A DNA stretch of 64,000 bases from Truepera sp. (lineage in GTDB: Bacteria > Deinococcota > Deinococci > Deinococcales > Trueperaceae): assembly GCA_965218435.1 (NCBI GenBank), contig CBDCKW010000009.1:2208001-2272000 (forward strand), read 5' to 3'. Position numbers and translations under genes: made by a program. The notes below the pieces were generated by a model that had not been told where the DNA came from, did not search any database, and saw only the letters and a list, made by a program, of their open reading frames with translations. Below, in pieces: positions 1 to 64,000 of the stretch (position 1 is its first letter; each line of letters begins with the position of its first letter).

Positions 1-67
1 CCACGGTGAGGAAGGTCCCCACAACGGTTTTCGAGACCGTCCCATTCAACCGCTCTGGCACCTCTCC
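1..67 (-). tRNA. tRNA-Ser(CGA), 3' end outside the window
   Basis: Reverse complement GGAGAGGTGCCAGAGCGGTTGAATGGGACGGTCT-CGA-AAACCGT followed by a long variable arm; upstream TATACT at 90-85. Confidence 0.93.
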
Positions 68-92
68 AAAATGCGGCAAAGGAGAGTATACC

Positions 93-1775
93 CTAAAAGG
101 TAAGCTTTGTCACGCGGTTCTCTTCGCGCCGCGCCGCAAAAAAGTCTCGCAGCAGCCGCTCGGCGTCGCGGGCCAAAACGCCGGAACGGACCTGGGGCTC
201 CCGTTTCCAGGGGTGCATTAAGAGGTCGGCAACCCCGCCTAACGCGCCGTCACGGTGATTGGCTGCGCCGTAAACAATTCGGAGCAGATGGGCGTTTAGG
301 GCTGCGCCCAGACACATCGGGCAGGGCTCGAGCGTAACGTAAAGCGTACACTCCGCTAAGCGCCAGTCGCCCAGCGCGCCGGCTGCTCCCCGCAACGCTT
401 TAAGCTCGGCGTGGGCGGTCGGATCGGCGTCTGAGCGGGTGGTGTTGGCGGCGGCAGCGAGACAGTGCTCACCCCTCACGACCACTGCGCCGACGGGCAC
501 TTCACCCGCTAGAGCGGCCTGCTCAGCCTGGGCCAGCGCCTGCCGCATCCACGAGAGGTCGGGGTCAGTTGCCTGAGCTACCCGCACGTCGGTGGCGACG
601 CCCCCCAACCACAGCACCTCGGACGGCCCTACCGGATCGGTCGCCAGCACGGTGAGTGAATCCCGCTGTTCACGCGGAACTTTACGGTCAACGAGCAGCT
701 CGGCGACCTTTTTACTTCCACCCGGCAAGCGGATACGGTCACCGGATACACGCGTTCTAAAATGAAGGTTTGGAAACGCCGCCAGCTTGCCTAAGTCGAG
801 TTCGGGGCGGAGGTCGGCCAAGTTTGAGTGAGTTAAGTCGGGTAAACCTACAGGTGCGGCAGCCTTTACCAGCTCGAGCCGCCCGTAAGCAACTCGAGCC
901 TCTTGACCTTTGGGAAGTGAAATCCGCGTCGGCTTGGTAGCGTCTAAGCTGCGGCGAAGCGTTTCAATATGGTCCAGGTCGGGGGGCAATTCGGCAGCTT
1001 GCAAAAATGCAGCGAGCGCCGCCCGTTGCACCGCCGGGGGTTGACGACTCAGCTGCGCGGTCCCTAACCCCTCGTCACGAAAAAACCGCTCAGCCTGAGT
1101 TTGCAGTGCCGCGGCCTGGTCACGCTGCAACGTGGCAAACTGAGCTAATTTCGACTTAGCAGCGGGATAACGCGCAGTCAAGACAGGCAGCACCTCATGA
1201 CGAAGCCACGCCCGTGTACGCGCTGGGTCGGTATTGGTTTCGTCCTCCAAAAATGGTTGCTGCAGCGTTTCCAGGTACGTTCTGAGTTGCTGGCGAGAGA
1301 CCCCTAGTAGAGGCCGCACTACCCGGCCACGCCGCGCCGGGACGCCGCCCGCGTAGGCCGCGCCACGTAAGAGTTGCAGCAGGACCGTTTCGGCCTGGTC
1401 GTCTCGGGTGTGTGCGGTCAGCACAACGTCTACGCCGCTGCGTTTGGCGGTGCGGGTTAAAAAACTGTAGCGGAGACGGCGAGCCGCATCTTCTATATTC
1501 CAGCCTTTTTGCGCCGCAATCCGGGCCACGTCTATCCGAACCCCGTGGTAGGGCAGCGCCAGCTTTTCAGCCAGTGCTTGTACAAACCGCGCGTCGTCCG
1601 CCGAGGTTGGTCTCAGCGCGTGGTCTACGTGTGCGACCTCGAGCTGGTACGGCCCCCCCACCAAAAGCCGCAACAACGCTACCGAGTCTCCCCCGCCCGA
1701 GACCGCGACCAGCAGCGTCTTAGCTCGTGGCGCGAGCTGCCCCAAGGTAGCGAAAACAGCCGCAGGCAGGTCCAT
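93..1775 (-). CDS. tilS: tRNA(Ile)-lysidine synthetase fused to a C-terminal TadA-like Zn deaminase
   Basis: SGGGDS PP-loop, AHTRDDQAET; C-terminal HAE...PCPMC; ATG 1775 follows CATAAT (leaderless). Confidence 0.95.
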   Translation of the reverse strand: MDLPAAVFATLGQLAPRAKTLLVAVSGGGDSVALLRLLVGGPYQLEVAHVDHALRPTSADDARFVQALAEKLALPYHGVRIDVARIAAQKGWNIEDAARRLRYSFLTRTAKRSGVDVVLTAHTRDDQAETVLLQLLRGAAYAGGVPARRGRVVRPLLGVSRQQLRTYLETLQQPFLEDETNTDPARTRAWLRHEVLPVLTARYPAAKSKLAQFATLQRDQAAALQTQAERFFRDEGLGTAQLSRQPPAVQRAALAAFLQAAELPPDLDHIETLRRSLDATKPTRISLPKGQEARVAYGRLELVKAAAPVGLPDLTHSNLADLRPELDLGKLAAFPNLHFRTRVSGDRIRLPGGSKKVAELLVDRKVPREQRDSLTVLATDPVGPSEVLWLGGVATDVRVAQATDPDLSWMRQALAQAEQAALAGEVPVGAVVVRGEHCLAAAANTTRSDADPTAHAELKALRGAAGALGDWRLAECTLYVTLEPCPMCLGAALNAHLLRIVYGAANHRDGALGGVADLLMHPWKREPQVRSGVLARDAERLLRDFFAARREENRVTKLTF

Positions 1776-1817
1776 ACCTTCATTATGCCCCACGCCGCCT
1801 AAAGCTATACTTTAGCC

Positions 1818-2987
1818 ATGACTGTCACCCTGATTGTGCTCGATTCCGTGGGCGTCGGCGCATTGCCCGACGCTGCCGACTTCGGTGATACCGGCGCACA
1901 TACGCTGGACCACACCTTACAAAAAACCAAGCGGGCGCTGCCGAACTTTACCGCCCTTGGACTTGGCAACATCGAAGGCGTGGGTTCGCTGCCCAAACCC
2001 GAAACGCCGCTGGCCTCGTATGGGCGGCTGGCGGAAGTGTCCCCCGGTAAAGACACCACGACGGGCCACTGGGAGTTTATGGGCGTCACGCTCGAGCACG
2101 CGTTCAAGACGTTCGCCGAGTTTCCAGATGAGGTGATGCACGCCTTTGACGCGCTGACCGGACGCGGGCACCTCGGCAACGTTCCAGCGTCGGGGACAGC
2201 TATTTTAGACGAGCTGGGCGAAACGCACCTGCAAACAGGCGAGCCCATCGTCTATACGAGCGCGGACAGTGTGTTTCAGATTGCCGCGCATGTGGATAAG
2301 GTACCGCTCGAGACCCTTTACGAATGGTGCGAAGGGGCGCGGAAGCTGCTCCAGGGAGAGAACGCCGTCGCCCGCGTGATCGCTCGGCCCTTCGCCGGGA
2401 CGCCCGGAAACTTCAGGCGTTTGGGCGAAGCAAGGCGCGACTATTCGCTGACGCCGCCCCACGAAACGGTGCTGGATGTGCTCAAAGCGGCAGGCAAAGC
2501 GGTCGTCGGTATCGGCAAAATTCCGGACATCTATAACCATCAGGGCTTTACCGAAGAGGTTCACACCGACTCGAACGAAGACGGCGTAGCTAAAACGCTC
2601 GCGGCGATATACGAACGCCCGGACGGGCTGATTTTTTGCAATCTGGTCGAGTTCGATTCGCTTTACGGTCATCGCCGCGACCCGGAAGGGTACGCAAATG
2701 CGCTGGCAGAAACCGACGTTCGGTTGCCCGAGCTTTTAGAGGCGACCCAACCCGGTGACTGGCTGCTGTTCGTGTCCGACCACGGCAACGACCCGACCTT
2801 TCGGGGTACCGACCACACCCGCGAATACGGACTTTTGCTCGCGTACAGTCCCGGCATTGCTGCAAAAGATTTAGGCACGCGTAGAAGCTTTGCCGATGTG
2901 GGCGCGACCGTCGCCGAGCTTTTAGGCGTTATGTGGGAGGGGAAGGGCTCGAGCTTTGCCCCGCAGCTTTTAGCACTGGAGCGGTAG
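1818..2987 (+). CDS. deoB: phosphopentomutase
   Basis: [35 protein letters not shown] motifs. Confidence 0.96.
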
Positions 2988-3052
2988 ATAAAACGCTACT
3001 CTCTGAAACAACCTTAAAAGGCTGCTACTGGACTACAGCGATTATCGTCAAG

Positions 3053-3097
3053 TTGCCAAGTTTGACAGATCGTCGTATTATTAACGACAGATTGTCG
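3053..3097 (+). promoter_or_regulatory. Toxin-antitoxin promoter with two putative antitoxin operators
   Basis: TTGCCA-17bp-TATTAT; repeats TGACAGATCGTCG (3063-3075) and CGACAGATTGTCG (3085-3097). Confidence 0.7.
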
Positions 3098-3105
3098 AGG
3101 TAGCT

Positions 3106-3453
3106 ATGTCGGTTGCAGCAGCTCATACCTACGAACTCATCCCTACGCTAAGCCGTGACCTCAAGTTGAGCGTCAAGCAAATTGGAGAACTGTTAGGTAT
3201 TCACCCCCGTACTCTGCAGCGCCGCCAAGAATGCGGGTCCCTCGAGGAGGCCGAACTCCTCAAAGCGCAGATGCTGGCTGAAACCTTCGAGTTAGCAACG
3301 ACGGTGTTTCACGACGCTGACCGGGCGCGAGCTTGGCTTTTTTCTGAAATTGCCACCTTAGACTTTAGTCGCCCGGTAGACCTGCTCAAAACGATCCGCG
3401 GCTACGAGCGCGTCAAGCAGCTCTTGGGGCAGATTGCTTTTGGGGTGTACTAG
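3106..3453 (+). CDS. Xre/MbcA/ParS-type antitoxin
   Basis: HTH (LGIHPRTLQRR) plus C-terminal ARAWL...P.DLL...G...V; lies upstream of a RES gene. Confidence 0.9.
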   Translation: MSVAAAHTYELIPTLSRDLKLSVKQIGELLGIHPRTLQRRQECGSLEEAELLKAQMLAETFELATTVFHDADRARAWLFSEIATLDFSRPVDLLKTIRGYERVKQLLGQIAFGVY

Positions 3454-3477
3454 CTAGTGCGCCGGGTGGTGTATTAA

Positions 3478-3960
3478 GTGCGCGTCTGGCGTATCTATGA
3501 TCACCAAGCTGCTTACGCCCTGCTCCCTACGTTTAGTCCTTTAGACGGACAAGGGGCAGCCCTTTATCCAGGCCGGTGGAACCAGGTCGGTGTGAGAATG
3601 GTTTACACCTCCGGGTCACCCGAACTTGCCATGCTTGAAATCCTTACTAAGCTAAATCCCGCTGCTTTCGGGGTGCGTATGGCCGTAGAGATAGACGTAC
3701 CTGACGACGCCTTGGTGCAAGATGCCGCGCCCACGATGCTGGGGCAGCTTTTGCGGGGTGAGGACAGTGACACGAGGAGCTACGGGAGTCAGTGGGCTTC
3801 GCACGGGCAGAGCTTGATCTTAAAGGTACCTGCGGCGGTGTTGCCTGTCTCGAGCAATTACCTGCTTAATCCGCTACATCCGCAAGCTCAGCGGCTCAGG
3901 GTCATCCGGCAGATAGAGGTGAGTATGGACCCACAGCTTGCTGACAGTCTTAGAACCTAA
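3478..3960 (+). CDS. RES-domain toxin (NAD+ phosphorylase family)
   Basis: GRWN, VYTS, AMLE, VP.AV...NYLLNP.H. Confidence 0.9.
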   Translation: MRVWRIYDHQAAYALLPTFSPLDGQGAALYPGRWNQVGVRMVYTSGSPELAMLEILTKLNPAAFGVRMAVEIDVPDDALVQDAAPTMLGQLLRGEDSDTRSYGSQWASHGQSLILKVPAAVLPVSSNYLLNPLHPQAQRLRVIRQIEVSMDPQLADSLRT

Positions 3961-4056
3961 GGCGAATAGCGTGCGAGCACCGAGTAGGAACAACGCCGCT
4001 ACTATCTACTACCACGACCGAATCTGACCGAACTCGGCAAAACACCCGGAAAAGTC

Positions 4057-4085
4057 AAAGCCCAGGCACGACAACCTAGGCTTTT
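4057..4085. terminator. Putative bidirectional terminator
   Basis: AAAGCCCAGG...CCTAGGCTTTT hairpin between convergent genes. Confidence 0.55.
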
Positions 4086-4111
4086 ACAATTTGGTAGCTA
4101 GTTGAGAACGC

Positions 4112-5110
4112 TTAGCCGTCTCTCGCGTCCGGCATCGGCGCGGGTTTGTTATCCAACACCTCTTCGATGCGGTTCATTACGTCATCTGTTAATTTATCTA
4201 CGACGTTCAGGGCTTCCATATTTTGCGTCACTTGCTCGGCTTTACTCGCGCCGGTAATCACTGTTGACACGTCCGGGTTTTTCAGGCACCAGGCCAGCGC
4301 GAGCTGCGCCGTGCTACAGCCCAAATCGTCGGCGACACCGGCGAGTTTACGAACGGTCTCGAGCTGCTTTTGCCCCTCTTCACTTTCAAAACGCTCGCGG
4401 AGCCACTCATAACCGGGCGTGTTGATCCGGCTGTCCTCGGGAATCCCGTCATTGTATTTACCCGACAAGAGACCGCTCGAGAGGGGGCTCCAGGTCGTCA
4501 GGCCCAGTTTGAAATCGCGGTAGAGCGGCTGGTACTCGGTTTCGACGCGCTCACGCACCAGCATGTTGTACTGCGGCTGCTCCATCAGAGGCGGGACGAG
4601 ATGCTCGCGGCGGGCAACCTCATAGGCTTGCCGAATCTGCTCGGCGGACCATTCGCTGGTGCCCCAATAAAAGGCCAACCCCTGGTCCAAGAGAAAGTTC
4701 ATCGCCCGGACAGTCTCTTCAACCGGCGTATGCGGGTCGGGCCGGTGGCAAAACACGAGGTCCACGTAGTCCATCTGAAAACGTTCAATCGCCGCCTTGG
4801 TGCCCTCGATGATGTGCTTGCGCGACAAGCCGAGGTCGTTGGGGCCGTCGCCGCCCCAAAAAATCTTGGTTGAAACGACTAGATCGCTGCGTTTCCAGCC
4901 CTGCTTTTTAATCACGTTGCCCATCATCGTTTCAGCTTTACCGGCGCTGTACCCTTCGGCGTTGTCAAAAAAATTGACGCCGTGGTCATAGGCAGTTTTC
5001 ATCAGGTCGGTAGCGACGTCTTCGCCGATCTGGTCGCCGAACGTGACCCAAGCGCCGAACGAGAGCGCGGAGACTTTTAAGCCGGAATTGCCGAGATAAC
5101 GGTACTGCAT
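4112..5110 (-). CDS. Aldo/keto reductase (Kv-beta-like)
   Basis: [34 protein letters not shown] before ATG 5110. Confidence 0.93.
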
Positions 5111-5318
5111 GGTTCCTCCTTGAAGATGCGTTATAACAAGTAGACGCGTAACAAAAACGCCGTAAACGGATAACAATCTCATGAACTCTAACGCGTCCAG
5201 CTAAACTTGCTGAAGCGCACACTACACCCGAAACTGTAAAGCTGTGCTGCTCACCCTAACGGCACACCTTTACGGCACAAAATACGGCGTAAAAAACAGG
5301 CTTTACAGGGCTCGAGCC

Positions 5319-5714
5319 TTAGAACGCGCCAGCGCCCGCCTCAGCCACAGCTTGGTCTTGCTCACCCATACCGCCGCTAACACCCACCGCGCCGACGACG
5401 CGGCCGTCCTTTATAAGCGGAATACCCCCGGCAAAAATCATAATCCTGCCACCGTTCGAGGCATGAATCCCAAAAAATTGGTCGCCGGACTGACTGTTGG
5501 CCGCCAGGTCTTTGGTTGAGAGGTCAAAAGCCCTGGCAGTGTACGCTTTGTTGATCGCAATATCAATGCTGCCGAGCCAAGCGTTATCCATCCGCACATG
5601 CGCGACGAGGTTGCCCCCTTCATCGGCGACGGCGATATTCATCGGTTGACCGATTTCGTCAGCTTTTTTTTCGGCGGCGGCGATAACTCTGCGGGCGTCT
5701 GCGAGTGTAACCAT
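5319..5714 (-). CDS. GlcG/HbpS-family heme-binding protein
   Basis: AINKAYTA, FAGGIPL, GAVGVSGG...D. Confidence 0.9.
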   Translation of the reverse strand: MVTLADARRVIAAAEKKADEIGQPMNIAVADEGGNLVAHVRMDNAWLGSIDIAINKAYTARAFDLSTKDLAANSQSGDQFFGIHASNGGRIMIFAGGIPLIKDGRVVGAVGVSGGMGEQDQAVAEAGAGAF

Positions 5715-5947
5715 AATTCAGCTCCTTTAGCCGCAGCGTAACGCAGGGCCGATACGGAAACTGCGACGTACTGAGCAGACTCGAGCGTCTTGCTGACCTT
5801 TTCGGCTTGGGAAAAGTAAGAATTCAGAACACAGTATTCAGTAGTCGGTAACTTGTGAACGAAAATCGCGTTTCTTGGGCACACGAAACATAATGACAAA
5901 AGCTAGGTCAGCACGGCCCAGCCCTTTTTAGCGAAAACTAGCTGCGA

Positions 5948-7060
5948 TTAGGCCGGAAAGATAAGCCCGCGTTCACGCGCCCAGATGACCGCTTCGGCCC
6001 GCGATTTGACGCCGAGTTTGGCGTAGAGCGTCGCCACATAGTTACGCACTGTGTGACGCGAAAGGTGCAGCTCTTTAGCAATCTGCTCGTTGCCGAGGCC
6101 CCGGGCGAGCAGCTCGAGCACCCCCTGTTCGCGTCTGGTGAGTTGCTCGAGGCCCCCTTTTGTCTCGCTGCCCGCGCGTATCTCAGCGAGTTTTTCCATC
6201 ACCACGCGGGTAAACCACGACGGGTCGGCCATCGTCGCCTGAATCGCCTGCATCAGTTCGTTTTCAGAACGTTTGCGGTCGGTAATGTCCAAATAGGTGT
6301 CAATCAGGTGTGGGTCGTTGTCAAGCGAAATAATCCGACCTTCGCTTAAGATGTCGCGCTGTCCCCCCGTTTTTGTCTTTAAGCTCGCCTCGTGCTCGAC
6401 AACTTGGTCGCTCCGGCTCCGCCGCATCTGCCGCAGCGCCGCGTCGCGTTTGGCGTACTCCATAAAGAGCCCGAGGTCGGCGGCGGTTTTACCGATCACG
6501 TCGTCTCTGCTGTAGCCGGTCAGCCGTAAAAAGCTCTCGTTGACATCGTTGAAACGCAGGTCGGCGAGCCTGACGATACTGATCGCGGTGGGGTTGACCT
6601 CAAAGGTCGCCCGAAAACGCGCCTCGAGCTCGCGCTGCGCCGTCACGTCGCGTATACTCAGCACCCCGAGCGTCATCGAATCTTCGACTTGGGTGCCGCT
6701 GTACGCGCCCAACCACCGCCCCTCGTCCCTGTCGCTTCTAGGTGAGTGGCCGTTAGACCCGGCGCTCGTATAGGTCCACAGTTCGTACTCTGCAAAGGTC
6801 TCGCCGCGCAGCACCCGCGCGGCAGGGGTGGCGTCCGCTTCGACCTCACGGCCGTCCGGGTAGCGGTAGGTTGCCAGGTCTCGAGCCTTAAGGCTGCGCA
6901 TAGTTCGTCCTAAACCGTGGAGGCGACGCGCCGACGCGTTGACAGCGACGACGGTGCCGTCCAGGTCAAAGGTCACCAGACCTTCGACCAGACCCTCGAG
7001 GATTGCTCTTAGCTGATGCGGATCAGCTTCCCAAGCGGTAGTAGGGTGAGATTGAGTGAT
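5948..7060 (-). CDS. Double-PAS plus LuxR-type HTH transcriptional regulator
   Basis: Two PAS-like segments and LTRREQ...LARGLGNEQIAKEL.LS..TVRNY; the frame stays open past GTG 6976 to an ATC at 7060 preceded by AGAAGGG. Confidence 0.85.
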   Translation of the reverse strand: MTQSHPTTAWEADPHQLRAILEGLVEGLVTFDLDGTVVAVNASARRLHGLGRTMRSLKARDLATYRYPDGREVEADATPAARVLRGETFAEYELWTYTSAGSNGHSPRSDRDEGRWLGAYSGTQVEDSMTLGVLSIRDVTAQRELEARFRATFEVNPTAISIVRLADLRFNDVNESFLRLTGYSRDDVIGKTAADLGLFMEYAKRDAALRQMRRSRSDQVVEHEASLKTKTGGQRDILSEGRIISLDNDPHLIDTYLDITDRKRSENELMQAIQATMADPSWFTRVVMEKLAEIRAGSETKGGLEQLTRREQGVLELLARGLGNEQIAKELHLSRHTVRNYVATLYAKLGVKSRAEAVIWARERGLIFPA

Positions 7061-7168
7061 AACAGCCCTTCTGCTGCAGCGCCATCAGAAAGGCGAACTG
7101 ACGGATTACAGCGCCGTAAACCTTACTTTTTCGTGCCAGTACGACCAACAAGTCCGGTAAGTTAGTAA

Positions 7169-7215
7169 TGCAAAAACTTAAAGTTAAGTTTTTGCACGGT
7201 AGGTAAATCTACCGT
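7169..7215. repeat. Two abutting inverted repeats
   Basis: TGCAAAAACTTAA-AG-TTAAGTTTTTGCA (7169-7196) and ACGGTAG-n6-CTACCGT (7196-7215). Confidence 0.8.
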
Positions 7216-7557
7216 AAGCTTAAAGAAAATAATAAACTAGGGACACCTGTATCATGAAAGCAGTACGCGCAAAAGCTTTAAAAGCCGAAAAGATGTGTTC
7301 AACTCTACCTTTACGATGATTTCTTAAGTGTTCCAGCCGTCTGCAAACGTACTATCAACGAACTATGGCTGACAACTTCATGAAGCTCAGCTTTACGGCG
7401 GCGCTCAGCGAGGGCACGTTGACTTAAGGGTAATTGCAGACGGAATCAGCGCAGCTATAAGTCGTCGTGTGCCTCATTCCTACTTCTTAACGCTTACCAC
7501 CTACGCTTTGGCGTAGGCATATTGACAGCCCCGCACGCTGCGCCGTAAACTCCCTCA

Positions 7558-7772
7558 CGCAGTGCGCTGGGGAAGTCCGGTGAGAGTCCGGCGCTGTCCC
7601 GCAACGGTAACGTCTGAAACGGTTTGCAGTGTAGTTAGGCGAAGCCCGAATACCGGCGTAGTGACGAAACGTACCCCTGGCGCGGACCAAGGCGGGCGGC
7701 GTGTGCTGTTTCGGCCTTGGGACCGTACAGGCGCGGCCTCTTCTTATTCCGCTTCAGGCTGCCCGAGGAGGC
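7558..7772 (+). ncRNA. Cobalamin riboswitch with SD-sequestering platform
   Basis: GGGGAAGTCCGGTGAGAGTCCGGCGCTGTCCCGCAACGGTAA...AAGCCCGAATACC; promoter TTGACA 7522 / TAAACT 7546; GCCTCTTC (7736-43) pairs with GAGGAGGC (7765-72); leads a cob operon. Confidence 0.9.
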
Positions 7773-7775
7773 ACC

Positions 7776-8684
7776 ATGAAGAGGTTTTTGGTCGCGGTTT
7801 TTTGGTTGGTTTGGTTTAGCTTAGCGGCAGCCACGACGTATCCGTATACCGTCACCGACGATTTAGGCGTTGAGGTCACCCTAAACGCCGAACCTATGCG
7901 CGTCGTAACGATGATTCCGAGTCATACCGAAACGCTCTGCGCCATCGCCGCGTGTGACAAACTCGTCGGGATAGACACGTACAGCAACTTTCCGGCGCGG
8001 GTAGATAAGTTGCCCAAGCTCGGCAGCGCCTTCGAGCCGAACCTCGAGGCCATCGTCGCCCTAAAGCCTGATTTAGTCTTGACCGATGAATCGTCCGACC
8101 TCGCAGGGGCGCTCCGGCAGGTCGGGATTCCTGTGTACGCCGGAACCGCGCAGACGTATGACGAAGTGTTTGAAAAGTTCAAAGTTTTAGGCGAACTGCT
8201 CAACCGGGAAACCCAGGCGGCCCTTCTAAGTGGCCGCGTGCAGGGGAGTATCCGGGCGATCAGTGAGCGGGCGAGCCGGTTAGACCCGACTTCGGTCTAT
8301 TACGAGATTGACCCGACCCCCTACAGCGTCGGGCCGAACTCGTTCATCGGCGTACTCTTAAGCCGCGCCGGGGGCAAAAATATCGTCGAGGCGGGTCTGG
8401 GCGATTTTCCTAAACTTGACCCTGAATACGTCGTTGCGGCTGACCCGGAGGTCATCATCGTCAGTGAACGAGACGCTAAAACGCTGCCGCAACGTTCCGG
8501 TTGGGCCGGGATTGCCGCCGTGCAAAACGGACGTGTCATTCCGACCACGCCGACCTTAGATGACGCTATCAGTCGCCCTGGACCGCGCATCGCCCTAGCC
8601 GTACAGTTTTTTGCGCACGCGCTCCACCCGGATGTTTTCGGCGATGTTTTTGGTGACGTTGCTGTTCCGGCTACTGCCCGCTAG
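7776..8684 (+). CDS. btuF: Cobalamin/corrinoid ABC substrate-binding protein
   Basis: TVTDDLG, PNLEAIVALKPDLV, SRPGPRI; signal peptide; lies behind a B12 riboswitch. Confidence 0.85.
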   Translation: MKRFLVAVFWLVWFSLAAATTYPYTVTDDLGVEVTLNAEPMRVVTMIPSHTETLCAIAACDKLVGIDTYSNFPARVDKLPKLGSAFEPNLEAIVALKPDLVLTDESSDLAGALRQVGIPVYAGTAQTYDEVFEKFKVLGELLNRETQAALLSGRVQGSIRAISERASRLDPTSVYYEIDPTPYSVGPNSFIGVLLSRAGGKNIVEAGLGDFPKLDPEYVVAADPEVIIVSERDAKTLPQRSGWAGIAAVQNGRVIPTTPTLDDAISRPGPRIALAVQFFAHALHPDVFGDVFGDVAVPATAR

Positions 8685-8687
8685 CCT

Positions 8688-9425
8688 GTGCTCCGCGCCC
8701 TGCACGTCGCGTTAGTCTTTCTGACCACGCTGCCCCTGCCACCGATTAAAGCGTGGCAAGAGGGCGACGCGCGGCGGAGCGTGCAGGCGTATCCGCTCGT
8801 CGGACTCGTTTTGGGCGTCATTTTGTGGGCGGCGGCGCGGGGTTTGGGCGCACTGCCGGGGGTGCCGGACGCCTTGCAGGGTGCTCTATTACTCGGAGTG
8901 TGGCTTCTCTTAACCGGGGCACTGCACTTCGACGGATTTTGCGACATGGCGGACGCCGCGTTCTCGAGTAAACCGCCCGAAGTGCGGCAGAAGATTGCCA
9001 AAGACTCACAGCTCGGGGCGTTTGCGCTCGCGGCGGGCGGGGTGCTCTTGCTCGTCAAGGCGGCGGCGCTCGGCAGCGTCACGCCCGCGCTGCTGCTCTT
9101 CGTCCCGCTGCTGAGCCGCACTGTGGTCGTGTTGCCGCTGACGTTCGGACGCACGCACAGCTCGAGCCGACTCGGACGCAGCACCCAACCGAGTCCGGCT
9201 GAAGCGCGGCTACCGTTACTTCTAGGTTTAGCGTTGGGCGTCGGTATCAGTTTATCAACCCAGACCTTGACAGCGTTTTTAGGATTGACAGCTGCGGCGC
9301 TCGTCACCACTCTGCTGCTGGCTTGGTGGCTCGCCAAACGGTTGGGCGGGCTCGGCGGCGACGCTTACGGCGCAATCATCGAAACGAGTGAAGCCCTCAT
9401 GCTGAGCTTGGCGGTGCTTTGGTGA
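8688..9425 (+). CDS. cobS: Adenosylcobinamide-GDP ribazoletransferase
   Basis: TGALHFDGFCDMAD, KD..LGAF, GGLGGDAYGA. Confidence 0.93.
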   Translation: MLRALHVALVFLTTLPLPPIKAWQEGDARRSVQAYPLVGLVLGVILWAAARGLGALPGVPDALQGALLLGVWLLLTGALHFDGFCDMADAAFSSKPPEVRQKIAKDSQLGAFALAAGGVLLLVKAAALGSVTPALLLFVPLLSRTVVVLPLTFGRTHSSSRLGRSTQPSPAEARLPLLLGLALGVGISLSTQTLTAFLGLTAAALVTTLLLAWWLAKRLGGLGGDAYGAIIETSEALMLSLAVLW

Positions 9426-10177
9426 CCGACGCCGTAAACAGCCCCGGTGTAGACATTAAGGCAGACACCAGGGTAACCATTCCGGGGATAACCGTTTCAG
9501 GGGTAACGCTCGAGCGGACGCTGCCGACCCCTGAACGTTGGGATCATCACCTCGTCATTACCTTACCCGAACCTTGCGAGGTGGTCTCGAGTGCTCCCTT
9601 AAACGGCGGTTTCGGCCGCTACCGCGCAGTTGTCAACCGGAGCGTCCCGCAAGATTGGCAGGGTGACAAGGGTGACGTAGACGGCGTGGGCAACGACCCC
9701 GAAACCGCTATGAAACGCTACGTCACGCGTTTGGGGCTCCTCGCCGAAACGACCGTCGGGCTGATCACTGCAATCAGTATGGCCGACCTGCGTTACGCGG
9801 TCGCCGAACGCTCGGGCTGGCGCGTTCACACGCTCCTGACAGCGGGCGTCGGGAACGCAGCAGCGGCGGGCGGGCGGTTCCCACTGGACGGTCTTCCTGC
9901 CGGAACCGTCAATGTGATCGTGCTCCTCGAGGGACATCTAAACCCTTCAGCCCTCATCGGCGCGGTGCAGAGCGCAACCGAAGCGAAGACCGCCGCACTG
10001 CGAGACTTAGGCGTGACAACTCAGTTTGGTGAACCGGCCACCGGAACGACGACCGACACCGTAACGGTCGTTAATCTCAGCACAAAACCCACCAGCCCTT
10101 ACGCCGGACTCGCCACGCCACCCGGATTTCTAGTTGCTGAAACGGTCTACACCGCCCTGTCGGCGGCGCTCAGTTAA
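9422..10177 (+). CDS. cbiZ: Adenosylcobinamide amidohydrolase
   Basis: [29 protein letters not shown]. Confidence 0.9.
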
Positions 10178-10187
10178 AGGAGAGTTT

Positions 10188-10760
10188 ATGTCAGATACTA
10201 AGGCACCCCCGACCAACCGTAAAACTGAAAAAGCGCAGGGCGAACGGCGCGGGCTGGTGATTATCAATACGGGTCACGGCAAGGGCAAAACGACGGCGGC
10301 GCTGGGGCTGCTGCTACGTGCGCACGGGCGCGGCCTCAGAACGCGGCTGTTTCAATTTATCAAGCACGAAGGGGCCAAGTTCGGCGAACACCGCAGCTTA
10401 ACTGCGCTGGGCGTTCCGTTCGCGGGCCTCGGCGACGGCTTTTCGTGGCGCTCACAAGATTTGGATAAGAGTCAGGCGCTCGCCCTAGCCGGGTGGGAGG
10501 AGGCGAAAGCCGCCATTTTGAGCGGTGACTATGATCTAGTCGTGCTCGACGAGGTGACCTATCCGGTGTCATGGGGCTGGCTTGACGTAGATGACGTAGT
10601 AGAGACGCTAAAGGCGCGTCCGGAAAAGATGCACGTCGTTTTGACAGGCCGCGACGCTCACGAAAAACTCGTGGCCGCGGCGGATACCGTTACGGAGATG
10701 AAAAAGATCAAGCACGCCTTCGATGCGGATGTTCCGGCGCAGCGCGGTATCGAGCATTAG
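10188..10760 (+). CDS. cobO: Cob(I)yrinic acid diamide adenosyltransferase
   Basis: [26 protein letters not shown]...GIE. Confidence 0.95.
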
Positions 10761-10770
10761 AGTAGCTGAC

Positions 10771-11139
10771 ATGAACTTTCATCACCGTAAACTGCCCCAG
10801 TTATCTTCTACCTTCACGATTTTGTCGGGACATACGCCGCCGGACGAGGTAGGCTTTCGTTCGGAGCGGTTGCAGATTCTTTACAACCATACCGACGTCG
10901 CCTGGTCTGACGCCGGTTCGCACAAGCATACTGAGAGTGACGAGTGCTTCGTCGTGCTTAAAGGCAGCCTCGAGGTCGAGGTAGAGGGCGTCCGTCATAC
11001 GGTCAGTGAACGCGAGTTTTGCTGTTTCCCCGCCGGGGTTTATCACGCTGTGATCAAGGTACAGCCACCTGTCGAAACCCTGATGATTCGCGCACCCTCG
11101 GTGCAAGACAAGATTTACCGAGAGAGCCGCAGCCCATAA
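10771..11139 (+). CDS. Cupin-domain protein of unknown function
   Basis: HKH...DECFVVLKG...PAGVYH cupin metal-binding motif. Confidence 0.85.
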   Translation: MNFHHRKLPQLSSTFTILSGHTPPDEVGFRSERLQILYNHTDVAWSDAGSHKHTESDECFVVLKGSLEVEVEGVRHTVSEREFCCFPAGVYHAVIKVQPPVETLMIRAPSVQDKIYRESRSP

Positions 11140-12075
11140 ATGCGCTCCGTCCGTGCTGCACTTTTCAGCTTTGGGATAGACGCCTGCTTTGGTGAGCCCC
11201 CAACGCGGTTTCATCCGGTCGTCTGGATGGGGCAGTATTTGGGGCTGTATAAAAAGGTGCAGGGCTGGGGTTCTCCTCAACAAGTCCTTACCGGCGCGGG
11301 GTTCGTCCTCGTCGGTGCGGCGGTGTGCGGCGTGACGGCTTGGGGCGTGCAAAAGGGTTTAGGCCGTCTCCCCCGGCCTGCTCGAGTTATCGGCACCGCC
11401 CTCGTCCTTAAACCGCTCTTTAGTTTTTCTGCACTCTCACGAGCAGGTAACGCCGTAAAAGAGGCGCTCGAGGCCCAAAATTTACCCGAAGCGCGGCGGC
11501 TCTTGGCGTGGCACCTCGTCAGCCGTGACACCGCAGACCTTACGGCGGGTGAGGTGGCGGGCGCAGCTATCTCGTCGCTGGCGGAAAACCTGACCGACAG
11601 CATCGTTGCGCCGCTGGTTTATTTTGCGCTCTTCGGCCTACCCGGAGCGGCGGTTTACCGCTTGGTCAACACCGCCGACGCGGTGCTTGGCTACCGCACG
11701 CCGGAGCTGGAAGACTTCGGCAAAGTTGCGGCTCGCAGCGACGACGCGCTGAACTTCGTTCCGGTGCGGCTGACGGCTGTGCTCCTGCTCGGTGCCCTCA
11801 AGGTCGCCGGGTTACCGGCCCGTAAAAGCTGGAGCGTCATGCTTCAAGACCGTAAACGCACCCCGAGTCCGACCGGCGGTTTGACGATGGCGCTCGTAGC
11901 GGCAGGTCTCGGCGTCAACCTCACGAAGCGCGGCGTTTACACCCTGAACGACACGGGCCGCACGCCGACGGCTGCAGATATAGACCGTACAGGGCGGCTT
12001 ATCAAGCTGACTACCGTTTTAGGTTTCAGTCTTTATGCTTTCGCTGAAGGTTTAAGAGTGTTGCGCCGTGCCTAA
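11140..12075 (+). CDS. cbiB: Adenosylcobinamide-phosphate synthase
   Basis: GEPP..FHPVVWMG, VSRDT, SLAEN..D, YR.VNTADA..GY. Confidence 0.94.
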   Translation: MRSVRAALFSFGIDACFGEPPTRFHPVVWMGQYLGLYKKVQGWGSPQQVLTGAGFVLVGAAVCGVTAWGVQKGLGRLPRPARVIGTALVLKPLFSFSALSRAGNAVKEALEAQNLPEARRLLAWHLVSRDTADLTAGEVAGAAISSLAENLTDSIVAPLVYFALFGLPGAAVYRLVNTADAVLGYRTPELEDFGKVAARSDDALNFVPVRLTAVLLLGALKVAGLPARKSWSVMLQDRKRTPSPTGGLTMALVAAGLGVNLTKRGVYTLNDTGRTPTAADIDRTGRLIKLTTVLGFSLYAFAEGLRVLRRA

Positions 12076-13096
12076 ACCGGTTTTAGCTCTACCACCCTAC
12101 GCGGCGCACGGCGGGCCGGACGGGACGCCCGTAAACATTGACTTTAGCGTCAACAGCAACCCGTTCGGATCGCCGCCAGCCCTCTTAACGCAGCTCAGCA
12201 GGGTTGAGGTCTCGAGTTACCCCGACCCAAATTACCCGGAGGCGCGAACCGTAGCGGCGCAATATCACGGCGTCCCCTTAGAGCAAGTTGTGCTGGGCGG
12301 CGCAGCCGAACTGATCTACCGGTTGTCGGCGTGCTATCTAAAACCCGGCAGACGCGTGCTCGTCGCCTCCCCGAGTTTCGGCGAGTACACGCGGGCGGCG
12401 CACCTTTACGGCGCGGCGGTTTGTCACTGTGACGTTTATGAGCGAGACGTTGACCCGGCTGTAGACACCTTGATTATGGCAATTCAAGATATGAGACCGA
12501 CGCTGGTTTGGCTCTGTCAGCCGAACAATCCGACCGGTCACGCTTGGAGCGCGGGGGCTTTGGCTAGCGTGGCAGACACCTGTCAAGAGTGCGACGCGCT
12601 GCTCGTCATAGACGCGGCGTACCTCGAGCTGAGCATCGCCACCTCAGACCTGCCGGAAACTGCCACCGTACTTCTTCCGCTGACCAAAACCTTTGGGATT
12701 GCCGGTCTCCGCGCCGGTTACGCGCTCGCACCACCGGAGGTAGCCGAAACGCTCCGCCGCGCGGCTCCGCCGTGGCCGGTGAGCACGCCCGCCTCTGCTA
12801 CCGTTTATTGGTGCCGCACTGAAGGGCAAGCGTTCATAGAGAAAACAGTACCGGAACTGCTCGAGCTCCGCAGAACCTTTCAAACCGGTTTGCACACGTT
12901 GGGATTTAAGACTTGGGCGAGTACCTCGAGCTTTTTTCTGATAGATGTCGGGAATGCTGCCGAGTTTACGGCGAGGGCAAAAATGGCCAGGTTCCGGGTG
13001 CGGGACGGCTCGAGCTTCGGTCTGCCCGGTTGTATCCGCTTGGCCGCGCAGCGTAAGGCAGAAAACGAGGCATTTTTACGGTGGCTGGCGTGCTAG
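12068..13096 (+). CDS. cobD: Threonine-phosphate decarboxylase (PLP-dependent, Salmonella CobD-like)
   Basis: HGG, DFSVNSNP, PNNPTG, DAAY, LTK.FGIAGLR.GY; cob operon context. Confidence 0.82.
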   Translation: MPKPVLALPPYAAHGGPDGTPVNIDFSVNSNPFGSPPALLTQLSRVEVSSYPDPNYPEARTVAAQYHGVPLEQVVLGGAAELIYRLSACYLKPGRRVLVASPSFGEYTRAAHLYGAAVCHCDVYERDVDPAVDTLIMAIQDMRPTLVWLCQPNNPTGHAWSAGALASVADTCQECDALLVIDAAYLELSIATSDLPETATVLLPLTKTFGIAGLRAGYALAPPEVAETLRRAAPPWPVSTPASATVYWCRTEGQAFIEKTVPELLELRRTFQTGLHTLGFKTWASTSSFFLIDVGNAAEFTARAKMARFRVRDGSSFGLPGCIRLAAQRKAENEAFLRWLAC

Positions 13097-13109
13097 GGGT
13101 GTTGTCAAA

Positions 13110-13727
13110 ATGCTAGAGCTGTGGCTCGTGCGGCACGGCGAAACGGTGTGGAATTTGGAGGGGCGCGTGCAGGGGTACGGACAAGGTTACCAACAGGGCG
13201 GCGACCCGCCACTCTCGGAAATGGGTCGAGCACAAGCGCAAACGCTCGAGCCCAGGCTTAAGGGAACGTTTACAGCGGTCTACAGCTCCGGTTTACGGCG
13301 AACCACCGAGACGGCGCAGCTCGCGCTCCCTAGCGTAGAGGCCATTCCCGACGCACGTCTGTGCGAACTCAGTTTCGGCGCGTGGGAAGGCAAAACTTGG
13401 GCAGAAGTGGCGGAGACTGACCCCGACGCGCTGGCCGCTTGGTACGCCGATCCTTACGAGCACGCGCCGACAAAGGGCGAAAGGTACGCCGACCTCGAGA
13501 CTCGCGTCCAAACATGGCTGGGAACGTTGCCGAAGGCGGGCCGCGTGCTCGCTTTTACGCATGGTGGCCCTATCCGCGCGGTGCTTTACGGATTGACCGG
13601 TGTTCCGCAGGGGCGAGTGTGGCGGTTTGAGATCGGCCCGGCGAGCCTGACCAAACTCGTCTTGGGCGACGCGGGAGCTATCGTCAAAACGGTCGGAGAC
13701 GTAGCCCATTTAGAGGCGCTGATATAA
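13110..13727 (+). CDS. cobC: Histidine phosphatase, probable alpha-ribazole/adenosylcobalamin phosphatase
   Basis: RHGETVWN, FGAWEG, THGG; cob operon context. Confidence 0.8.
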   Translation: MLELWLVRHGETVWNLEGRVQGYGQGYQQGGDPPLSEMGRAQAQTLEPRLKGTFTAVYSSGLRRTTETAQLALPSVEAIPDARLCELSFGAWEGKTWAEVAETDPDALAAWYADPYEHAPTKGERYADLETRVQTWLGTLPKAGRVLAFTHGGPIRAVLYGLTGVPQGRVWRFEIGPASLTKLVLGDAGAIVKTVGDVAHLEALI

Positions 13728-15736
13728 TGGGCCGAGCTTTGATGGTGCAGGGGTGCAGCTCGAGCGCGGGCAAATCGTATCTGACGGCGGCCTTGTGCCG
13801 CATCTACGCGCGGCGCGGCGTCCGAGTGGCTCCCTTTAAGGCGCAGAACATGAGCAACAATGCGGGCGTGACTCCGGCAGGTTTAGAGATGGGCCGCGCC
13901 CAGCTGACGCAAGCTCGAGCGGCCCGCGTCACACCCGACGTGCGGATGAATCCGGTGCTCATCAAACCCGAGGGCAACACACGGTCGCAGGTCGTCGTGC
14001 TCGGTCGCCGTGACGACGCGGTGGCGCGGCTGCCCTGGACGGAACGTAAAACGGCGCTGTGGCCGGTCGTGCAGGCGTCCTTACACAGTCTCCTAGACGA
14101 GTTCGAGCTGGTCATCCTCGAGGGCGCAGGCAGCCCCGCCGAGGTCAACTTAAAAACGGGCGATATCGTCAATATGCGGGTGGCGCAGGAGGCTCAGGCC
14201 CGCGTCCTCCTCACCGCCGACATCGACCGGGGCGGCGCGTTCGCGCACCTTTTAGGCACCTGGGCGTGTTTGGAGCCGGACGAGCAAGATACTCTTTTAG
14301 GCTTTGTGCTCAACAAGTTTCGCGGTGACCCGGCGCTTTTGGGAGACGGAATGGGGTGGCTCGAGGCTCGCACCGCTGTGCCTACTCTCGGCGTGGTGCC
14401 GTATCTGCCACTCCCGTTACCGGAGGAGGACGCCCATACCCTTCAAGCCGGTGTAAACGCAAAACCCGGATTTAACGTCGCCGTCCTCAAGTTTCCTACG
14501 GTCTCCAACTTCGATGAGTTTGACGCGCTGGCGAACGAACCGGGGGTTTCGCTTCGCTGGACAGATAACCCCGCAGGGCTTTCCGGCGCAGGGCTGATTG
14601 TTTTGCCGGGGTCAAAACACGTTGCAGCGGACGCGGCGTGGCTGGAGCGTACCGGTCTGGCCGAAGCGGTGAAAACGCACGCAGGAGCAGGCACGCCGAT
14701 TTTAGGTGTTTGCGGCGGGTTGCAGCTGCTCGGTGAAACAGTTAGCGACCCGCACGGCCTCGAAGGAGGCGACGTGACAGGATTGGGACTGTTGGAGCTG
14801 GCGACAACCCTCGAGTCCGAAAAAGTGACGCGGCAGACTCGAGCCCAGCTATCAGACGGGACAAGCGTCTCCGGTTACGAGATTCATCATGGCCGCAGCC
14901 ACGCGTGGGGCGAAACGAAGCCGTACTTATCGGACGGACTCGGCTTTCGGCGGGGAACTGTTACGGGCGTTTACCTCCACGGACTTTTTGAAGATACTGC
15001 GTTCCGAACAGCGTTTCTCGGCATTTTAGGCGTTCAAAGCACCGATACTGACCGAGCCGAAGCGTTAGACAAAACGCTTGACGTACTGGCCGACCATGTA
15101 GCAGCGAATCTCGAGCTAGGCAAAATAGACGACGCCGTATTCGGATCACCGCGATCCCAACAGTCACCGCGCTCGCGCCTGATTCTGGTGACCGGCGGGG
15201 TGCGCTCGGGCAAATCGCGTTACGCCGAGGCGTTGGTCACGCACTGGTTAAGTTCAGGCGAGAACGCGCTTTACTTGGCGACGTTACATGCCGGAGACGA
15301 CGAGATGACGCGGCGTATTGCGGCGCACCGGGCGCAGCGGCCTGCTGGCTGGCGGACGCTCGAGACCCCTCTTGCTCCCGCAACTGCTATGCAAGAAAGT
15401 CCTGAAAGGGTTGTGCTCCTCGATTGCCTTTCTGGGCTCGTATCTAACGTGCTGCTCGAGCACGAAGCTAAAGGCGAAGAAACCGTTATTCAGATAGTTC
15501 TAGACGCCGTAACTGAACTCACTGAGGCTGCACGCAAGACCCAAAAAACCGTCGTCATCGTCACCAACGAAGTCGGGAGCGGCGTCGTTCCGGCGTATCC
15601 GCTGGGCCGCCTTTACCGCGACGCGTTAGGGCTCGCCAACGCGCACGTGGCAGCGGCGGCGGACGCGGTAGCCCTGTGCGTCGTCGGCTTGCCGCAAACC
15701 CTTAAAGGTTCACTGCCGGAGGTTTCACTTGACTGA
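13727..15736 (+). CDS. cobQ: Cobyric acid synthase CobQ fused to cobinamide kinase/guanylyltransferase CobU
   Basis: FKAQNMS, EGAGSPAE, GVCGG, GYEIH; C-terminal GGVRSGKS, RIAAH, VTNEVG, YRDALG. Confidence 0.95.
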   Translation: MGRALMVQGCSSSAGKSYLTAALCRIYARRGVRVAPFKAQNMSNNAGVTPAGLEMGRAQLTQARAARVTPDVRMNPVLIKPEGNTRSQVVVLGRRDDAVARLPWTERKTALWPVVQASLHSLLDEFELVILEGAGSPAEVNLKTGDIVNMRVAQEAQARVLLTADIDRGGAFAHLLGTWACLEPDEQDTLLGFVLNKFRGDPALLGDGMGWLEARTAVPTLGVVPYLPLPLPEEDAHTLQAGVNAKPGFNVAVLKFPTVSNFDEFDALANEPGVSLRWTDNPAGLSGAGLIVLPGSKHVAADAAWLERTGLAEAVKTHAGAGTPILGVCGGLQLLGETVSDPHGLEGGDVTGLGLLELATTLESEKVTRQTRAQLSDGTSVSGYEIHHGRSHAWGETKPYLSDGLGFRRGTVTGVYLHGLFEDTAFRTAFLGILGVQSTDTDRAEALDKTLDVLADHVAANLELGKIDDAVFGSPRSQQSPRSRLILVTGGVRSGKSRYAEALVTHWLSSGENALYLATLHAGDDEMTRRIAAHRAQRPAGWRTLETPLAPATAMQESPERVVLLDCLSGLVSNVLLEHEAKGEETVIQIVLDAVTELTEAARKTQKTVVIVTNEVGSGVVPAYPLGRLYRDALGLANAHVAAAADAVALCVVGLPQTLKGSLPEVSLD

Positions 15737-16769
15737 CTTTGACCAGACGATCTCACAGATTCAAAACGTAGACGTAGCAATCTACCAACGAGCGTTGGAA
15801 CGTCACGCTACCTTGACCAAACCACCGGGGAGTTTGGGGCGGCTCGAGCCCCTCGGCGCACGTCTCGCAGCGGTTCAGGGCACCGTCAAACCCGTCATCA
15901 GGAAAAAAGCCGTCGCGGTCTTTGCCGCCGACCACGGCGTTACGGCGTCGGGCGTGTCGGCCTATCCAAAAGAAGTGACCGCCGGGATGGTCCGCAACTT
16001 TCTCGCCGGGGGCGCAGCCATCAATGCCCTCGCCCGGAGCGCCGGGGCTGAGCTGCTCGTCATAGATGTCGGGGTAGACGCCGACTTTGAGCCACACCCA
16101 CGGCTTTGGGAGCGCAAAGTTGCACGCGGTACCCGGAATATGCTCGACAGTCCGGCGATGACCCGTGAGGAGGCCGCCGCCGCGCTTGACGTCGGACTCG
16201 TGGCCGCACAAACGCTCGTTTTACGGGGCGCTAATCTGTTAGCCGGGGGCGAAATGGGCATCGGCAATACGACCGCCGCCGCCGCTCTCACCGCGTTTTT
16301 TACCAAACGTACGGCGGTTGAGGTCACCGGGCGCGGTACAGGCGTTGACGACGCGGGTTTGGTGCATAAAGTCGGTGTGGTCGAAGCGGTCATCACGAAG
16401 CACCAAGACGCAAAACGTCCGTTAGACGCGCTCGCCTGTTTCGGCGGCTTTGAAATCGCGGCGCTGACCGGATTTTACCTGGGGGCGGCAGCGGCCCAAA
16501 CGCCGGTCGTGCTCGACGGCTTTATCTCTACGGCGGCGGCGCTCGTCGCGGTGGCGTTAGCGCCTGCCGTAAAAGATTATCTGTTCGCCTCGCATCTGTC
16601 AGAGGAGCGTGGACACCGGGTTCAACTCGAGTTTTTGGGGCTCGAGCCCCTCTTCGACCTAAACCTCAGGCTCGGTGAAGGCACAGGCGCAGTGCTGGCG
16701 TTCGGGCTGTTAGAGGGTGCGGCTGCGACCCTGACGGAGATGGCGACCTTTGCTGAAGCGTCCCTGTAG
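15729..16769 (+). CDS. cobT: Nicotinate-nucleotide-dimethylbenzimidazole phosphoribosyltransferase
   Basis: LTKPPGSLGRLE, ADHG, GEMGIGNTT, RLGEGTGA. Confidence 0.96.
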   Translation: MTDFDQTISQIQNVDVAIYQRALERHATLTKPPGSLGRLEPLGARLAAVQGTVKPVIRKKAVAVFAADHGVTASGVSAYPKEVTAGMVRNFLAGGAAINALARSAGAELLVIDVGVDADFEPHPRLWERKVARGTRNMLDSPAMTREEAAAALDVGLVAAQTLVLRGANLLAGGEMGIGNTTAAAALTAFFTKRTAVEVTGRGTGVDDAGLVHKVGVVEAVITKHQDAKRPLDALACFGGFEIAALTGFYLGAAAAQTPVVLDGFISTAAALVAVALAPAVKDYLFASHLSEERGHRVQLEFLGLEPLFDLNLRLGEGTGAVLAFGLLEGAAATLTEMATFAEASL

Positions 16770-16844
16770 CTGCTAAAAAAGAGCGCAGCGCACCCTAAGA
16801 ACTCTCAGCAAAAACTCTCAGCTGCGGGTGTTAAACTCAGGGCC

Positions 16845-17675
16845 ATGACGCCCTTAGACCCCTCAGCGCCGCTAGGCGTGTTCGATTCCGGCGTCGGCGG
16901 CTTGACGGTTCTCTCAGCACTCAGGGCACGTTTGCCCGCTGAAGACCTCCTCTACGTCGGGGACACGGCGCGGGTGCCGTACGGCTCCAAACCCTTAGGA
17001 ATGGTTCGTGCGTTTGCTTTAGAGATCAGCTGTTACCTCGTCTCGCACGGCGTCAAGGGCATCGTCATCGCGTGTAACACCGCGTCAGCGGCGAGCCTGC
17101 CCGACCTCGCGGCTGAACTGCCGGTACCGGTTTGGGGCGTGATCGAGCCGGGGGTCGAGGCGGCGCTCCGCGCGGCTCCGGGCGGGCGCGTCGGGGTGCT
17201 GGGCACGGTCGGTACGCTCCAGACGGGCGCGTATCAGGGGGGTCTAATTGCTGGCGGCTGCTCGGTGTGGGCCAAAGCCTGCCCGCTTTTTGTCCCCATC
17301 GTCGAAGAGGGCGTGTCGGACACCGCGATTGCCAGACTCGTCGCCGCGCACTATCTAGCGGACGCGCCGCCCTTAGATGCCGTGATTCTCGGGTGTACCC
17401 ACTACCCGGCGCTTAAACCCATCTTGGCTGAAACCTTGAAGGGTGCAGTGCTGATTGACTCCGCTGAGGCAACCGCCGTACGGGTCGCAGATGAGCTGAG
17501 GAGGCTCGAGCTGACTGCCATCCGGTCACGCCCCGGCACGGTGCAACATTTTGTCACCGGCGACTTGCCGAGCTACCGGCATACAGCGCAGCTTTTAGGT
17601 GGGCCGGACGGCCCGATGACCCGCACCGACCTTCGCCTAAACCCAACTGAAGTAGAGAGTTCGTTACCGTTATGA
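16845..17675 (+). CDS. murI: Glutamate racemase
   Basis: FDSGVGGLTV, ACNTAS, LGCTHYP. Confidence 0.96.
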   Translation: MTPLDPSAPLGVFDSGVGGLTVLSALRARLPAEDLLYVGDTARVPYGSKPLGMVRAFALEISCYLVSHGVKGIVIACNTASAASLPDLAAELPVPVWGVIEPGVEAALRAAPGGRVGVLGTVGTLQTGAYQGGLIAGGCSVWAKACPLFVPIVEEGVSDTAIARLVAAHYLADAPPLDAVILGCTHYPALKPILAETLKGAVLIDSAEATAVRVADELRRLELTAIRSRPGTVQHFVTGDLPSYRHTAQLLGGPDGPMTRTDLRLNPTEVESSLPL

Positions 17676-17737
17676 GACCCAACTTTGTGAAACCTGACTG
17701 TGTAAAACCTAACTTAGTGAGACCTGTGCTATGAGAC
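17672..17737 (+). repeat. Degenerate 15-bp tandem repeat (about 4 copies) and a possible 20-aa ORF
   Basis: atgagacccaacttt/gtgaaacctgactgt/gtaaaacctaactta/gtgagacctgtgcta. Confidence 0.65.
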
Positions 17738-17744
17738 GTCACGC

Positions 17745-18452
17745 GTGAGACAAGACAGAGAACCGCACGACCTCCGCCCGATTACCGTGACCCCCGGCTT
17801 TAACCGCTTTGCCGAGGGTTCGGCGCTGGTGCAGTGGGGGGAGACGCACGTGCTGGCGACTGTCACCATCGAAAATAAATTGCCGCCGCACCTGCGTAAC
17901 AAAAAGGTGCGCGAGGGCTGGCTCACTGCCGAGTACGCGATGCTGCCGCGCAGCACACCCGAACGGGTACAGCGCGAACGCCTCTACTCGGGGGGCCGGT
18001 CGCTCGAGATTCAGCGGCTGATCGGCCGCAGCTTGCGCGGCGTCGTGGACCTGTCGCTCTTTGTCGGCAAAACGCTTCTGATTGATGTAGACGTGCTGCA
18101 GGCCGACGGTGGCACCCGGTGCGCCGGGATTTTGGCAGGCTACGCCGCGCTGCATCACGCTGCCGACAAACTCATTAAGGCCGGGACGCTCGACGAGTGG
18201 CCTTTGACGCACGAAGTCGCGGCAGTCAGTGTCGGGCTGGTGAGGGGACAAACGCTCGTAGACCTCGAGTTCAGTGAAGATTCCGAAGCCGAGTTGGACC
18301 TTAACGTCGTCGCGACGGCCACCGGCGACCTGATCGAAGTGCAGGGCGGCGCGGAGGGCAAACCCGTCCCAGCTGAAACGTACGTGCAGCTCGTCGCGCA
18401 GGGCATCGGCGCGGTGCAGAGAGTATTAGAAACGGTGCGCGGTTCTCTGTGA
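17745..18452 (+). CDS. rph: Ribonuclease PH
   Basis: GWLTAEYAMLP, EIQRLIGRSLR, QADGGTRCA. Confidence 0.96.
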   Translation: MRQDREPHDLRPITVTPGFNRFAEGSALVQWGETHVLATVTIENKLPPHLRNKKVREGWLTAEYAMLPRSTPERVQRERLYSGGRSLEIQRLIGRSLRGVVDLSLFVGKTLLIDVDVLQADGGTRCAGILAGYAALHHAADKLIKAGTLDEWPLTHEVAAVSVGLVRGQTLVDLEFSEDSEAELDLNVVATATGDLIEVQGGAEGKPVPAETYVQLVAQGIGAVQRVLETVRGSL

Positions 18453-19090
18453 GTTTATCCGGGTTACCCCGCTTGGTTTTAGCGACACTCAACGAAGGCA
18501 AAGTGCGCGAGTTTCGCGCGGCCTTAGCCGGGACTGCCGACGTGGTTTCCGCGCGGGAGTTGGGCGTCGGCCCGTTCCCTGAAGAGACCGGCGACAACTA
18601 CGCGGCCAACGCGCTGACCAAAGCGTCGTTTGTGATGCAAAAGACCGGTTTGCCGAGCTTGGGCGACGATTCAGGGCTCGAGGTCGCCGCCTTAAACGGC
18701 GCACCCGGTCTCTACTCGGCGCGGTTCGGCGGCCTCAAGACCGACCAGGAACGAACGGCGCACCTGCTCGAGCAACTAAAAGGTGTATCAGAAGCGTCGC
18801 GCGGCGCACAGTTTGTCTGCGTGTTAGGTTTTGCTACCCCGGACGGGGACGCTGAAACCTTCGAAGGCCGCTGCGACGGCCGCATCACAGAAACCCCACA
18901 GGGCGGAGGCGGTCACGGCTACGACCCAGTTTTTTACAGCTCGGATTTAGGGCAAACCTTCGGTGAAGCCGGGAGTGAAGCTAAGGCTGAGGTCAGTCAC
19001 CGCGCCCGCGCGTTACAGAAATTCTCTAGCTGGCTCGAGAAGCGTAGCGCAGAACTAGGAGAAACAGATGACACGGCAAGCGATCTTTAA
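18449..19090 (+). CDS. rdgB: Non-canonical purine NTP pyrophosphatase
   Basis: N.GK..E, DDSGL, GYDPVF, SHRARA. Confidence 0.95.
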   Translation: MSLSGLPRLVLATLNEGKVREFRAALAGTADVVSARELGVGPFPEETGDNYAANALTKASFVMQKTGLPSLGDDSGLEVAALNGAPGLYSARFGGLKTDQERTAHLLEQLKGVSEASRGAQFVCVLGFATPDGDAETFEGRCDGRITETPQGGGGHGYDPVFYSSDLGQTFGEAGSEAKAEVSHRARALQKFSSWLEKRSAELGETDDTASDL

Positions 19091-19958
19091 GTGGGTCTTA
19101 ACGGGTTTGAGTATTCTTGCGCTAAGTGCGCCCGTAGCAGCGCAGATTACCTCACTGGAAAACCCTTTATCCCAAGACGCGCAGGCGGCCCTTACCGAAG
19201 CGCAAGGGGCCGCAAAAAAAGCTTTAGATACCTACAGCGATTACCGTCCTGACCAACCGCTCTTTCGTCAGGCTATCCGTTTAGGCCGCAAAGCGGTCAA
19301 CCTCGCCCCCGAAAACCCCGAAACCTTACGGTTTTTAGCTGAAGTGTACGGCGTCACCGGGTTTTACGGCCCTGCGTTCAGTATCTGGCAGAGATTTGTA
19401 GCTGCGGACGGCGTGCCGGACAGAGCGGCCCGCAGTCAAATTGCCAAAACCGGTACGCAAGACGGCTACGCGCGCTATAGCCAAGGCGATCTCACAGGGG
19501 CGCTCGCCGCCTACCGCACCGTGACCCGGCTCGTCCCCGACAACGTGCGGGCACAGCGTTGGACGGGGCGGATTTTGCTCGAGCAAAACAAACCCGGAGC
19601 CGCCCTCCCCTATTGGCAACGGGTCCAGAGCTTGAGACCGAATGACGCAGGCGCAGCGTATTTCGTCACGCTCGCCGAAGCCGGTGTCGAACACGGCTTA
19701 GACGCGGCTCGAGCTTTTTACGGTGGCGTCAGCGACTACGAAGCAGGTCGGCGTGAGGCCGCTGAACGCGAGTTTTCTCGAGCCACCGAGTTCAACCCCG
19801 GTTACGCCGCCGCATGGGGTTATCTGGGGCGCTTGGCGTTTGAAGCTAGAGACTTTAAGAAAGCCGAAATCGCGTACAGCCGAGCCAGCCAACTCGAGCC
19901 GAAAAATCAGACGTACCGCTACTTTTTGGAGCAGGCCAAAGCGCGTCAAAATCCTTGA
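19068..19958 (+). CDS. Exported TPR-repeat protein
   Basis: Signal peptide followed by TPR-like helical repeats. Confidence 0.85.
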   Translation: MTRQAIFKWVLTGLSILALSAPVAAQITSLENPLSQDAQAALTEAQGAAKKALDTYSDYRPDQPLFRQAIRLGRKAVNLAPENPETLRFLAEVYGVTGFYGPAFSIWQRFVAADGVPDRAARSQIAKTGTQDGYARYSQGDLTGALAAYRTVTRLVPDNVRAQRWTGRILLEQNKPGAALPYWQRVQSLRPNDAGAAYFVTLAEAGVEHGLDAARAFYGGVSDYEAGRREAAEREFSRATEFNPGYAAAWGYLGRLAFEARDFKKAEIAYSRASQLEPKNQTYRYFLEQAKARQNP

Positions 19959-19965
19959 CCATTGA

Positions 19966-20817
19966 ATGAACAGCCAAGTTGTAGAAACTTCAAAAGGTCG
20001 GATTGAATATGTCGTTAGAGGCGCGGGTAAAACATGTTTACTTCTACACGGCGGACATTCCAACTGCTTTGAGGATTTTGGAACTGAAGAGATACTCTCT
20101 GCCCACATGTCAGCCTTGATCCCTTCAAGGCCGGGTTACGGACGGACACCCGCGAACGTCGGCATAACAGCGTCCGAAGCAGCAGACGCTATAATTACTC
20201 TGCTAGACAAGCTTTCTCTCTCTACTGTAGCTGTTATAGCAGTATCGGCGGGCGGTCCCACGGGACTCTATTTAGCAGCCAACTACCCTAAAAGAGTGAC
20301 TAAATTAGTGCTCGAGTCTGCTGTTACAAAGCGCTGGCTAAAGCCGAATGACAAGCTCTACAAAACGGCTGGACGAATGTTTCATCCGCGAGTCCAAAGC
20401 TTAACTTGGGGGCTTCTAAAGACCTTTTTACAAGTAAACTCAAACTTGATCTTTAAGCAGATGATTCCATCTTTTAGCAAGCTCCAAACGGCAGGTGTTT
20501 TAACAGCTTTATCCAAAAGCGACAAAGCTGCTTTCAAAAAGATGCTTCTCCATATGTCTGCCGGTCACGGTTTCATACTTGACATTGAACACGATATACC
20601 GACCGAGTTACTGCAAAAAATTAGCACACCTACGCTGATCGTCCATAGCAAGAATGATAATTCTGTTGACTTTGGACATCCGCATCACGCCCAAGCGAAT
20701 ATAAAAAACGCCGAGTTATTTGAAGCTGAGACGTGGGGGCATCTTATTTGGTTAGGTCAAGGTAGTGACGAAGCCATAGAAAAGGTTACGAACTTTCTGC
20801 TCGAGCCGTCTAACTAG
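19966..20817 (+). CDS. Alpha/beta hydrolase
   Basis: LLHGG, RPGYG, AVSAGG nucleophile elbow, D...GH; AT-rich. Confidence 0.88.
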   Translation: MNSQVVETSKGRIEYVVRGAGKTCLLLHGGHSNCFEDFGTEEILSAHMSALIPSRPGYGRTPANVGITASEAADAIITLLDKLSLSTVAVIAVSAGGPTGLYLAANYPKRVTKLVLESAVTKRWLKPNDKLYKTAGRMFHPRVQSLTWGLLKTFLQVNSNLIFKQMIPSFSKLQTAGVLTALSKSDKAAFKKMLLHMSAGHGFILDIEHDIPTELLQKISTPTLIVHSKNDNSVDFGHPHHAQANIKNAELFEAETWGHLIWLGQGSDEAIEKVTNFLLEPSN

Positions 20818-20843
20818 ACCTTCTAACCATCAAGCTCGAGCCG

Positions 20844-21488
20844 TTAATCAACCGCCAGCTGCGCGTCAAGCTGGGCGCGGAGTTCTTTATAACTCGGCGC
20901 TTCGAGGCCCCGGCTACCGATGATGACTGAGGGTGTACCCGTTACGCCGACATAATCAGCCAGGGTCATATCGCGGGTGACTTCAGGCTGAGTTTGTCCC
21001 TCGGTGATACAGGTTTTTAGAGAGGTGGGCTCGAGCCCCTCAACGCTCCCGGCCACTTCAACCACCTTGTCCAGCGTCGCCCAACCGTCGGCTCCTTGTG
21101 CGGCAAAGAGGGCACGCTTGTAGGGCCAAAACGCCGCCGGATTTTGCTTGAAAGCACACTCCCCGGCGCGGCCCGCCGTCACTGCCGTGTCGTTACCCCA
21201 AGCCAGGTTGACGTAGTAGACTTCGACCTTGCCGGTATCAATGTAGTCACGTTTTAGCGGTTCAAAGACTTCAGTTTCAAAAAGCTTGCAGCGTTCGCAG
21301 AGAAAGTTTTCAAACAAGACGACTTTGACGGGTGCGCGTGTATTGCCAAGCGTCGGTTGCCCTTCATAACCGCTAGTTTGAACCTCGAGGTTCGGCGCTG
21401 GCCTGAGTTGCAAGTATAAAAACGCGCCCAACGCCGCGATAACGACGATAGCGGCAGTTATCAAGGTAAAACGCTGAGTTCGGGTCAC
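20844..21488 (-). CDS. DsbA/BdbD-like thioredoxin
   Basis: N-terminal TM segment, CERC, GVTGTP. Confidence 0.9.
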   Translation of the reverse strand: MTRTQRFTLITAAIVVIAALGAFLYLQLRPAPNLEVQTSGYEGQPTLGNTRAPVKVVLFENFLCERCKLFETEVFEPLKRDYIDTGKVEVYYVNLAWGNDTAVTAGRAGECAFKQNPAAFWPYKRALFAAQGADGWATLDKVVEVAGSVEGLEPTSLKTCITEGQTQPEVTRDMTLADYVGVTGTPSVIIGSRGLEAPSYKELRAQLDAQLAVD

Positions 21489-21543
21489 TACTCACAAGTT
21501 TGACACGGGGGCTGAGGGCATATGTCCTGTTACGCCCCCCCAA

Positions 21544-22167
21544 CTATCCCTGCGCTTGATGCCGCTCCGAGAGCTTCGTTGCTACATCCTGCAAACTCAC
21601 GCCGCTCTCTTTTAATAAAACGGTCAGGTGAAAGAGCAGATCAGCCGCCTCTCCAATGAGTTCATCGGGTTTGTGCTCGAGCGCCGCCACAATGCTCTCC
21701 CCCGCTTCTTCAACGACCTTTTGCGACACGTAGCCAAGGCCCCGGCCATGAAGCTTGGCGACGTACGAGCCTTCCGGCAGGTCTTTTAAGCGGATTTCGA
21801 CCACGCGTTCTAAGGTGCCCATCATCTCACCGATACCGGGCGGGGTGGGCTCACCTAAACTGCGGTAAAAGCAGCTGTACTCACCCGTGTGACACGCCGC
21901 GCCGGTCTGCTGCACGCGGTAGAGGAGCGCGTCTTCGTCACAGTCGTAACGGATTTCGACGATTTTTTGAATGTGTCCGCTGGTTGCGCCTTTGTGCCAA
22001 AGTTTACCGCGCGAGCGGCTGTAGTAGTGCGCTTCACGAGTTTGCAGCGTTTTTTCCAGCGCCTCGAGGTTCGCGTACGCGAGCATCAAGACCTGACCGG
22101 TCGCAGCGTCTTGCGTCACAACCGGAACGAGGCCGCGTTCGTCAAAAGAGAGGGTAGAAACGTCCAT
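21544..22167 (-). CDS. hisIE: Bifunctional PR-AMP cyclohydrolase / PR-ATP pyrophosphatase
   Basis: [35 protein letters not shown]. Confidence 0.96.
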
Positions 22168-22209
22168 CAGGCTAGTGTAACGCGGCCCCCGTAATGTCAG
22201 CGCCAAAGA

Positions 22210-22704
22210 TCAAATCTCGTCCAAAACTACAGCACCGCCGACAGCAGCGAGCGCGTCTTCGGTCAGCGCCACCGGCAAATCGGGCAGGTTTTGCGCGTGC
22301 GTCAGGTAGCGGCGCAGATAGTAAAACGCGTAGCTACCGGCCACCGCGCCAAGTGCGCCGACGATTGCCCCGGTCCGCACGCTCTGACCGGCTGAACGCC
22401 CCAACGCTGCGCCGCAGAGTGCCCCTGACAGTGCCCGCCCGGTAAGGGCTCCCGGCTCCGTACGCGCGGGCGTTTGCGGCAACTTGTCGGCAATCAGTTC
22501 ACCGGCTGCCGCAACTTTGAGAAAGTTCGCCGTTCTAGGTGAAGCCATAAAATTGAGGGCACCTAGCGCCGTCTCTCTGCGCCCGGTGACCCCTTGCCCG
22601 CTCAGCTTGTGCGCGACGAGCGCCGGACCGAACGTTGAACGCATCCCGCACACGACGCCGATCACAAACGTTTGGATAGCTGTATTAGAAGATGTACCAG
22701 ACAT
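22210..22704 (-). CDS. DUF4126-like membrane protein
   Basis: GMRS..P, GELIADKLP.TP.R, ALTEDA; ATG 22704 follows TACTAT. Confidence 0.75.
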   Translation of the reverse strand: MSGTSSNTAIQTFVIGVVCGMRSTFGPALVAHKLSGQGVTGRRETALGALNFMASPRTANFLKVAAAGELIADKLPQTPARTEPGALTGRALSGALCGAALGRSAGQSVRTGAIVGALGAVAGSYAFYYLRRYLTHAQNLPDLPVALTEDALAAVGGAVVLDEI

Positions 22705-22805
22705 AGCCAGATAGTAGACGTAATAGGCGCGAAAAAAAGCTGTTTGGCGCTCGTTTGCGCCCAAACTTGACTTATATATCTTTTTGATATACAACTTATC
22801 TAGCT

Positions 22806-23372
22806 ATGAGCAAGGTCAACAAAAGCCAATTCGCCATCCTCGGTATTCTCGGACTAGGGCCGCACTCGGGGTACGACATCAAGAAGCTGACCGACCTCAG
22901 CACCCGACACTTTTGGGCCGAGAACTACGGCAGCCTCTACCCGACGCTTAAACGGCTCGAGCAGGCGGGCCTAGCCACCGTCCAGCGTGAGGCGCAAGAC
23001 GGCAAACCCGACCGCAAGGTCTACACCATCACCGAGGCGGGGCGAGAGGTGTTGCAGAGTTGGCTCGAGTCACCTGTCCAAGAAACGCCGCCGCGCAGTG
23101 AACTCTTGCTCAAGCTTTTTTTAGGCCGTCAGACAACTCTCGAGGTCAGCGTCATACATTTGGAGAGGTTCCGAACAGAACAGACCGAACTCATCGTCAC
23201 GTACCAGGGGCTCGAGCGGTGGCTCGAGCTCGAGCAAGCCGGTGACCCCAACCTCCCGTACTGGCTTTTGACCCTCTCTTACGGTCGGGTTCAGGCCGAG
23301 GCGCTTAAAGGGTGGAGCGAGGCGAGCCTCGAGACCTTACAACGCGTCGCCCAAAAGGAGCACGATGACTAA
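22806..23372 (+). CDS. PadR-family regulator
   Basis: HSGYDI, GSLYPTL, KVYTITEAG, LLLKLF; ATATC-n5-GATAT palindrome in the promoter. Confidence 0.93.
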   Translation: MSKVNKSQFAILGILGLGPHSGYDIKKLTDLSTRHFWAENYGSLYPTLKRLEQAGLATVQREAQDGKPDRKVYTITEAGREVLQSWLESPVQETPPRSELLLKLFLGRQTTLEVSVIHLERFRTEQTELIVTYQGLERWLELEQAGDPNLPYWLLTLSYGRVQAEALKGWSEASLETLQRVAQKEHDD

Positions 23373-23898
23373 TCCGCTTTTACACACGGTACTTATCTAC
23401 GGTCACGCGCTTGGCGGCTTGGTCGCCTTCGGACTCGGGTGCCTGGTGTTGCGCCCACAGCAAAAAGAATCCGCCGTATTTCGCGCTTACTTTGTCTCGC
23501 TTTGGGCGATGGTAGTGCTGCTCGCCCTCGTCGTCGGGGTTGATTGGGCGGAGCTTCAGCCGGTCAGCCGGGTTACGTTTGGCGGCCTTACCCTGCTCGC
23601 GCTCTATACCGGGCTGAGAGGCCAGCAGGCGCGGCGTCTTCTCTCTAGTCAAATCTCTAGTCAAACCGCTGATTGGCAGAGCGATTATGTAGGTCACATC
23701 GGGTTTACACTTATCTCACTGTTTGACGGGTTTGTCATCGTCGGGGCGCTCGACATGAACGCGCCGGGTTGGTTTGTTGGCATAGTTGGCGTGCTCGGTG
23801 TGGTTGTGGGGATCAGCGCGATCAATCTGGTTAAAAGTCATCTCAAAAACTCCTTTCAGGCTGAGTCCCAAAAGGAGTTGGCCGAGCTAGGCGAGTAA
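23365..23898 (+). CDS. Multi-pass membrane protein
   Basis: About 5 hydrophobic segments; overlaps the padR stop. Confidence 0.75.
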   Translation: MTNPLLHTVLIYGHALGGLVAFGLGCLVLRPQQKESAVFRAYFVSLWAMVVLLALVVGVDWAELQPVSRVTFGGLTLLALYTGLRGQQARRLLSSQISSQTADWQSDYVGHIGFTLISLFDGFVIVGALDMNAPGWFVGIVGVLGVVVGISAINLVKSHLKNSFQAESQKELAELGE

Positions 23899-23988
23899 GC
23901 TAGGACACTCTCAGCCTAGGAAATCTTTGAGATAGGTTCTAAAAAGTGGGGCTACCGGCTTATCCTCAGCGAGCTTGGGCTGCAAACG

Positions 23989-24016
23989 CGCCGCGAGTCG
24001 GTCGCGACTCGCGGCG
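23989..24016. terminator. GC-rich hairpin (possible terminator)
   Basis: CGCCGCGAGTCG-GTCG-CGACTCGCGGCG; weak U tract. Confidence 0.5.
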
Positions 24017-24104
24017 GTAATCTTTAACGGTAAGTAACCGTGACGAAGCTCTCCAAAACCCCGTTTGTAAGAAGTTTGTGACAATTCGCGCCTATGCTAA
24101 GACT

Positions 24105-26078
24105 ATGGTGTCTGCGCTGTTAGCTCGTCTCCGGCATAGCTATCTGGGCCGGTCCACTCAGGCCAAAAGTGGCGTAGTATTTCATCCGGGCTGGCGGCGC
24201 GCCCTGCTCATTACTGTTCCCTTTACAGTCCTCGCCTTTGTCCTTGGTATCGTCTTTGAGTTCGCCGGTCACACCGACCTGTTTGACCTTATTGCGTACA
24301 GTTTGAGTGTCGCTGCGCTGCTCGGCTTCGAGTTGCTGCTCCTCTTTTGTCCTCAGCAGGTCGTGTCCCTGGCGGCGATGATGATCAGCGGCGTCAGCGT
24401 TTTTTTACTTTCTAAACTCGTCTTCGTACTCTTTTTAGCGCCACCCGGTACCAACGTTTTGGGGGAGTTGACCGAATCTTTTTTTTGGGCACCGATAGGC
24501 TATATCGCCGCTTTTTTAATTCCCGGCGTCCGTTGGGGGCGTCTCGGCATCGTTTTGTTCGGTGTGCTGATGCCCGTCGTCAGTGCGGTTTACCTCATCT
24601 TCCAACCCACCGGGCCGGTTCAGCTCGAGGTTGTTTACGCGCTGGTGCAGTTTAACTTAGCCAACTTTGTAATGATCTTGCTGATACGCCTGTTTGCCCT
24701 GTTTCATTCGCGCTTCGCTCAGGTTCAAAACCATAGCGTAGTGATGGAACAACTTGCCCACACCGATACCCTGACAGGGTTGCCCAACCGCTTAACCCTC
24801 GAGGCGGCGCTCAAAACTGCACTGGACAAAAAGCGTCCATTCGCCCTTATTTTTATCGACCTCGACCGCTTCAAAAGGATCAACGACACCCAAGGACACG
24901 CGTCAGGCGACGAGCTGCTCGCCAAAGTCGCCGAACGTCTTAAAGCGATCAGCAGACCGGGCGACACTTTGGCCCGGGTCAGTGGCGACGAGTTCGTCCT
25001 GCTCGCTTACGAGGTAGGTGATGACCGGGCGGCGTGGGAAACGGCGCAAAAGCTGCAGAAAAGTTTCTCCCAACCTTTTGTGGTCGCGCAGCAACATCTG
25101 CGCGTCACTGCCAGCCTCGGGTTTTGCCTCTACCCTCAAGACGCAGGCGACGCCAACACGCTGTTGCGCCACGCCGACAGCGCGATGTACCGCGCCAAAG
25201 CCGCCGGACGTGACGGCCTCAGCCGCTTCTCCCTCAAAGACACCGACACCGAACGGTTGCGGACGCTTGAAAAAGAGTTGGAGGGGGCCGAAGCGCGGGG
25301 CGAACTTAACCTCGTGTTTCAGCCGCTTTACAGCCTGGAGAGCGGCCAACTCGTCAGGGTCGAGGCGCTTTTGCGCTGGCAACACCCGGAGTGGGGCGTA
25401 GTCTCCCCCGAGGTGTTTATCCCGCTCGCCGAAGAGTCCGGGGTCATCGTTCCTATCGGGCGCTGGGTGCTGCACAGCGCCCTGCAGACCCTCGCCGCGT
25501 GGCGGCGCGCCGGGTTTGCCAAGATTGTCATGAGCGTCAATATTTCGCCGGTCCAGCTGACCCAAGTGGGCTTTTTTGCCGAGGTGACCCAGGCGCTTCG
25601 CACAAACGGCCTCTCAGGGGGTGACCTCGAGCTTGAAATCACCGAACGCACCGTGCTGCACAATACCGAAGAGGTGATCAGCATCTTGACGCGGCTACAG
25701 GCGCTGGGCGTGCGAATTGCGATGGACGACTTTGGCACAGGGTACTCGTCTCTAGGCTATCTGAGAGACTTGCCGCTCGATACTATCAAGATAGACCGCT
25801 CGTTTGTTAGAGACCTCGCGCAGCCGCTTCTCGCGCCGCACTACGCCGTCGCGCTCGTCAGGGCTATCGCTTCGGTAGCCGAGACGCTTGACTTAGAAAT
25901 CGTCGCTGAAGGCGTTGAAACCGAAGAGACGGCCAAGACGCTTAAACAGCTCGGCTGCCACCTAGCGCAAGGCTCCTTTTTCGCACGGCCGCTACCTGAA
26001 GACGAAGTTCGGGTTCTGCTGCCCCTCAACCAGAGCAAGGTAAGTAACGCCGGACACAAACGTGCGCTGGCCAATTGA
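24105..26078 (+). CDS. Membrane-anchored GGDEF-EAL protein
   Basis: TM N-terminus, DLDRFKRIND, SGDEF, EALLRW, DDFGTG; ATG 24105 follows TATGCT. Confidence 0.93.
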   Translation: MVSALLARLRHSYLGRSTQAKSGVVFHPGWRRALLITVPFTVLAFVLGIVFEFAGHTDLFDLIAYSLSVAALLGFELLLLFCPQQVVSLAAMMISGVSVFLLSKLVFVLFLAPPGTNVLGELTESFFWAPIGYIAAFLIPGVRWGRLGIVLFGVLMPVVSAVYLIFQPTGPVQLEVVYALVQFNLANFVMILLIRLFALFHSRFAQVQNHSVVMEQLAHTDTLTGLPNRLTLEAALKTALDKKRPFALIFIDLDRFKRINDTQGHASGDELLAKVAERLKAISRPGDTLARVSGDEFVLLAYEVGDDRAAWETAQKLQKSFSQPFVVAQQHLRVTASLGFCLYPQDAGDANTLLRHADSAMYRAKAAGRDGLSRFSLKDTDTERLRTLEKELEGAEARGELNLVFQPLYSLESGQLVRVEALLRWQHPEWGVVSPEVFIPLAEESGVIVPIGRWVLHSALQTLAAWRRAGFAKIVMSVNISPVQLTQVGFFAEVTQALRTNGLSGGDLELEITERTVLHNTEEVISILTRLQALGVRIAMDDFGTGYSSLGYLRDLPLDTIKIDRSFVRDLAQPLLAPHYAVALVRAIASVAETLDLEIVAEGVETEETAKTLKQLGCHLAQGSFFARPLPEDEVRVLLPLNQSKVSNAGHKRALAN

Positions 26079-26309
26079 GCCGCGCCCACAGCTTTCTCTG
26101 CTTTAGCCGTACCTGATTAGGCTTGGGCGTAAGAGAGCATTTCTAACCTTTGAGGCTGCCGTTTCGCCCAACCAACAGTTAAGCCCATCACGTCACCTTT
26201 ATAAACAGAGGCGTAGAACCCCACGAATGAGCTGACGACGAACCGTTGCCTTTGCAGCTGGCTCTAAGTACCGGTAGCGTCAAGGCCGTCCAGGTTACCT
26301 CAGGTCACG

Positions 26310-28211
26310 CTAAAGCTCGACTTGCGTCCCTAATTCAACGACTTGGCCGGGAGGCAGATGATAAAACGACGAGGCCGAGAGCGCGTTACGTGACATCACG
26401 GCAAAGAGGCGTTCGCGCCAGAGGGCCATTCCGGGGCGGTTGGTCGCAAACACTGTCTCCCGCCCGACAAAGTAAGTCACATCCGAAAGCGCGATTTCAG
26501 CTCCGTTGGGCCATACGCTTCTCAGGACGCGCGGGACGTTGGGCTGCTCCATAAAGCCGAAATGCATCACCACCTGATAGAACTCGTTACCGAGCGGCGT
26601 CAGCGTCACACGCTGCGAGCGTTTGACACGCGGCCGCTCTTCAGTTTTGACCGAGAGCAAAATCACCCGTTCGTGCAGCACTTTGTTCGTTTTGAGGTTT
26701 TGCGCGAGCGAATAGGGCGTATGCACCGGCGAACGGAACATAAAGATCGCCGTACCCGGCACCCGGTTGGGTGGGTGTTCGGTAATTTCACCCAAAAACT
26801 GCCCAAGCGGTTCGACGCGTTCGTCGAGGCGCTCGGATAAGATCAGGCGGCCCCGTTTCCACGTACTCAGCAGCGTAAACACGACAGCTGCCACCAAGAG
26901 CGGAAACCAGCCTCCCTGCGGCACTTTGAGGATGTTCGCCCCGAAAAAAGACAGGTCAACGACGAGTAACAGAGCTGCGAGTAGGGTTGCGCCAAAGATG
27001 TTCCAGTGCCACCGTTCGCGGGCAACGACGTAAAAGAGGATGGTCGTAATCACCATATCGGTCGAGACGCCAACGCCGTACGCCGCCGCCAAATTCGACG
27101 ACGAGCGGAAGCCCAACACCAGACCGATACACGCGATCATCAAAATCCAGTTGATCGAGGGGATATAGACCTGACCGAACTCACGTGATGAGGTGTGCCG
27201 GATGGCTAGGCGCGGGATATAGCCGAGCTGAACCGCCTGCATAGTGAGCGAAAACGCTCCCGAAATCAGGGCTTGTGAGGCGATCACCGTCGCCATCGTT
27301 GCCAGAATCACCACCGGGTAAAGGCCCCACTCGGGGACCATCCGGTAAAAGGGGTTGAGAGCAGCTTCAGGGTCGCCTAAAATTAGCGCACCTTGGCCGA
27401 AGTAGTTTAAGAGCAGCGCCGGGAGCACCAGCACGAGCCACGCGAGGCGAATCGGGCGTTTGCCGAAGTGACCCATATCGGTATAGAGCGCCTCACCGCC
27501 GGTAACGACCAAAAACACCGAACCGAGAACAAAAAATCCAACCGCACCATTTTGTATAAAAAAGCGGAGCCCATAAAAGGGGCTGATAGCGACGAGCACG
27601 TCGGGCCGCTGCACGATTTGGACAAGACCCAGCACAGCGAGCGTGGAGAACCACAAAATCATAATGGGGCCGAACACCCGGCCGACGCTGCCGGTCCCGA
27701 GGCGCTGCGTGGCAAAGAGTAAGACCAAAATTCCAATCGTAATCGGAATGATGTAGGGGTCAAAAAACGGCGTCGCCACGCCTAGCCCTTCAACGGCGCT
27801 TAAAACTGAAATCGCCGGAGTAATCATCCCGTCGCCGTAAAGGAGCGACGCGCCGAACAGCCCGAGGATCACCAGTAGCCAGCGGCCCCCGCCACGTTTG
27901 ACCTGCAGCGGCGTCACGAGTGAGGTCAGGGCCAAGATACCCCCCTCACCGTGATTGTCGGCTCTCGTGACGAAGCTGATGTACTTGATGGTAATGACAA
28001 TAATCAGCGACCAAAAGATTAAAGACAAGATACCAAGCACATTGCCGGGCGTTGGCACAAGACCGTAATGCTCACCCAAGGACTCACGAAAGGCGTAGAG
28101 CGGGCTCGTCCCGATGTCGCCGTAAACGACGCCTAGTGCGCCGAGTGCGAGCAGATAGAGATAACGGCCGTGCGGCGTTTTGGTGTGATCTGTTTCATTG
28201 TCAAACGACAT
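26310..28211 (-). CDS. kup: Potassium transporter Kup
   Basis: GVVYGDIGTSPLY, GEGG, TPAISVLSAVEG, DMGHFG. Confidence 0.97.
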   Translation of the reverse strand: MSFDNETDHTKTPHGRYLYLLALGALGVVYGDIGTSPLYAFRESLGEHYGLVPTPGNVLGILSLIFWSLIIVITIKYISFVTRADNHGEGGILALTSLVTPLQVKRGGGRWLLVILGLFGASLLYGDGMITPAISVLSAVEGLGVATPFFDPYIIPITIGILVLLFATQRLGTGSVGRVFGPIMILWFSTLAVLGLVQIVQRPDVLVAISPFYGLRFFIQNGAVGFFVLGSVFLVVTGGEALYTDMGHFGKRPIRLAWLVLVLPALLLNYFGQGALILGDPEAALNPFYRMVPEWGLYPVVILATMATVIASQALISGAFSLTMQAVQLGYIPRLAIRHTSSREFGQVYIPSINWILMIACIGLVLGFRSSSNLAAAYGVGVSTDMVITTILFYVVARERWHWNIFGATLLAALLLVVDLSFFGANILKVPQGGWFPLLVAAVVFTLLSTWKRGRLILSERLDERVEPLGQFLGEITEHPPNRVPGTAIFMFRSPVHTPYSLAQNLKTNKVLHERVILLSVKTEERPRVKRSQRVTLTPLGNEFYQVVMHFGFMEQPNVPRVLRSVWPNGAEIALSDVTYFVGRETVFATNRPGMALWRERLFAVMSRNALSASSFYHLPPGQVVELGTQVEL

Positions 28212-28367
28212 TCATACCCCTTACCGCTCACGACATTAACACATCGTTCCAGCTCTAAGAGGGATATTCTTACCACCATCTTGACGCCCCACTTAGTCCT
28301 TTACCCGGAGCGATAGTTAACACCTCGAGACAAGCTGTTAAGCGGCCCAAAGGCGTATCGTAAACGT

Positions 28368-28955
28368 ATGCGTTTTACTCTTTTAACGTTGATGTTGGTT
28401 CTCTCTGGACTTACCGGACTACAGACAGCGGCGGCCCACGCGACAATCGTTTTGGGGCACTTTGAGGTCTTACCTGAACGCCCCGCTGAGGGCGCGCCGC
28501 TCGAGCTCCGGCTAAAGCTCGAGGACCCCACCCAAGTTCCGATTCAAGACGCCGTCGTCTTGGCCGACCTGCGCCCTGTCAGAAGGCCGCACGCCGAACC
28601 CACTCGCGCCGAGTTTAGCGAAACTCAAACCCCCGGTACCTATGAGGCGACGGCAACCTTGGCGCAGCCCGGCCCGTACCGAATCGTGCTCCGCGACCAG
28701 ACCTACCGGCAAGAAGAGGCGACGGCGACGCTCGCTGAGCCCTTACGGATTGGAAACTCAGGCCCCGCACGAGCCAATTCTGCCCAAGACTTTAACTTTC
28801 CGCCGACTGCGACCGGTTCAGCAGGGTGGCGCACCTGGCTGTTATGGCTGCTCGGCCTACCGATTGTCGCCGCGCTGCTCGTTACCGTTTTGGTTTTGAC
28901 GCGAGGGAATAACGAAGAAACCAAGAAGGCTACGAAATCCGGCAAAGCCTCATAA
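28368..28955 (+). CDS. Exported Ig-like (YtkA-like) protein with a C-terminal TM anchor
   Basis: Signal peptide AAA/H, PG.Y beta-sandwich pattern, C-terminal TM segment. Confidence 0.65.
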   Translation: MRFTLLTLMLVLSGLTGLQTAAAHATIVLGHFEVLPERPAEGAPLELRLKLEDPTQVPIQDAVVLADLRPVRRPHAEPTRAEFSETQTPGTYEATATLAQPGPYRIVLRDQTYRQEEATATLAEPLRIGNSGPARANSAQDFNFPPTATGSAGWRTWLLWLLGLPIVAALLVTVLVLTRGNNEETKKATKSGKAS

Positions 28956-29687
28956 GTGAGCCTGTTCGACCAGACCTCCGGGACGCTGCTGAACCTCGTG
29001 ACGGTGCTCGTCGGCTCAACCCTTGGGCTCTCTTTACGCGGGCGTTTGCCCGAACGGGTGGTCACCACGACGATGCAAGCCATCGGCCTCACCACGCTCT
29101 TTATCGGGATCGGTAACGCCTTTGACCTGAACAAAGTAAGCGAGCCGCCGGGGGTGATTTTGGCGTTGATGGCGCTCGCACTCGGCGGCATTTTAGGCGA
29201 GTGGTGGCGTATTGAAGAGGGTTTGGAAGGTCTCGGCGAAACGCTTAAACGCCGCTTTAAGGGGCAAGGGCGCTTTACCGAAGGGTTTGTGGCCTCGAGC
29301 CTGCTGTTCTGCGTCGGACCCCTAACCCTGATCGGCTCGGTCCAAAACGGCCTCGCCGGGGACAATTCATTTTTAGTCTTAAAGTCAACGTTGGACGGGT
29401 TTGCCGCGCTCGCGCTCTCGGCAACGTTCGGGTTCGGCGTCATCTTTTCAACCGTGGTGATCGCGCTCTATCAGGGCACATTGTCGCTCGCTGCCGGACG
29501 TTTTGCCGCGCTGATTCCCGACCCCTCGAGCGACCCACGCGTGCTGCTCGTCAACGGCGTCGGCGGGATTATGATCGTCGGGCTCGGCTTTAACCTCTTA
29601 GAGCTTAAGCGGATTCGGGTGGCGAGTTTGCTGCCGTCACTTGCGCTGGTTGTAGTGCTTTACTATCTAGGTTTACGTTTGTACTGA
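28956..29687 (+). CDS. DUF554 (YdfK-like) membrane protein
   Basis: GT.LN, EGFVASSLLFCVGP, KSTLDG. Confidence 0.9.
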   Translation: MSLFDQTSGTLLNLVTVLVGSTLGLSLRGRLPERVVTTTMQAIGLTTLFIGIGNAFDLNKVSEPPGVILALMALALGGILGEWWRIEEGLEGLGETLKRRFKGQGRFTEGFVASSLLFCVGPLTLIGSVQNGLAGDNSFLVLKSTLDGFAALALSATFGFGVIFSTVVIALYQGTLSLAAGRFAALIPDPSSDPRVLLVNGVGGIMIVGLGFNLLELKRIRVASLLPSLALVVVLYYLGLRLY

Positions 29688-29778
29688 CTTACTCATGATA
29701 TACTCACAGCAGACAGCAGAAAGTCACTGCCGCTCTTACTGCGCTGCTTTTTGACGTGCTGTCATCTGGAGGCAAAAG

Positions 29779-30555
29779 GTGAAGCGTTTTATAGCGTGGT
29801 TTGTCTTAGGGCTGCTCTCTCTAACTTGGGCACAACTCGACCCAGAAGCCGCACCATTTTTAGATTACGGTAGGGCGCTGCAACGTGCGGAAAAGCCAGG
29901 AACCTTAGTGGTTACCCTCTGCATAACCGGCTATCAAAACGGCAACGCGCAACCGGAACTGTGTACACATAGCGCCATAGATTACGTCAAAAGGCGCATG
30001 GCGGTCCGTATCACCGCACGTGAAGAGCCACGCTACAACAGCAATATGGTTTATCAAGACGGTCGCATCTATATGACAGACTTCGGGACAGACAAACTCG
30101 TGATGATGCCGCCAGAGCAGGCAGAGCCGATAGCGGAGACTCTGGAAAAGACTTTTGACACGGCTATGCAAAACAATTTTGTCCCGGACCAATTTGACAG
30201 CACCCATTACGACGGCCCGGTCAGCTACGGAAAGGTTATAAAGGGCGAGCAGGTCAGCGCGACGGTGACGTTACCTTTTACTGATCTAAAAGGCTCAGAC
30301 CCGAAACCGACCACCCTGCGCCTTGTTTTTAACGAGAATAAAGTGCTTTTAGGGACACTTACGCCGACGGATAAGGGGCCACTGCTGTCGGTTATCAATC
30401 ATCCGCAGACCAAAGTGACACCAGCCCAATTTTTCGATACCACGAGTTACCGGCTCGAGGATAAGAAACCCGTGCTGGTGAGTAAAAGCCGCGTCGTTCA
30501 GTTTCAATTTGACAAACCGCTCGACGAAAAGCTTTTTACCGTTCCTCAAAACTAG
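29779..30555 (+). CDS. Secreted hypothetical protein, possible LolA-like fold
   Basis: Signal peptide; C-terminal D.PLDEKLF pattern. Confidence 0.6.
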   Translation: MKRFIAWFVLGLLSLTWAQLDPEAAPFLDYGRALQRAEKPGTLVVTLCITGYQNGNAQPELCTHSAIDYVKRRMAVRITAREEPRYNSNMVYQDGRIYMTDFGTDKLVMMPPEQAEPIAETLEKTFDTAMQNNFVPDQFDSTHYDGPVSYGKVIKGEQVSATVTLPFTDLKGSDPKPTTLRLVFNENKVLLGTLTPTDKGPLLSVINHPQTKVTPAQFFDTTSYRLEDKKPVLVSKSRVVQFQFDKPLDEKLFTVPQN

Positions 30556-30566
30556 CGGCGGCAAAA

Positions 30567-30592
30567 TAGGTGCTCTCGGCTGAGAGCACCTA
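30567..30592. terminator. Terminator between convergent genes
   Basis: TAGGTGCTCTC-GGCT-GAGAGCACCTA flanked by A runs. Confidence 0.75.
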
Positions 30593-30612
30593 AAACTTTA
30601 TGCGGGGTACGT

Positions 30613-31350
30613 TTAGAACGCCTTACGCCCTCTTAAGAGTGGCGGTAAAAGCGTCGCCACAAAGACGAGCATGAGTAGAAGCGCCACGATAATGACCAGC
30701 GGGTGCCCCCACTGCCCGATAGCAATCGCCAGAAACGTCCAGACAAAGACGCTGCCGTACACCGGATCGCGCCAGTTGACGCGTACCGTCAGGCCGATTA
30801 CCGTACCGACGAGCAGCATGATGATTGTCCAAAAGGTCGCGCCGCTCGTCCAACCGGACAAGAGGAGGGCGCTAGACGTATTCACAATCGTCGCCAGCGT
30901 CAGCCAACCCGCGTAAAGACTCACCGAATAACCGAGCCAGCGCAGCACGCCTTCGTGCTCGACACCGACGCCGAGGGCGCGGCGCATCGCAATGGCCGTA
31001 GCTAACAGGGCAAAGATAGTTAACACAGGGAGCCAGAGGTGGGCATCGGCAACGGAATAAAGCCAGATGGCGTTCAGCACAGCAGTTAGCGCCAACCAGG
31101 GGCGCAGCGCCTGGAGCCGGGGGTTTTCTTCTTGGTCGGGAAGCGCCTGATAAACCGCGAGGGCCAAGAGTCCCAGATAGATGGGTACCCAGATTAAAAA
31201 CGCGTAGGGGGCAGGTGTTAAGAGAGGCTCGAGCCCATACGTGTCGGCCGCGCCGCCGGGAGTAAAGGCTCTGACCGCAACTGAAAACGGGACGATGATA
31301 CCGGCCCAGGTCACCACAAGGACAAAGATTTGTTTCATTCTCTCGCTCAT
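30613..31350 (-). CDS. TspO-like tryptophan-rich membrane protein
   Basis: TPAPYAF.IW..IY, LN..W, SLYAGWLT.AT. Confidence 0.75.
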   Translation of the reverse strand: MSERMKQIFVLVVTWAGIIVPFSVAVRAFTPGGAADTYGLEPLLTPAPYAFLIWVPIYLGLLALAVYQALPDQEENPRLQALRPWLALTAVLNAIWLYSVADAHLWLPVLTIFALLATAIAMRRALGVGVEHEGVLRWLGYSVSLYAGWLTLATIVNTSSALLLSGWTSGATFWTIIMLLVGTVIGLTVRVNWRDPVYGSVFVWTFLAIAIGQWGHPLVIIVALLLMLVFVATLLPPLLRGRKAF

Positions 31351-31461
31351 AGCGTTATCATAGTGTACAAACGCACGTTTCAATCGTAACGAACGCCCAA
31401 CTATCTGCTCAGATATAGGGCGGACGGTGATAAGGCTCAGCCGACGCGGTAAGCTGACCCT

Positions 31462-31755
31462 ATGCTTAGCGACGCTGAAATGGCCCATCTTAAAACGCTC
31501 GCCCGGTTAGAGCTCACTGCTGAAGAGACGCAGCGGCTTAAAGGTGACCTCAATTCGCTTTTGACCTATTTTGAAAGCCTGTCGGAACTCGACACCGAAG
31601 GCGTTGAAGAACTTGCCCGTCCGCTAGCTTTAAGCAACGTCTTTCGGGAGGATGTGGTGCAGCCGGGGTTAGGGCAACAAACGGACGAGCGCCTCGCGGT
31701 CGAGAGTCAAGACGGCTTTTTTAAGGTGCCGCGCACGGTCGAGAGCGGTGAATAA
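31462..31755 (+). CDS. gatC: Asp/Glu-tRNA amidotransferase subunit C
   Basis: HL..LARL, LDTEGVE, NVFRED, FFKVP. Confidence 0.93.
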   Translation: MLSDAEMAHLKTLARLELTAEETQRLKGDLNSLLTYFESLSELDTEGVEELARPLALSNVFREDVVQPGLGQQTDERLAVESQDGFFKVPRTVESGE

Positions 31756-31833
31756 ACGCTTCATGAACTTTAAGGATTTTTCACCTGGTTTGCAGCTAAA
31801 CTTAAGTGTGACACAATCTTAGGTGGAGGCACG

Positions 31834-32379
31834 ATGAAACGGTCTTTTGCTCTTTTTGTACTCTTAGTGACGCTGCTCAGCGCGTGTGTTCCGGCAACCC
31901 AGTACCCGCCCGACACCCCGATTTTCTATCCGACGAGCTACCGTAACCTGTTCTCGACGACCTTGCAAGAGTTGACCGCCGCGTATCTGCCCAGCGGTCT
32001 GGGCCGCAGCACCTTTTCGGTCACACAGGCGAATTTAGAGACCGGCCTGATTACCGCCGTGCGTAACGAACGCGGCGCGTCAGCCAACGTCCAGTACCGC
32101 TACCCCGAAGACGACGCCGACATCGGGAGCCGCTCCGGGTCGTTTTTTCCCGGTCTGGGCCTCGCCCTGACGTTGCCGGTGCAGACCTCGAGCCCCCAAC
32201 AAACGATTATTACGATTGTCATTCGCAAAGTCGGCAACCAAGCCTCGCTCATCTACTCGGCGCAAGGCCCCGACGGCACGAGTTCAAACGACGGCACGAG
32301 GCTGATGCGAATTGTGGTTATGGACCTCAACGCACAGTTTTTAGCGCCGGAGACGCCGCTCGAGCCCGCCAATCCGTAA
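31834..32379 (+). CDS. Lipoprotein of unknown function
   Basis: Lipobox LSAC; GGAGG RBS. Confidence 0.75.
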   Translation: MKRSFALFVLLVTLLSACVPATQYPPDTPIFYPTSYRNLFSTTLQELTAAYLPSGLGRSTFSVTQANLETGLITAVRNERGASANVQYRYPEDDADIGSRSGSFFPGLGLALTLPVQTSSPQQTIITIVIRKVGNQASLIYSAQGPDGTSSNDGTRLMRIVVMDLNAQFLAPETPLEPANP

Positions 32380-32397
32380 AGCTCGTGACAAAAAGAT

Positions 32398-32425
32398 AAG
32401 CGACGGGAACCTTGACCCGTCGCTT
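32398..32425. terminator. Terminator between convergent genes
   Basis: AAGCGACGGG-n8-CCCGTCGCTT. Confidence 0.65.
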
Positions 32426-32443
32426 GTTCTAGGTTTGAGGCCG

Positions 32444-33724
32444 TTACTCGAGTCTCTCCTTACCTACAAACGGCCGTAACACCTCCGGCACCGTCACACT
32501 GCCGTCTGCCCGTTGATAATTTTCTAAAATCGCCGCGACCATCCGCACCATGCCGAAGGCGCTGCCGTTTAGCGTGTGTACCAGCTCCGTTTTGCCCTTG
32601 CCCTGTGCGCCGCCTTCACGGAAGCGGGTGCCGAGCCGCCGCGCCTGAAAATCGGTGATGTTGGAGACGCTACTGACCTCGAGCCACCGCCCCTGCCCCG
32701 CGCTCCAGACCTCGAGGTCGTACTTCTTAGCCTGCGTAAAGCCCATGTCGCCCGTACACATCAACAGTCGGCGGTAGGGCAGCCTGAGCATATCGAGCAG
32801 ATGTTCAGACAAGGCCGTCATCTCCTCGAGGACTTTGTAACTTTCTTCCGGGCGGACAAACTGCACCATCTCTACTTTGTCAAACTGATGGCTCCGGTTC
32901 AGGCCCCGCACATGCGCGCCGTAACTCCCCGCTTCGCGGCGAAAGCAGGCACTCGCAGTCGTATACCGAAGCGGCAGCGCCGCCTCGTCTAAAATTTCGT
33001 CACGGTGCAAGTTCGTCAGCACTAACTCCGACGTCGGGATGAGGTAAAAGCCGTCGGTCACCCGGTACATCTGCCCTTCTTTGTCAGGGAGTTGGCCGGT
33101 GGCGGTGGCGCTGTCGGCGTTGACCATCAGCGGCACCGAAACCTCGGTGTAGCCTGCGTCGGCGAGTGAGTTGAGGCAATACTGAATCAGCCCGCGCAAG
33201 AGCCGCGCGCCGCCGCCCTTAAAGATGGGAAACCCTGCGCCTGTCGTTTTAACGCCCGCCTCGAGGTCAATCCAACCCCGCGCCGCTGCCAGCTCCCAGT
33301 GCGGTTTGGGATCAAAGTCAAAAGCGGGTTTGTCGCCACGCTCAAACATCACCTGATTGTCGTGCTCGGACGCGCCGTAGGGCACGCTTTCGTCGGGCAA
33401 GTTGGGTAGCTCGAGCAGTAGCCCGCCGAGCTGCGCCTCTAGGCTGCGGCTCTTTTCTTCAAGGCGCTTGACCTCGTCACTCACCGCGCCCATCTCACGG
33501 ATAAGCTCGTCGGCACTTTCGCCACGTCGTTTAAGCTGACCGATCTCTTTACTGCTGGCGTTGCGCTCGGCTTGTTTGGCCTCTAAATCGCCTCGCAAAA
33601 GCCGGTGCTCTTCGTCTACTAAGAGGGCCTGATTCAGCGCCTCTAACGCTTCGGGCAGCTGCTTGGCGCGAACCGCGCGCCGCACCGCCTCGGGATGGTC
33701 ACGGATAAGCCGTAAGTCGAGCAT
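32444..33724 (-). CDS. serS: Serine-tRNA ligase
   Basis: MLDL..IR, PTSE, FRREAG, HQFDKVE, EVSSVSN, HTLNGS. Confidence 0.97.
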   Translation of the reverse strand: MLDLRLIRDHPEAVRRAVRAKQLPEALEALNQALLVDEEHRLLRGDLEAKQAERNASSKEIGQLKRRGESADELIREMGAVSDEVKRLEEKSRSLEAQLGGLLLELPNLPDESVPYGASEHDNQVMFERGDKPAFDFDPKPHWELAAARGWIDLEAGVKTTGAGFPIFKGGGARLLRGLIQYCLNSLADAGYTEVSVPLMVNADSATATGQLPDKEGQMYRVTDGFYLIPTSELVLTNLHRDEILDEAALPLRYTTASACFRREAGSYGAHVRGLNRSHQFDKVEMVQFVRPEESYKVLEEMTALSEHLLDMLRLPYRRLLMCTGDMGFTQAKKYDLEVWSAGQGRWLEVSSVSNITDFQARRLGTRFREGGAQGKGKTELVHTLNGSAFGMVRMVAAILENYQRADGSVTVPEVLRPFVGKERLE

Positions 33725-33757
33725 TTTATAAGCCTACCCGAAAGCTTAAGTATTGGG

Positions 33758-34561
33758 CTAAACTCGAGCCTCAAACAGCCCCGTCGCCCTGGTAATTCGC
33801 ACCTCGCCCGTTTCGGCGAGGGCTCGCTCAACCCGTTCCCGTAACGCCGCCATCTTTTTAGCGTCGTTTTTGAGGTCGGCTGGCGTGACTGACAGGATGT
33901 AAGCAAGCAGTGGGTCGGCTTCGGTGACGAGCAGGTCGGGGTCGCCGGGGGGCCGGTGCAGTATGACGGAAGAAAAGTAAGGCTCGAGGTAGCCCACGCC
34001 GGTCTCGAGTTCAAAACTCGTCACGTGATTGTTTTGCAAACCTAGATGAACCGCGCCGTCAGCCGTTAGGTCTTGCGAAAGGTCATCTAGTTCGTGCAGA
34101 TGATCCTTACCGTTCGTCGCCGCAAAGAGCCGCCCGCCGGGTTTGAGGACGCGCCGCACTTCGCTTAGCGCCCTGGGCAAATCGGGTACGTGGTAGAGCA
34201 TGTGGTTAGCGACTACGGCGTCAAACGTCGCGTCGTCAAAGGGTAAGGTCTGTGCGTCAGCCACAGTAAAGGTGAAGTTAGGCGCGCCTTGAAGACAGGT
34301 TTGCGCTTCGGCAATCATCCCGGCTGAGAGGTCGGTCAGCGTGACCTGCCAGTTTTGCGGCAGTCGGTCCAGGTTTTCACGCCAGAGTTTGGCAGGACCA
34401 GCGCCCAGCTCGAGCACCCGTGCCCTGTCCGGCAGCTCGAGGTGGTCAAAGACCCAGCGGTGCCAGTTCACCCCGTTCACGCTAAAACGGCGGTGAAGGG
34501 CGGCTCGAGCGTCTAAGTTCGAGGCGTCTTGGTACTGTTCGGCTAGAGACATGTTGGTCAT
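33758..34561 (-). CDS. Class I SAM-dependent methyltransferase
   Basis: VLELGAG, DLSAGM, ANHMLYHV, LKPGG. Confidence 0.92.
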   Translation of the reverse strand: MTNMSLAEQYQDASNLDARAALHRRFSVNGVNWHRWVFDHLELPDRARVLELGAGPAKLWRENLDRLPQNWQVTLTDLSAGMIAEAQTCLQGAPNFTFTVADAQTLPFDDATFDAVVANHMLYHVPDLPRALSEVRRVLKPGGRLFAATNGKDHLHELDDLSQDLTADGAVHLGLQNNHVTSFELETGVGYLEPYFSSVILHRPPGDPDLLVTEADPLLAYILSVTPADLKNDAKKMAALRERVERALAETGEVRITRATGLFEARV

Positions 34562-34647
34562 AGCTTTACCTTACCTAATACACCAGAGGCCGAAGGATAG
34601 GCCGGGCTCCGGCACCGCCAGTTTTTACCCCTGATGCTTGCTTCTTA

Positions 34648-35394
34648 CTACTTATTGACCACATCTTCAAAACGTTTTTCCCAGGCGGTGTAGTTGCCTT
34701 TCGACCCGAGCACGAAGGGCGACAAGCCAATCGCTTTGATCAGTCCCCGGTTCAAGGTCGCCGCTGAGAGCCGCATCGGGCGGATAAAATCCACGAAGAG
34801 CACCACGCGGTCTTCGCCGGTATCGTTCCACGCCTCGTGGTCGTAGGTATCGTCAAAGATTAGGCTTTTGCCCTCTTCCCAGTGCCGGGTTTCGTCGACG
34901 ACGCGGATGCCGCAGGCGCTCGTCGGTTCGGGGATTTTAAGACCCAGGTGATAACGGATCACGCCTCTGTACGGGCCACGGTGCGGCGGCAGGTGCTTGT
35001 GCGGACCCAAAATCGAGAAAAACGCGGTGGTCATCCCCGGAATCTTGTGGAGGAGTTGGGCTGTTTTCGGGCAACGCTCAATCGTCCCGGCTTTAACGCC
35101 GTAAGCGTAAAAAAAGTAGGTCTTCCAGCCGTTGTCTTTGGATAAACTGGCCTGCTCCGGTGAGATGTCTTGAAAGTTGGGCAGCTCGTCACGGTAGGCC
35201 ATCACGCCGTCGAGTTCTTTACGGATAACTGTCCAGTTAGCCTCGAGTTCTTCGGCCCAGGGAAACACCTCGACGTCAAAAAACGCCGGGTTCCCAACCT
35301 TTGACGAGGCGGTGTAAAGGCGGTCCATCCCCTCGACACCCCCTTTAAGTACGTCAAAGGCTCTGTCCCTCGCGTTTGTCTGCCAGCTTGCCAT
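34648..35394 (-). CDS. Aspartyl/asparaginyl beta-hydroxylase family (LpxO-like) Fe/2OG dioxygenase
   Basis: FFSIL.P..HLPPHRGP, RYHLGL, FDDTYDHEAWN, RVVLFVD. Confidence 0.9.
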   Translation of the reverse strand: MASWQTNARDRAFDVLKGGVEGMDRLYTASSKVGNPAFFDVEVFPWAEELEANWTVIRKELDGVMAYRDELPNFQDISPEQASLSKDNGWKTYFFYAYGVKAGTIERCPKTAQLLHKIPGMTTAFFSILGPHKHLPPHRGPYRGVIRYHLGLKIPEPTSACGIRVVDETRHWEEGKSLIFDDTYDHEAWNDTGEDRVVLFVDFIRPMRLSAATLNRGLIKAIGLSPFVLGSKGNYTAWEKRFEDVVNK

Positions 35395-35510
35395 GTCGTT
35401 CTCCTCTCACGAGTCCTCGAGACCAGTTATAACAGATTGCAGAAATACGGGTGCGCTCGAGGCTGGGCCTAACGGCAGGGACTTTAGCCAGTTTGCCGCA
35501 CTACCTCGTG

Positions 35511-36818
35511 CTACCTCTCCCGCACCCGCATCTTGATGCCTTCTAGCGGCCCACCCGTCCCCTGATAGACCTGCACGACCTCTTGCCCCGGTTCCGGTGT
35601 GAGGTCGTAACGCCGGAGGATCGCCGCCGCCATCGCCTTGATCTCCACGGTGGCAAAGTTCATCCCGATACAGACCCTCGGCCCACCGCCAAAGCCGACC
35701 AGCGCGTAAGGGTGCTGTTTGTCCTCCTCCCGGGGCGGCGCAAAGCGGTCGGGGTCAAACCGCTCAGGTTCCCGCCAAATGTGCGGGAGCAGATGGCTAG
35801 CAGCAACCGAATAGAGCACCCGCTGGCCCGCCGGGACGGTGTAACCGTGAAAGGTAAACGCTTGCGTGTTGCCCCTAGGTCCGTTTGCGACGGGTGGGTA
35901 GAGGCGTTCGGCTTCGGAGAGGGCGTAGCCCAAGACTTTCATCGCTTTGAGCGCCTCCAAGTGTGGTTCGTTGTCGCCCAATGCTCCGTTAACCTCTTGT
36001 CTCACTCTTGCCAAGTACTCAGGATGCGTGCTGAGTAGATACAAAAGCCACGCACTCAGGCTCGTCGAGGTCTCGTGTCCGGCGACCAGCAAGATGTTGA
36101 GGTGGCCTAAGAGCTGGGCGTCGGTGAGAGCTTTGCCCTCGTCGTCCCTGGCCTGCACCAAAATACCCAAGATGTCGTGGGTGGGTTCTTTTCGGCGGGC
36201 TTCAATTTGTGCTTGTAGCAAAGGCATCAAGGTATCGCGGGCAGCACGTGACGAGGCGAAGAATTCTTCTTCTGATCTAGCCTTGGGGTCGCCCTGCAGC
36301 AAGGTCACGAACAGCTCCCGAAAGCGGTCAACCTGCGGGCCAGCCGAGAAGCCTACCAGCGCCTCGGCTGCTACATCAAAGGTGATCTTACGGGCTTCGT
36401 CGTAGAGGTCAACGACGCCCCGCTCGCCCCAGTCGGCGATGCGTGCGCCGATCACCCGGTTCATAATGGGTAAATAGCGGTCCATATAGCGGGTGGCAAA
36501 GGCTGGGTTCATCATTTTACGCTGGCTGTCGTGGTCGGGGCCGTCCATGTTGAGGAGCCCCCGACCCATGATATGACCGATCATCGGCGTCCAACCGAGG
36601 TCGTGTGAGAACAGCTCGCGGTGACTTAAGAGCATAAAGCGGTTAGCTTCGGGGCCGACCATATAGACGACTCGGTAGCCGGGCCAGTCAGCCGTAAAGA
36701 TGGGGCCGTACTTTTCATAACAGTCAGCCAGAAAAGGGCCGACCCTAAAGGGATAATCGTCGGGAATCGTGACGTGGGGCAGCTCGTCAAGCCCCTTGGT
36801 AGGCGTTTCAGTCGTCAT
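35511..36818 (-). CDS. Cytochrome P450
   Basis: AGHETS, EAER, FDPDRF, FGGGPRVCIG. Confidence 0.96.
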   Translation of the reverse strand: MTTETPTKGLDELPHVTIPDDYPFRVGPFLADCYEKYGPIFTADWPGYRVVYMVGPEANRFMLLSHRELFSHDLGWTPMIGHIMGRGLLNMDGPDHDSQRKMMNPAFATRYMDRYLPIMNRVIGARIADWGERGVVDLYDEARKITFDVAAEALVGFSAGPQVDRFRELFVTLLQGDPKARSEEEFFASSRAARDTLMPLLQAQIEARRKEPTHDILGILVQARDDEGKALTDAQLLGHLNILLVAGHETSTSLSAWLLYLLSTHPEYLARVRQEVNGALGDNEPHLEALKAMKVLGYALSEAERLYPPVANGPRGNTQAFTFHGYTVPAGQRVLYSVAASHLLPHIWREPERFDPDRFAPPREEDKQHPYALVGFGGGPRVCIGMNFATVEIKAMAAAILRRYDLTPEPGQEVVQVYQGTGGPLEGIKMRVRER

Positions 36819-37123
36819 CGGTACCTCCTTACCCTTTACGGTACAGCGAGAAGGCGAAAAGCGTGTAGGGCCGACGGCAAAGCCCGTACCCGGTAGGGCT
36901 ACGGTGATAGACCTTCGCGTCTAGGGCAGCGTGCGTTATTCATTTCGCCACCACAATATTGTCTTAAAGGAGTTGAGGGCTACTAGGCAGATAGGTTGCA
37001 ACGCCAAACGAGCCCCTCTTGTAACTAAAAGGGGCTGGCTGGGCGCATATAGCGGTTCGTACTGAGTGCAAATCCCGCAGGAATCATCTCAGAATGTGCG
37101 TGTCAAACTGTGTATAAATCTCT

Positions 37124-37236
37124 TAGAGCGTTTCAAACCAGCTGATGTGCCTGCCTGTGCCCTACGAGGGTATGCCCCGCAAAGGTATATCCCCAGGGTA
37201 TACCTGCTGCAACGGTTTCAAATCAGAAACGCTCTA
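37124..37236. mobile_element. MITE-like non-coding element (113 bp)
   Basis: Terminal inverted repeats TAGAGCGTTTC / GAAACGCTCTA with TA at both ends. Confidence 0.55.
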
Positions 37237-37296
37237 CATCTCTATGGTCGTCAGTTCTATCACCGTATGGGTCAACAAGGTCGCTGCGTGCTCGTA

Positions 37297-38058
37297 TTAT
37301 CCTTGAGCACTCACAGCATCGTTAAACTGTTTGAAAAAGGCGTCATAGCCCCCACTAATCTCGGCAAAACGTAGCGGCTTTACCCGCTCTACTAAGACCT
37401 CGGTTACATCAGGTGACGTTTCTAGAATGTTCATTGTCTCGGCGATAAAGTCCTCTAGCGGCAGGTAGTCGGGGTTGGTGGCCTGCTCAGGGCCCATCAG
37501 TTCTGTTTGCACGGCGGGGGGAACGAGTTCGATGACTTGTACCTGCGTGTCTCTAAGTTGGTAACGCAGCGACTGCGTATACGAATGGATGGCGGCTTTC
37601 GTAGCGTTATAGGTCGGAGTCAGCGCCATCGGCATAAAAGCCAGGCCCGATGAGACGGTCATCACCGTCGCTTGGGGCTGAGTTTCTAACAGGGGCAACA
37701 GCGCCGCCGTCAAGCGGATCGGGCCGAGCAAGTTGGTCATGATCGTCGCCTCGGCGTCCCCTAACGCACCCTCTTGTAGGGATTCTGCTCGCATAATGCC
37801 CGCATTGTTAATGAGCACGTTGAGCGCCGGATACTCAGCCCCTAGCTGTTCAGCAAAGCTTCTGATGGCGTCGGCGTCTTGCACGTCGAGCACCGCCGAC
37901 TTCATTCCCGGATTTGCGGCGGTGACCTCCTCGAGCGCCCCCTTCCGGCGGCCGGTAATAATGACCTGATTGCCGAGGGCGTGAAACTGTTCAGCTAGAG
38001 CGCGGCCGATGCCGGAGCTCCCGCCCGTGATCAGCACCATGTTGTTTTTTACGTTCAT
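37297..38058 (-). CDS. Short-chain dehydrogenase (DltE-like)
   Basis: TGGSSGIG, NNAG, YNATK; AGGAGG before ATG 38058. Confidence 0.92.
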   Translation of the reverse strand: MNVKNNMVLITGGSSGIGRALAEQFHALGNQVIITGRRKGALEEVTAANPGMKSAVLDVQDADAIRSFAEQLGAEYPALNVLINNAGIMRAESLQEGALGDAEATIMTNLLGPIRLTAALLPLLETQPQATVMTVSSGLAFMPMALTPTYNATKAAIHSYTQSLRYQLRDTQVQVIELVPPAVQTELMGPEQATNPDYLPLEDFIAETMNILETSPDVTEVLVERVKPLRFAEISGGYDAFFKQFNDAVSAQG

Positions 38059-38144
38059 TTTGTGACCTCCTAGGTTGTACTGTAAGATAAGTACGAACCG
38101 ATAGGAAGTAGGCACCGCAAAGTTCTATACTTACCCAGGAGATA

Positions 38145-38582
38145 GTGAAAATGACCGACGGACTTAAAAGCTACGAAAAAGCTTTACATGGCGACGTCCC
38201 ACTTTCGGAGTTAGGAAGAGACGACCCTGAACTTGAGGCGCTCGTCAGGGAAATTATCGGACGCGTCGCCGATAAATGGACGATGCTTGCCTTGGAGGTT
38301 TTAGAAGAGTACGGACGGTTGCGGTTTACACGGCTCGGTGAGCTTATCGGCGGCGTCAGTCAAAAGATGCTGACCAAAACGCTGCGGCAAATGGAAGCAG
38401 ACGGTCTCTTGGTGCGCACGGTTTATCCGGTCGTACCGCCCCGAGTCGAATATGAGCTGACCGACATGGGTCACAGCTTGGGAGCTGCTTTTTGCGGTGT
38501 GTGGGTGTGGGCCGACGAGAACCGAGAGGCCGTCGCACGGTCGCGGAGAGCGTTTCAGACGCAGGCAGAACAGGCGCGGTGA
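38145..38582 (+). CDS. HxlR-family regulator
   Basis: DKW, SQKMLTKTLR, PPRVEYELT. Confidence 0.93.
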   Translation: MKMTDGLKSYEKALHGDVPLSELGRDDPELEALVREIIGRVADKWTMLALEVLEEYGRLRFTRLGELIGGVSQKMLTKTLRQMEADGLLVRTVYPVVPPRVEYELTDMGHSLGAAFCGVWVWADENREAVARSRRAFQTQAEQAR

Positions 38583-38584
38583 CC

Positions 38585-40060
38585 CTACTTATTCCCGCGA
38601 AGCTGCGTAATTTGCCCCAACCAGCGGTCAAACAGCGGCACCACCGGGTTTTCACGCGCTGTGACGATATCTATGTGGGTAAACCCGGGGATCACGTAGC
38701 TCGAGAACAGCGCACTCGCCCGCAGGTTGCTGTACGCCGAAAACCCGTCGAGGTCGGTGACCAGGCCGCGTCCCGCACCAATGGCCAGCGTCGGCGCGGT
38801 CACCTCGCTGTGCGCGGCAAAGTCGGCGCGGCTAGAGAGGTCGAGGGGCAGCTCGCTCATGTCTACCAAAAGCCGGAGCGGAAAGTACCACTCGTTAAAG
38901 TCGCTTTGCAGCGTCACGCGGGCGCGCAAATAGGCGGCCATGTCGGTGTATTCATGCACCGGGTCGCCGGGGCTCCAGCTCACCTTGGCAGAGCCGGGCG
39001 CAACTCCGGCGACGGTACGGCTCGAGCTGCTACCGAGGCCGTCAAGCAAAAACGCGATCACGTTGCCGCCGTAACGTGCGCCGACCGCCTCACCGAGCGA
39101 GGCACCAAACGTCGCCGAAGGTGCGTAATCTTCGTCGGCGCGAACACCGACATAGGCCAGATTCGTAATTGGAAAGGCAGTATCGGGGGCGAGGGCGTCA
39201 GGCTTAAAGCGGGCCAGCAGCGCCCGCGACTCTTGTTGTCCGTAAAACCCCGGTCCGAGGCCGAAAGCTAAAAACGGAGAACCGTGTCCGGCGTCAAACC
39301 CGGTGGCGGCGGGAATCAGCTCGAGGTTCCCGAGTGACAGTCCCGCAGTCAGACCAAACGCCCCGGTACGCCCGAGTGTTCCGTCAAGGAGTAAAAGCCC
39401 GTCGAGTTGCGCGTCTCCCAACCCGTTGGCAAACCGGTACGCCGCGTAAAAACTTACCAGGCTCGCGCCGAGCGAGTGACCCCCCAAAACGACGGTCTCA
39501 GCCTTTGCGTTCGCCTCTTCGACGACCGCGTGTAGGTCGCGCAGGTGCGTCACAAGCCCCCAGCGGCGCATAAACCCGGCATCTTTTACGGGAACCGCGT
39601 TAAACCCGGCGGGTGTTCCGGCGTCCTCACCGTAGTAGCGGTAGGCGGTCTCCGGATTGTGGCTGCGGAGGCTTTGACGCAGGGCGCTGGGGTCTTCTAA
39701 CGCGTTCGCGCGGCGGTCTATCGCCCAAACCTCGAGCCCCGCACGGCTGGCGACGAGTTGCCGCGCCAAGATGTCAAAACTCGCCGCGCCGCCGAAGATT
39801 CCCGGCATCAAGATTAAAACGGTATTGGGGTCTTCCCCACCGAGCGCGTAGTAGCGCAGGTAAAAGGTGCGGTTAAGGCGTTCGGGCGTCCCTACGGTGT
39901 TTTCACCGGGAAGCGAGACGTACTGCGTCCCAACGCGCCGGGGCTCGAGGCGCTGCGGCGCGGTCGGGAGCTTCAGGTCGGCGCGCAGGTTAGGGATCGG
40001 CAGACACCCTGCGAGCAAAGCGCCCAGAACCAGCACGGCAACCAAAACCCTACGCCTCAT
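38585..40060 (-). CDS. Lipoprotein alpha/beta hydrolase
   Basis: Lipobox LAGC, GHSLG, C-terminal HID. Confidence 0.8.
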   Translation of the reverse strand: MRRRVLVAVLVLGALLAGCLPIPNLRADLKLPTAPQRLEPRRVGTQYVSLPGENTVGTPERLNRTFYLRYYALGGEDPNTVLILMPGIFGGAASFDILARQLVASRAGLEVWAIDRRANALEDPSALRQSLRSHNPETAYRYYGEDAGTPAGFNAVPVKDAGFMRRWGLVTHLRDLHAVVEEANAKAETVVLGGHSLGASLVSFYAAYRFANGLGDAQLDGLLLLDGTLGRTGAFGLTAGLSLGNLELIPAATGFDAGHGSPFLAFGLGPGFYGQQESRALLARFKPDALAPDTAFPITNLAYVGVRADEDYAPSATFGASLGEAVGARYGGNVIAFLLDGLGSSSSRTVAGVAPGSAKVSWSPGDPVHEYTDMAAYLRARVTLQSDFNEWYFPLRLLVDMSELPLDLSSRADFAAHSEVTAPTLAIGAGRGLVTDLDGFSAYSNLRASALFSSYVIPGFTHIDIVTARENPVVPLFDRWLGQITQLRGNK

Positions 40061-40416
40061 CTCAGAAGTTTATAGAATTGCCGCCCGCAAGGTGGTAACC
40101 GAACAAATTGCTCGGTGAGGCGCACTAAAAAACGCTTTGTGCCGACGACCGGAGCAGCTGACACGCGGGCGCGGTGAAGTCTTGCTAGCTGAATAAAAAG
40201 TTCTGGTAGAACCAGCTTGGCGTATGCTCCGCGCTTACCACAACGTAGCGCCAAAATCTTTCTGCACTTCTGAGATGATCCTCTAGACGCTGCTTGATTT
40301 GTCCAAGGAGCTGGACCAAGCAGGGTCGGACAGAACAGTATGTTTTGAGTGGTTACCAAGGAAACGTAAGTCGGGAGGCTGTCAAAGAGGCGGATTGTCC
40401 TTCTGGCCGTGCGGTC

Positions 40417-41448
40417 TCAGCGTCGGCGGAGTGAGGCTTGTAGCGACGGTGTCCCGTAGTTCCACGCGTTGTCGGCAACGCTAACCGTTGTTCCAGGCGG
40501 GACGATCTGGTCGATGCGGTCGAGAATGTCGTCGGACAGTTCGACACCGTCGGCGGCCAGGTAGCCGTCAAGGTGCTCCATGGTGCGCGGGCCAATAATA
40601 GCGGACGTAACCGCAGGGTGGCGGACGGCGAACGCGGTCGCCATCTGGACGAGCGTGAGCCCGGCTTCGTCAGCCAAAGCGCCAAGGGCGTCAGCAGCCT
40701 CAAACTTCGCGGCGTTAGCCGGGTTGGTGGCGTCGAGCGCGCCGCTCCTTGCGCGCACGGCGGTGCTCGGCCCGCTGATCTCCTGACCCTTTCTATACTT
40801 GCCTGACAGCCACCCGCCGTTCAGCGGACTAAAAGCTAATACGCCCATCCCAAGGCGGTGGCAGGTCGGTAGCAGGTCGTACTCGGTGGCGCGGGTAAGC
40901 ATAGAGTACGGCGGTTCCTCACTGCGGACATACCCGTAGCCGCGACGCTCAGCGACCCAGCGGGCTTCAACGAGCTGCGAGGCAGGCATTTTTGACGTTC
41001 CGAAAGAGCGAATCTTGCCTGCGCGTACGAGGTCGGTCAGCGCGCCAAGGGTTTCGTCCATGTCGGTGTCCGGGTCGGGGACGCCTACCTCATAGAGGTC
41101 GATCCAGTCCGTCTTAAGACGGCGTAGCGAGCCTTCGACCGCCTGCATGATCCATCGCCGCGACGCTCCGCCATGATTGGGGTTACCGTCGAACCGGACA
41201 CCGAATTTAACGGACACTACGACGTCCTTACGACGTCCATTCGCTAGCGCCTTGCCCAGAATCTCCTCGGATTCGCCAGCGGAGTAGCCGTCGGCGGTAT
41301 TGACGAAATTGATGCCAGCGTCCAGTGCTTTATGAATAATGCGAATAGACTCGTCGTGGTCACGGTTGCCGAAGGCACCAAACATCATCGCGCCCAGGCA
41401 CAGTTGGCTGACCGAAATGCCGGTACGCCCCAGAGGTCGGTATTCCAT
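40417..41448 (-). CDS. Aldo/keto reductase (atypical catalytic residues)
   Basis: YRPLGRTG, CLGAMMFG, SLRRL.TD.IDLY; DTA appears as NTA and the His as Gly. Confidence 0.88.
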   Translation of the reverse strand: MEYRPLGRTGISVSQLCLGAMMFGAFGNRDHDESIRIIHKALDAGINFVNTADGYSAGESEEILGKALANGRRKDVVVSVKFGVRFDGNPNHGGASRRWIMQAVEGSLRRLKTDWIDLYEVGVPDPDTDMDETLGALTDLVRAGKIRSFGTSKMPASQLVEARWVAERRGYGYVRSEEPPYSMLTRATEYDLLPTCHRLGMGVLAFSPLNGGWLSGKYRKGQEISGPSTAVRARSGALDATNPANAAKFEAADALGALADEAGLTLVQMATAFAVRHPAVTSAIIGPRTMEHLDGYLAADGVELSDDILDRIDQIVPPGTTVSVADNAWNYGTPSLQASLRRR

Positions 41449-41488
41449 ACAAAAACTCCTTATAGCTCACAAGCAAGCTTGCACCTAG

Positions 41489-42536
41489 TAAATCATCTGC
41501 GAAATAGCGCCGAAGGAGTCAAAGGACTAAACTAGCAGGATGAAAGCGAGCCGCTTAAAGAGAAAGCCCAAGCATCTGTATAACTTCACAGGTTTAAGCG
41601 TCGAGCAGTTCAAGTTGCTTAGTAAAGCGGTCGAAGTACGCCTTGCCGAACCAAAAGGCACCCAGGGCAAATTACGTCAACGTGCAGTAGGCGGGGGACG
41701 CAAGGCAGAACTAGGGGTAGAGGATCAGGTTTTAGGGGTGCTGCTGTATTACCGTTTGTACCTGACCCAGCTGCTACTAGGCTACTTATTCAACTTGGAT
41801 GATAGTAACGTCAGCCGTTTGATCAGCAAACTTCGACCTGTACTACTTGAGGTTCTCCCCTTACCAGCGCACGAGACAGTTCTTTTTGGTCAAGCTAAAA
41901 GAAAGCGTATCGCAAGCCTAGAAGAACTGCTTGAGCAGCATCCTGAGTTCAAGGAAGTCTTGGTTGATGCTACCGAGCAAGAAATCCAGAAACCCAAAGA
42001 CAAGCAAGAACGCAGAGACAAGTATTCAGGTAAGAAAAAGCGACATACGCTCAAGACCCAAATCACTGCCACCAACACAAAGCTTATCCTTCATGTGACA
42101 CGTTCTTTACCAGGCAAATTCAGCGACGTCAACGTCCTTAGAGGTACCGGGGTGTTACGAGCTTTACCTACGGCTACCGAGGTCCGAGTGGACAAAGGAT
42201 ATGACGGTATTGATAAGGATTTTCCCCATAGAACCTTCCATCAGCCCAGCAAAGCTAGAAGAAACAAACCCCTGGACTTCATCCAGAAATGCCTCAACAA
42301 AGTTCAAAACAGCCTGCGTTTTCCTGTCGAGCACACACTGGCTCACTTGAAACGCTTTAAGCTCTTAGCGGGTATCTACCGAGGCCCAAAAGCTGTTTAT
42401 GATGACACTTTCTTAGCTATCGCGGGGCTTCATAACTTCAGAAAGTTAGATGCTCTGGCTTGGTAAGCCGACTTAAACCCTTTCTCTAAGCCTAGCTACT
42501 TTATTCTGATCGTGTACTTATTTCGCAGATGATTTA
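41489..42536 (+). mobile_element. IS5-family (ISL2-like) insertion sequence
   Basis: Perfect 18-bp inverted repeats TAAATCATCTGCGAAATA (41489-41506) / TATTTCGCAGATGATTTA (42519-42536); the terminal TA may be the target duplication. Confidence 0.92.
41540..42466 (+). CDS. DDE transposase with N-terminal HTH
   Basis: VDATEQ, YSGKKKRHTLK, DKGY, R..VEH...LK. Confidence 0.93.
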   Translation: MKASRLKRKPKHLYNFTGLSVEQFKLLSKAVEVRLAEPKGTQGKLRQRAVGGGRKAELGVEDQVLGVLLYYRLYLTQLLLGYLFNLDDSNVSRLISKLRPVLLEVLPLPAHETVLFGQAKRKRIASLEELLEQHPEFKEVLVDATEQEIQKPKDKQERRDKYSGKKKRHTLKTQITATNTKLILHVTRSLPGKFSDVNVLRGTGVLRALPTATEVRVDKGYDGIDKDFPHRTFHQPSKARRNKPLDFIQKCLNKVQNSLRFPVEHTLAHLKRFKLLAGIYRGPKAVYDDTFLAIAGLHNFRKLDALAW

Positions 42537-42563
42537 GTGATAGAATTGGTTACGTTAATAACC

Positions 42564-42610
42564 GGACAGCCTGTCCACTCAACTATACCCCTTAACGGAG
42601 ACCCTGTCCA
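42564..42610 (-). promoter_or_regulatory. AKR promoter and two TetR operators
   Basis: Minus-strand TGGACA-17bp-TATAGT; GGACAG-C-CTGTCC (42564-76) and GGAGAC-C-CTGTCC (42597-609). Confidence 0.7.
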
Positions 42611-42619
42611 CTTAATACA

Positions 42620-43189
42620 ATGTGCGCTGACCAGTCCCCATCTTCTGCCAGACGAGCTGACGCCGAGCGCAACCGTGACAAGATTCTCGTGACCGCCCGC
42701 ACCGCGTTCGCGGCCTCAGACGCTGAGCTTTCGATGGCTGAGATTTCGCGACGCGCAGGCGTCGGTATGGCGACGCTCTACCGCAACTTCCCCAGCCGCC
42801 AAGCACTCCTCGAGACCCTGTATCAAGAGGAAGTCGAGGCCATTTGCCAAGCCGCCGAGACAGTCACTGGCGAGACACCCGGTCAAGAGTTGATCTCATG
42901 GTTGCGCCGTTTTGCTGCCTTTCTTAGCAGCAAACATTCCATCGCCGCCGAGCTGCTCAAGCACACAGATACGAGCGATCCTGTTTTTGGTAGCAGCCGC
43001 GCTAGGGTGCTCACGGCCGCTCAGCCGCTTCTTACCGCTGCCCAGCGCACCCACGCTATCCGTGGCGACCTCACGCTCGAGCAGATCATCGACCTCATCG
43101 TAGCTATCACTCGGATTCGGGGTGACACCCAGTATTTCGCGCCGATCCTTCAAACGGTGCTCGACGGCCTGCGTCCCTCACCTAGCTAG
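42620..43189 (+). CDS. TetR-family regulator
   Basis: RADAERNR, AGVGMATLYRNFP. Confidence 0.94.
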   Translation: MCADQSPSSARRADAERNRDKILVTARTAFAASDAELSMAEISRRAGVGMATLYRNFPSRQALLETLYQEEVEAICQAAETVTGETPGQELISWLRRFAAFLSSKHSIAAELLKHTDTSDPVFGSSRARVLTAAQPLLTAAQRTHAIRGDLTLEQIIDLIVAITRIRGDTQYFAPILQTVLDGLRPSPS

Positions 43190-43639
43190 TAGTTTGCTCG
43201 AACGTGACCTTCTCCGAGGTAGCAAAATAGCATTTGACAACCCGTCAACCTTGAACGACACCTCATACTGCCTGACAACCCTTCTGCCTTCTACCAACTT
43301 TCTTCAGTGTGACAGTTGGCAAAATTGGACAAGGTTACGCGCGCCACCACCAAACGAAATCAAAGTTGCGAAAAATATTCTTGGCCCAAGCTCTGCAACT
43401 GAGACACTTTCCAGCAGCGCAGCGAGGAGCAGCCCTATAAGACCAGCCCAACCGACGATAACGGCTTGTTGCAACGTCACGGCAGCTTATAAGAACAAGA
43501 AGCCAACCTTGTCATGAGCGCCCCAACAAAGATGGTGACAGCAAGATTGTGGCACTCAGCTCTGTAACACGGCCTTAAACCGGCTTACTTTAGGGAGTCA
43601 GCTGTTTTAGAGACGCACATCAGTACCGGGGGGTACGCC

Positions 43640-44512
43640 ATGAAACGACTTGAAGGCAAAGCAGCTATCATAACCGGCGCGGGTACCGGGATCGGCGAGG
43701 CCATCGCGCATAAGTTCGCCAGTGAGGGAGCACACGTTCTCGTCAACGGTCTGCCCGGCGACCCGGTTGAAGAGGTGGCTAGAGCCATTCGCGAGCAGTA
43801 TCCGGACGTCAAGGTTGAAGCTTACGTCGCCGACATCGCCGAGCAAGACAACGCCGAGGCGTGCGTTCGGCAGGCCGTCGCAGCGTTTGGCAAGCTCGAT
43901 GTTTTAGTCAACGACGCGGGTACCTTGCCCGAAACCGGCGAAACCCAGGAATATTCCATCAACGCTTTTGACAAGCTCGTTCACAACAACATCCGCAGCG
44001 CCTTTATGATGACCCGCGCGGCGCTGCCCGAGCTGCAAAAGACGCGCGGCAACATCGTCGCGGCCGGTAGCGAGGCCGGATTTAACGGGACCCCGATGTT
44101 CACCCCTTACGGCGCGACAAAGGGATGGATGCACGCCTTTATCAAGGGTGTCGCGATGGAGCAGGCTAAACATGGCGTCCGCGCCAACTGCTTTTGCCCT
44201 GGGCCTATCGAGACCATGTTTACGGACCCCGAGGTCGGCCCGATGGGTGACGACCTCGCCGAGATGACGGTGACGGCAACGGCGATGGGGCGGCTTGGCA
44301 CGCCTGAGGAGATGGCCAACGTCGCGGCTTTTTTAGCCTCTGATGAGGCGAGCTACGTCACCGGGGCGCTCTTTTTAGCCGACGGCGGCGTGACGCCCGC
44401 GCACGGCACCTTAGGCGCACAGGTTCCCGACGAGCTTAAAAAAGAGCCGCAGGGCCAGCTCAAACTGTCCCATGAACTCGCCGGTTCCGTCTCTGAAAAA
44501 CCTACCGGCTAG
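43640..44512 (+). CDS. Short-chain dehydrogenase
   Basis: [19 protein letters not shown]. Confidence 0.93.
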
Positions 44513-44520
44513 GGGGAAAG

Positions 44521-45546
44521 ATGAAAAAAGATACTGCTAATACTCATAAGGTCTCGAGACGCCGCGTGCTTGGGGGGATGACGACCGGTTTGGTTGCCGC
44601 TCTGACGCCTGCTGCGCTCGCACAAACAAAACAGACCGATACTAAAGAACAAGTCCCGCCGCAAGCCGTCAAGCAAAATCCGCTGACGCAGTACCCGGAA
44701 CCGCCTTTTAAGCGACAGCCCCAAGATCCACCCGGTCTGGCGAGCAAGATGACGCCGCGCCCCGATCACGGGGAGACGAGTTATCAGGGTTCAGGCCGTC
44801 TCTTGGGCCGTAAGGCGCTCGTCACCGGCGGCGATTCGGGCATCGGCCGCGCCGCAGTTATCGCCTTCGCGCGCGAAGGGGCGGACGTCGCCTTCGGTTA
44901 CCTTCCCGAGGAAGAACCCGATGCACGCGAGGTCGTCGCGCTGATCCGCAAAGCGGGGCGGAAGGCCGTGGCCCTGCCGGGTGACATCAGGAGCGAAGAC
45001 TTTTGTAAACAGCTCGTCGCCGACGCAGTACGCGAACTCGGCGGGCTCGACATCTTGGTCAACAACGCGGCTAAACAGCACTCGGTCGCGTCTATCCTCG
45101 ACCTCAGCAGCGACCAGCTCGACGCGACGTTTAAGACAAATCTTTACGCGCTGTTCTGGATTACCAAAGCGGCGCTGCCGCACCTCAAGGCCGGGGCCAG
45201 CATCATCACCACTGCCTCAATTGAGGCGTACGACCCATCTGAAAACCTGCTCGACTACGCGCAGACCAAAGCGGCGCAGGTCGCCTTTACCAAATCGTTG
45301 GCAAGGCAGGTGGCTGAACGGGGCATCCGGGTCAACGCCGTCGCGCCCGGACCTTTTTGGACGCCCCTCCAAGTCAGCGGGGGTCAACCGCAAAGTGCCC
45401 TCGAGACCTTTGGCGGCGACACCCCGATGGGGCGTCCCGGCCAGCCGGCAGAGCTTGCGCCGATCTATGTGCTCTTGGCGTCGCAAGAATCGAGCTACAC
45501 GACCGGTCAGGTGTACGGCGCGACGGGCGGGAGTGGTGCACCGTGA
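44521..45546 (+). CDS. YghA-like SDR with a twin-arginine signal
   Basis: SRRRVL + hydrophobic + [29 protein letters not shown]. Confidence 0.92.
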
Positions 45547-45884
45547 GCTACAGCCAAGGCTTCTGACGCGGGTCGGGAACCTTGTTACCTCAACATTTTC
45601 TTAAATCTCTGTTCTAGCAGTCGGCGTAAAAGCTTAATTTGAGTTGAGGTCGGCAAAAGAAAGCTAATATGTCAGCTATTCGGTTGAGGTTTCGTGCAAC
45701 TCGTTAGCTGAGCAGGAATTCCTTATCGCTCACACTGAGCCGCTCTCCCGGCACGTTGCAGCGGTCCGGTCTGTCAACTGCGTAAGCCGACCTTTCCGGT
45801 TATGAAGGGCAAACCGTCAAGCCTACGCATCAGGCTACGTCAGCATTTGAGCCTCATCCCAAAGGCAGTGCTACACTTAAACCT

Positions 45885-46265
45885 ATGGAACCAACCTGGG
45901 TACGCGGCATTCGCGGCGCAACGACGGTCGAGCGGGACGAACCCGAGCTGATTTTGGCGGCGACCGGGGAGCTGTTAGAGACGATGCTCCGCGAAAACGA
46001 CATCCGTAACTTTGAGGCCATCGCCGCGATTTTCTTTACCACCACGCCCGACCTGACGAGCACCTTTCCGGCAGAGGCGGCGAGAGCCCTCGGGATGGAT
46101 TTGGTTCCGCTGATGTGTAATCAGGAGATTCCGGTACCCAACCGTTTAGCAAAAGCCGTACGGGTGATGCTGCAGGTCAACACGACGAAAACGCAGCGCG
46201 AGATGCGGCATATCTATCTGCGCGAAGCTGTCCGGTTACGCCCCGATTTGGTAAGCGCCCAGTAG
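45885..46265 (+). CDS. aroH: Chorismate mutase, AroH class
   Basis: RGIRGAT, FT.T.DL..FPA, HIYL..A..LRPD. Confidence 0.95.
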   Translation: MEPTWVRGIRGATTVERDEPELILAATGELLETMLRENDIRNFEAIAAIFFTTTPDLTSTFPAEAARALGMDLVPLMCNQEIPVPNRLAKAVRVMLQVNTTKTQREMRHIYLREAVRLRPDLVSAQ

Positions 46266-46300
46266 CTAGCCTCCACTTATTGCCGCTTAGTTTTAGTTGA

Positions 46301-47272
46301 CTAAGGCAGCAGCTTATTCGTAAACAGCGTCTTAGACTGAACTGCGTCACGAACCCTTTGCGTCGCGTCCCCGAAAACATCCGCGTCTAAGAGGAGCGTG
46401 GGGTAGCCTGTCCACTTTTCTAAGCTTTGTTGTCCCCACGCCTCACCTTGAGCGAGGTAAAAGCTCGAGACCAACGCTTGCGACTCACGCACCAAACCGG
46501 GGTCGGGAAAGCTACCTGCGGGCGCAGCTTGGAGGAGAAGTTCGGCAGCCTCTTCAGGGTTGTTTGCAGCGAACGTATAACCCCTGGCCGTCGCCGCTAA
46601 AAACGCCTTGAGCGCGGCGGCATTGTTCTCAATCCCGTCCGGACTAGCAACCAAAACCGGCGTGTAATAGTCGGGCACGCCGTAGTCGTTAAAGGTAAAC
46701 AAGGTCAGGTCAACGCCTTCGCGCTCCGCCTGCACGCCCTGCCAGCCCCGAAAAATCCAGACGAAATCGGCGCGACCCGCCAGCAGCGCGTCAAAACCGG
46801 CAACGTTTAAGAGCGCACTCCGAAAATCGCCGGTACCACTGTCATGCCGGATGACCGCAGCGATGGTCGGGTCTTCATAGGTGCTGCCGAAAGCCGCGTA
46901 GATTTTGCCGTCCAGGTCTTTGGGTCGGGTAATCCCGCTCTTTGTAAGGACTGCCAGCGCCGCCGTATTGGTGGACAGCATCGCCGCTACCGAGACGACG
47001 GGCTCCCCGGCAGCAACCGAACCCAGTACGCCTTCGGTGCTCGAGACCCCCACATCGGCCTGGTTATTGGCAACGAGCGCCTCGGGCGCAACGCTGCCGT
47101 AGGGCAACACCTGCAGCTTGATACCCGCTTCTTCGTACCAACCCTTCGCGAGCGCGACGTAAATCCCGGTGTGGTTGGTGTTCGGTACCCAGTCGAGGGC
47201 CAGCCGGACCGTTGGGGTTTGAGCTGAGGCGAATGTAAGCAGGGTAATGAGTAGCGCAAAAAAAACTTTCAC
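46301..47272 (-). CDS. thiY: ThiY/NMT1-like ABC substrate-binding protein
   Basis: LDWVPNTNHTG, PDYY; TPP riboswitch operon. Confidence 0.85.
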   Translation of the reverse strand: MKVFFALLITLLTFASAQTPTVRLALDWVPNTNHTGIYVALAKGWYEEAGIKLQVLPYGSVAPEALVANNQADVGVSSTEGVLGSVAAGEPVVSVAAMLSTNTAALAVLTKSGITRPKDLDGKIYAAFGSTYEDPTIAAVIRHDSGTGDFRSALLNVAGFDALLAGRADFVWIFRGWQGVQAEREGVDLTLFTFNDYGVPDYYTPVLVASPDGIENNAAALKAFLAATARGYTFAANNPEEAAELLLQAAPAGSFPDPGLVRESQALVSSFYLAQGEAWGQQSLEKWTGYPTLLLDADVFGDATQRVRDAVQSKTLFTNKLLP

Positions 47273-48012
47273 TGAAACCTCCAGGGCATGGTGAGGCGCT
47301 CGAGCAGCCGCACACCGGCGACGAGCAGCGAGCTTAAGAGGGCGATAACGATAATTGTGGCGAAAACGAGCGGGGTCGCGCGGGAATTCGCAGCGGTTTG
47401 CAGCAAAATCCCGAGCCCCGAAAAGCCGCCGACGTATTCGGCAAAAATTGCGCCGGTGACGCTGTAGGTCAGCGTAATCCGCAAGCCCGAAAAAAAGCTG
47501 GGGAGCGCACCGGGCCAGCGCAGCAAGCGAAAGGTCTGCCAGGGCGAGGCAGCCAAGGAGCGCATCAGGTCGTGGCGGTCGGCGGGCGTCTGTGCGAGGC
47601 CCGCAAGCGTCGAGAGAACGATGGGGAAAAAGGCAAAGAGTGCGACGAGCAGCACTTTAGGCAACAGGCCGAAGCCGAACCAGAGGAGCATTAAAGGGGC
47701 CAAGACGATAATTGGGACCGTCTGCGAGGCGACAAGATACGGCAACAACGCCCGCCGCAGCAGCTCGGATCGGTCGAGTAAAAGTGCCCAGACGAGCGCG
47801 GCGATGACTGCCAGCAGCACCCCTAACGCCGTTTCTGACAGGGTCGTCAGGCTGTTGTCCCACAACAGCCCGCGCTGCTCGAGCAACGTCATAAAAACAA
47901 CCTGAGGCGACGGTAAAAAGCTCGCCGGAACCCCGCTCAGGGATACCCCGAGCTGCCACGCGCCTAAAATCAGCACGCCCGCAGCGAGTGGCGCGAGGAC
48001 GCCGACTTTCAT
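47269..48012 (-). CDS. thiX: ThiX-like ABC permease
   Basis: LPSP, SQTVP...APL..LWFGFG, FFSGLRI. Confidence 0.85.
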   Translation of the reverse strand: MKVGVLAPLAAGVLILGAWQLGVSLSGVPASFLPSPQVVFMTLLEQRGLLWDNSLTTLSETALGVLLAVIAALVWALLLDRSELLRRALLPYLVASQTVPIIVLAPLMLLWFGFGLLPKVLLVALFAFFPIVLSTLAGLAQTPADRHDLMRSLAASPWQTFRLLRWPGALPSFFSGLRITLTYSVTGAIFAEYVGGFSGLGILLQTAANSRATPLVFATIIVIALLSSLLVAGVRLLERLTMPWRFQ

Positions 48013-48701
48013 CCCGCTGAAACCGCGTCGTAAAACATCTTTTCAAAGTCGTAGCAGAGTTCGGCGGCGCGGGTGACGGCTTCTTTTTCCGCATCAGTCG
48101 TCACCAAGGGGCGAAGCATCTCGGTGGTAGCGCGTTCAGCGGGCTCCAAGGCTTCGTGAAAGCTGAAAAACTCCGTCGCCTCATCCGAAAAACCGTACTG
48201 CCGAAGCGGAGCGTCAATACGGCCACAGATTTCCAGAAAAATCGTTTCACTTGCGCCCAGACACGCGACCGTTTCAGCAAACGAACTCCGCGCCAGGTGA
48301 TAGTAAAACTGCGCCGTCAGCGCGAGACACGGCGCCAGGGGCCGAGCAGCGGCAAAGTCTTCCGGTGTTAAACCGACCGCTTTACCAAACCGTAACAGCG
48401 TGTCTGCCGCACCCATTTTAGGCGTGAGCTTGGCAATCAGCGCGTCCGCCGCCTCAGCTGTGGGCGCTTTGGCAATGGTGAGGCTGTCTAACCGGTACAC
48501 CTCGCGGATGAGGAAAATATCTTGGAGCGCAAAGCGGGCGAGCTGTTCGCGGGTTGTCGTTTGGTTTTCGACACCTGTCCAGAGTGGATGCTCTAAGAGA
48601 GCCGTTTGTTTTAGGCGCAGGTCTCGAGTCGTCAACCCGGCTAAAAATCCCGTCCCGACGCCCTGCCCGTAAGTCGGATTTACGCTGGTTTTGGTCACCA
48701 A
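48009..48701 (-). CDS. TenA/PqqC-like protein
   Basis: HPLW, F.LQD, E..FYD; TTG start after AGGAGG; first gene behind the TPP riboswitch. Confidence 0.75.
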   Translation of the reverse strand: MVTKTSVNPTYGQGVGTGFLAGLTTRDLRLKQTALLEHPLWTGVENQTTTREQLARFALQDIFLIREVYRLDSLTIAKAPTAEAADALIAKLTPKMGAADTLLRFGKAVGLTPEDFAAARPLAPCLALTAQFYYHLARSSFAETVACLGASETIFLEICGRIDAPLRQYGFSDEATEFFSFHEALEPAERATTEMLRPLVTTDAEKEAVTRAAELCYDFEKMFYDAVSAG

Positions 48702-48752
48702 AAAACCTCCTGATTTCACCAGGAGGCGCAAGCCGTAAGCTGAGAGCGCGTC

Positions 48753-48840
48753 ACACTTCCTCCGCCGGTATGATCCGGGTCAGGTTCTAGGGTTGAGCTT
48801 GCTCGCGCAGACTCTCTCAGCCTTTCGGCACCCCTGGTGA
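48753..48840 (-). ncRNA. TPP riboswitch
   Basis: GGGGTGCC-GAAA-GGCTGAGA...ACCCTAGAACCTGACCCGGATCATACCGGCGGAGGAAG; TATACT at 48853-48848. Confidence 0.95.
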
Positions 48841-48921
48841 GAGGGCTAGTATACAGCGGCAACGGGTCGAAAGTGTAGGCTCGAGCCAACCTCGCTCACC
48901 CAAAGAGCTAAAAGGAGACGC

Positions 48922-49929
48922 ATGACCTTTAGCCGCACCTACACCACTGTTGACGCGCACACGGCGGGCGAACCGCTGCGAATTGTAACCGCCGGGATTC
49001 CGCGTATTCCCGGCCGCACGATTCTAGACAAGCGCCGCTGGGTCAAAGAAAATCTGGACGACGTGCGTAAGGCGCTCATGTGGGAGCCTCGGGGCCACGC
49101 CGATATGTACGGGGCTTACCTCACCGAACCGGTGACAGAGGACGCCGACCTGGGCGTGATCTTTATGCACAACGAAGGCTACTCGGATATGTGCGGGCAC
49201 GGCATTATTGCGCTCGCCACAGTTGCCACCGCGCAGGGTTTGGTCAGAGTGACAGAACCGGAAACCCGCATCGGCATAGATTCGCCGGCAGGCTTTATCG
49301 AGGCGTTTGCCAAGTGGGACGGCCGAAAAGTTGGGCGGGTCCGGTTTAACAACGTACCGTCGTTTCTCTACCGGCGAGACTTGGAGGTTCACACCCCTTC
49401 GTTCGGTGGCGTCACGGTAGACCTCGCCTTCGGCGGCGCGTTTTACGCTTACTTGAGCGGCGCACAGGTTGGGCTTACGGTCACGCCGGAAAACTACCGT
49501 CCGCTGATCCTCTTAGGCGACGAGGTTAAAAAAGCTGTCAGTGCCGAGGTTAAGGTGCAGCATCCGCTCGAGCCTGAACTCAACCAGCTTTACGGCACCA
49601 TCATCCACGGACCGCCGCAGCATGAGGGGTCAACCCAGGCGAACGTCTGCGTCTTTGCCGACCGCGAGATAGACCGTTCACCGACCGGCACCGGCACTGC
49701 CGGACGCGTCGCGCAGCTTTACGCCAGGGGTCAGCTCCGAGAAGATGAAACGCTCGTCAACGAGAGCATCATCGGTACGACCTTTACGGGCCGGGTTGTC
49801 GGCCACACGAAGGTCGGCGAGTTCGACGCCGTAATCCCTGAAGTCGGTGGCAGAGCGGCCATCACCGGCTTTAATCAGTGGGTCGTTGACCCAGACGACC
49901 CGGTAGGGGCAGGATTTTTTCTCCGGTAG
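48922..49929 (+). CDS. Proline racemase family, Cys/Thr type (trans-3-hydroxy-L-proline dehydratase-like)
   Basis: HTAGEPLR, EPRGH, MCGH, DRSPTGTG. Confidence 0.88.
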   Translation: MTFSRTYTTVDAHTAGEPLRIVTAGIPRIPGRTILDKRRWVKENLDDVRKALMWEPRGHADMYGAYLTEPVTEDADLGVIFMHNEGYSDMCGHGIIALATVATAQGLVRVTEPETRIGIDSPAGFIEAFAKWDGRKVGRVRFNNVPSFLYRRDLEVHTPSFGGVTVDLAFGGAFYAYLSGAQVGLTVTPENYRPLILLGDEVKKAVSAEVKVQHPLEPELNQLYGTIIHGPPQHEGSTQANVCVFADREIDRSPTGTGTAGRVAQLYARGQLREDETLVNESIIGTTFTGRVVGHTKVGEFDAVIPEVGGRAAITGFNQWVVDPDDPVGAGFFLR

Positions 49930-49932
49930 AGG

Positions 49933-50838
49933 TTAGATAATGGGAACGCCGAACGCGACGTGTGCAGCGGCAAGATCAAACAGGGCGTGACCGACGCTTT
50001 TGAACACGGTCGGTTGGTCTACCTGGGTGGGGTTAGATAGAAGGGACTCGAGCCCCACCACCGCCGACCACTGCAAACGGCCCGCCGCCACAGCTTGAAT
50101 GAGGTCGCCCGCTTCGGTCTGCGCAGCCGCTAACGTGTCTACCACCACCCGGCTCTGACCGATAATCTCGGCTGAAACTTCGGCCACTTCAGGCTGAAAC
50201 GACCCTACCGCGCAGATAAACGCGTCCTGCCTGACGGGGTCGGTCAGGACAGGCGTCCGGCTCGTCGTGGCGGTGACGATGAGGGACGCGTCGGCAGCAA
50301 CTTCAGCAGGTTCAGCGACGCGAGCGTCCATGCCGAGAGACTGCGCGTAAGTCACCAGCTCAGCAGCTTTTTCTTGCGTCCGAGAGGCGATAAAAACTTG
50401 CTCGATCCCGAGGCCGACGCGGAACGCCTCGAGATGTGCCCGCGCCTGAACCCCGGCTCCAAAGATAAGTAACGGACCGTTCGGCACAGCTGCGAGTGTT
50501 TTTACGGCGAGAAGTGACAATGCCGCCGTCCGCCGTTCGGTGACCACGCCGTCTAACATGCCCAGGCGAACGCCGGTGTCGGTGCGCATCACGACGATCT
50601 CACTCTGAACGCTCGGCAAACCTCGGCCCGGATTGTCCGGGTGGACGGTGACGAGTTTGGTGATGGTCAGGTCGCGGCTCGAGGCGGGCATCAGCAGCAG
50701 ACCATTACCCTCTCCCAAAGCTACGGCGCTGCGTTCCGGCGCGGTCAACTTATCACGGTTTAAGAGCACGGCGGCGATAGCGTCAGCTAACTCCGGGTAC
50801 GGGAGTCGGGCGGCTGTCTCGCGGGCGTCTAACTGCAT
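49933..50838 (-). CDS. Ornithine cyclodeaminase/mu-crystallin family (pyrroline-2-carboxylate reductase-like)
   Basis: KLVTVHP.N, T.RRTAA, GAGVQA, EAGDL, FKSVG. Confidence 0.85.
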   Translation of the reverse strand: MQLDARETAARLPYPELADAIAAVLLNRDKLTAPERSAVALGEGNGLLLMPASSRDLTITKLVTVHPDNPGRGLPSVQSEIVVMRTDTGVRLGMLDGVVTERRTAALSLLAVKTLAAVPNGPLLIFGAGVQARAHLEAFRVGLGIEQVFIASRTQEKAAELVTYAQSLGMDARVAEPAEVAADASLIVTATTSRTPVLTDPVRQDAFICAVGSFQPEVAEVSAEIIGQSRVVVDTLAAAQTEAGDLIQAVAAGRLQWSAVVGLESLLSNPTQVDQPTVFKSVGHALFDLAAAHVAFGVPII

Positions 50839-51039
50839 CACACCGACTTTCGTCAAAGCTCGAGGGTTTACGGGGATAATGTTGCGCAAACACAAGAATG
50901 TAAATATAAGAACATGAAGGCGGCAATCAGGGGCACACCTTAGCAAAACTCAGGAATGCTCGAGACCCCAACCCGTAAAATCGGCGGCTACCAGCTGAAC
51001 CGCTGCGAAACAAATCCATATGGTAGTTACGCTAGGCGG

Positions 51040-51315
51040 TTACTCCCACTCTTTCACCGGAATCAGCTCGCCGCCGTCTACGGTCGCATTTTTGACCCGG
51101 TGACCCCGGCTCAGCGACACCTCTAACACCGCCTGGTCGAGACTGTTGGAACCGATCAGCGTTTTGCGGACGAAATAGCCGTTCCCTTGCAAACTCATCT
51201 CGCTGGTTTTCGAGAGCCGCACGGGGATAACCTCACCGTTTTTATCGGTACGGACGCGGGCCAGAAGAAAACTGCCTTCCTGCTTGAAGTTGGGGTTGCC
51301 ACGACGAAAAAACAT
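51040..51315 (-). CDS. Small hypothetical protein
   Basis: 91-aa ORF; TAGAGT just before the ATG. Confidence 0.7.
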   Translation of the reverse strand: MFFRRGNPNFKQEGSFLLARVRTDKNGEVIPVRLSKTSEMSLQGNGYFVRKTLIGSNSLDQAVLEVSLSRGHRVKNATVDGGELIPVKEWE

Positions 51316-51401
51316 GCTCTACTCTAGCACTGCCTCTACGCAGACATCTTATCCAGCTATATTTAGCGTATACCGAAAACGCCACCAACCCTTGACCTTC
51401 T

Positions 51402-52412
51402 TTAATCCGGTAAGGGGCCGGTGCTGCCCCGCACAACCAGCTCGGGAGAAAAGACGAGCGGCCCGCGGCTTTGCCCCTCGAGTCGCCCCAGCAGCAGCTT
51501 CACCGCCCCCAGCCCCAGCTCACGTTTGGAGATATGCAGCGTGCTTAAAGGCGGGTGGAGCCACGCCGACGCCGGAATGTCATCATGTCCGACCACCATC
51601 ACCTCATCCGGAACCCGTACCCCGGCGTCAACAAGCGCCCGCAGCACGCCCGCCGCCATGATGTCGTTAAAGCAGATCAGCGCGTCGAACGGGAGGCCCC
51701 CCCGCGCGAGTTGGGTGATAAAGTCGTAACTCGCACCGGCACTCGAGTCTGTTTTGTAAACCTGAGCACCTTTTCCTACGGCCTCCACGAACGCCGCCTC
51801 ACGGACGCGGCTACTGCCAAAGCGTGACGGCCCCGCCAAAAACGCGAGCCGGGTTCGGCCCGCCGCGATAAGCCGCCGCACCGCCAGCTCAATCCCGGCC
51901 ACGTCGTCGATTACAATGCTCGCAGCCACCTCCGGCGGTACCGTCCGGCCAATGATGACCGCCGCTTTGAACCTCGTCAAAAAGCCAAAAAGCTCCTCGT
52001 CGGGGAGGCTCGGCGTATCTAAAATCACGCCATCCGCACCTCTATCTTGCAGCGACTCGAGCGCCGCCACCTCACGCGCCGCGTCGTGAAAGGCGTTACT
52101 CAAAAATAGGTTGTAGCCCCGCTCCCACGCGGCCCACTCCGCGCCCTGCGCGATTTCAGCGTAGTAGGGATTGTCTAAAATCGGGACGATCAGGCCCAGG
52201 GTCAGGCTCGAGTTCGTCGCCAGACTCCGCGCCACCCCGCTACGCCGGTAGCCGAGTTCACGGATCAGCCGCTCGATGCGGGCGGTGGTCGCCGCGCTCG
52301 TGTGGCCGGTACCGTTTAAGACCCTCGAGACCGTCTGTTTCGAGACGCCCGCCGCCCGCGCCACGTCCGCCATCGTTACTTTAGCTGTTACTTTGGGGGT
52401 CGGTTTGGCCAC
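51402..52412 (-). CDS. LacI-family regulator
   Basis: TMADVARAAGVSKQTVSRVLN, VGHDD, PPLST. Confidence 0.95.
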   Translation of the reverse strand: MAKPTPKVTAKVTMADVARAAGVSKQTVSRVLNGTGHTSAATTARIERLIRELGYRRSGVARSLATNSSLTLGLIVPILDNPYYAEIAQGAEWAAWERGYNLFLSNAFHDAAREVAALESLQDRGADGVILDTPSLPDEELFGFLTRFKAAVIIGRTVPPEVAASIVIDDVAGIELAVRRLIAAGRTRLAFLAGPSRFGSSRVREAAFVEAVGKGAQVYKTDSSAGASYDFITQLARGGLPFDALICFNDIMAAGVLRALVDAGVRVPDEVMVVGHDDIPASAWLHPPLSTLHISKRELGLGAVKLLLGRLEGQSRGPLVFSPELVVRGSTGPLPD

Positions 52413-52473
52413 AGCGCAGTGTAGCGCAGTGAGAGACCGCTCACCCTGACGCAGCTATCTTCTAAACTGGACC

Positions 52474-53367
52474 ATGCCCAAACACCGTGCGCTCGTCGTA
52501 GGTAATATCGGCCTCGAGACTTCGCTCAGGCTCACCTCTCCCCTTCCAGACGCCTCGAGCTACCAACCTCATAAGCTCGAGCTGGGCGTTTCAGGCGTCG
52601 GTTTTAACGTCGCGTACGCTTTACAAACGCTGAGTACCAACGTTCGTCTCGCCTCAGTGGTCGGCGCTGATACGGTCGGTGACTTTTTGCTTACCGAAAT
52701 GAGAAAGCTGGAAATAGACACCTCGTATCTACACATCGGTCAACGAACTGCCCGCTCGTTGGTCGTGTCGGACGCGTCCGGGGCGCGCCATGTGCATACC
52801 GATTTAGGCGGTGTGAAGGGCGCGGACTATCCGCTCGAGCGTTTTGATGCCGCACTTGGGGGGTGTGCGCTGGCGGTGCTGAGCAATATCGGGTACTCAC
52901 GTCCGTTACTCGCTCGCGCACTTTCTGCAGGTATACCGATCTCAACTGATCTGCACGCGATTCGAGACCTAAATAACCCTTACGATCAAGACTTTTTAGC
53001 GGCGGCGACGCTGCTCTTTTTTAGCGGCGAGCATCTTACAAACGCCCATCAAACTGTAGCTGAAGCTCGGCGACGGTTCGACCCGGAAGTCATCGTCGTG
53101 GGGCTCGGCGCTGAGGGCGCACTCTTGTCCGAACGGGGCCGTGACACCTTGCACGTCCCGGCCTTTCTAGCCCCGCAAATTGTCAGCACGGTGGGCGCAG
53201 GGGACGCATTGCACGCTGCTTTTTGTCACTTTTGGCTCCAGGGTGAGGTGCCTGAACAAGCACTTCGTTTCGCGTGCGCCTTTGCTGCACAAAAGATTCG
53301 CTCCGGTCAAGGCGGTCAAGGGTTTGTCAGTGAGGCCGAAGTGCGCTCGGCTGCTCTGTCTGGATGA
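52474..53367 (+). CDS. PfkB-family carbohydrate kinase
   Basis: GVG.NVA, STVGAGD. Confidence 0.9.
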   Translation: MPKHRALVVGNIGLETSLRLTSPLPDASSYQPHKLELGVSGVGFNVAYALQTLSTNVRLASVVGADTVGDFLLTEMRKLEIDTSYLHIGQRTARSLVVSDASGARHVHTDLGGVKGADYPLERFDAALGGCALAVLSNIGYSRPLLARALSAGIPISTDLHAIRDLNNPYDQDFLAAATLLFFSGEHLTNAHQTVAEARRRFDPEVIVVGLGAEGALLSERGRDTLHVPAFLAPQIVSTVGAGDALHAAFCHFWLQGEVPEQALRFACAFAAQKIRSGQGGQGFVSEAEVRSAALSG

Positions 53368-53548
53368 GCCGCTATTTGCTCGAGCCGCTAGAACAGAAGT
53401 GCGCAGATACGCACAGCCAACTAAAAGCAGGGTAGTGCCAGCTTTCCTTGCTCCAAAGCGTTTTACAATCAACCAAGACATTTGGGGGAGTAACTAGAAC
53501 GGATAGACACGCCCTAGTGTCAAGCTGAAGAATTCAGGGGGTAAAAAG

Positions 53549-54535
53549 GTGAATTATCGGTATCTGGGTCACACCGGCCTTAAGGTCAGTGAACTCTGTT
53601 TGGGCGCGATGACCTTCGGGCGCGAGTCGAGCGAGGAAGAAAGCCACGCGATGCTGGGGCGCTTTACCGAAGCCGGTGGCAACTTCGTTGACACCGCCGA
53701 CGTGTACAGCCGGGGCACCTCTGAGGAGATTTTAGGCCGCTGGCTGAAAGACCAAGAACGTGACGCGCTGGTTGTTGCGACCAAAGTGCGCTTTCCCATG
53801 AGCGACGACCCGAACGAAGCCGGTCTCGGCCGCAAACACATCATGCGCTCGGTCGAGCGGAGTTTGCGCCGTTTGCAAACCGACTACTTAGACCTCTATC
53901 AGGTTCACGCCTGGGACCCGAATGTCCCCTTAGAGGAAACTTTATCAACGCTCGATGAGCTTGTGCGGCGCGGGTGGGTGCGCTACTTGGGCGTGAGCAA
54001 CTTTACCGGTTGGCAGCTGCAAAAGGCGCTCGACCTATCCAGAACACACGGTTGGGAAACGTTTAGGTGTTTACAGCCGCAGTACAACCTCTTGTGCCGC
54101 TCGACCGAGTGGGAACTTATTCCGGTGACGCTAAACGAGGGCTTGGGCGTGATCCCTTGGAGTCCGCTGCGGGGCGGTTGGCTCTCGGGCAAGTTTCGCC
54201 GGGGGATGGAAACTCCACTCGGGGGTAGCCGCATCGAAAAGGCCGAACAAGAGGGCTGGGGCGAGTCGTGGAGTGCGTATAACAACGAACACACTTGGGG
54301 GGTCATTGACACACTCTTTGAGGTCACGGAAGAAATCGGCAAAAAACCCGCACAGGTGGCGATCAACTGGCTTTTGCAGCGCCCCGGCGTAACCGCGCCG
54401 ATTATCGGTACCCGGACGATGGCGCAGTTGGAGAGCAACCTGGGCGCGGTCGGCTGGGCTTTAGCCCCTGAGCATGTGGATAAGCTCAACCAGGCGAGTG
54501 CAGTGCAACTCCCTTATCCCTACGACGCTGTTTAG
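53549..54535 (+). CDS. Aldo/keto reductase
   Basis: DTADVY, ATK, DLYQVH, WSPL. Confidence 0.94.
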
Positions 54536-54587
54536 TACTCAAAAATGATTCTTTAGCTCGAGGGTACTTTACGCTTCCAGCTCGCCT

Positions 54588-54623
54588 AAACCCTTGACAG
54601 CCGGTAGACCGTCAAGGGTTTTT
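54588..54623. terminator. Terminator between convergent genes
   Basis: AAACCCTTGAC...GTCAAGGGTTTTT. Confidence 0.7.
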
Positions 54624-54756
54624 GAAATGATTTCTAGAAAACTCGAGTTCGCAGAGGTTTAAGCTGTGCCTATTCGGTCTAGCTTTACGGTTTTACCAAA
54701 ATACTGGCGTTACCGTAGCGACCGTCTGGACACCCGACAAACCGACAGCACGTTCG

Positions 54757-55605
54757 TCAGCCGAATGCCAGAAAGATAACCCCGACCACCATGCCACTCG
54801 CGGCTAACAGCCGCCGCCGAACGTCCCCTTCGGCCAGCAAACGTGCGCCCAACAGAGCGCCGATCAGGATACTGATCTCACGAGTCGGCGCGACGTAACT
54901 CACGGGTGTGAAAGTGAGCGCAGTAAGCACCAAGATATAAGCCGACGGACTGAGCACCGCAATGACGAGGGCCTCGAGCCTGTGACGCCGCCACGTGTCC
55001 CGGAGCTCTCGAGGGTTTTTGAGTACGCTGGGCGAGAGGAGCAGCGCCCGAAAGCACTCGGAGAGCCACATAAAAATCAGCGGCGGCGCAGCCAGACGGC
55101 TAACCGCGTAGCCGTCCCACACGGTATAGATAGCGATACACACGCCGGTTGCCAAACCGTACAGGACAGCCGGGCCGCGTCCATACCGAGGTCCACCCGT
55201 CAGCACAACCACGCTGACGACAATGAGCAGCGTGCCGGTCAGCGCCAGCGCCGTGGGGCGCTCGCCCAAAAACAAAACTGCGCCGAGCGTGGCGAGCAGC
55301 GGGCCGGAACCTCTCGCCAACGGGTAGACGAGCGACAAGTCACCGGTACGGTACCCACGCTGCAACAGTAAAAAGTAGGCGATGTGAATGACGGCGCTGC
55401 CGACGATAAAAAGTAGCGTCAGGGAGTCTAGTCTCACGTTTTGCCACCGCCAATACAAGATACCGACAGGCGCGTAAATCACGGCGGTAAGGGCCGCGAA
55501 AAGCCAGGTAAAGACCACGCCGCCCCCGGCGCGTTTGGCAAAAAAGTTCCAGCCCGCGTGCATGAACGCTGAAGTGACGACGAGAGCAAGGGCCAGCAAG
55601 GTCAT
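54757..55605 (-). CDS. EamA/DMT transporter
   Basis: HA.WN, GDLSLVYPLARG, RE.SI. Confidence 0.9.
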   Translation of the reverse strand: MTLLALALVVTSAFMHAGWNFFAKRAGGGVVFTWLFAALTAVIYAPVGILYWRWQNVRLDSLTLLFIVGSAVIHIAYFLLLQRGYRTGDLSLVYPLARGSGPLLATLGAVLFLGERPTALALTGTLLIVVSVVVLTGGPRYGRGPAVLYGLATGVCIAIYTVWDGYAVSRLAAPPLIFMWLSECFRALLLSPSVLKNPRELRDTWRRHRLEALVIAVLSPSAYILVLTALTFTPVSYVAPTREISILIGALLGARLLAEGDVRRRLLAASGMVVGVIFLAFG

Positions 55606-55716
55606 ATTATTTCTCCAAACGAAATACAGCCGTCCAGATAATAAACTACCCCGCCGCAAGCTGCAGAGAATCAGACTCTTATCAGCTTGAAAGGGATTGA
55701 GATGGTGTGTCAGCGT

Positions 55717-57015
55717 TTAGACCGGGGCGAGCAGCTCGGTTTTAAGGGCCTCAAGTGTTGGTGGCAAGGTCGGCACGTCGGTCGTAGCGTTGAGGGACCC
55801 CAGCGCCGTCACCGGGGGTAGGGTAATTCCCAACGCCGCCTCGACGGTGGGCTCGAACTTCGCAGGGTGCGCCGTTGCCAAAACGATCACAGGCGCGTCG
55901 TCGCCGGTTTCCTCGCGGTAACGCGCCGCCGCTTCAAAGCCGACCGCCGTGTGCGGACAGGCGATATACCCGTCATGCTCGTAAACCTGCCGGAGCCGCG
56001 TCTTCGTCACCTCGTCTGACACCGACGTGCTCCAGAGGCCCCCACCTTTTAGAGCACCTTCGCCCAGAAGCGCGTAAAGACGTTCAAAATTACTCGGTGC
56101 GCCGACGTCCATCGCATTAGAGAGTGTCGAAACAGTATCTCGAAAACCGCCGTGCGCGTAACGCGACGCCAAAAAGCCGGGGAAAAAGTCGTTCGCGTTG
56201 TGCGCCGCGATAAAGCCGGGTGCGTCAACACCCGCCTTACTCGCCAACATACCCGCTGTCAGATTACCCAGGTTACCGCTGGGAACGCAGAAAACAGCGT
56301 CTCCCAAACCTAAAGTTTTAGCTTGCAGCGCGGCCCAAAAATAATAGCTCGATTGCGGCAGGAGTCTGCCTAAATTGATCGAATTGGCCGACGATAAACC
56401 CAACTCGCGCAGCTCCGGGTCGGTAAACGCGGCTTTGACGAGCCGCTGGCACGCGTCGAAATCACCCTCGACGGCGTAGGTCCGTACCCCCGGACGCGAG
56501 TGGGTCAGCTGCCGCTCTTGCACCGCGCTCACTTTGCCTTTGGGATAGAGCAGCACCACGCCGAGGTTGTCTTGACCGGCAAAGCCGTCAGCGACTGCGC
56601 TGCCGGTGTCACCCGACGTTGCAACAAGAATCGTGAGATGGTCGCGTTTGTCTTCTAAAAACGCGTTTAGCAGCCGCGCCATGGTGCGTGCGCCGACATC
56701 TTTGAACGACAGAGTAGGGCCGTGAAAGAGCTCGAGCACCCCCAACCCGTCGCCCAACTGAACGAGTGGAACGGGAAACTCGAGCGCATCTTGCGTGATC
56801 GCCAGGAGTTTATCCCGGCTCAGCTCCTCGCCTACCCACGGCGTCAGCACCTGCGCCGCCAACTCGGGAAGGCTCGCTGCTTCTCTCCAAGCGGGTGACA
56901 ACCGCGGAACCTGTTCGGGAATGTAGAGCCCGCCGTCCGGCGCAAGTCCCGTTAAGACCGCGTGACGAAATGAAACCGGGCGTTTTTGAGGGTCCCTGGT
57001 GCTGTAAAAGTTCAT
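55717..57015 (-). CDS. thrC: Threonine synthase
   Basis: GLAPDGGLY, ELFHGPTLSFKD, ATSGDTG, SANSIN. Confidence 0.96.
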   Translation of the reverse strand: MNFYSTRDPQKRPVSFRHAVLTGLAPDGGLYIPEQVPRLSPAWREAASLPELAAQVLTPWVGEELSRDKLLAITQDALEFPVPLVQLGDGLGVLELFHGPTLSFKDVGARTMARLLNAFLEDKRDHLTILVATSGDTGSAVADGFAGQDNLGVVLLYPKGKVSAVQERQLTHSRPGVRTYAVEGDFDACQRLVKAAFTDPELRELGLSSANSINLGRLLPQSSYYFWAALQAKTLGLGDAVFCVPSGNLGNLTAGMLASKAGVDAPGFIAAHNANDFFPGFLASRYAHGGFRDTVSTLSNAMDVGAPSNFERLYALLGEGALKGGGLWSTSVSDEVTKTRLRQVYEHDGYIACPHTAVGFEAAARYREETGDDAPVIVLATAHPAKFEPTVEAALGITLPPVTALGSLNATTDVPTLPPTLEALKTELLAPV

Positions 57016-57037
57016 TAAGACAACCTTACCGGTCTTT

Positions 57038-57322
57038 CTACCTTTTCGGGCGTTTGAACTGCATATAGTGCCACGTCACGCCGTTGGCCTGCATATCCTG
57101 GTTGACTACGTGACTGACTTTCCAGCCATCCTCACCGGAAAGCCGTAAAAACTCCGGCAACGTTTTAGCCGTCTCCCTTTTTTCGCTCAGCCAACCCGCC
57201 AAACGCTGACCGTTGACGTCTAGCAAGTTAAATTCTTGCGTGATACCTCGGCCCCGGTAGTCAAAACGAACTGAGAGACACTTCCGTACCGTCAGCCAAA
57301 CGGTTCTTGCGGGCACGTTCAA
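57038..57322 (-). CDS. Small hypothetical protein (DUF4177-like)
   Basis: G.DGW.V...FKRP pattern; TTG start overlaps the hom stop. Confidence 0.6.
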   Translation of the reverse strand: MNVPARTVWLTVRKCLSVRFDYRGRGITQEFNLLDVNGQRLAGWLSEKRETAKTLPEFLRLSGEDGWKVSHVVNQDMQANGVTWHYMQFKRPKR

Positions 57323-58362
57323 ACCCGCCCACCAACCATCAGGACTTCACCGAGCGGTTGGGTGCGGTAGTCTTGTGGAACCGCCGCCGCCCGCGCCAAC
57401 AAGCCGGGACCGGCGCGACCGGAAAGGGCGCTCATCAGGTCGGCTAACACGGCGCTCGCCGTCGGCGCTGCGCCCGCACCTGCGCCGGTTATCAGCACTT
57501 CACCTACGGCGTCGCCGCGAAAGAGCAAGCCGTTGCGGTTACTCGCCGACCCCGCCAGCGGGTGTTCGGGTGGCAGGTAGACCGGGCGCACCGTCCCGCG
57601 CCACGCGCCGTCTTCGGGGTAGATGCTACCGACCAAGCGGAGCCGCCCGCCGTCTTCCATCGCTTCTTTGACAATCGCCGGGGTCAGGTGCCGGATGCCG
57701 TGCGTATGCGCCTGGACATCCTCCCACGAAAAATCCGGGTCGAAAGCCAAACGACCTAAAATGGTGAGTTTATGCCCTGCGTCGGTGCCGTCTACGTCAA
57801 CGCTCGAGTCGGCCTCGGCGTAGCCCAAAGCTTGCGCCTCTTTTAAGGCGTCGTCAAAGTCCGCGCCGCCCTCTAACTCGCCTAAAATATAGTTACACGT
57901 CCCGTTCAAAATCGCGTGCAGCTCTAGAGGTCTCGAGCCGCGCAGCACCCCCGCGAGCGGCTCGACCGCGGGTGTCCCGGCCATCACCGCCGCTTCAAAG
58001 TAGAGCGTACCGGCTTCAATAAACGGCCTAAACTCGTTCCACCTTTCGGCGAGCACCGCTTTGTTGGCCGTAATCACCCGTTTGCCCTTATTAAGTGCCC
58101 GGAGCATCAGGTCGCCCGCGTAGCCCGTGCCGCCGAGCAGCTCGATGATGATGTCGTTCTCTAAAACTACGTCGGCGTCGGTCGTGAGCGCCGAATGCGG
58201 TACGCAGCCGGGACGCGCCTTGTCGGGGTCGCGCACGAGTACCCGGCTGATTTCCGCCCTCAAACCCGCCTTACTAAAAAGGTCACAAAAACTGCTACCG
58301 ACTGTTCCTGCACCCAAAAGTCCAATCCGTGTCGTTTCGCCCGTCAGGGTGCCCCGTGTCAT
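57319..58362 (-). CDS. hom: Homoserine dehydrogenase
   Basis: G.GTVG, TANK, ILNGTCNYIL, GYAE.D, GAG..PTASAV. Confidence 0.94.
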   Translation of the reverse strand: MTRGTLTGETTRIGLLGAGTVGSSFCDLFSKAGLRAEISRVLVRDPDKARPGCVPHSALTTDADVVLENDIIIELLGGTGYAGDLMLRALNKGKRVITANKAVLAERWNEFRPFIEAGTLYFEAAVMAGTPAVEPLAGVLRGSRPLELHAILNGTCNYILGELEGGADFDDALKEAQALGYAEADSSVDVDGTDAGHKLTILGRLAFDPDFSWEDVQAHTHGIRHLTPAIVKEAMEDGGRLRLVGSIYPEDGAWRGTVRPVYLPPEHPLAGSASNRNGLLFRGDAVGEVLITGAGAGAAPTASAVLADLMSALSGRAGPGLLARAAAVPQDYRTQPLGEVLMVGGRV

Positions 58363-58404
58363 AAAGCCGAGGATATCACGGGGCGCAAGTTTAAGGTTAA
58401 AGGC

Positions 58405-58992
58405 GTGAAGCCTTCCCTAAAGATTACGGCGATCTCCTCGAGCCTTGACCCCGAAAGCCGCAGCAGACAAATCGCTGAACTTTGCACTGAAAAATTGCGG
58501 GCACGGCAGGTTGACACTATGCTTATAGACCTACGCGAGACAAAACTCGGACGCTTCGACAACGATACGGTTTACGGGACACCTGAATACCTCGAGCTGC
58601 ACGCGCAGATTGCCCAGGCTGACGGACTGCTCTTATGCACCCCAATCTACAACTGGTCGGTCAGCAGTGAACTTAAAAAACTGATTGAGGTCACGGGCTC
58701 AACCCCGCCGGACGGCTCAATGCGCGGCGCTTGGTTCGACAAAGTGATCACCTTTGCGGGTACTGCTGGCTTGCCGCATAGTTACATGGCCTTCAGCACC
58801 CTCGCCACCACGCTGATGCTCGACTTTAAGTGCGTCATTAACCCTTATCAGATTTATCTCCATAACCGGCACTGGACGGAAACCGGTTTGAGCGAGGAGG
58901 CGCAAGCGCGGATAGATAAAACTTTGGGGGTGATGCTCGAGCTGACCACTCTCTTACAGCCCCGCACTTATACCTCTGACTGGGAGCTTTAG
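58405..58992 (+). CDS. NADPH-dependent FMN reductase
   Basis: SSL...SRS, TPIYN.S....K; GTG start after TAAGGT. Confidence 0.85.
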   Translation: MKPSLKITAISSSLDPESRSRQIAELCTEKLRARQVDTMLIDLRETKLGRFDNDTVYGTPEYLELHAQIAQADGLLLCTPIYNWSVSSELKKLIEVTGSTPPDGSMRGAWFDKVITFAGTAGLPHSYMAFSTLATTLMLDFKCVINPYQIYLHNRHWTETGLSEEAQARIDKTLGVMLELTTLLQPRTYTSDWEL

Positions 58993-59085
58993 GAAAGCTT
59001 GATATACTTCAAGGTTGAGACGCGCCATCAGTGAGCAGTTAGGCGCACATTAGCTGGACACACAAGTACGACCTTGAGGAGTTTC

Positions 59086-60168
59086 ATGTTAGGAATCGGC
59101 ATCGTCGGCTTACCCAATGTCGGCAAATCTACCTTGTTTAACGCCATCACCAAAGCGAGCGTCGAAGCGGCCAACTATCCGTTTGCCACAATTGACAAAA
59201 ACGTCGGCGTCGTCGCCGTGCCTGACGAACGGCTCGACGCTTTGCGCGATTTATATACCAAATCACGTGTGCCGCCCGTTGTCCCGACCACCGTCGAGTT
59301 TGTAGACATCGCCGGACTGGTCAAAGGTGCCAGCCAGGGTGAGGGTTTGGGCAATCAGTTTTTAGCCAATATCCGCGAGGTTTCGGCGGTTGCGCATGTG
59401 GTGCGCTGCTTTGAAGACGAGAACATCTTGCACGTCGCTGGGGCGGTTGACCCTTTGAGTGACATCGAAACGATTCACACCGAGCTGGCGTTAGCTGACC
59501 TGAGCAGCCTCGAGAAACGCCATGACAAACTTCGGCGGAGCGCGAAAAGTAACAAAGACGACGCTGAGCTTTTAGCCGCAGCCGACGCGCTGATTGCCAA
59601 ACTTTCGGACGGCGTTCCGGCGCGGCAGAGCGGGTTGGAAGTTCCCAAAGACTTCAATCTGCTCACGGCCAAACCTGTAATCTATGTGTGCAACGTCGCG
59701 GAGGACGAAGCGGGCACGGGCAACGCTTTCTCAGAGAAAGTCCGTGCCTACGCCGAGGCCGAGGGCTCGGAGACGGTGATTATTTCAGCCAAGCTCGAGG
59801 GTGAACTCGGCGAACTCCCGGAGGACGAAGCGGGCGAGTTTTTAGCTGATTACGGCCTCGCCGAACCGGGCTTAAACCGCCTGATTCACAGCGGTTACGA
59901 CGCGCTCGGGCTCCTAACCTTTTTAACTGCCGGTGAAAAAGAGGTGCGGGCGTGGACAGTCACCAAAGGCAGCAAAGCGCCGCAAGCGGCAGGCGAAATC
60001 CACACCGACTTTGAACGGGGCTTTATCCGCGCCGAAGTGATCGGTTGGGACAAACTCGTCGAGGCGGGCGGGACGGTCGCCGCCAAAAGTAAGGGTTGGG
60101 TACGAACCGAAGGGAAAGAGTACGTCGTGCGAGACGGCGATGTGATGAACTTTTTGTTCAACGTCTAA
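59086..60168 (+). CDS. ychF: Obg-family ATPase YchF
   Basis: GLPNVGKSTLFN, ANYPFATI, DIAGLV, GKEYVV.DGD. Confidence 0.97.
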   Translation: MLGIGIVGLPNVGKSTLFNAITKASVEAANYPFATIDKNVGVVAVPDERLDALRDLYTKSRVPPVVPTTVEFVDIAGLVKGASQGEGLGNQFLANIREVSAVAHVVRCFEDENILHVAGAVDPLSDIETIHTELALADLSSLEKRHDKLRRSAKSNKDDAELLAAADALIAKLSDGVPARQSGLEVPKDFNLLTAKPVIYVCNVAEDEAGTGNAFSEKVRAYAEAEGSETVIISAKLEGELGELPEDEAGEFLADYGLAEPGLNRLIHSGYDALGLLTFLTAGEKEVRAWTVTKGSKAPQAAGEIHTDFERGFIRAEVIGWDKLVEAGGTVAAKSKGWVRTEGKEYVVRDGDVMNFLFNV

Positions 60169-60213
60169 GCTCTAGGTCCGTGTGTTAGCGCGGCGAATGT
60201 AAATATCAAAGCA

Positions 60214-60696
60214 CTACGTTTCGCTAGAGGGCTCGAGCCCAAGCTTTAATCCTTCATGCGTCCCCCTAAACCCCAGCCGCTCATAAAACCTGAGCGCGTC
60301 GGGGCGTGCTTTGTCGGTCGTTAGCTGCACCACGCGGCAGTCCCTGGCCTTCGCCCGGTTTATGGCCCACTCGAACAATTGCTGCCCTATCTTTTGCGAA
60401 CGGTAGCCGTCCGCCACGCGCACGCCTTCGATAAGCGCACGCCAGCTGCCCCGATAGGTCAAGTAAGGGATAAAGGTCAGTTGCAAAACGCCTACGATTT
60501 CTCTACCGAGACAAGCGACGATGAGTTCGTTGTTCGGGTCGTCGGCGATAGCTTCAAACGCAGTGCCATAGGTTTCGGGTAAGGGGTCAGAGAACCGTTC
60601 TCTTCCCTTTCCGAGGGAGTCTGCCGCCAACATCTCTACAATTCGGGGCAAATCGTCCTTTACTGCCTGTCGAAATAAGAGCGCAGAATTGGTCAC
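60214..60696 (-). CDS. GNAT acetyltransferase
   Basis: IEGVRV...RSQKIG, QLTTDK.R, FYERLGF. Confidence 0.92.
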   Translation of the reverse strand: MTNSALLFRQAVKDDLPRIVEMLAADSLGKGRERFSDPLPETYGTAFEAIADDPNNELIVACLGREIVGVLQLTFIPYLTYRGSWRALIEGVRVADGYRSQKIGQQLFEWAINRAKARDCRVVQLTTDKARPDALRFYERLGFRGTHEGLKLGLEPSSET

Positions 60697-61316
60697 GGAG
60701 TTTGCTCGAGCCCCGCTTGAGCCTCGGGCACCCGTAAATTTTGCCGACGCACCTTAGCCCACATGAGTAGCCCGAACCCCGCCGCCAGTAGCAGCATCGT
60801 CACGACGCCCACCGGAAAATAGATATGCGAACTCAGAAACGGCACGGCTGCGCCGCAGAGTAAAAGCGCACCGGGCAGCGCAAACCGGCCTACTCACTGG
60901 ATCAGTACGGCGCTCGTCAAGACGCACGCCAGTAAAAACGCCCACACCCCGATAAGCGAAAGTTCGTTGCCTTGAATAAAGAGCGCACGCACTGCCCCGC
61001 TCAGCTCAGGAGTGTTTGCGGTGGGGGCGTTTATGACCAAAGTACCCGTACCAATACCGCCTAAAACGTCGAGTGCGCTGTAAAAGGTGATGTACAAGAA
61101 GGCCATAACCCTGGCCGTCCACGCGGCCCAGCCGGAAAACCCGGCCAACAGCCACCACAAGTTGACGCCTAACAGGGGAAAGAGCGCGAGCAAGACGAGG
61201 TGCAGTGCATGCCAGTAAGACGCTGTTTCGGCGGTGAGAACGTGGGGATGCGTAGCGCCGAGCGCGGCCAGTAGCAGCGGAGCCGCGACGATGCCAAACG
61301 CTTTAGGGGTGTGCAT
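60693..61316 (-). pseudogene. Membrane protein interrupted by an in-frame TGA
   Basis: TGA at 60896-60894; the same frame continues 66 hydrophobic codons to a TGA overlapping the GNAT GTG. Confidence 0.75.
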
Positions 61317-61380
61317 AGCTCTAAGCTTAACGGTTTACGGTAAGATTAGCTTAAAGTAGCAAAAGTCGGACCTTACTCGC

Positions 61381-61914
61381 CTAGCGACACCATTTGGACT
61401 CAAGCCGTGGTTCAGCCAGCTCTCGGTAGTCCACGCCCTGCTCAGGTTGCGCTTCTAAAGGTGGGGCCGTAAAGGGTGCCCAACGGCAGTGACTGTCTTC
61501 AGCGGCGAGCATCAGATTAAGCCGCTCAGCTTGGGCGCGGGTCATCTGTTTATACGCTTTAACCGTCCCGTTGACCCGGCACTGCAGCTGAAAATTTTGA
61601 TTCGGCTCATGGGCGTTCTGCTTTAAGATGTCGGTCCAAAGTAACTGTTTTTTTAACAGATACTTGAGCGACGCCTCGAGACGCTGCAAGCTCAGCTCGG
61701 TGCTCAGCTGTGCCCCCAGCCGCTTTAGCTCGACCTTTTCCCGGTTATATAAGCGCCGACTCACGCAAACGCGGTAACGCGGCAACAGCCCCTCGAGCTC
61801 CTCTATCACCCTGTCAAGTTCAGTCTGACAGAGCTCTTTAAGGCGCTCTAAAACAATCTCTTTAGGATACTCCTGTGGAAGTTTAGTAACGACCTCTTTA
61901 CTCCGAACCATCAT
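61381..61914 (-). CDS. Hypothetical protein
   Basis: 177-aa helical ORF with no recognised motif. Confidence 0.55.
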   Translation of the reverse strand: MMVRSKEVVTKLPQEYPKEIVLERLKELCQTELDRVIEELEGLLPRYRVCVSRRLYNREKVELKRLGAQLSTELSLQRLEASLKYLLKKQLLWTDILKQNAHEPNQNFQLQCRVNGTVKAYKQMTRAQAERLNLMLAAEDSHCRWAPFTAPPLEAQPEQGVDYRELAEPRLESKWCR

Positions 61915-62195
61915 CCATACCCCATACCGAAATGATGAAGCTCCGGCTGTCCGGCACGCTTATCCCTTGACCAAACAGCAGGCTTTTTGCAGACTTCCAT
62001 CTGGTTTTATTACTCTAAAAAAGACGAAGATGCGAGGCTAGACTCGTGAGCCCCGGCTTTTTAGTATCCAGGTATCGGCGGCTCGGCAGGGTTTTCGTAA
62101 TGTAGGCGTTTATTCGTCTCGGACGGCACCCGTATACTTTTGGTAGACATGTTTAGACGGTCTTTCAGATACTCCAGCCGAAAGGAGGGCACCTT

Positions 62196-62819
62196 ATGAG
62201 CCGCGCGTTGCAACTTCAGCTCTTACCCGAAGGCGGGTATACCGACCTGTTAAATGTCGAAGCAGGTGAGGTGACTCTGTTTCCTGGAGAACCCGATAAC
62301 CTCTACCGCGTCCAAGAAGGTCTAGTACGTATTCATACGGTAGACGATGAAGGCAACGGTCTGACGCTGCGCTACGTGAAACCGGGGGGCTACTTCGGCG
62401 AGGAGGCGCTCGTCGGGTTGCAGCGCCGCTACTTTGCTGAGGCCGTCACCCAGAGCAGCATCGAAGTGATGAGTCCGGCAACGCTGGGGCCGCAGGAAAA
62501 CCTGACCCTGACGACGCACCTCGTCGAGGCGATGGAGCGGCTGTACCGGGCGCTCTACCGGCTTTCGGGCAAACGCCTCAAAGCGCGGATCGCCGCAGAA
62601 CTGCTGGATTTGCAAGACAGCGCGTTAGCGACCCCCGGTAAGAACGGGGAGCCGGTCGTCCATATTACGCACGACGACCTCGCGGCCGCTGTTGGTTCCG
62701 TTCGGGAAACGGTCACCAAGGTCGTCGGCGAACTCTCGAGACAAGGTGCCATTCACGCCGGTTACGGCAAAATCGCGCTCACCAACCTCGAGACGCTCCG
62801 CAAAATTGCCGGTGAATAA
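62196..62819 (+). CDS. ddrI: Crp/Fnr regulator, DdrI/LdrP-like
   Basis: GLVRIHT.DD.GNGLTLRYVKPG..FGEEAL, THD.LAAAVGSVRETVTKVVGELSR, matching Deinococcus DdrI as recalled. Confidence 0.85.
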   Translation: MSRALQLQLLPEGGYTDLLNVEAGEVTLFPGEPDNLYRVQEGLVRIHTVDDEGNGLTLRYVKPGGYFGEEALVGLQRRYFAEAVTQSSIEVMSPATLGPQENLTLTTHLVEAMERLYRALYRLSGKRLKARIAAELLDLQDSALATPGKNGEPVVHITHDDLAAAVGSVRETVTKVVGELSRQGAIHAGYGKIALTNLETLRKIAGE

Positions 62820-62971
62820 GTTGCTCAACTAGAGAGCAGTTTGGAATTCGGTTTTTATTTTCGTGTGCCCACTCTGACGGCTGAGTTTTCAAAAACGCGT
62901 ACACGGTCTCTTTTAGACGTTATAGACGAAGCAACCCAAACTGTAAAAGGTAGCTGTAGTGCGTTCAGATA

Positions 62972-64000
62972 CTAGCACCTAGTCTGATTTCTCCCGCTCC
63001 GTTTGGCGTGGTAGAGGTTTTTGTCGGCTAGAGAGCAAGGTTTCGTAGCTGTCTACCCCGAGATTGTCTGAAATCCCGATGCCGGCGGTGACTTGTAAAC
63101 CCGGTTGTAGTTCACGCCAGGGATAAGCCTCGAGCGCCCGCCTGAATCTTTCGCAGACAAGGGTGGCCACTCGCGCTGACGTTTGTGGCAATAACAAGAC
63201 GAACTCTTCGCCGCCGTAGCGGGCGGCAGTGTCAACCTCCCGAAAGTGCGCCTTAAAAAGCTGCGCGGTAACCCTGAGCACCGCGTCACCGAGCGCGTGT
63301 GAAAAGGTGTCGTTGATCCTTTTGAAGTCGTCGAGGTCGCAGAGCGCCACGCTCAGAGGTTGCCCGAAGCGGCGCGCCCTGGCGAACTCCCGGCTAAGCT
63401 GAACGTCAACATAGCGGCGGTTGTAGAGCCCGGTCAGCGGGTCTTCGCTGGCTTGACGCTCGAGAGCGAACGTTCCCGGTCGGCCTGCTGTAGGGACCGG
63501 GTAAGGCTTTCTAGCTCCGCGTTAGCTTGGGTTAATTCTATATTTTTTAAGCGGTAAAGCTCTTTTTCACGTTCTCGGCGTTCAGTTTCAAAGCTCACCC
63601 GCAAGCTCTGCAGTTTTTGGCTCGAGGCTTCGTTAAAGACTTCCTCTTTAACCTGCGCGTAGCGTTCATAATGGGCGAGTGCTTCGCCGAACTGCTCTTT
63701 TTGCTTGTAGAGTTCGGAAAGCGCGAGGTGCGCCCCGTAGACGCTCTCTTTGACGTTCACCGCGTCGGCGCTCACCAGCGCCGCTGTTAGGACGGTGTGC
63801 GCCTCGGTAAACTTGCGCTGCTCTGTCAGCAGCTGGCCCAACTTGAGCGAAACCGCCGCGCCGCCGCGTTTATCGCCAAGTTTTTGCTTGAGCGCGGCGC
63901 TCTCTCTCAACGCACGCTCGGCTCCTCCAAAGTCGCTTAACCCGGCGTAAACCGTGCCTAGGTTGCCTAAAGCCTCGCTTACCCCCTGCTGATCGTCAAT
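62972..64000 (-). pseudogene. TPR-GGDEF diguanylate cyclase with two frameshifts, 5' end outside the window
   Basis: TPR frame switches to the LERQASEDPLTGLYNRR/GGEEF frame at about 63465; a second switch at about 63032 restores ADKNLYHAKRSGRN. Confidence 0.85.

Follow-up and report, generated by a model that had tools for sequence, protein, structure and literature searches.

Highly iterated palindromes and related systems

To our knowledge, the highly iterated palindrome HIP1 (GCGATCGC) of cyanobacteria has been without a settled explanation for 30 years. HIP1 and the alternate HIPs are palindromes that occur at 0.5-6 per kb in all reading frames and between genes, are conserved beyond their codons and are distributed lineage-wide with exceptions, in association with orphan methylases (PMC4390886, PMC5861425). 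A saturating ratchet, which predicts saturation of HIP1 density, has been proposed as their origin (PMC4390886), as has weak selection on protein-binding sites (PMC5861425).

Here we analysed CTCGAG in a window of 64,000 nucleotides from a Truepera-like genome (G000), in the whole genome and in its relatives. Contigs of public runs, possibly from the source sample, also contain the stretch. CTCGAG shares the above traits, the association with an orphan methylase being putative in this genome, but it is a 6-bp word in another phylum. HIP1 proper is the cyanobacterial GCGATCGC that goes with methylases for GATC and CGATCG, and the word found here differs. Relatives carry the methyl mark as m6A within the word as a whole, whereas HIP1 carries m5C in a shorter word inside it. 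For CTCGAG, we also measured a short-range repulsion and a contrast between genomes with and without mutS/mutL (described below).

The Dam/GATC-MutHLS system, as outlined in a section of PMC4390886, likewise combines an m6A palindrome (here, m6A seen in relatives), an orphan methylase and MutS/MutL. In clear contrast to GATC, CTCGAG is strongly over-represented and shows no drop of divergence near its sites. MutH has been reported to be confined to gamma-proteobacteria. The uptake sequences of Neisseria and Pasteurellaceae, in the part of PMC2397512 that deals with them, are similar in their thousands of conserved copies and in a spacing tied to tract length, whereas CTCGAG is a short palindrome, lies mostly in coding DNA, and shows little excess between convergent genes (2.4 vs 1.9 per kb) and no enrichment in core genes (0.51 vs 0.56 of Leu-Glu pairs). 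The same word is the target of XhoI/PaeR7I (PF04555) and of a Nocardia orphan methylase (PMC4752239), but restriction sites are avoided and CTCGAG is enriched. A literature search, with subscription journals and REBASE outside its scope, returned no report of CTCGAG excess in Deinococcota, and none was reported in PMC4390886, PMC5861425, PMC13756078 and PMC4060949, in which CTCGAG was looked up.

Abundance of CTCGAG in the window and genome

CTCGAG is the commonest hexamer of the window, with 151 copies. Base composition predicts 20.1, a Markov-2 model 27 and a Markov-3 model 41. The initial annotation had estimated about 150 against 20 and had described the near-misses CTCGAA and TTCGAG as far rarer; these number 6 and 11, respectively. 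The individual sites it listed in off-frame, tandem and intergenic positions were all located as described (Table 1), and 17 sites fall outside gene calls, including all eight of the named intergenic ones.

Table 1. Positions of the CTCGAG set, of individually named sites and of two loci outside the window
Feature	Position	Strand	Remark
CTCGAG set, 151 dispersed copies	327..63626	.	count; first 327, last 63621
NNC-TCG-AGN site (Ser-Ser) in ORF 13727-15736	13759..13764	.	
NCT-CGA-GNN site (Ala-Arg, rare CGA codon)	13914..13919	.	
Tandem CTCGAG pair	23223..23234	.	close pairs rarer than chance genome-wide
Intergenic CTCGAG	5311..5316	.	
Intergenic CTCGAG	20835..20840	.	
Two intergenic CTCGAG (35416, 35456)	35416..35461	.	
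Intergenic CTCGAG	48880..48885	.	
Intergenic CTCGAG	50959..50964	.	
Two intergenic CTCGAG (54557, 54642)	54557..54647	.	
P0001, orphan adenine methylase	C9:3672240-3673922		outside window
mutS-mutL	C9:2474335-2478527		outside window

The genome contains 9,883 copies (approximately 1 per 470 bases; 2,056 per Mb). CTCGAG is the top hexamer genome-wide, with an observed/expected ratio (O/E) of 5.2 in the Markov-2 model; the next palindrome has 1.13, and nearly all palindromes other than CTCGAG are avoided (CGATCG, 0.15; GATC, 0.61). As in the HIP class, the word stands far above its Markov expectation and at the top of its length class. Its O/E is lower than that of the octamer HIP1 (15-300), whereas its density is inside the HIP1 range (300-2,700 per Mb). 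When the word was masked from the model, O/E was 7-9, and 9.8 between genes, where none of its nine one-base variants was enriched (0.74-1.15). The codon pair CTC-GAA is approximately 2.7-fold below expectation. Other degenerate palindromes, GTCGAT among them, are likewise avoided, and the depletion is ambiguous as a sign of non-reversibility. The frequency of Leu-Glu itself is raised (O/E 1.25). A library or assembly artefact is unlikely because the pattern is present in many independent genomes.

The density is uniform along the chromosome, whereas in Nocardia the sites are concentrated in the region of the origin (PMC4752239). Tests for origin clustering, strand bias, a replichore gradient and an effect of position in the gene were each negative. 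The initial annotation had also raised periodicity, and here nothing convincing emerged: a simple spectrum of approximately 1,970 frequencies, which differs from the method of PMC5861425, gave peaks at 3.4 kb (11.8 times the mean) and 72 kb (9.2 times), near the chance maximum. CTCGAG differs from HIP1 in showing no convincing 10-90 kb period in this simple spectrum.

Enrichment in all reading frames

In the 63 genes of the window, the three frames hold 93, 11 and 25 sites, compared with 30.5, 1.3 and 3.8 after within-gene synonymous shuffles. The corresponding genome-wide O/E values are 3.2, 7.2 and 5.1, and fixing the next base as well gives 2.6, 8.9 and 5.2. In short non-coding stretches, 768 copies were counted where 116 were expected. 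The Leu-Glu frame accounts for 78% of coding sites; CGA makes up 42% of Arg codons in the NCT-CGA-GNN context and 5-6% elsewhere. The excess therefore survives codon-preserving shuffles in all three frames and extends to non-coding DNA, as is typical of the HIP class, and these off-frame and non-coding sites rule out Leu-Glu codon bias alone.

Mutual repulsion and conservation of sites

CTCGAG copies avoid each other within approximately 400 bases. The log-odds that a Leu-Glu pair is written as CTCGAG change per neighbouring site by -0.50 at 6-50 bp, -0.26 at 50-100 bp, -0.20 at 100-200 bp and -0.11 at 200-400 bp, with a change of about 0 at greater distances (permutation null, 0 ± 0.05). The profile was the same for neighbours in another frame or in intergenic DNA, and repulsion at 150-400 bp was of similar size across gene borders. 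Non-site Leu-Glu pairs as neighbours exerted no repulsion below 200 bp, and none of eight control hexamers showed a profile like that of CTCGAG. At 0.5-1 kb the sites are under-dispersed (variance/mean 0.88, compared with 1.02-1.27 for controls). Repulsion was replicated in the congeners G005 and G004 and partly in the sister family (f5/g36, at 6-50 bp); it was not detected in the small f4, f3, f5/g40 or mixed samples, the f4 and f5 tests resting on 110-120 kb. Mutual repulsion over such distances excludes a plain compositional bias.

The sites are more conserved than the same codons elsewhere, as in the HIP class. The synonymous gain and loss proposed for inspection in the initial annotation gave, between orthologs, a loss of 0.05 for sites and 0.28 for the control context, the same in both comparisons, and a gain of 1.05-1.25 against 0.42-0.46, the confidence intervals for gain overlapping the control. 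Of the eligible sites, 69 of 73 in one comparison and 44 of 45 in the other retained their Ser TCG codon. Where a neighbour site is shared, loss is higher and gain is lower, with intervals that overlap, and compensatory turnover was seen at 60-150 bp (p ~0.02). Four-fold synonymous divergence was flat from 8 to 3000 bp around the sites in two comparisons, with residuals mostly within ±0.01; because divergence is high (D = 0.45-0.47), small effects would escape. The flat profile argues that CTCGAG is not an essential short-range strand signal.

Methylases and nucleases

The association with methylases suggested in the initial annotation holds in part. According to SMRT data, CTCGAG carries m6A in three Thermales only, Marinithermus hydrothermalis, Meiothermus ruber and M. 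chliarophilus, for which no cognate nuclease is listed (PMC4752239, S3 table). G000 has just one candidate enzyme, P0001, and a comparison that did not extend to the D12-family hits revealed no methylase present across the extreme family f5. P0001 is a persistent orphan m6A enzyme with CTCGAG as its putative target; orthologs are present in 21 of 36 Trueperaceae, and it adjoins dnaG in 8 of 15 annotated loci. At 72 homolog loci outside Deinococcota, CTCGAG O/E was 0.97, which was uninformative as to its target. A lead from its partner nuclease to XhoI (Atlas lead 0.95, from a family on 13% of members), together with a short common motif of 8 bits, did not establish the target, the profile-profile probability being 0.5%. 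A PDB search with P0001 returned no match, and an in-place swap for PaeR7I-type enzymes was not seen in G029 and G032.

Neither an XhoI-family nor a partner nuclease was found in G000, the same XhoI-family search being positive in 3 of 61 genomes. An XhoI/PaeR7I type II restriction-modification system in G000 was rejected accordingly, as no PF04555 nuclease was found. Six relatives carry strong matches to PaeR7I-type methylases, whose plasmid homologs pair with PF04555.

Distribution across relatives

Among 36 Trueperaceae, CTCGAG O/E is at least 3 in 15 of the 20 genomes with MutL and in none of the 16 without it, all of which have NucS. Codon-controlled O/E by frame is 2.2, 6.8 and 3.6 with MutL but 1.2, 1.05 and 0.95 without. 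Six MutL-less genomes retain the P0001 family, yet their O/E is 1.1-2.6. The Truepera-like genome itself has both mutS and mutL (Table 1). The enrichment across relatives, frames and non-coding DNA, the low loss and the repulsion agree with the earlier description of a lineage-wide, HIP1-like word that is held in place. There are exceptions in both directions. Five MutL-bearing Trueperaceae have O/E below 3, and family f2 has MutS/MutL in six of six genomes yet O/E of 0.2-1.0. Conversely, four MutL-less f3 genomes still reach a Markov O/E of 2.7-3.5, with a 1.8-fold excess in the Leu-Glu frame. A tree of 27 methylases suggests that MutL was probably lost just once or twice to give the MutL-less Trueperaceae. 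The association has few independent losses behind it and GC as a confounder, and the MutL effect is not significant with GC in the model (t = 1.6).

Possible origin of the CTCGAG excess

Any explanation has to cover an excess that extends over every frame and intergenic DNA, the reduced loss, the repulsion and the co-distribution with mutS/mutL. The initial annotation had offered three mechanisms without a choice; this co-distribution favours the repair-linked one, without proof. Our best reading, which we hold tentatively, is a repair-driven accumulation of CTCGAG with local saturation. CTCGAG would act as a DNA-level, sequence-specific mark with diminishing returns, favoured where no other site lies within approximately 400 bp. 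MutS/MutL mismatch repair may favour the strand carrying CTCGAG, the probable reason being methylation of its adenine by an orphan enzyme, and the mismatches could be replication errors or heteroduplexes between genome copies. Near-misses would thereby be turned into sites and existing sites protected, and a nearby site that already directs repair would damp the bias. Such a process would correspond to the saturating ratchet suggested for HIP1 in PMC4390886, except that both the palindrome and its methyl mark differ. The effect of neighbours on both loss and gain differs from a pure replication ratchet, which predicts an effect on gain only. A narrower version is rather unlikely: in Deinococcales outside the Deinococcus-like family, CTCGAG would be a sequence- or m6A-dependent cue that steers the strand choice of MutS/MutL without MutH, with three unrelated orphan methylase families as possible writers and the spacing as a repair-tract footprint.

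An unlikely alternative is a drive by DNA uptake or recombination, in which (methylated) fragments bearing CTCGAG are preferred and a second site per fragment adds little, producing both spread and spacing. Known uptake sequences are longer than CTCGAG and not palindromic, which counts against it, as does the lack of core-gene enrichment. Reduced loss and repulsion are compatible with such a drive, G000 has a ComEC-family gene, and CTCGAG density is higher on two small plasmid-like contigs (5.2 and 3.2 per kb) than on the chromosome (2.1 per kb). HIP1 raises transformation, an effect that depends on methylation (part of 10.1101/2024.09.10.611283), and the spacing of neisserial uptake sequences corresponds to how long the conversion fragments are (part of PMC2397512). 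The mutS/mutL association is left unaccounted for, unless heteroduplex repair is the biased step, in which case uptake merges with the repair-driven reading.

Weak selection for evenly spaced sites of a chromosome-organising or repair-loading protein also appears improbable. It expects lower loss together with higher gain, in a ratio that ortholog rates would put at about 16-fold odds, and it fits the under-dispersion, the compensatory turnover and the uniform chromosomal density; needing no methylase, it would suit family f5. However, its reader protein is only putative, no convincing periodicity was seen, the plasmid-like contigs are denser, and only chance would link the loss of mutS/mutL to that of the enrichment.

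Ordinary neighbour-dependent mutation or codon-pair bias is very unlikely. It could draw on the dominance of the Leu-Glu frame and on the order-4 (maximal-order) Markov model, in which the window O/E is only 1.18 (151 vs 128), but this excess is small because the 5-mers mostly come from CTCGAG itself. It is adequate for the GC-rich MutL-less relatives (O/E ~1.2). For the Truepera-like genome it is contradicted by the one-base variants, by off-frame O/E values of 5-9 and by a repulsion over 400 bp that local context cannot yield. Least probable of all is very-short-patch repair at m5C-modified CTCGAG, in which T:G to C:G correction builds up the word: the C-to-T variants are mildly depleted between genes (TTCGAG 0.81, CTTGAG 0.74, CCCGAG 1.07), CTC-GAA is rare and m5C CTCGAG methylases are accompanied by Vsr in other phyla, but just 2 of 61 genomes, G000 not among them, yielded a Vsr, the transition variants of family f5 are mostly enriched, the CTCGAA depletion has its parallels in other degenerate palindromes, and repulsion is not predicted.

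Implications

With CTCGAG, the puzzle of highly iterated palindromes gains a second example, in a phylum other than cyanobacteria. The word distorts codon-pair usage and Leu-Glu frequency, and its excess predicts XhoI resistance or heavy cutting, depending on methylation. Families with 6 sites per kb, a word-depleted family and clades in which NucS replaces MutS/MutL provide natural contrasts. Together with tractable hosts, the quantitative repulsion signature (~400 bp) allows repair, uptake and chromosome-structure models to be separated. If true, the MutS/MutL cue would be the first direct handle on the origin of highly iterated palindromes, testable in Thermus and Meiothermus.

CTCGAG as an iterated palindrome

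CTCGAG is a real, genome-wide palindrome of the HIP class (highly iterated palindromes such as cyanobacterial HIP1) outside the cyanobacteria. The initial annotation had estimated about 150 sites in the window against about 20 expected; the counts are 151 and 20 (base composition), and Markov-2/3 models give 27–41 expected. In the whole genome (G000, 4.8 Mb), 9,883 copies make CTCGAG the most over-represented hexamer (observed/expected, O/E, 5.2; runner-up among the 64 palindromes, 1.13), with a flat density on the main contig (86–131 per 50 kb). Synonymous within-gene shuffles of 4,081 genes from our own gene calls gave frame-by-frame O/E values of 3.2, 7.2, and 5.1, which shows that coding does not cause the excess. 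The value was 6.6 in short non-coding stretches and 9.8 in intergenic DNA under a model trained with the word masked. The nine one-base variants are unenriched under that model (0.74–1.15), so that the effect is confined to the complete hexamer. Leu-Glu pairs are raised (1.25) at the cost of Val-Glu, Ile-Glu, and Leu-Asp (0.81–0.90). Origin, strand, and position in the gene had no effect on density in G000, and its two EF-Tu and 45 tRNA genes contain no CTCGAG. Our literature search, of limited coverage, found no report of CTCGAG excess in Deinococcota. CTCGAG in honey bee appears in PMC3903499; the literature considered also includes PMC5861425, PMC2397512, PMC13756078, PMC5290159, PMC4060949, PMC8112702, and 10.1101/2024.09.10.611283.

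Most other 6-bp palindromes are very strongly avoided in G000 (GGCGCC 0.02, GGGCCC 0.03, TTTAAA 0.04, AGGCCT 0.07), and RGATCY is likewise avoided genome-wide. CTCGAG is densest (5.2 and 3.2 per kb) on the small plasmid-like contigs C6 and C8, which contain neither GGCGCC nor GCCGGC; in the assembly, these contigs amount to about 1.6 and 2 copies in tandem. TTA is unusually frequent for Leu ahead of GAN codons (1,086 of 2,782 Leu-GAA pairs versus 11% overall).

Mutual repulsion and turnover of sites

The main new result is a mutual repulsion of sites, which local mutation context cannot cause; some process favours coverage by CTCGAG over count. Among 9,885 Leu-Glu pairs of the G000 chromosome, the share spelled CTCGAG is 0.32 with another site at 6–12 bp and climbs to about 0.63 at distances above 400 bp. 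For each neighbouring site, the log-odds drop by 0.50 at 6–50 bp, 0.26 at 50–100 bp, 0.20 at 100–200 bp, and 0.11 at 200–400 bp; sites farther out have no such effect. Intergenic neighbours and those in other frames repel equally. At 150–400 bp, the effect is about −0.10 regardless of whether the neighbour shares the gene, lies in a different one, or is intergenic; the opposite-strand class alone is not significant in this range. Non-site Leu-Glu pairs showed no repulsion below 200 bp and small negative terms at 200–800 bp, none of eight control hexamers had a similar profile (GTCGAG alone had one negative term, at 6–50 bp), and permutation reduced the repulsion to zero. The repulsion was replicated in the congeners G005 and G004 and, at 6–50 bp, in f5/g36, from a sister family; no repulsion was detected in samples from f5/g40, f4, f3, and further Trueperaceae, which were small or mixed.

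Orthologs were compared from about 400 kb of each congener (284 from G005 and 242 from G004). Of the places where the word is attainable by a synonymous change, 96–99% have CTCGAG. In two-state estimates, its loss is firmly reduced (0.05, 0.02–0.11, versus 0.28 in control context), and a raised gain is only suggestive (1.05–1.25, 0.5–2.5, versus 0.42–0.46). Amino-acid conservation at the sites is barely raised (0.76 versus 0.73); therefore, the force on CTCGAG is weak.

Distribution and mismatch repair

CTCGAG was counted in the whole genomes of 60 relatives, and the counts were scaled with Markov models built on 3–400 kb samples; the resulting O/E values were 0.9–19.5 in Trueperaceae, 9.5–20 in f5 (4.6–6.5 sites per kb), 2.3–6.7 in f4, 2.7–4.0 in f3, and 0.2–1.0 in f2. 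Judging in part by size and GC, we tentatively take f2, f3, and f4 to be Deinococcus-like, Marinithermaceae-like, and Thermaceae-like. G051 groups with a Meiothermus record. Six f5 genomes (G040, G044, G048, G052, G056, and G060) contain 23,000–28,000 CTCGAG but just 4–24 GAGCTC each.

MutL and MutS matches are missing in 16 of 36 Trueperaceae, all 16 of which have NucS; inside this single family, one mismatch-repair system has apparently been exchanged for another. An O/E of at least 3 was found in none of these 16 versus 15 of the 20 with MutL, a contrast whose p-values overstate because related genomes are not independent; loss probably happened once or twice in Trueperaceae and once in f3. 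Codon-controlled off-frame O/E values (58 of 60 genomes) were 6.8 and 3.6 in MutL-bearing genomes and 1.05 and 0.95 in MutL-less ones. Against a MutL link, GC accounts for much of the effect (MutL t = 1.6), the four MutL-less f3 genomes retain a 1.8-fold Leu-Glu-frame excess, and f2 has MutS/MutL yet no enrichment. Searches for MutS_I, MutL_C, and NucS_C gave no match in the 99%-complete f3 genomes G038, G046, G054, and G058.

Methylases and nucleases

In the S3 table of PMC4752239, CTCGAG m6A (94–99.5% detected, no cognate nuclease) is listed for Marinithermus hydrothermalis, Meiothermus ruber, and M. chliarophilus and not for M. silvanus. Three gamma-class methylase families were found among relatives: P0001-like (21 of 36 Trueperaceae and G051), PaeR7I-like (six strong matches; plasmid homologs pair with PF04555), and TaqI-like (four). 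G000 has only P0001, a 560-aa NPPF enzyme and candidate for CTCGAG, whose orthologs adjoin dnaG in 8 of 15 annotated loci; the partner nuclease of its homologs (see table) is absent from G000. Three MutL-bearing Trueperaceae without P0001 have the PaeR7I type in its stead, a hint that both types may serve one site. A comparison of methylases outside the D12 family found none shared across f5.

At loci L047 (G050) and L048 (G038), an XhoI-family nuclease is paired with an SPPY beta-class, not gamma-class, methylase. In samples of G039, G043, and G055, which have TaqI-like methylases, G follows CTCGA in 89–100% versus 0–14% for TCGA after other bases. Locus L152, in a record titled Myxococcota, has a CTCGAG O/E of 5.4 around a P0001 homolog; the contig may be mis-binned, or a further lineage may share the CTCGAG excess.

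Features and genomes of note
Feature	Location	Remark
Nuclease-like protein, 222 aa, no Pfam family	L016:866-1534 (G005)	after P0001 ortholog; related proteins at 51 of 111 P0001-homolog loci
PaeR7I-type methylase, then frameshifted XhoI-family nuclease	L051:5830-8300 (G001)	
Type III-like modification gene split into two ORFs	G000:C9:3165896-3168971	
Gene run, presumably cobalamin biosynthesis	window 7700-16800	
ORF, presumably transposase-like	window 41540-42466	several copies in genome
Trueperaceae without mutS/mutL matches, with nucS	G007, G010, G011, G013-G016, G018-G020, G024, G026, G028, G030, G031, G033	

Possible mechanisms

We favour a repair-biased accumulation of CTCGAG with local saturation, at somewhat below even probability. 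PMC4390886 proposes a repair ratchet for HIP1 and predicts saturation near one site per kb; our spacing and mutS/mutL results fit its logic, with a different word and mark. Synonymous divergence around the sites is flat, which argues that CTCGAG is not an essential strand signal and that the repair bias would hence act on mismatches inside or adjoining the word. The same spacing is predicted by an uptake or recombination drive that spreads CTCGAG, which we regard as unlikely, and by selection for spaced binding sites, of similarly low probability. Compositional bias is very improbable and largely excluded for G000, the repulsion profile being beyond the reach of local mutation context, and a build-up by very-short-patch repair is slightly less credible still and also largely excluded there, as G000 lacks Vsr.
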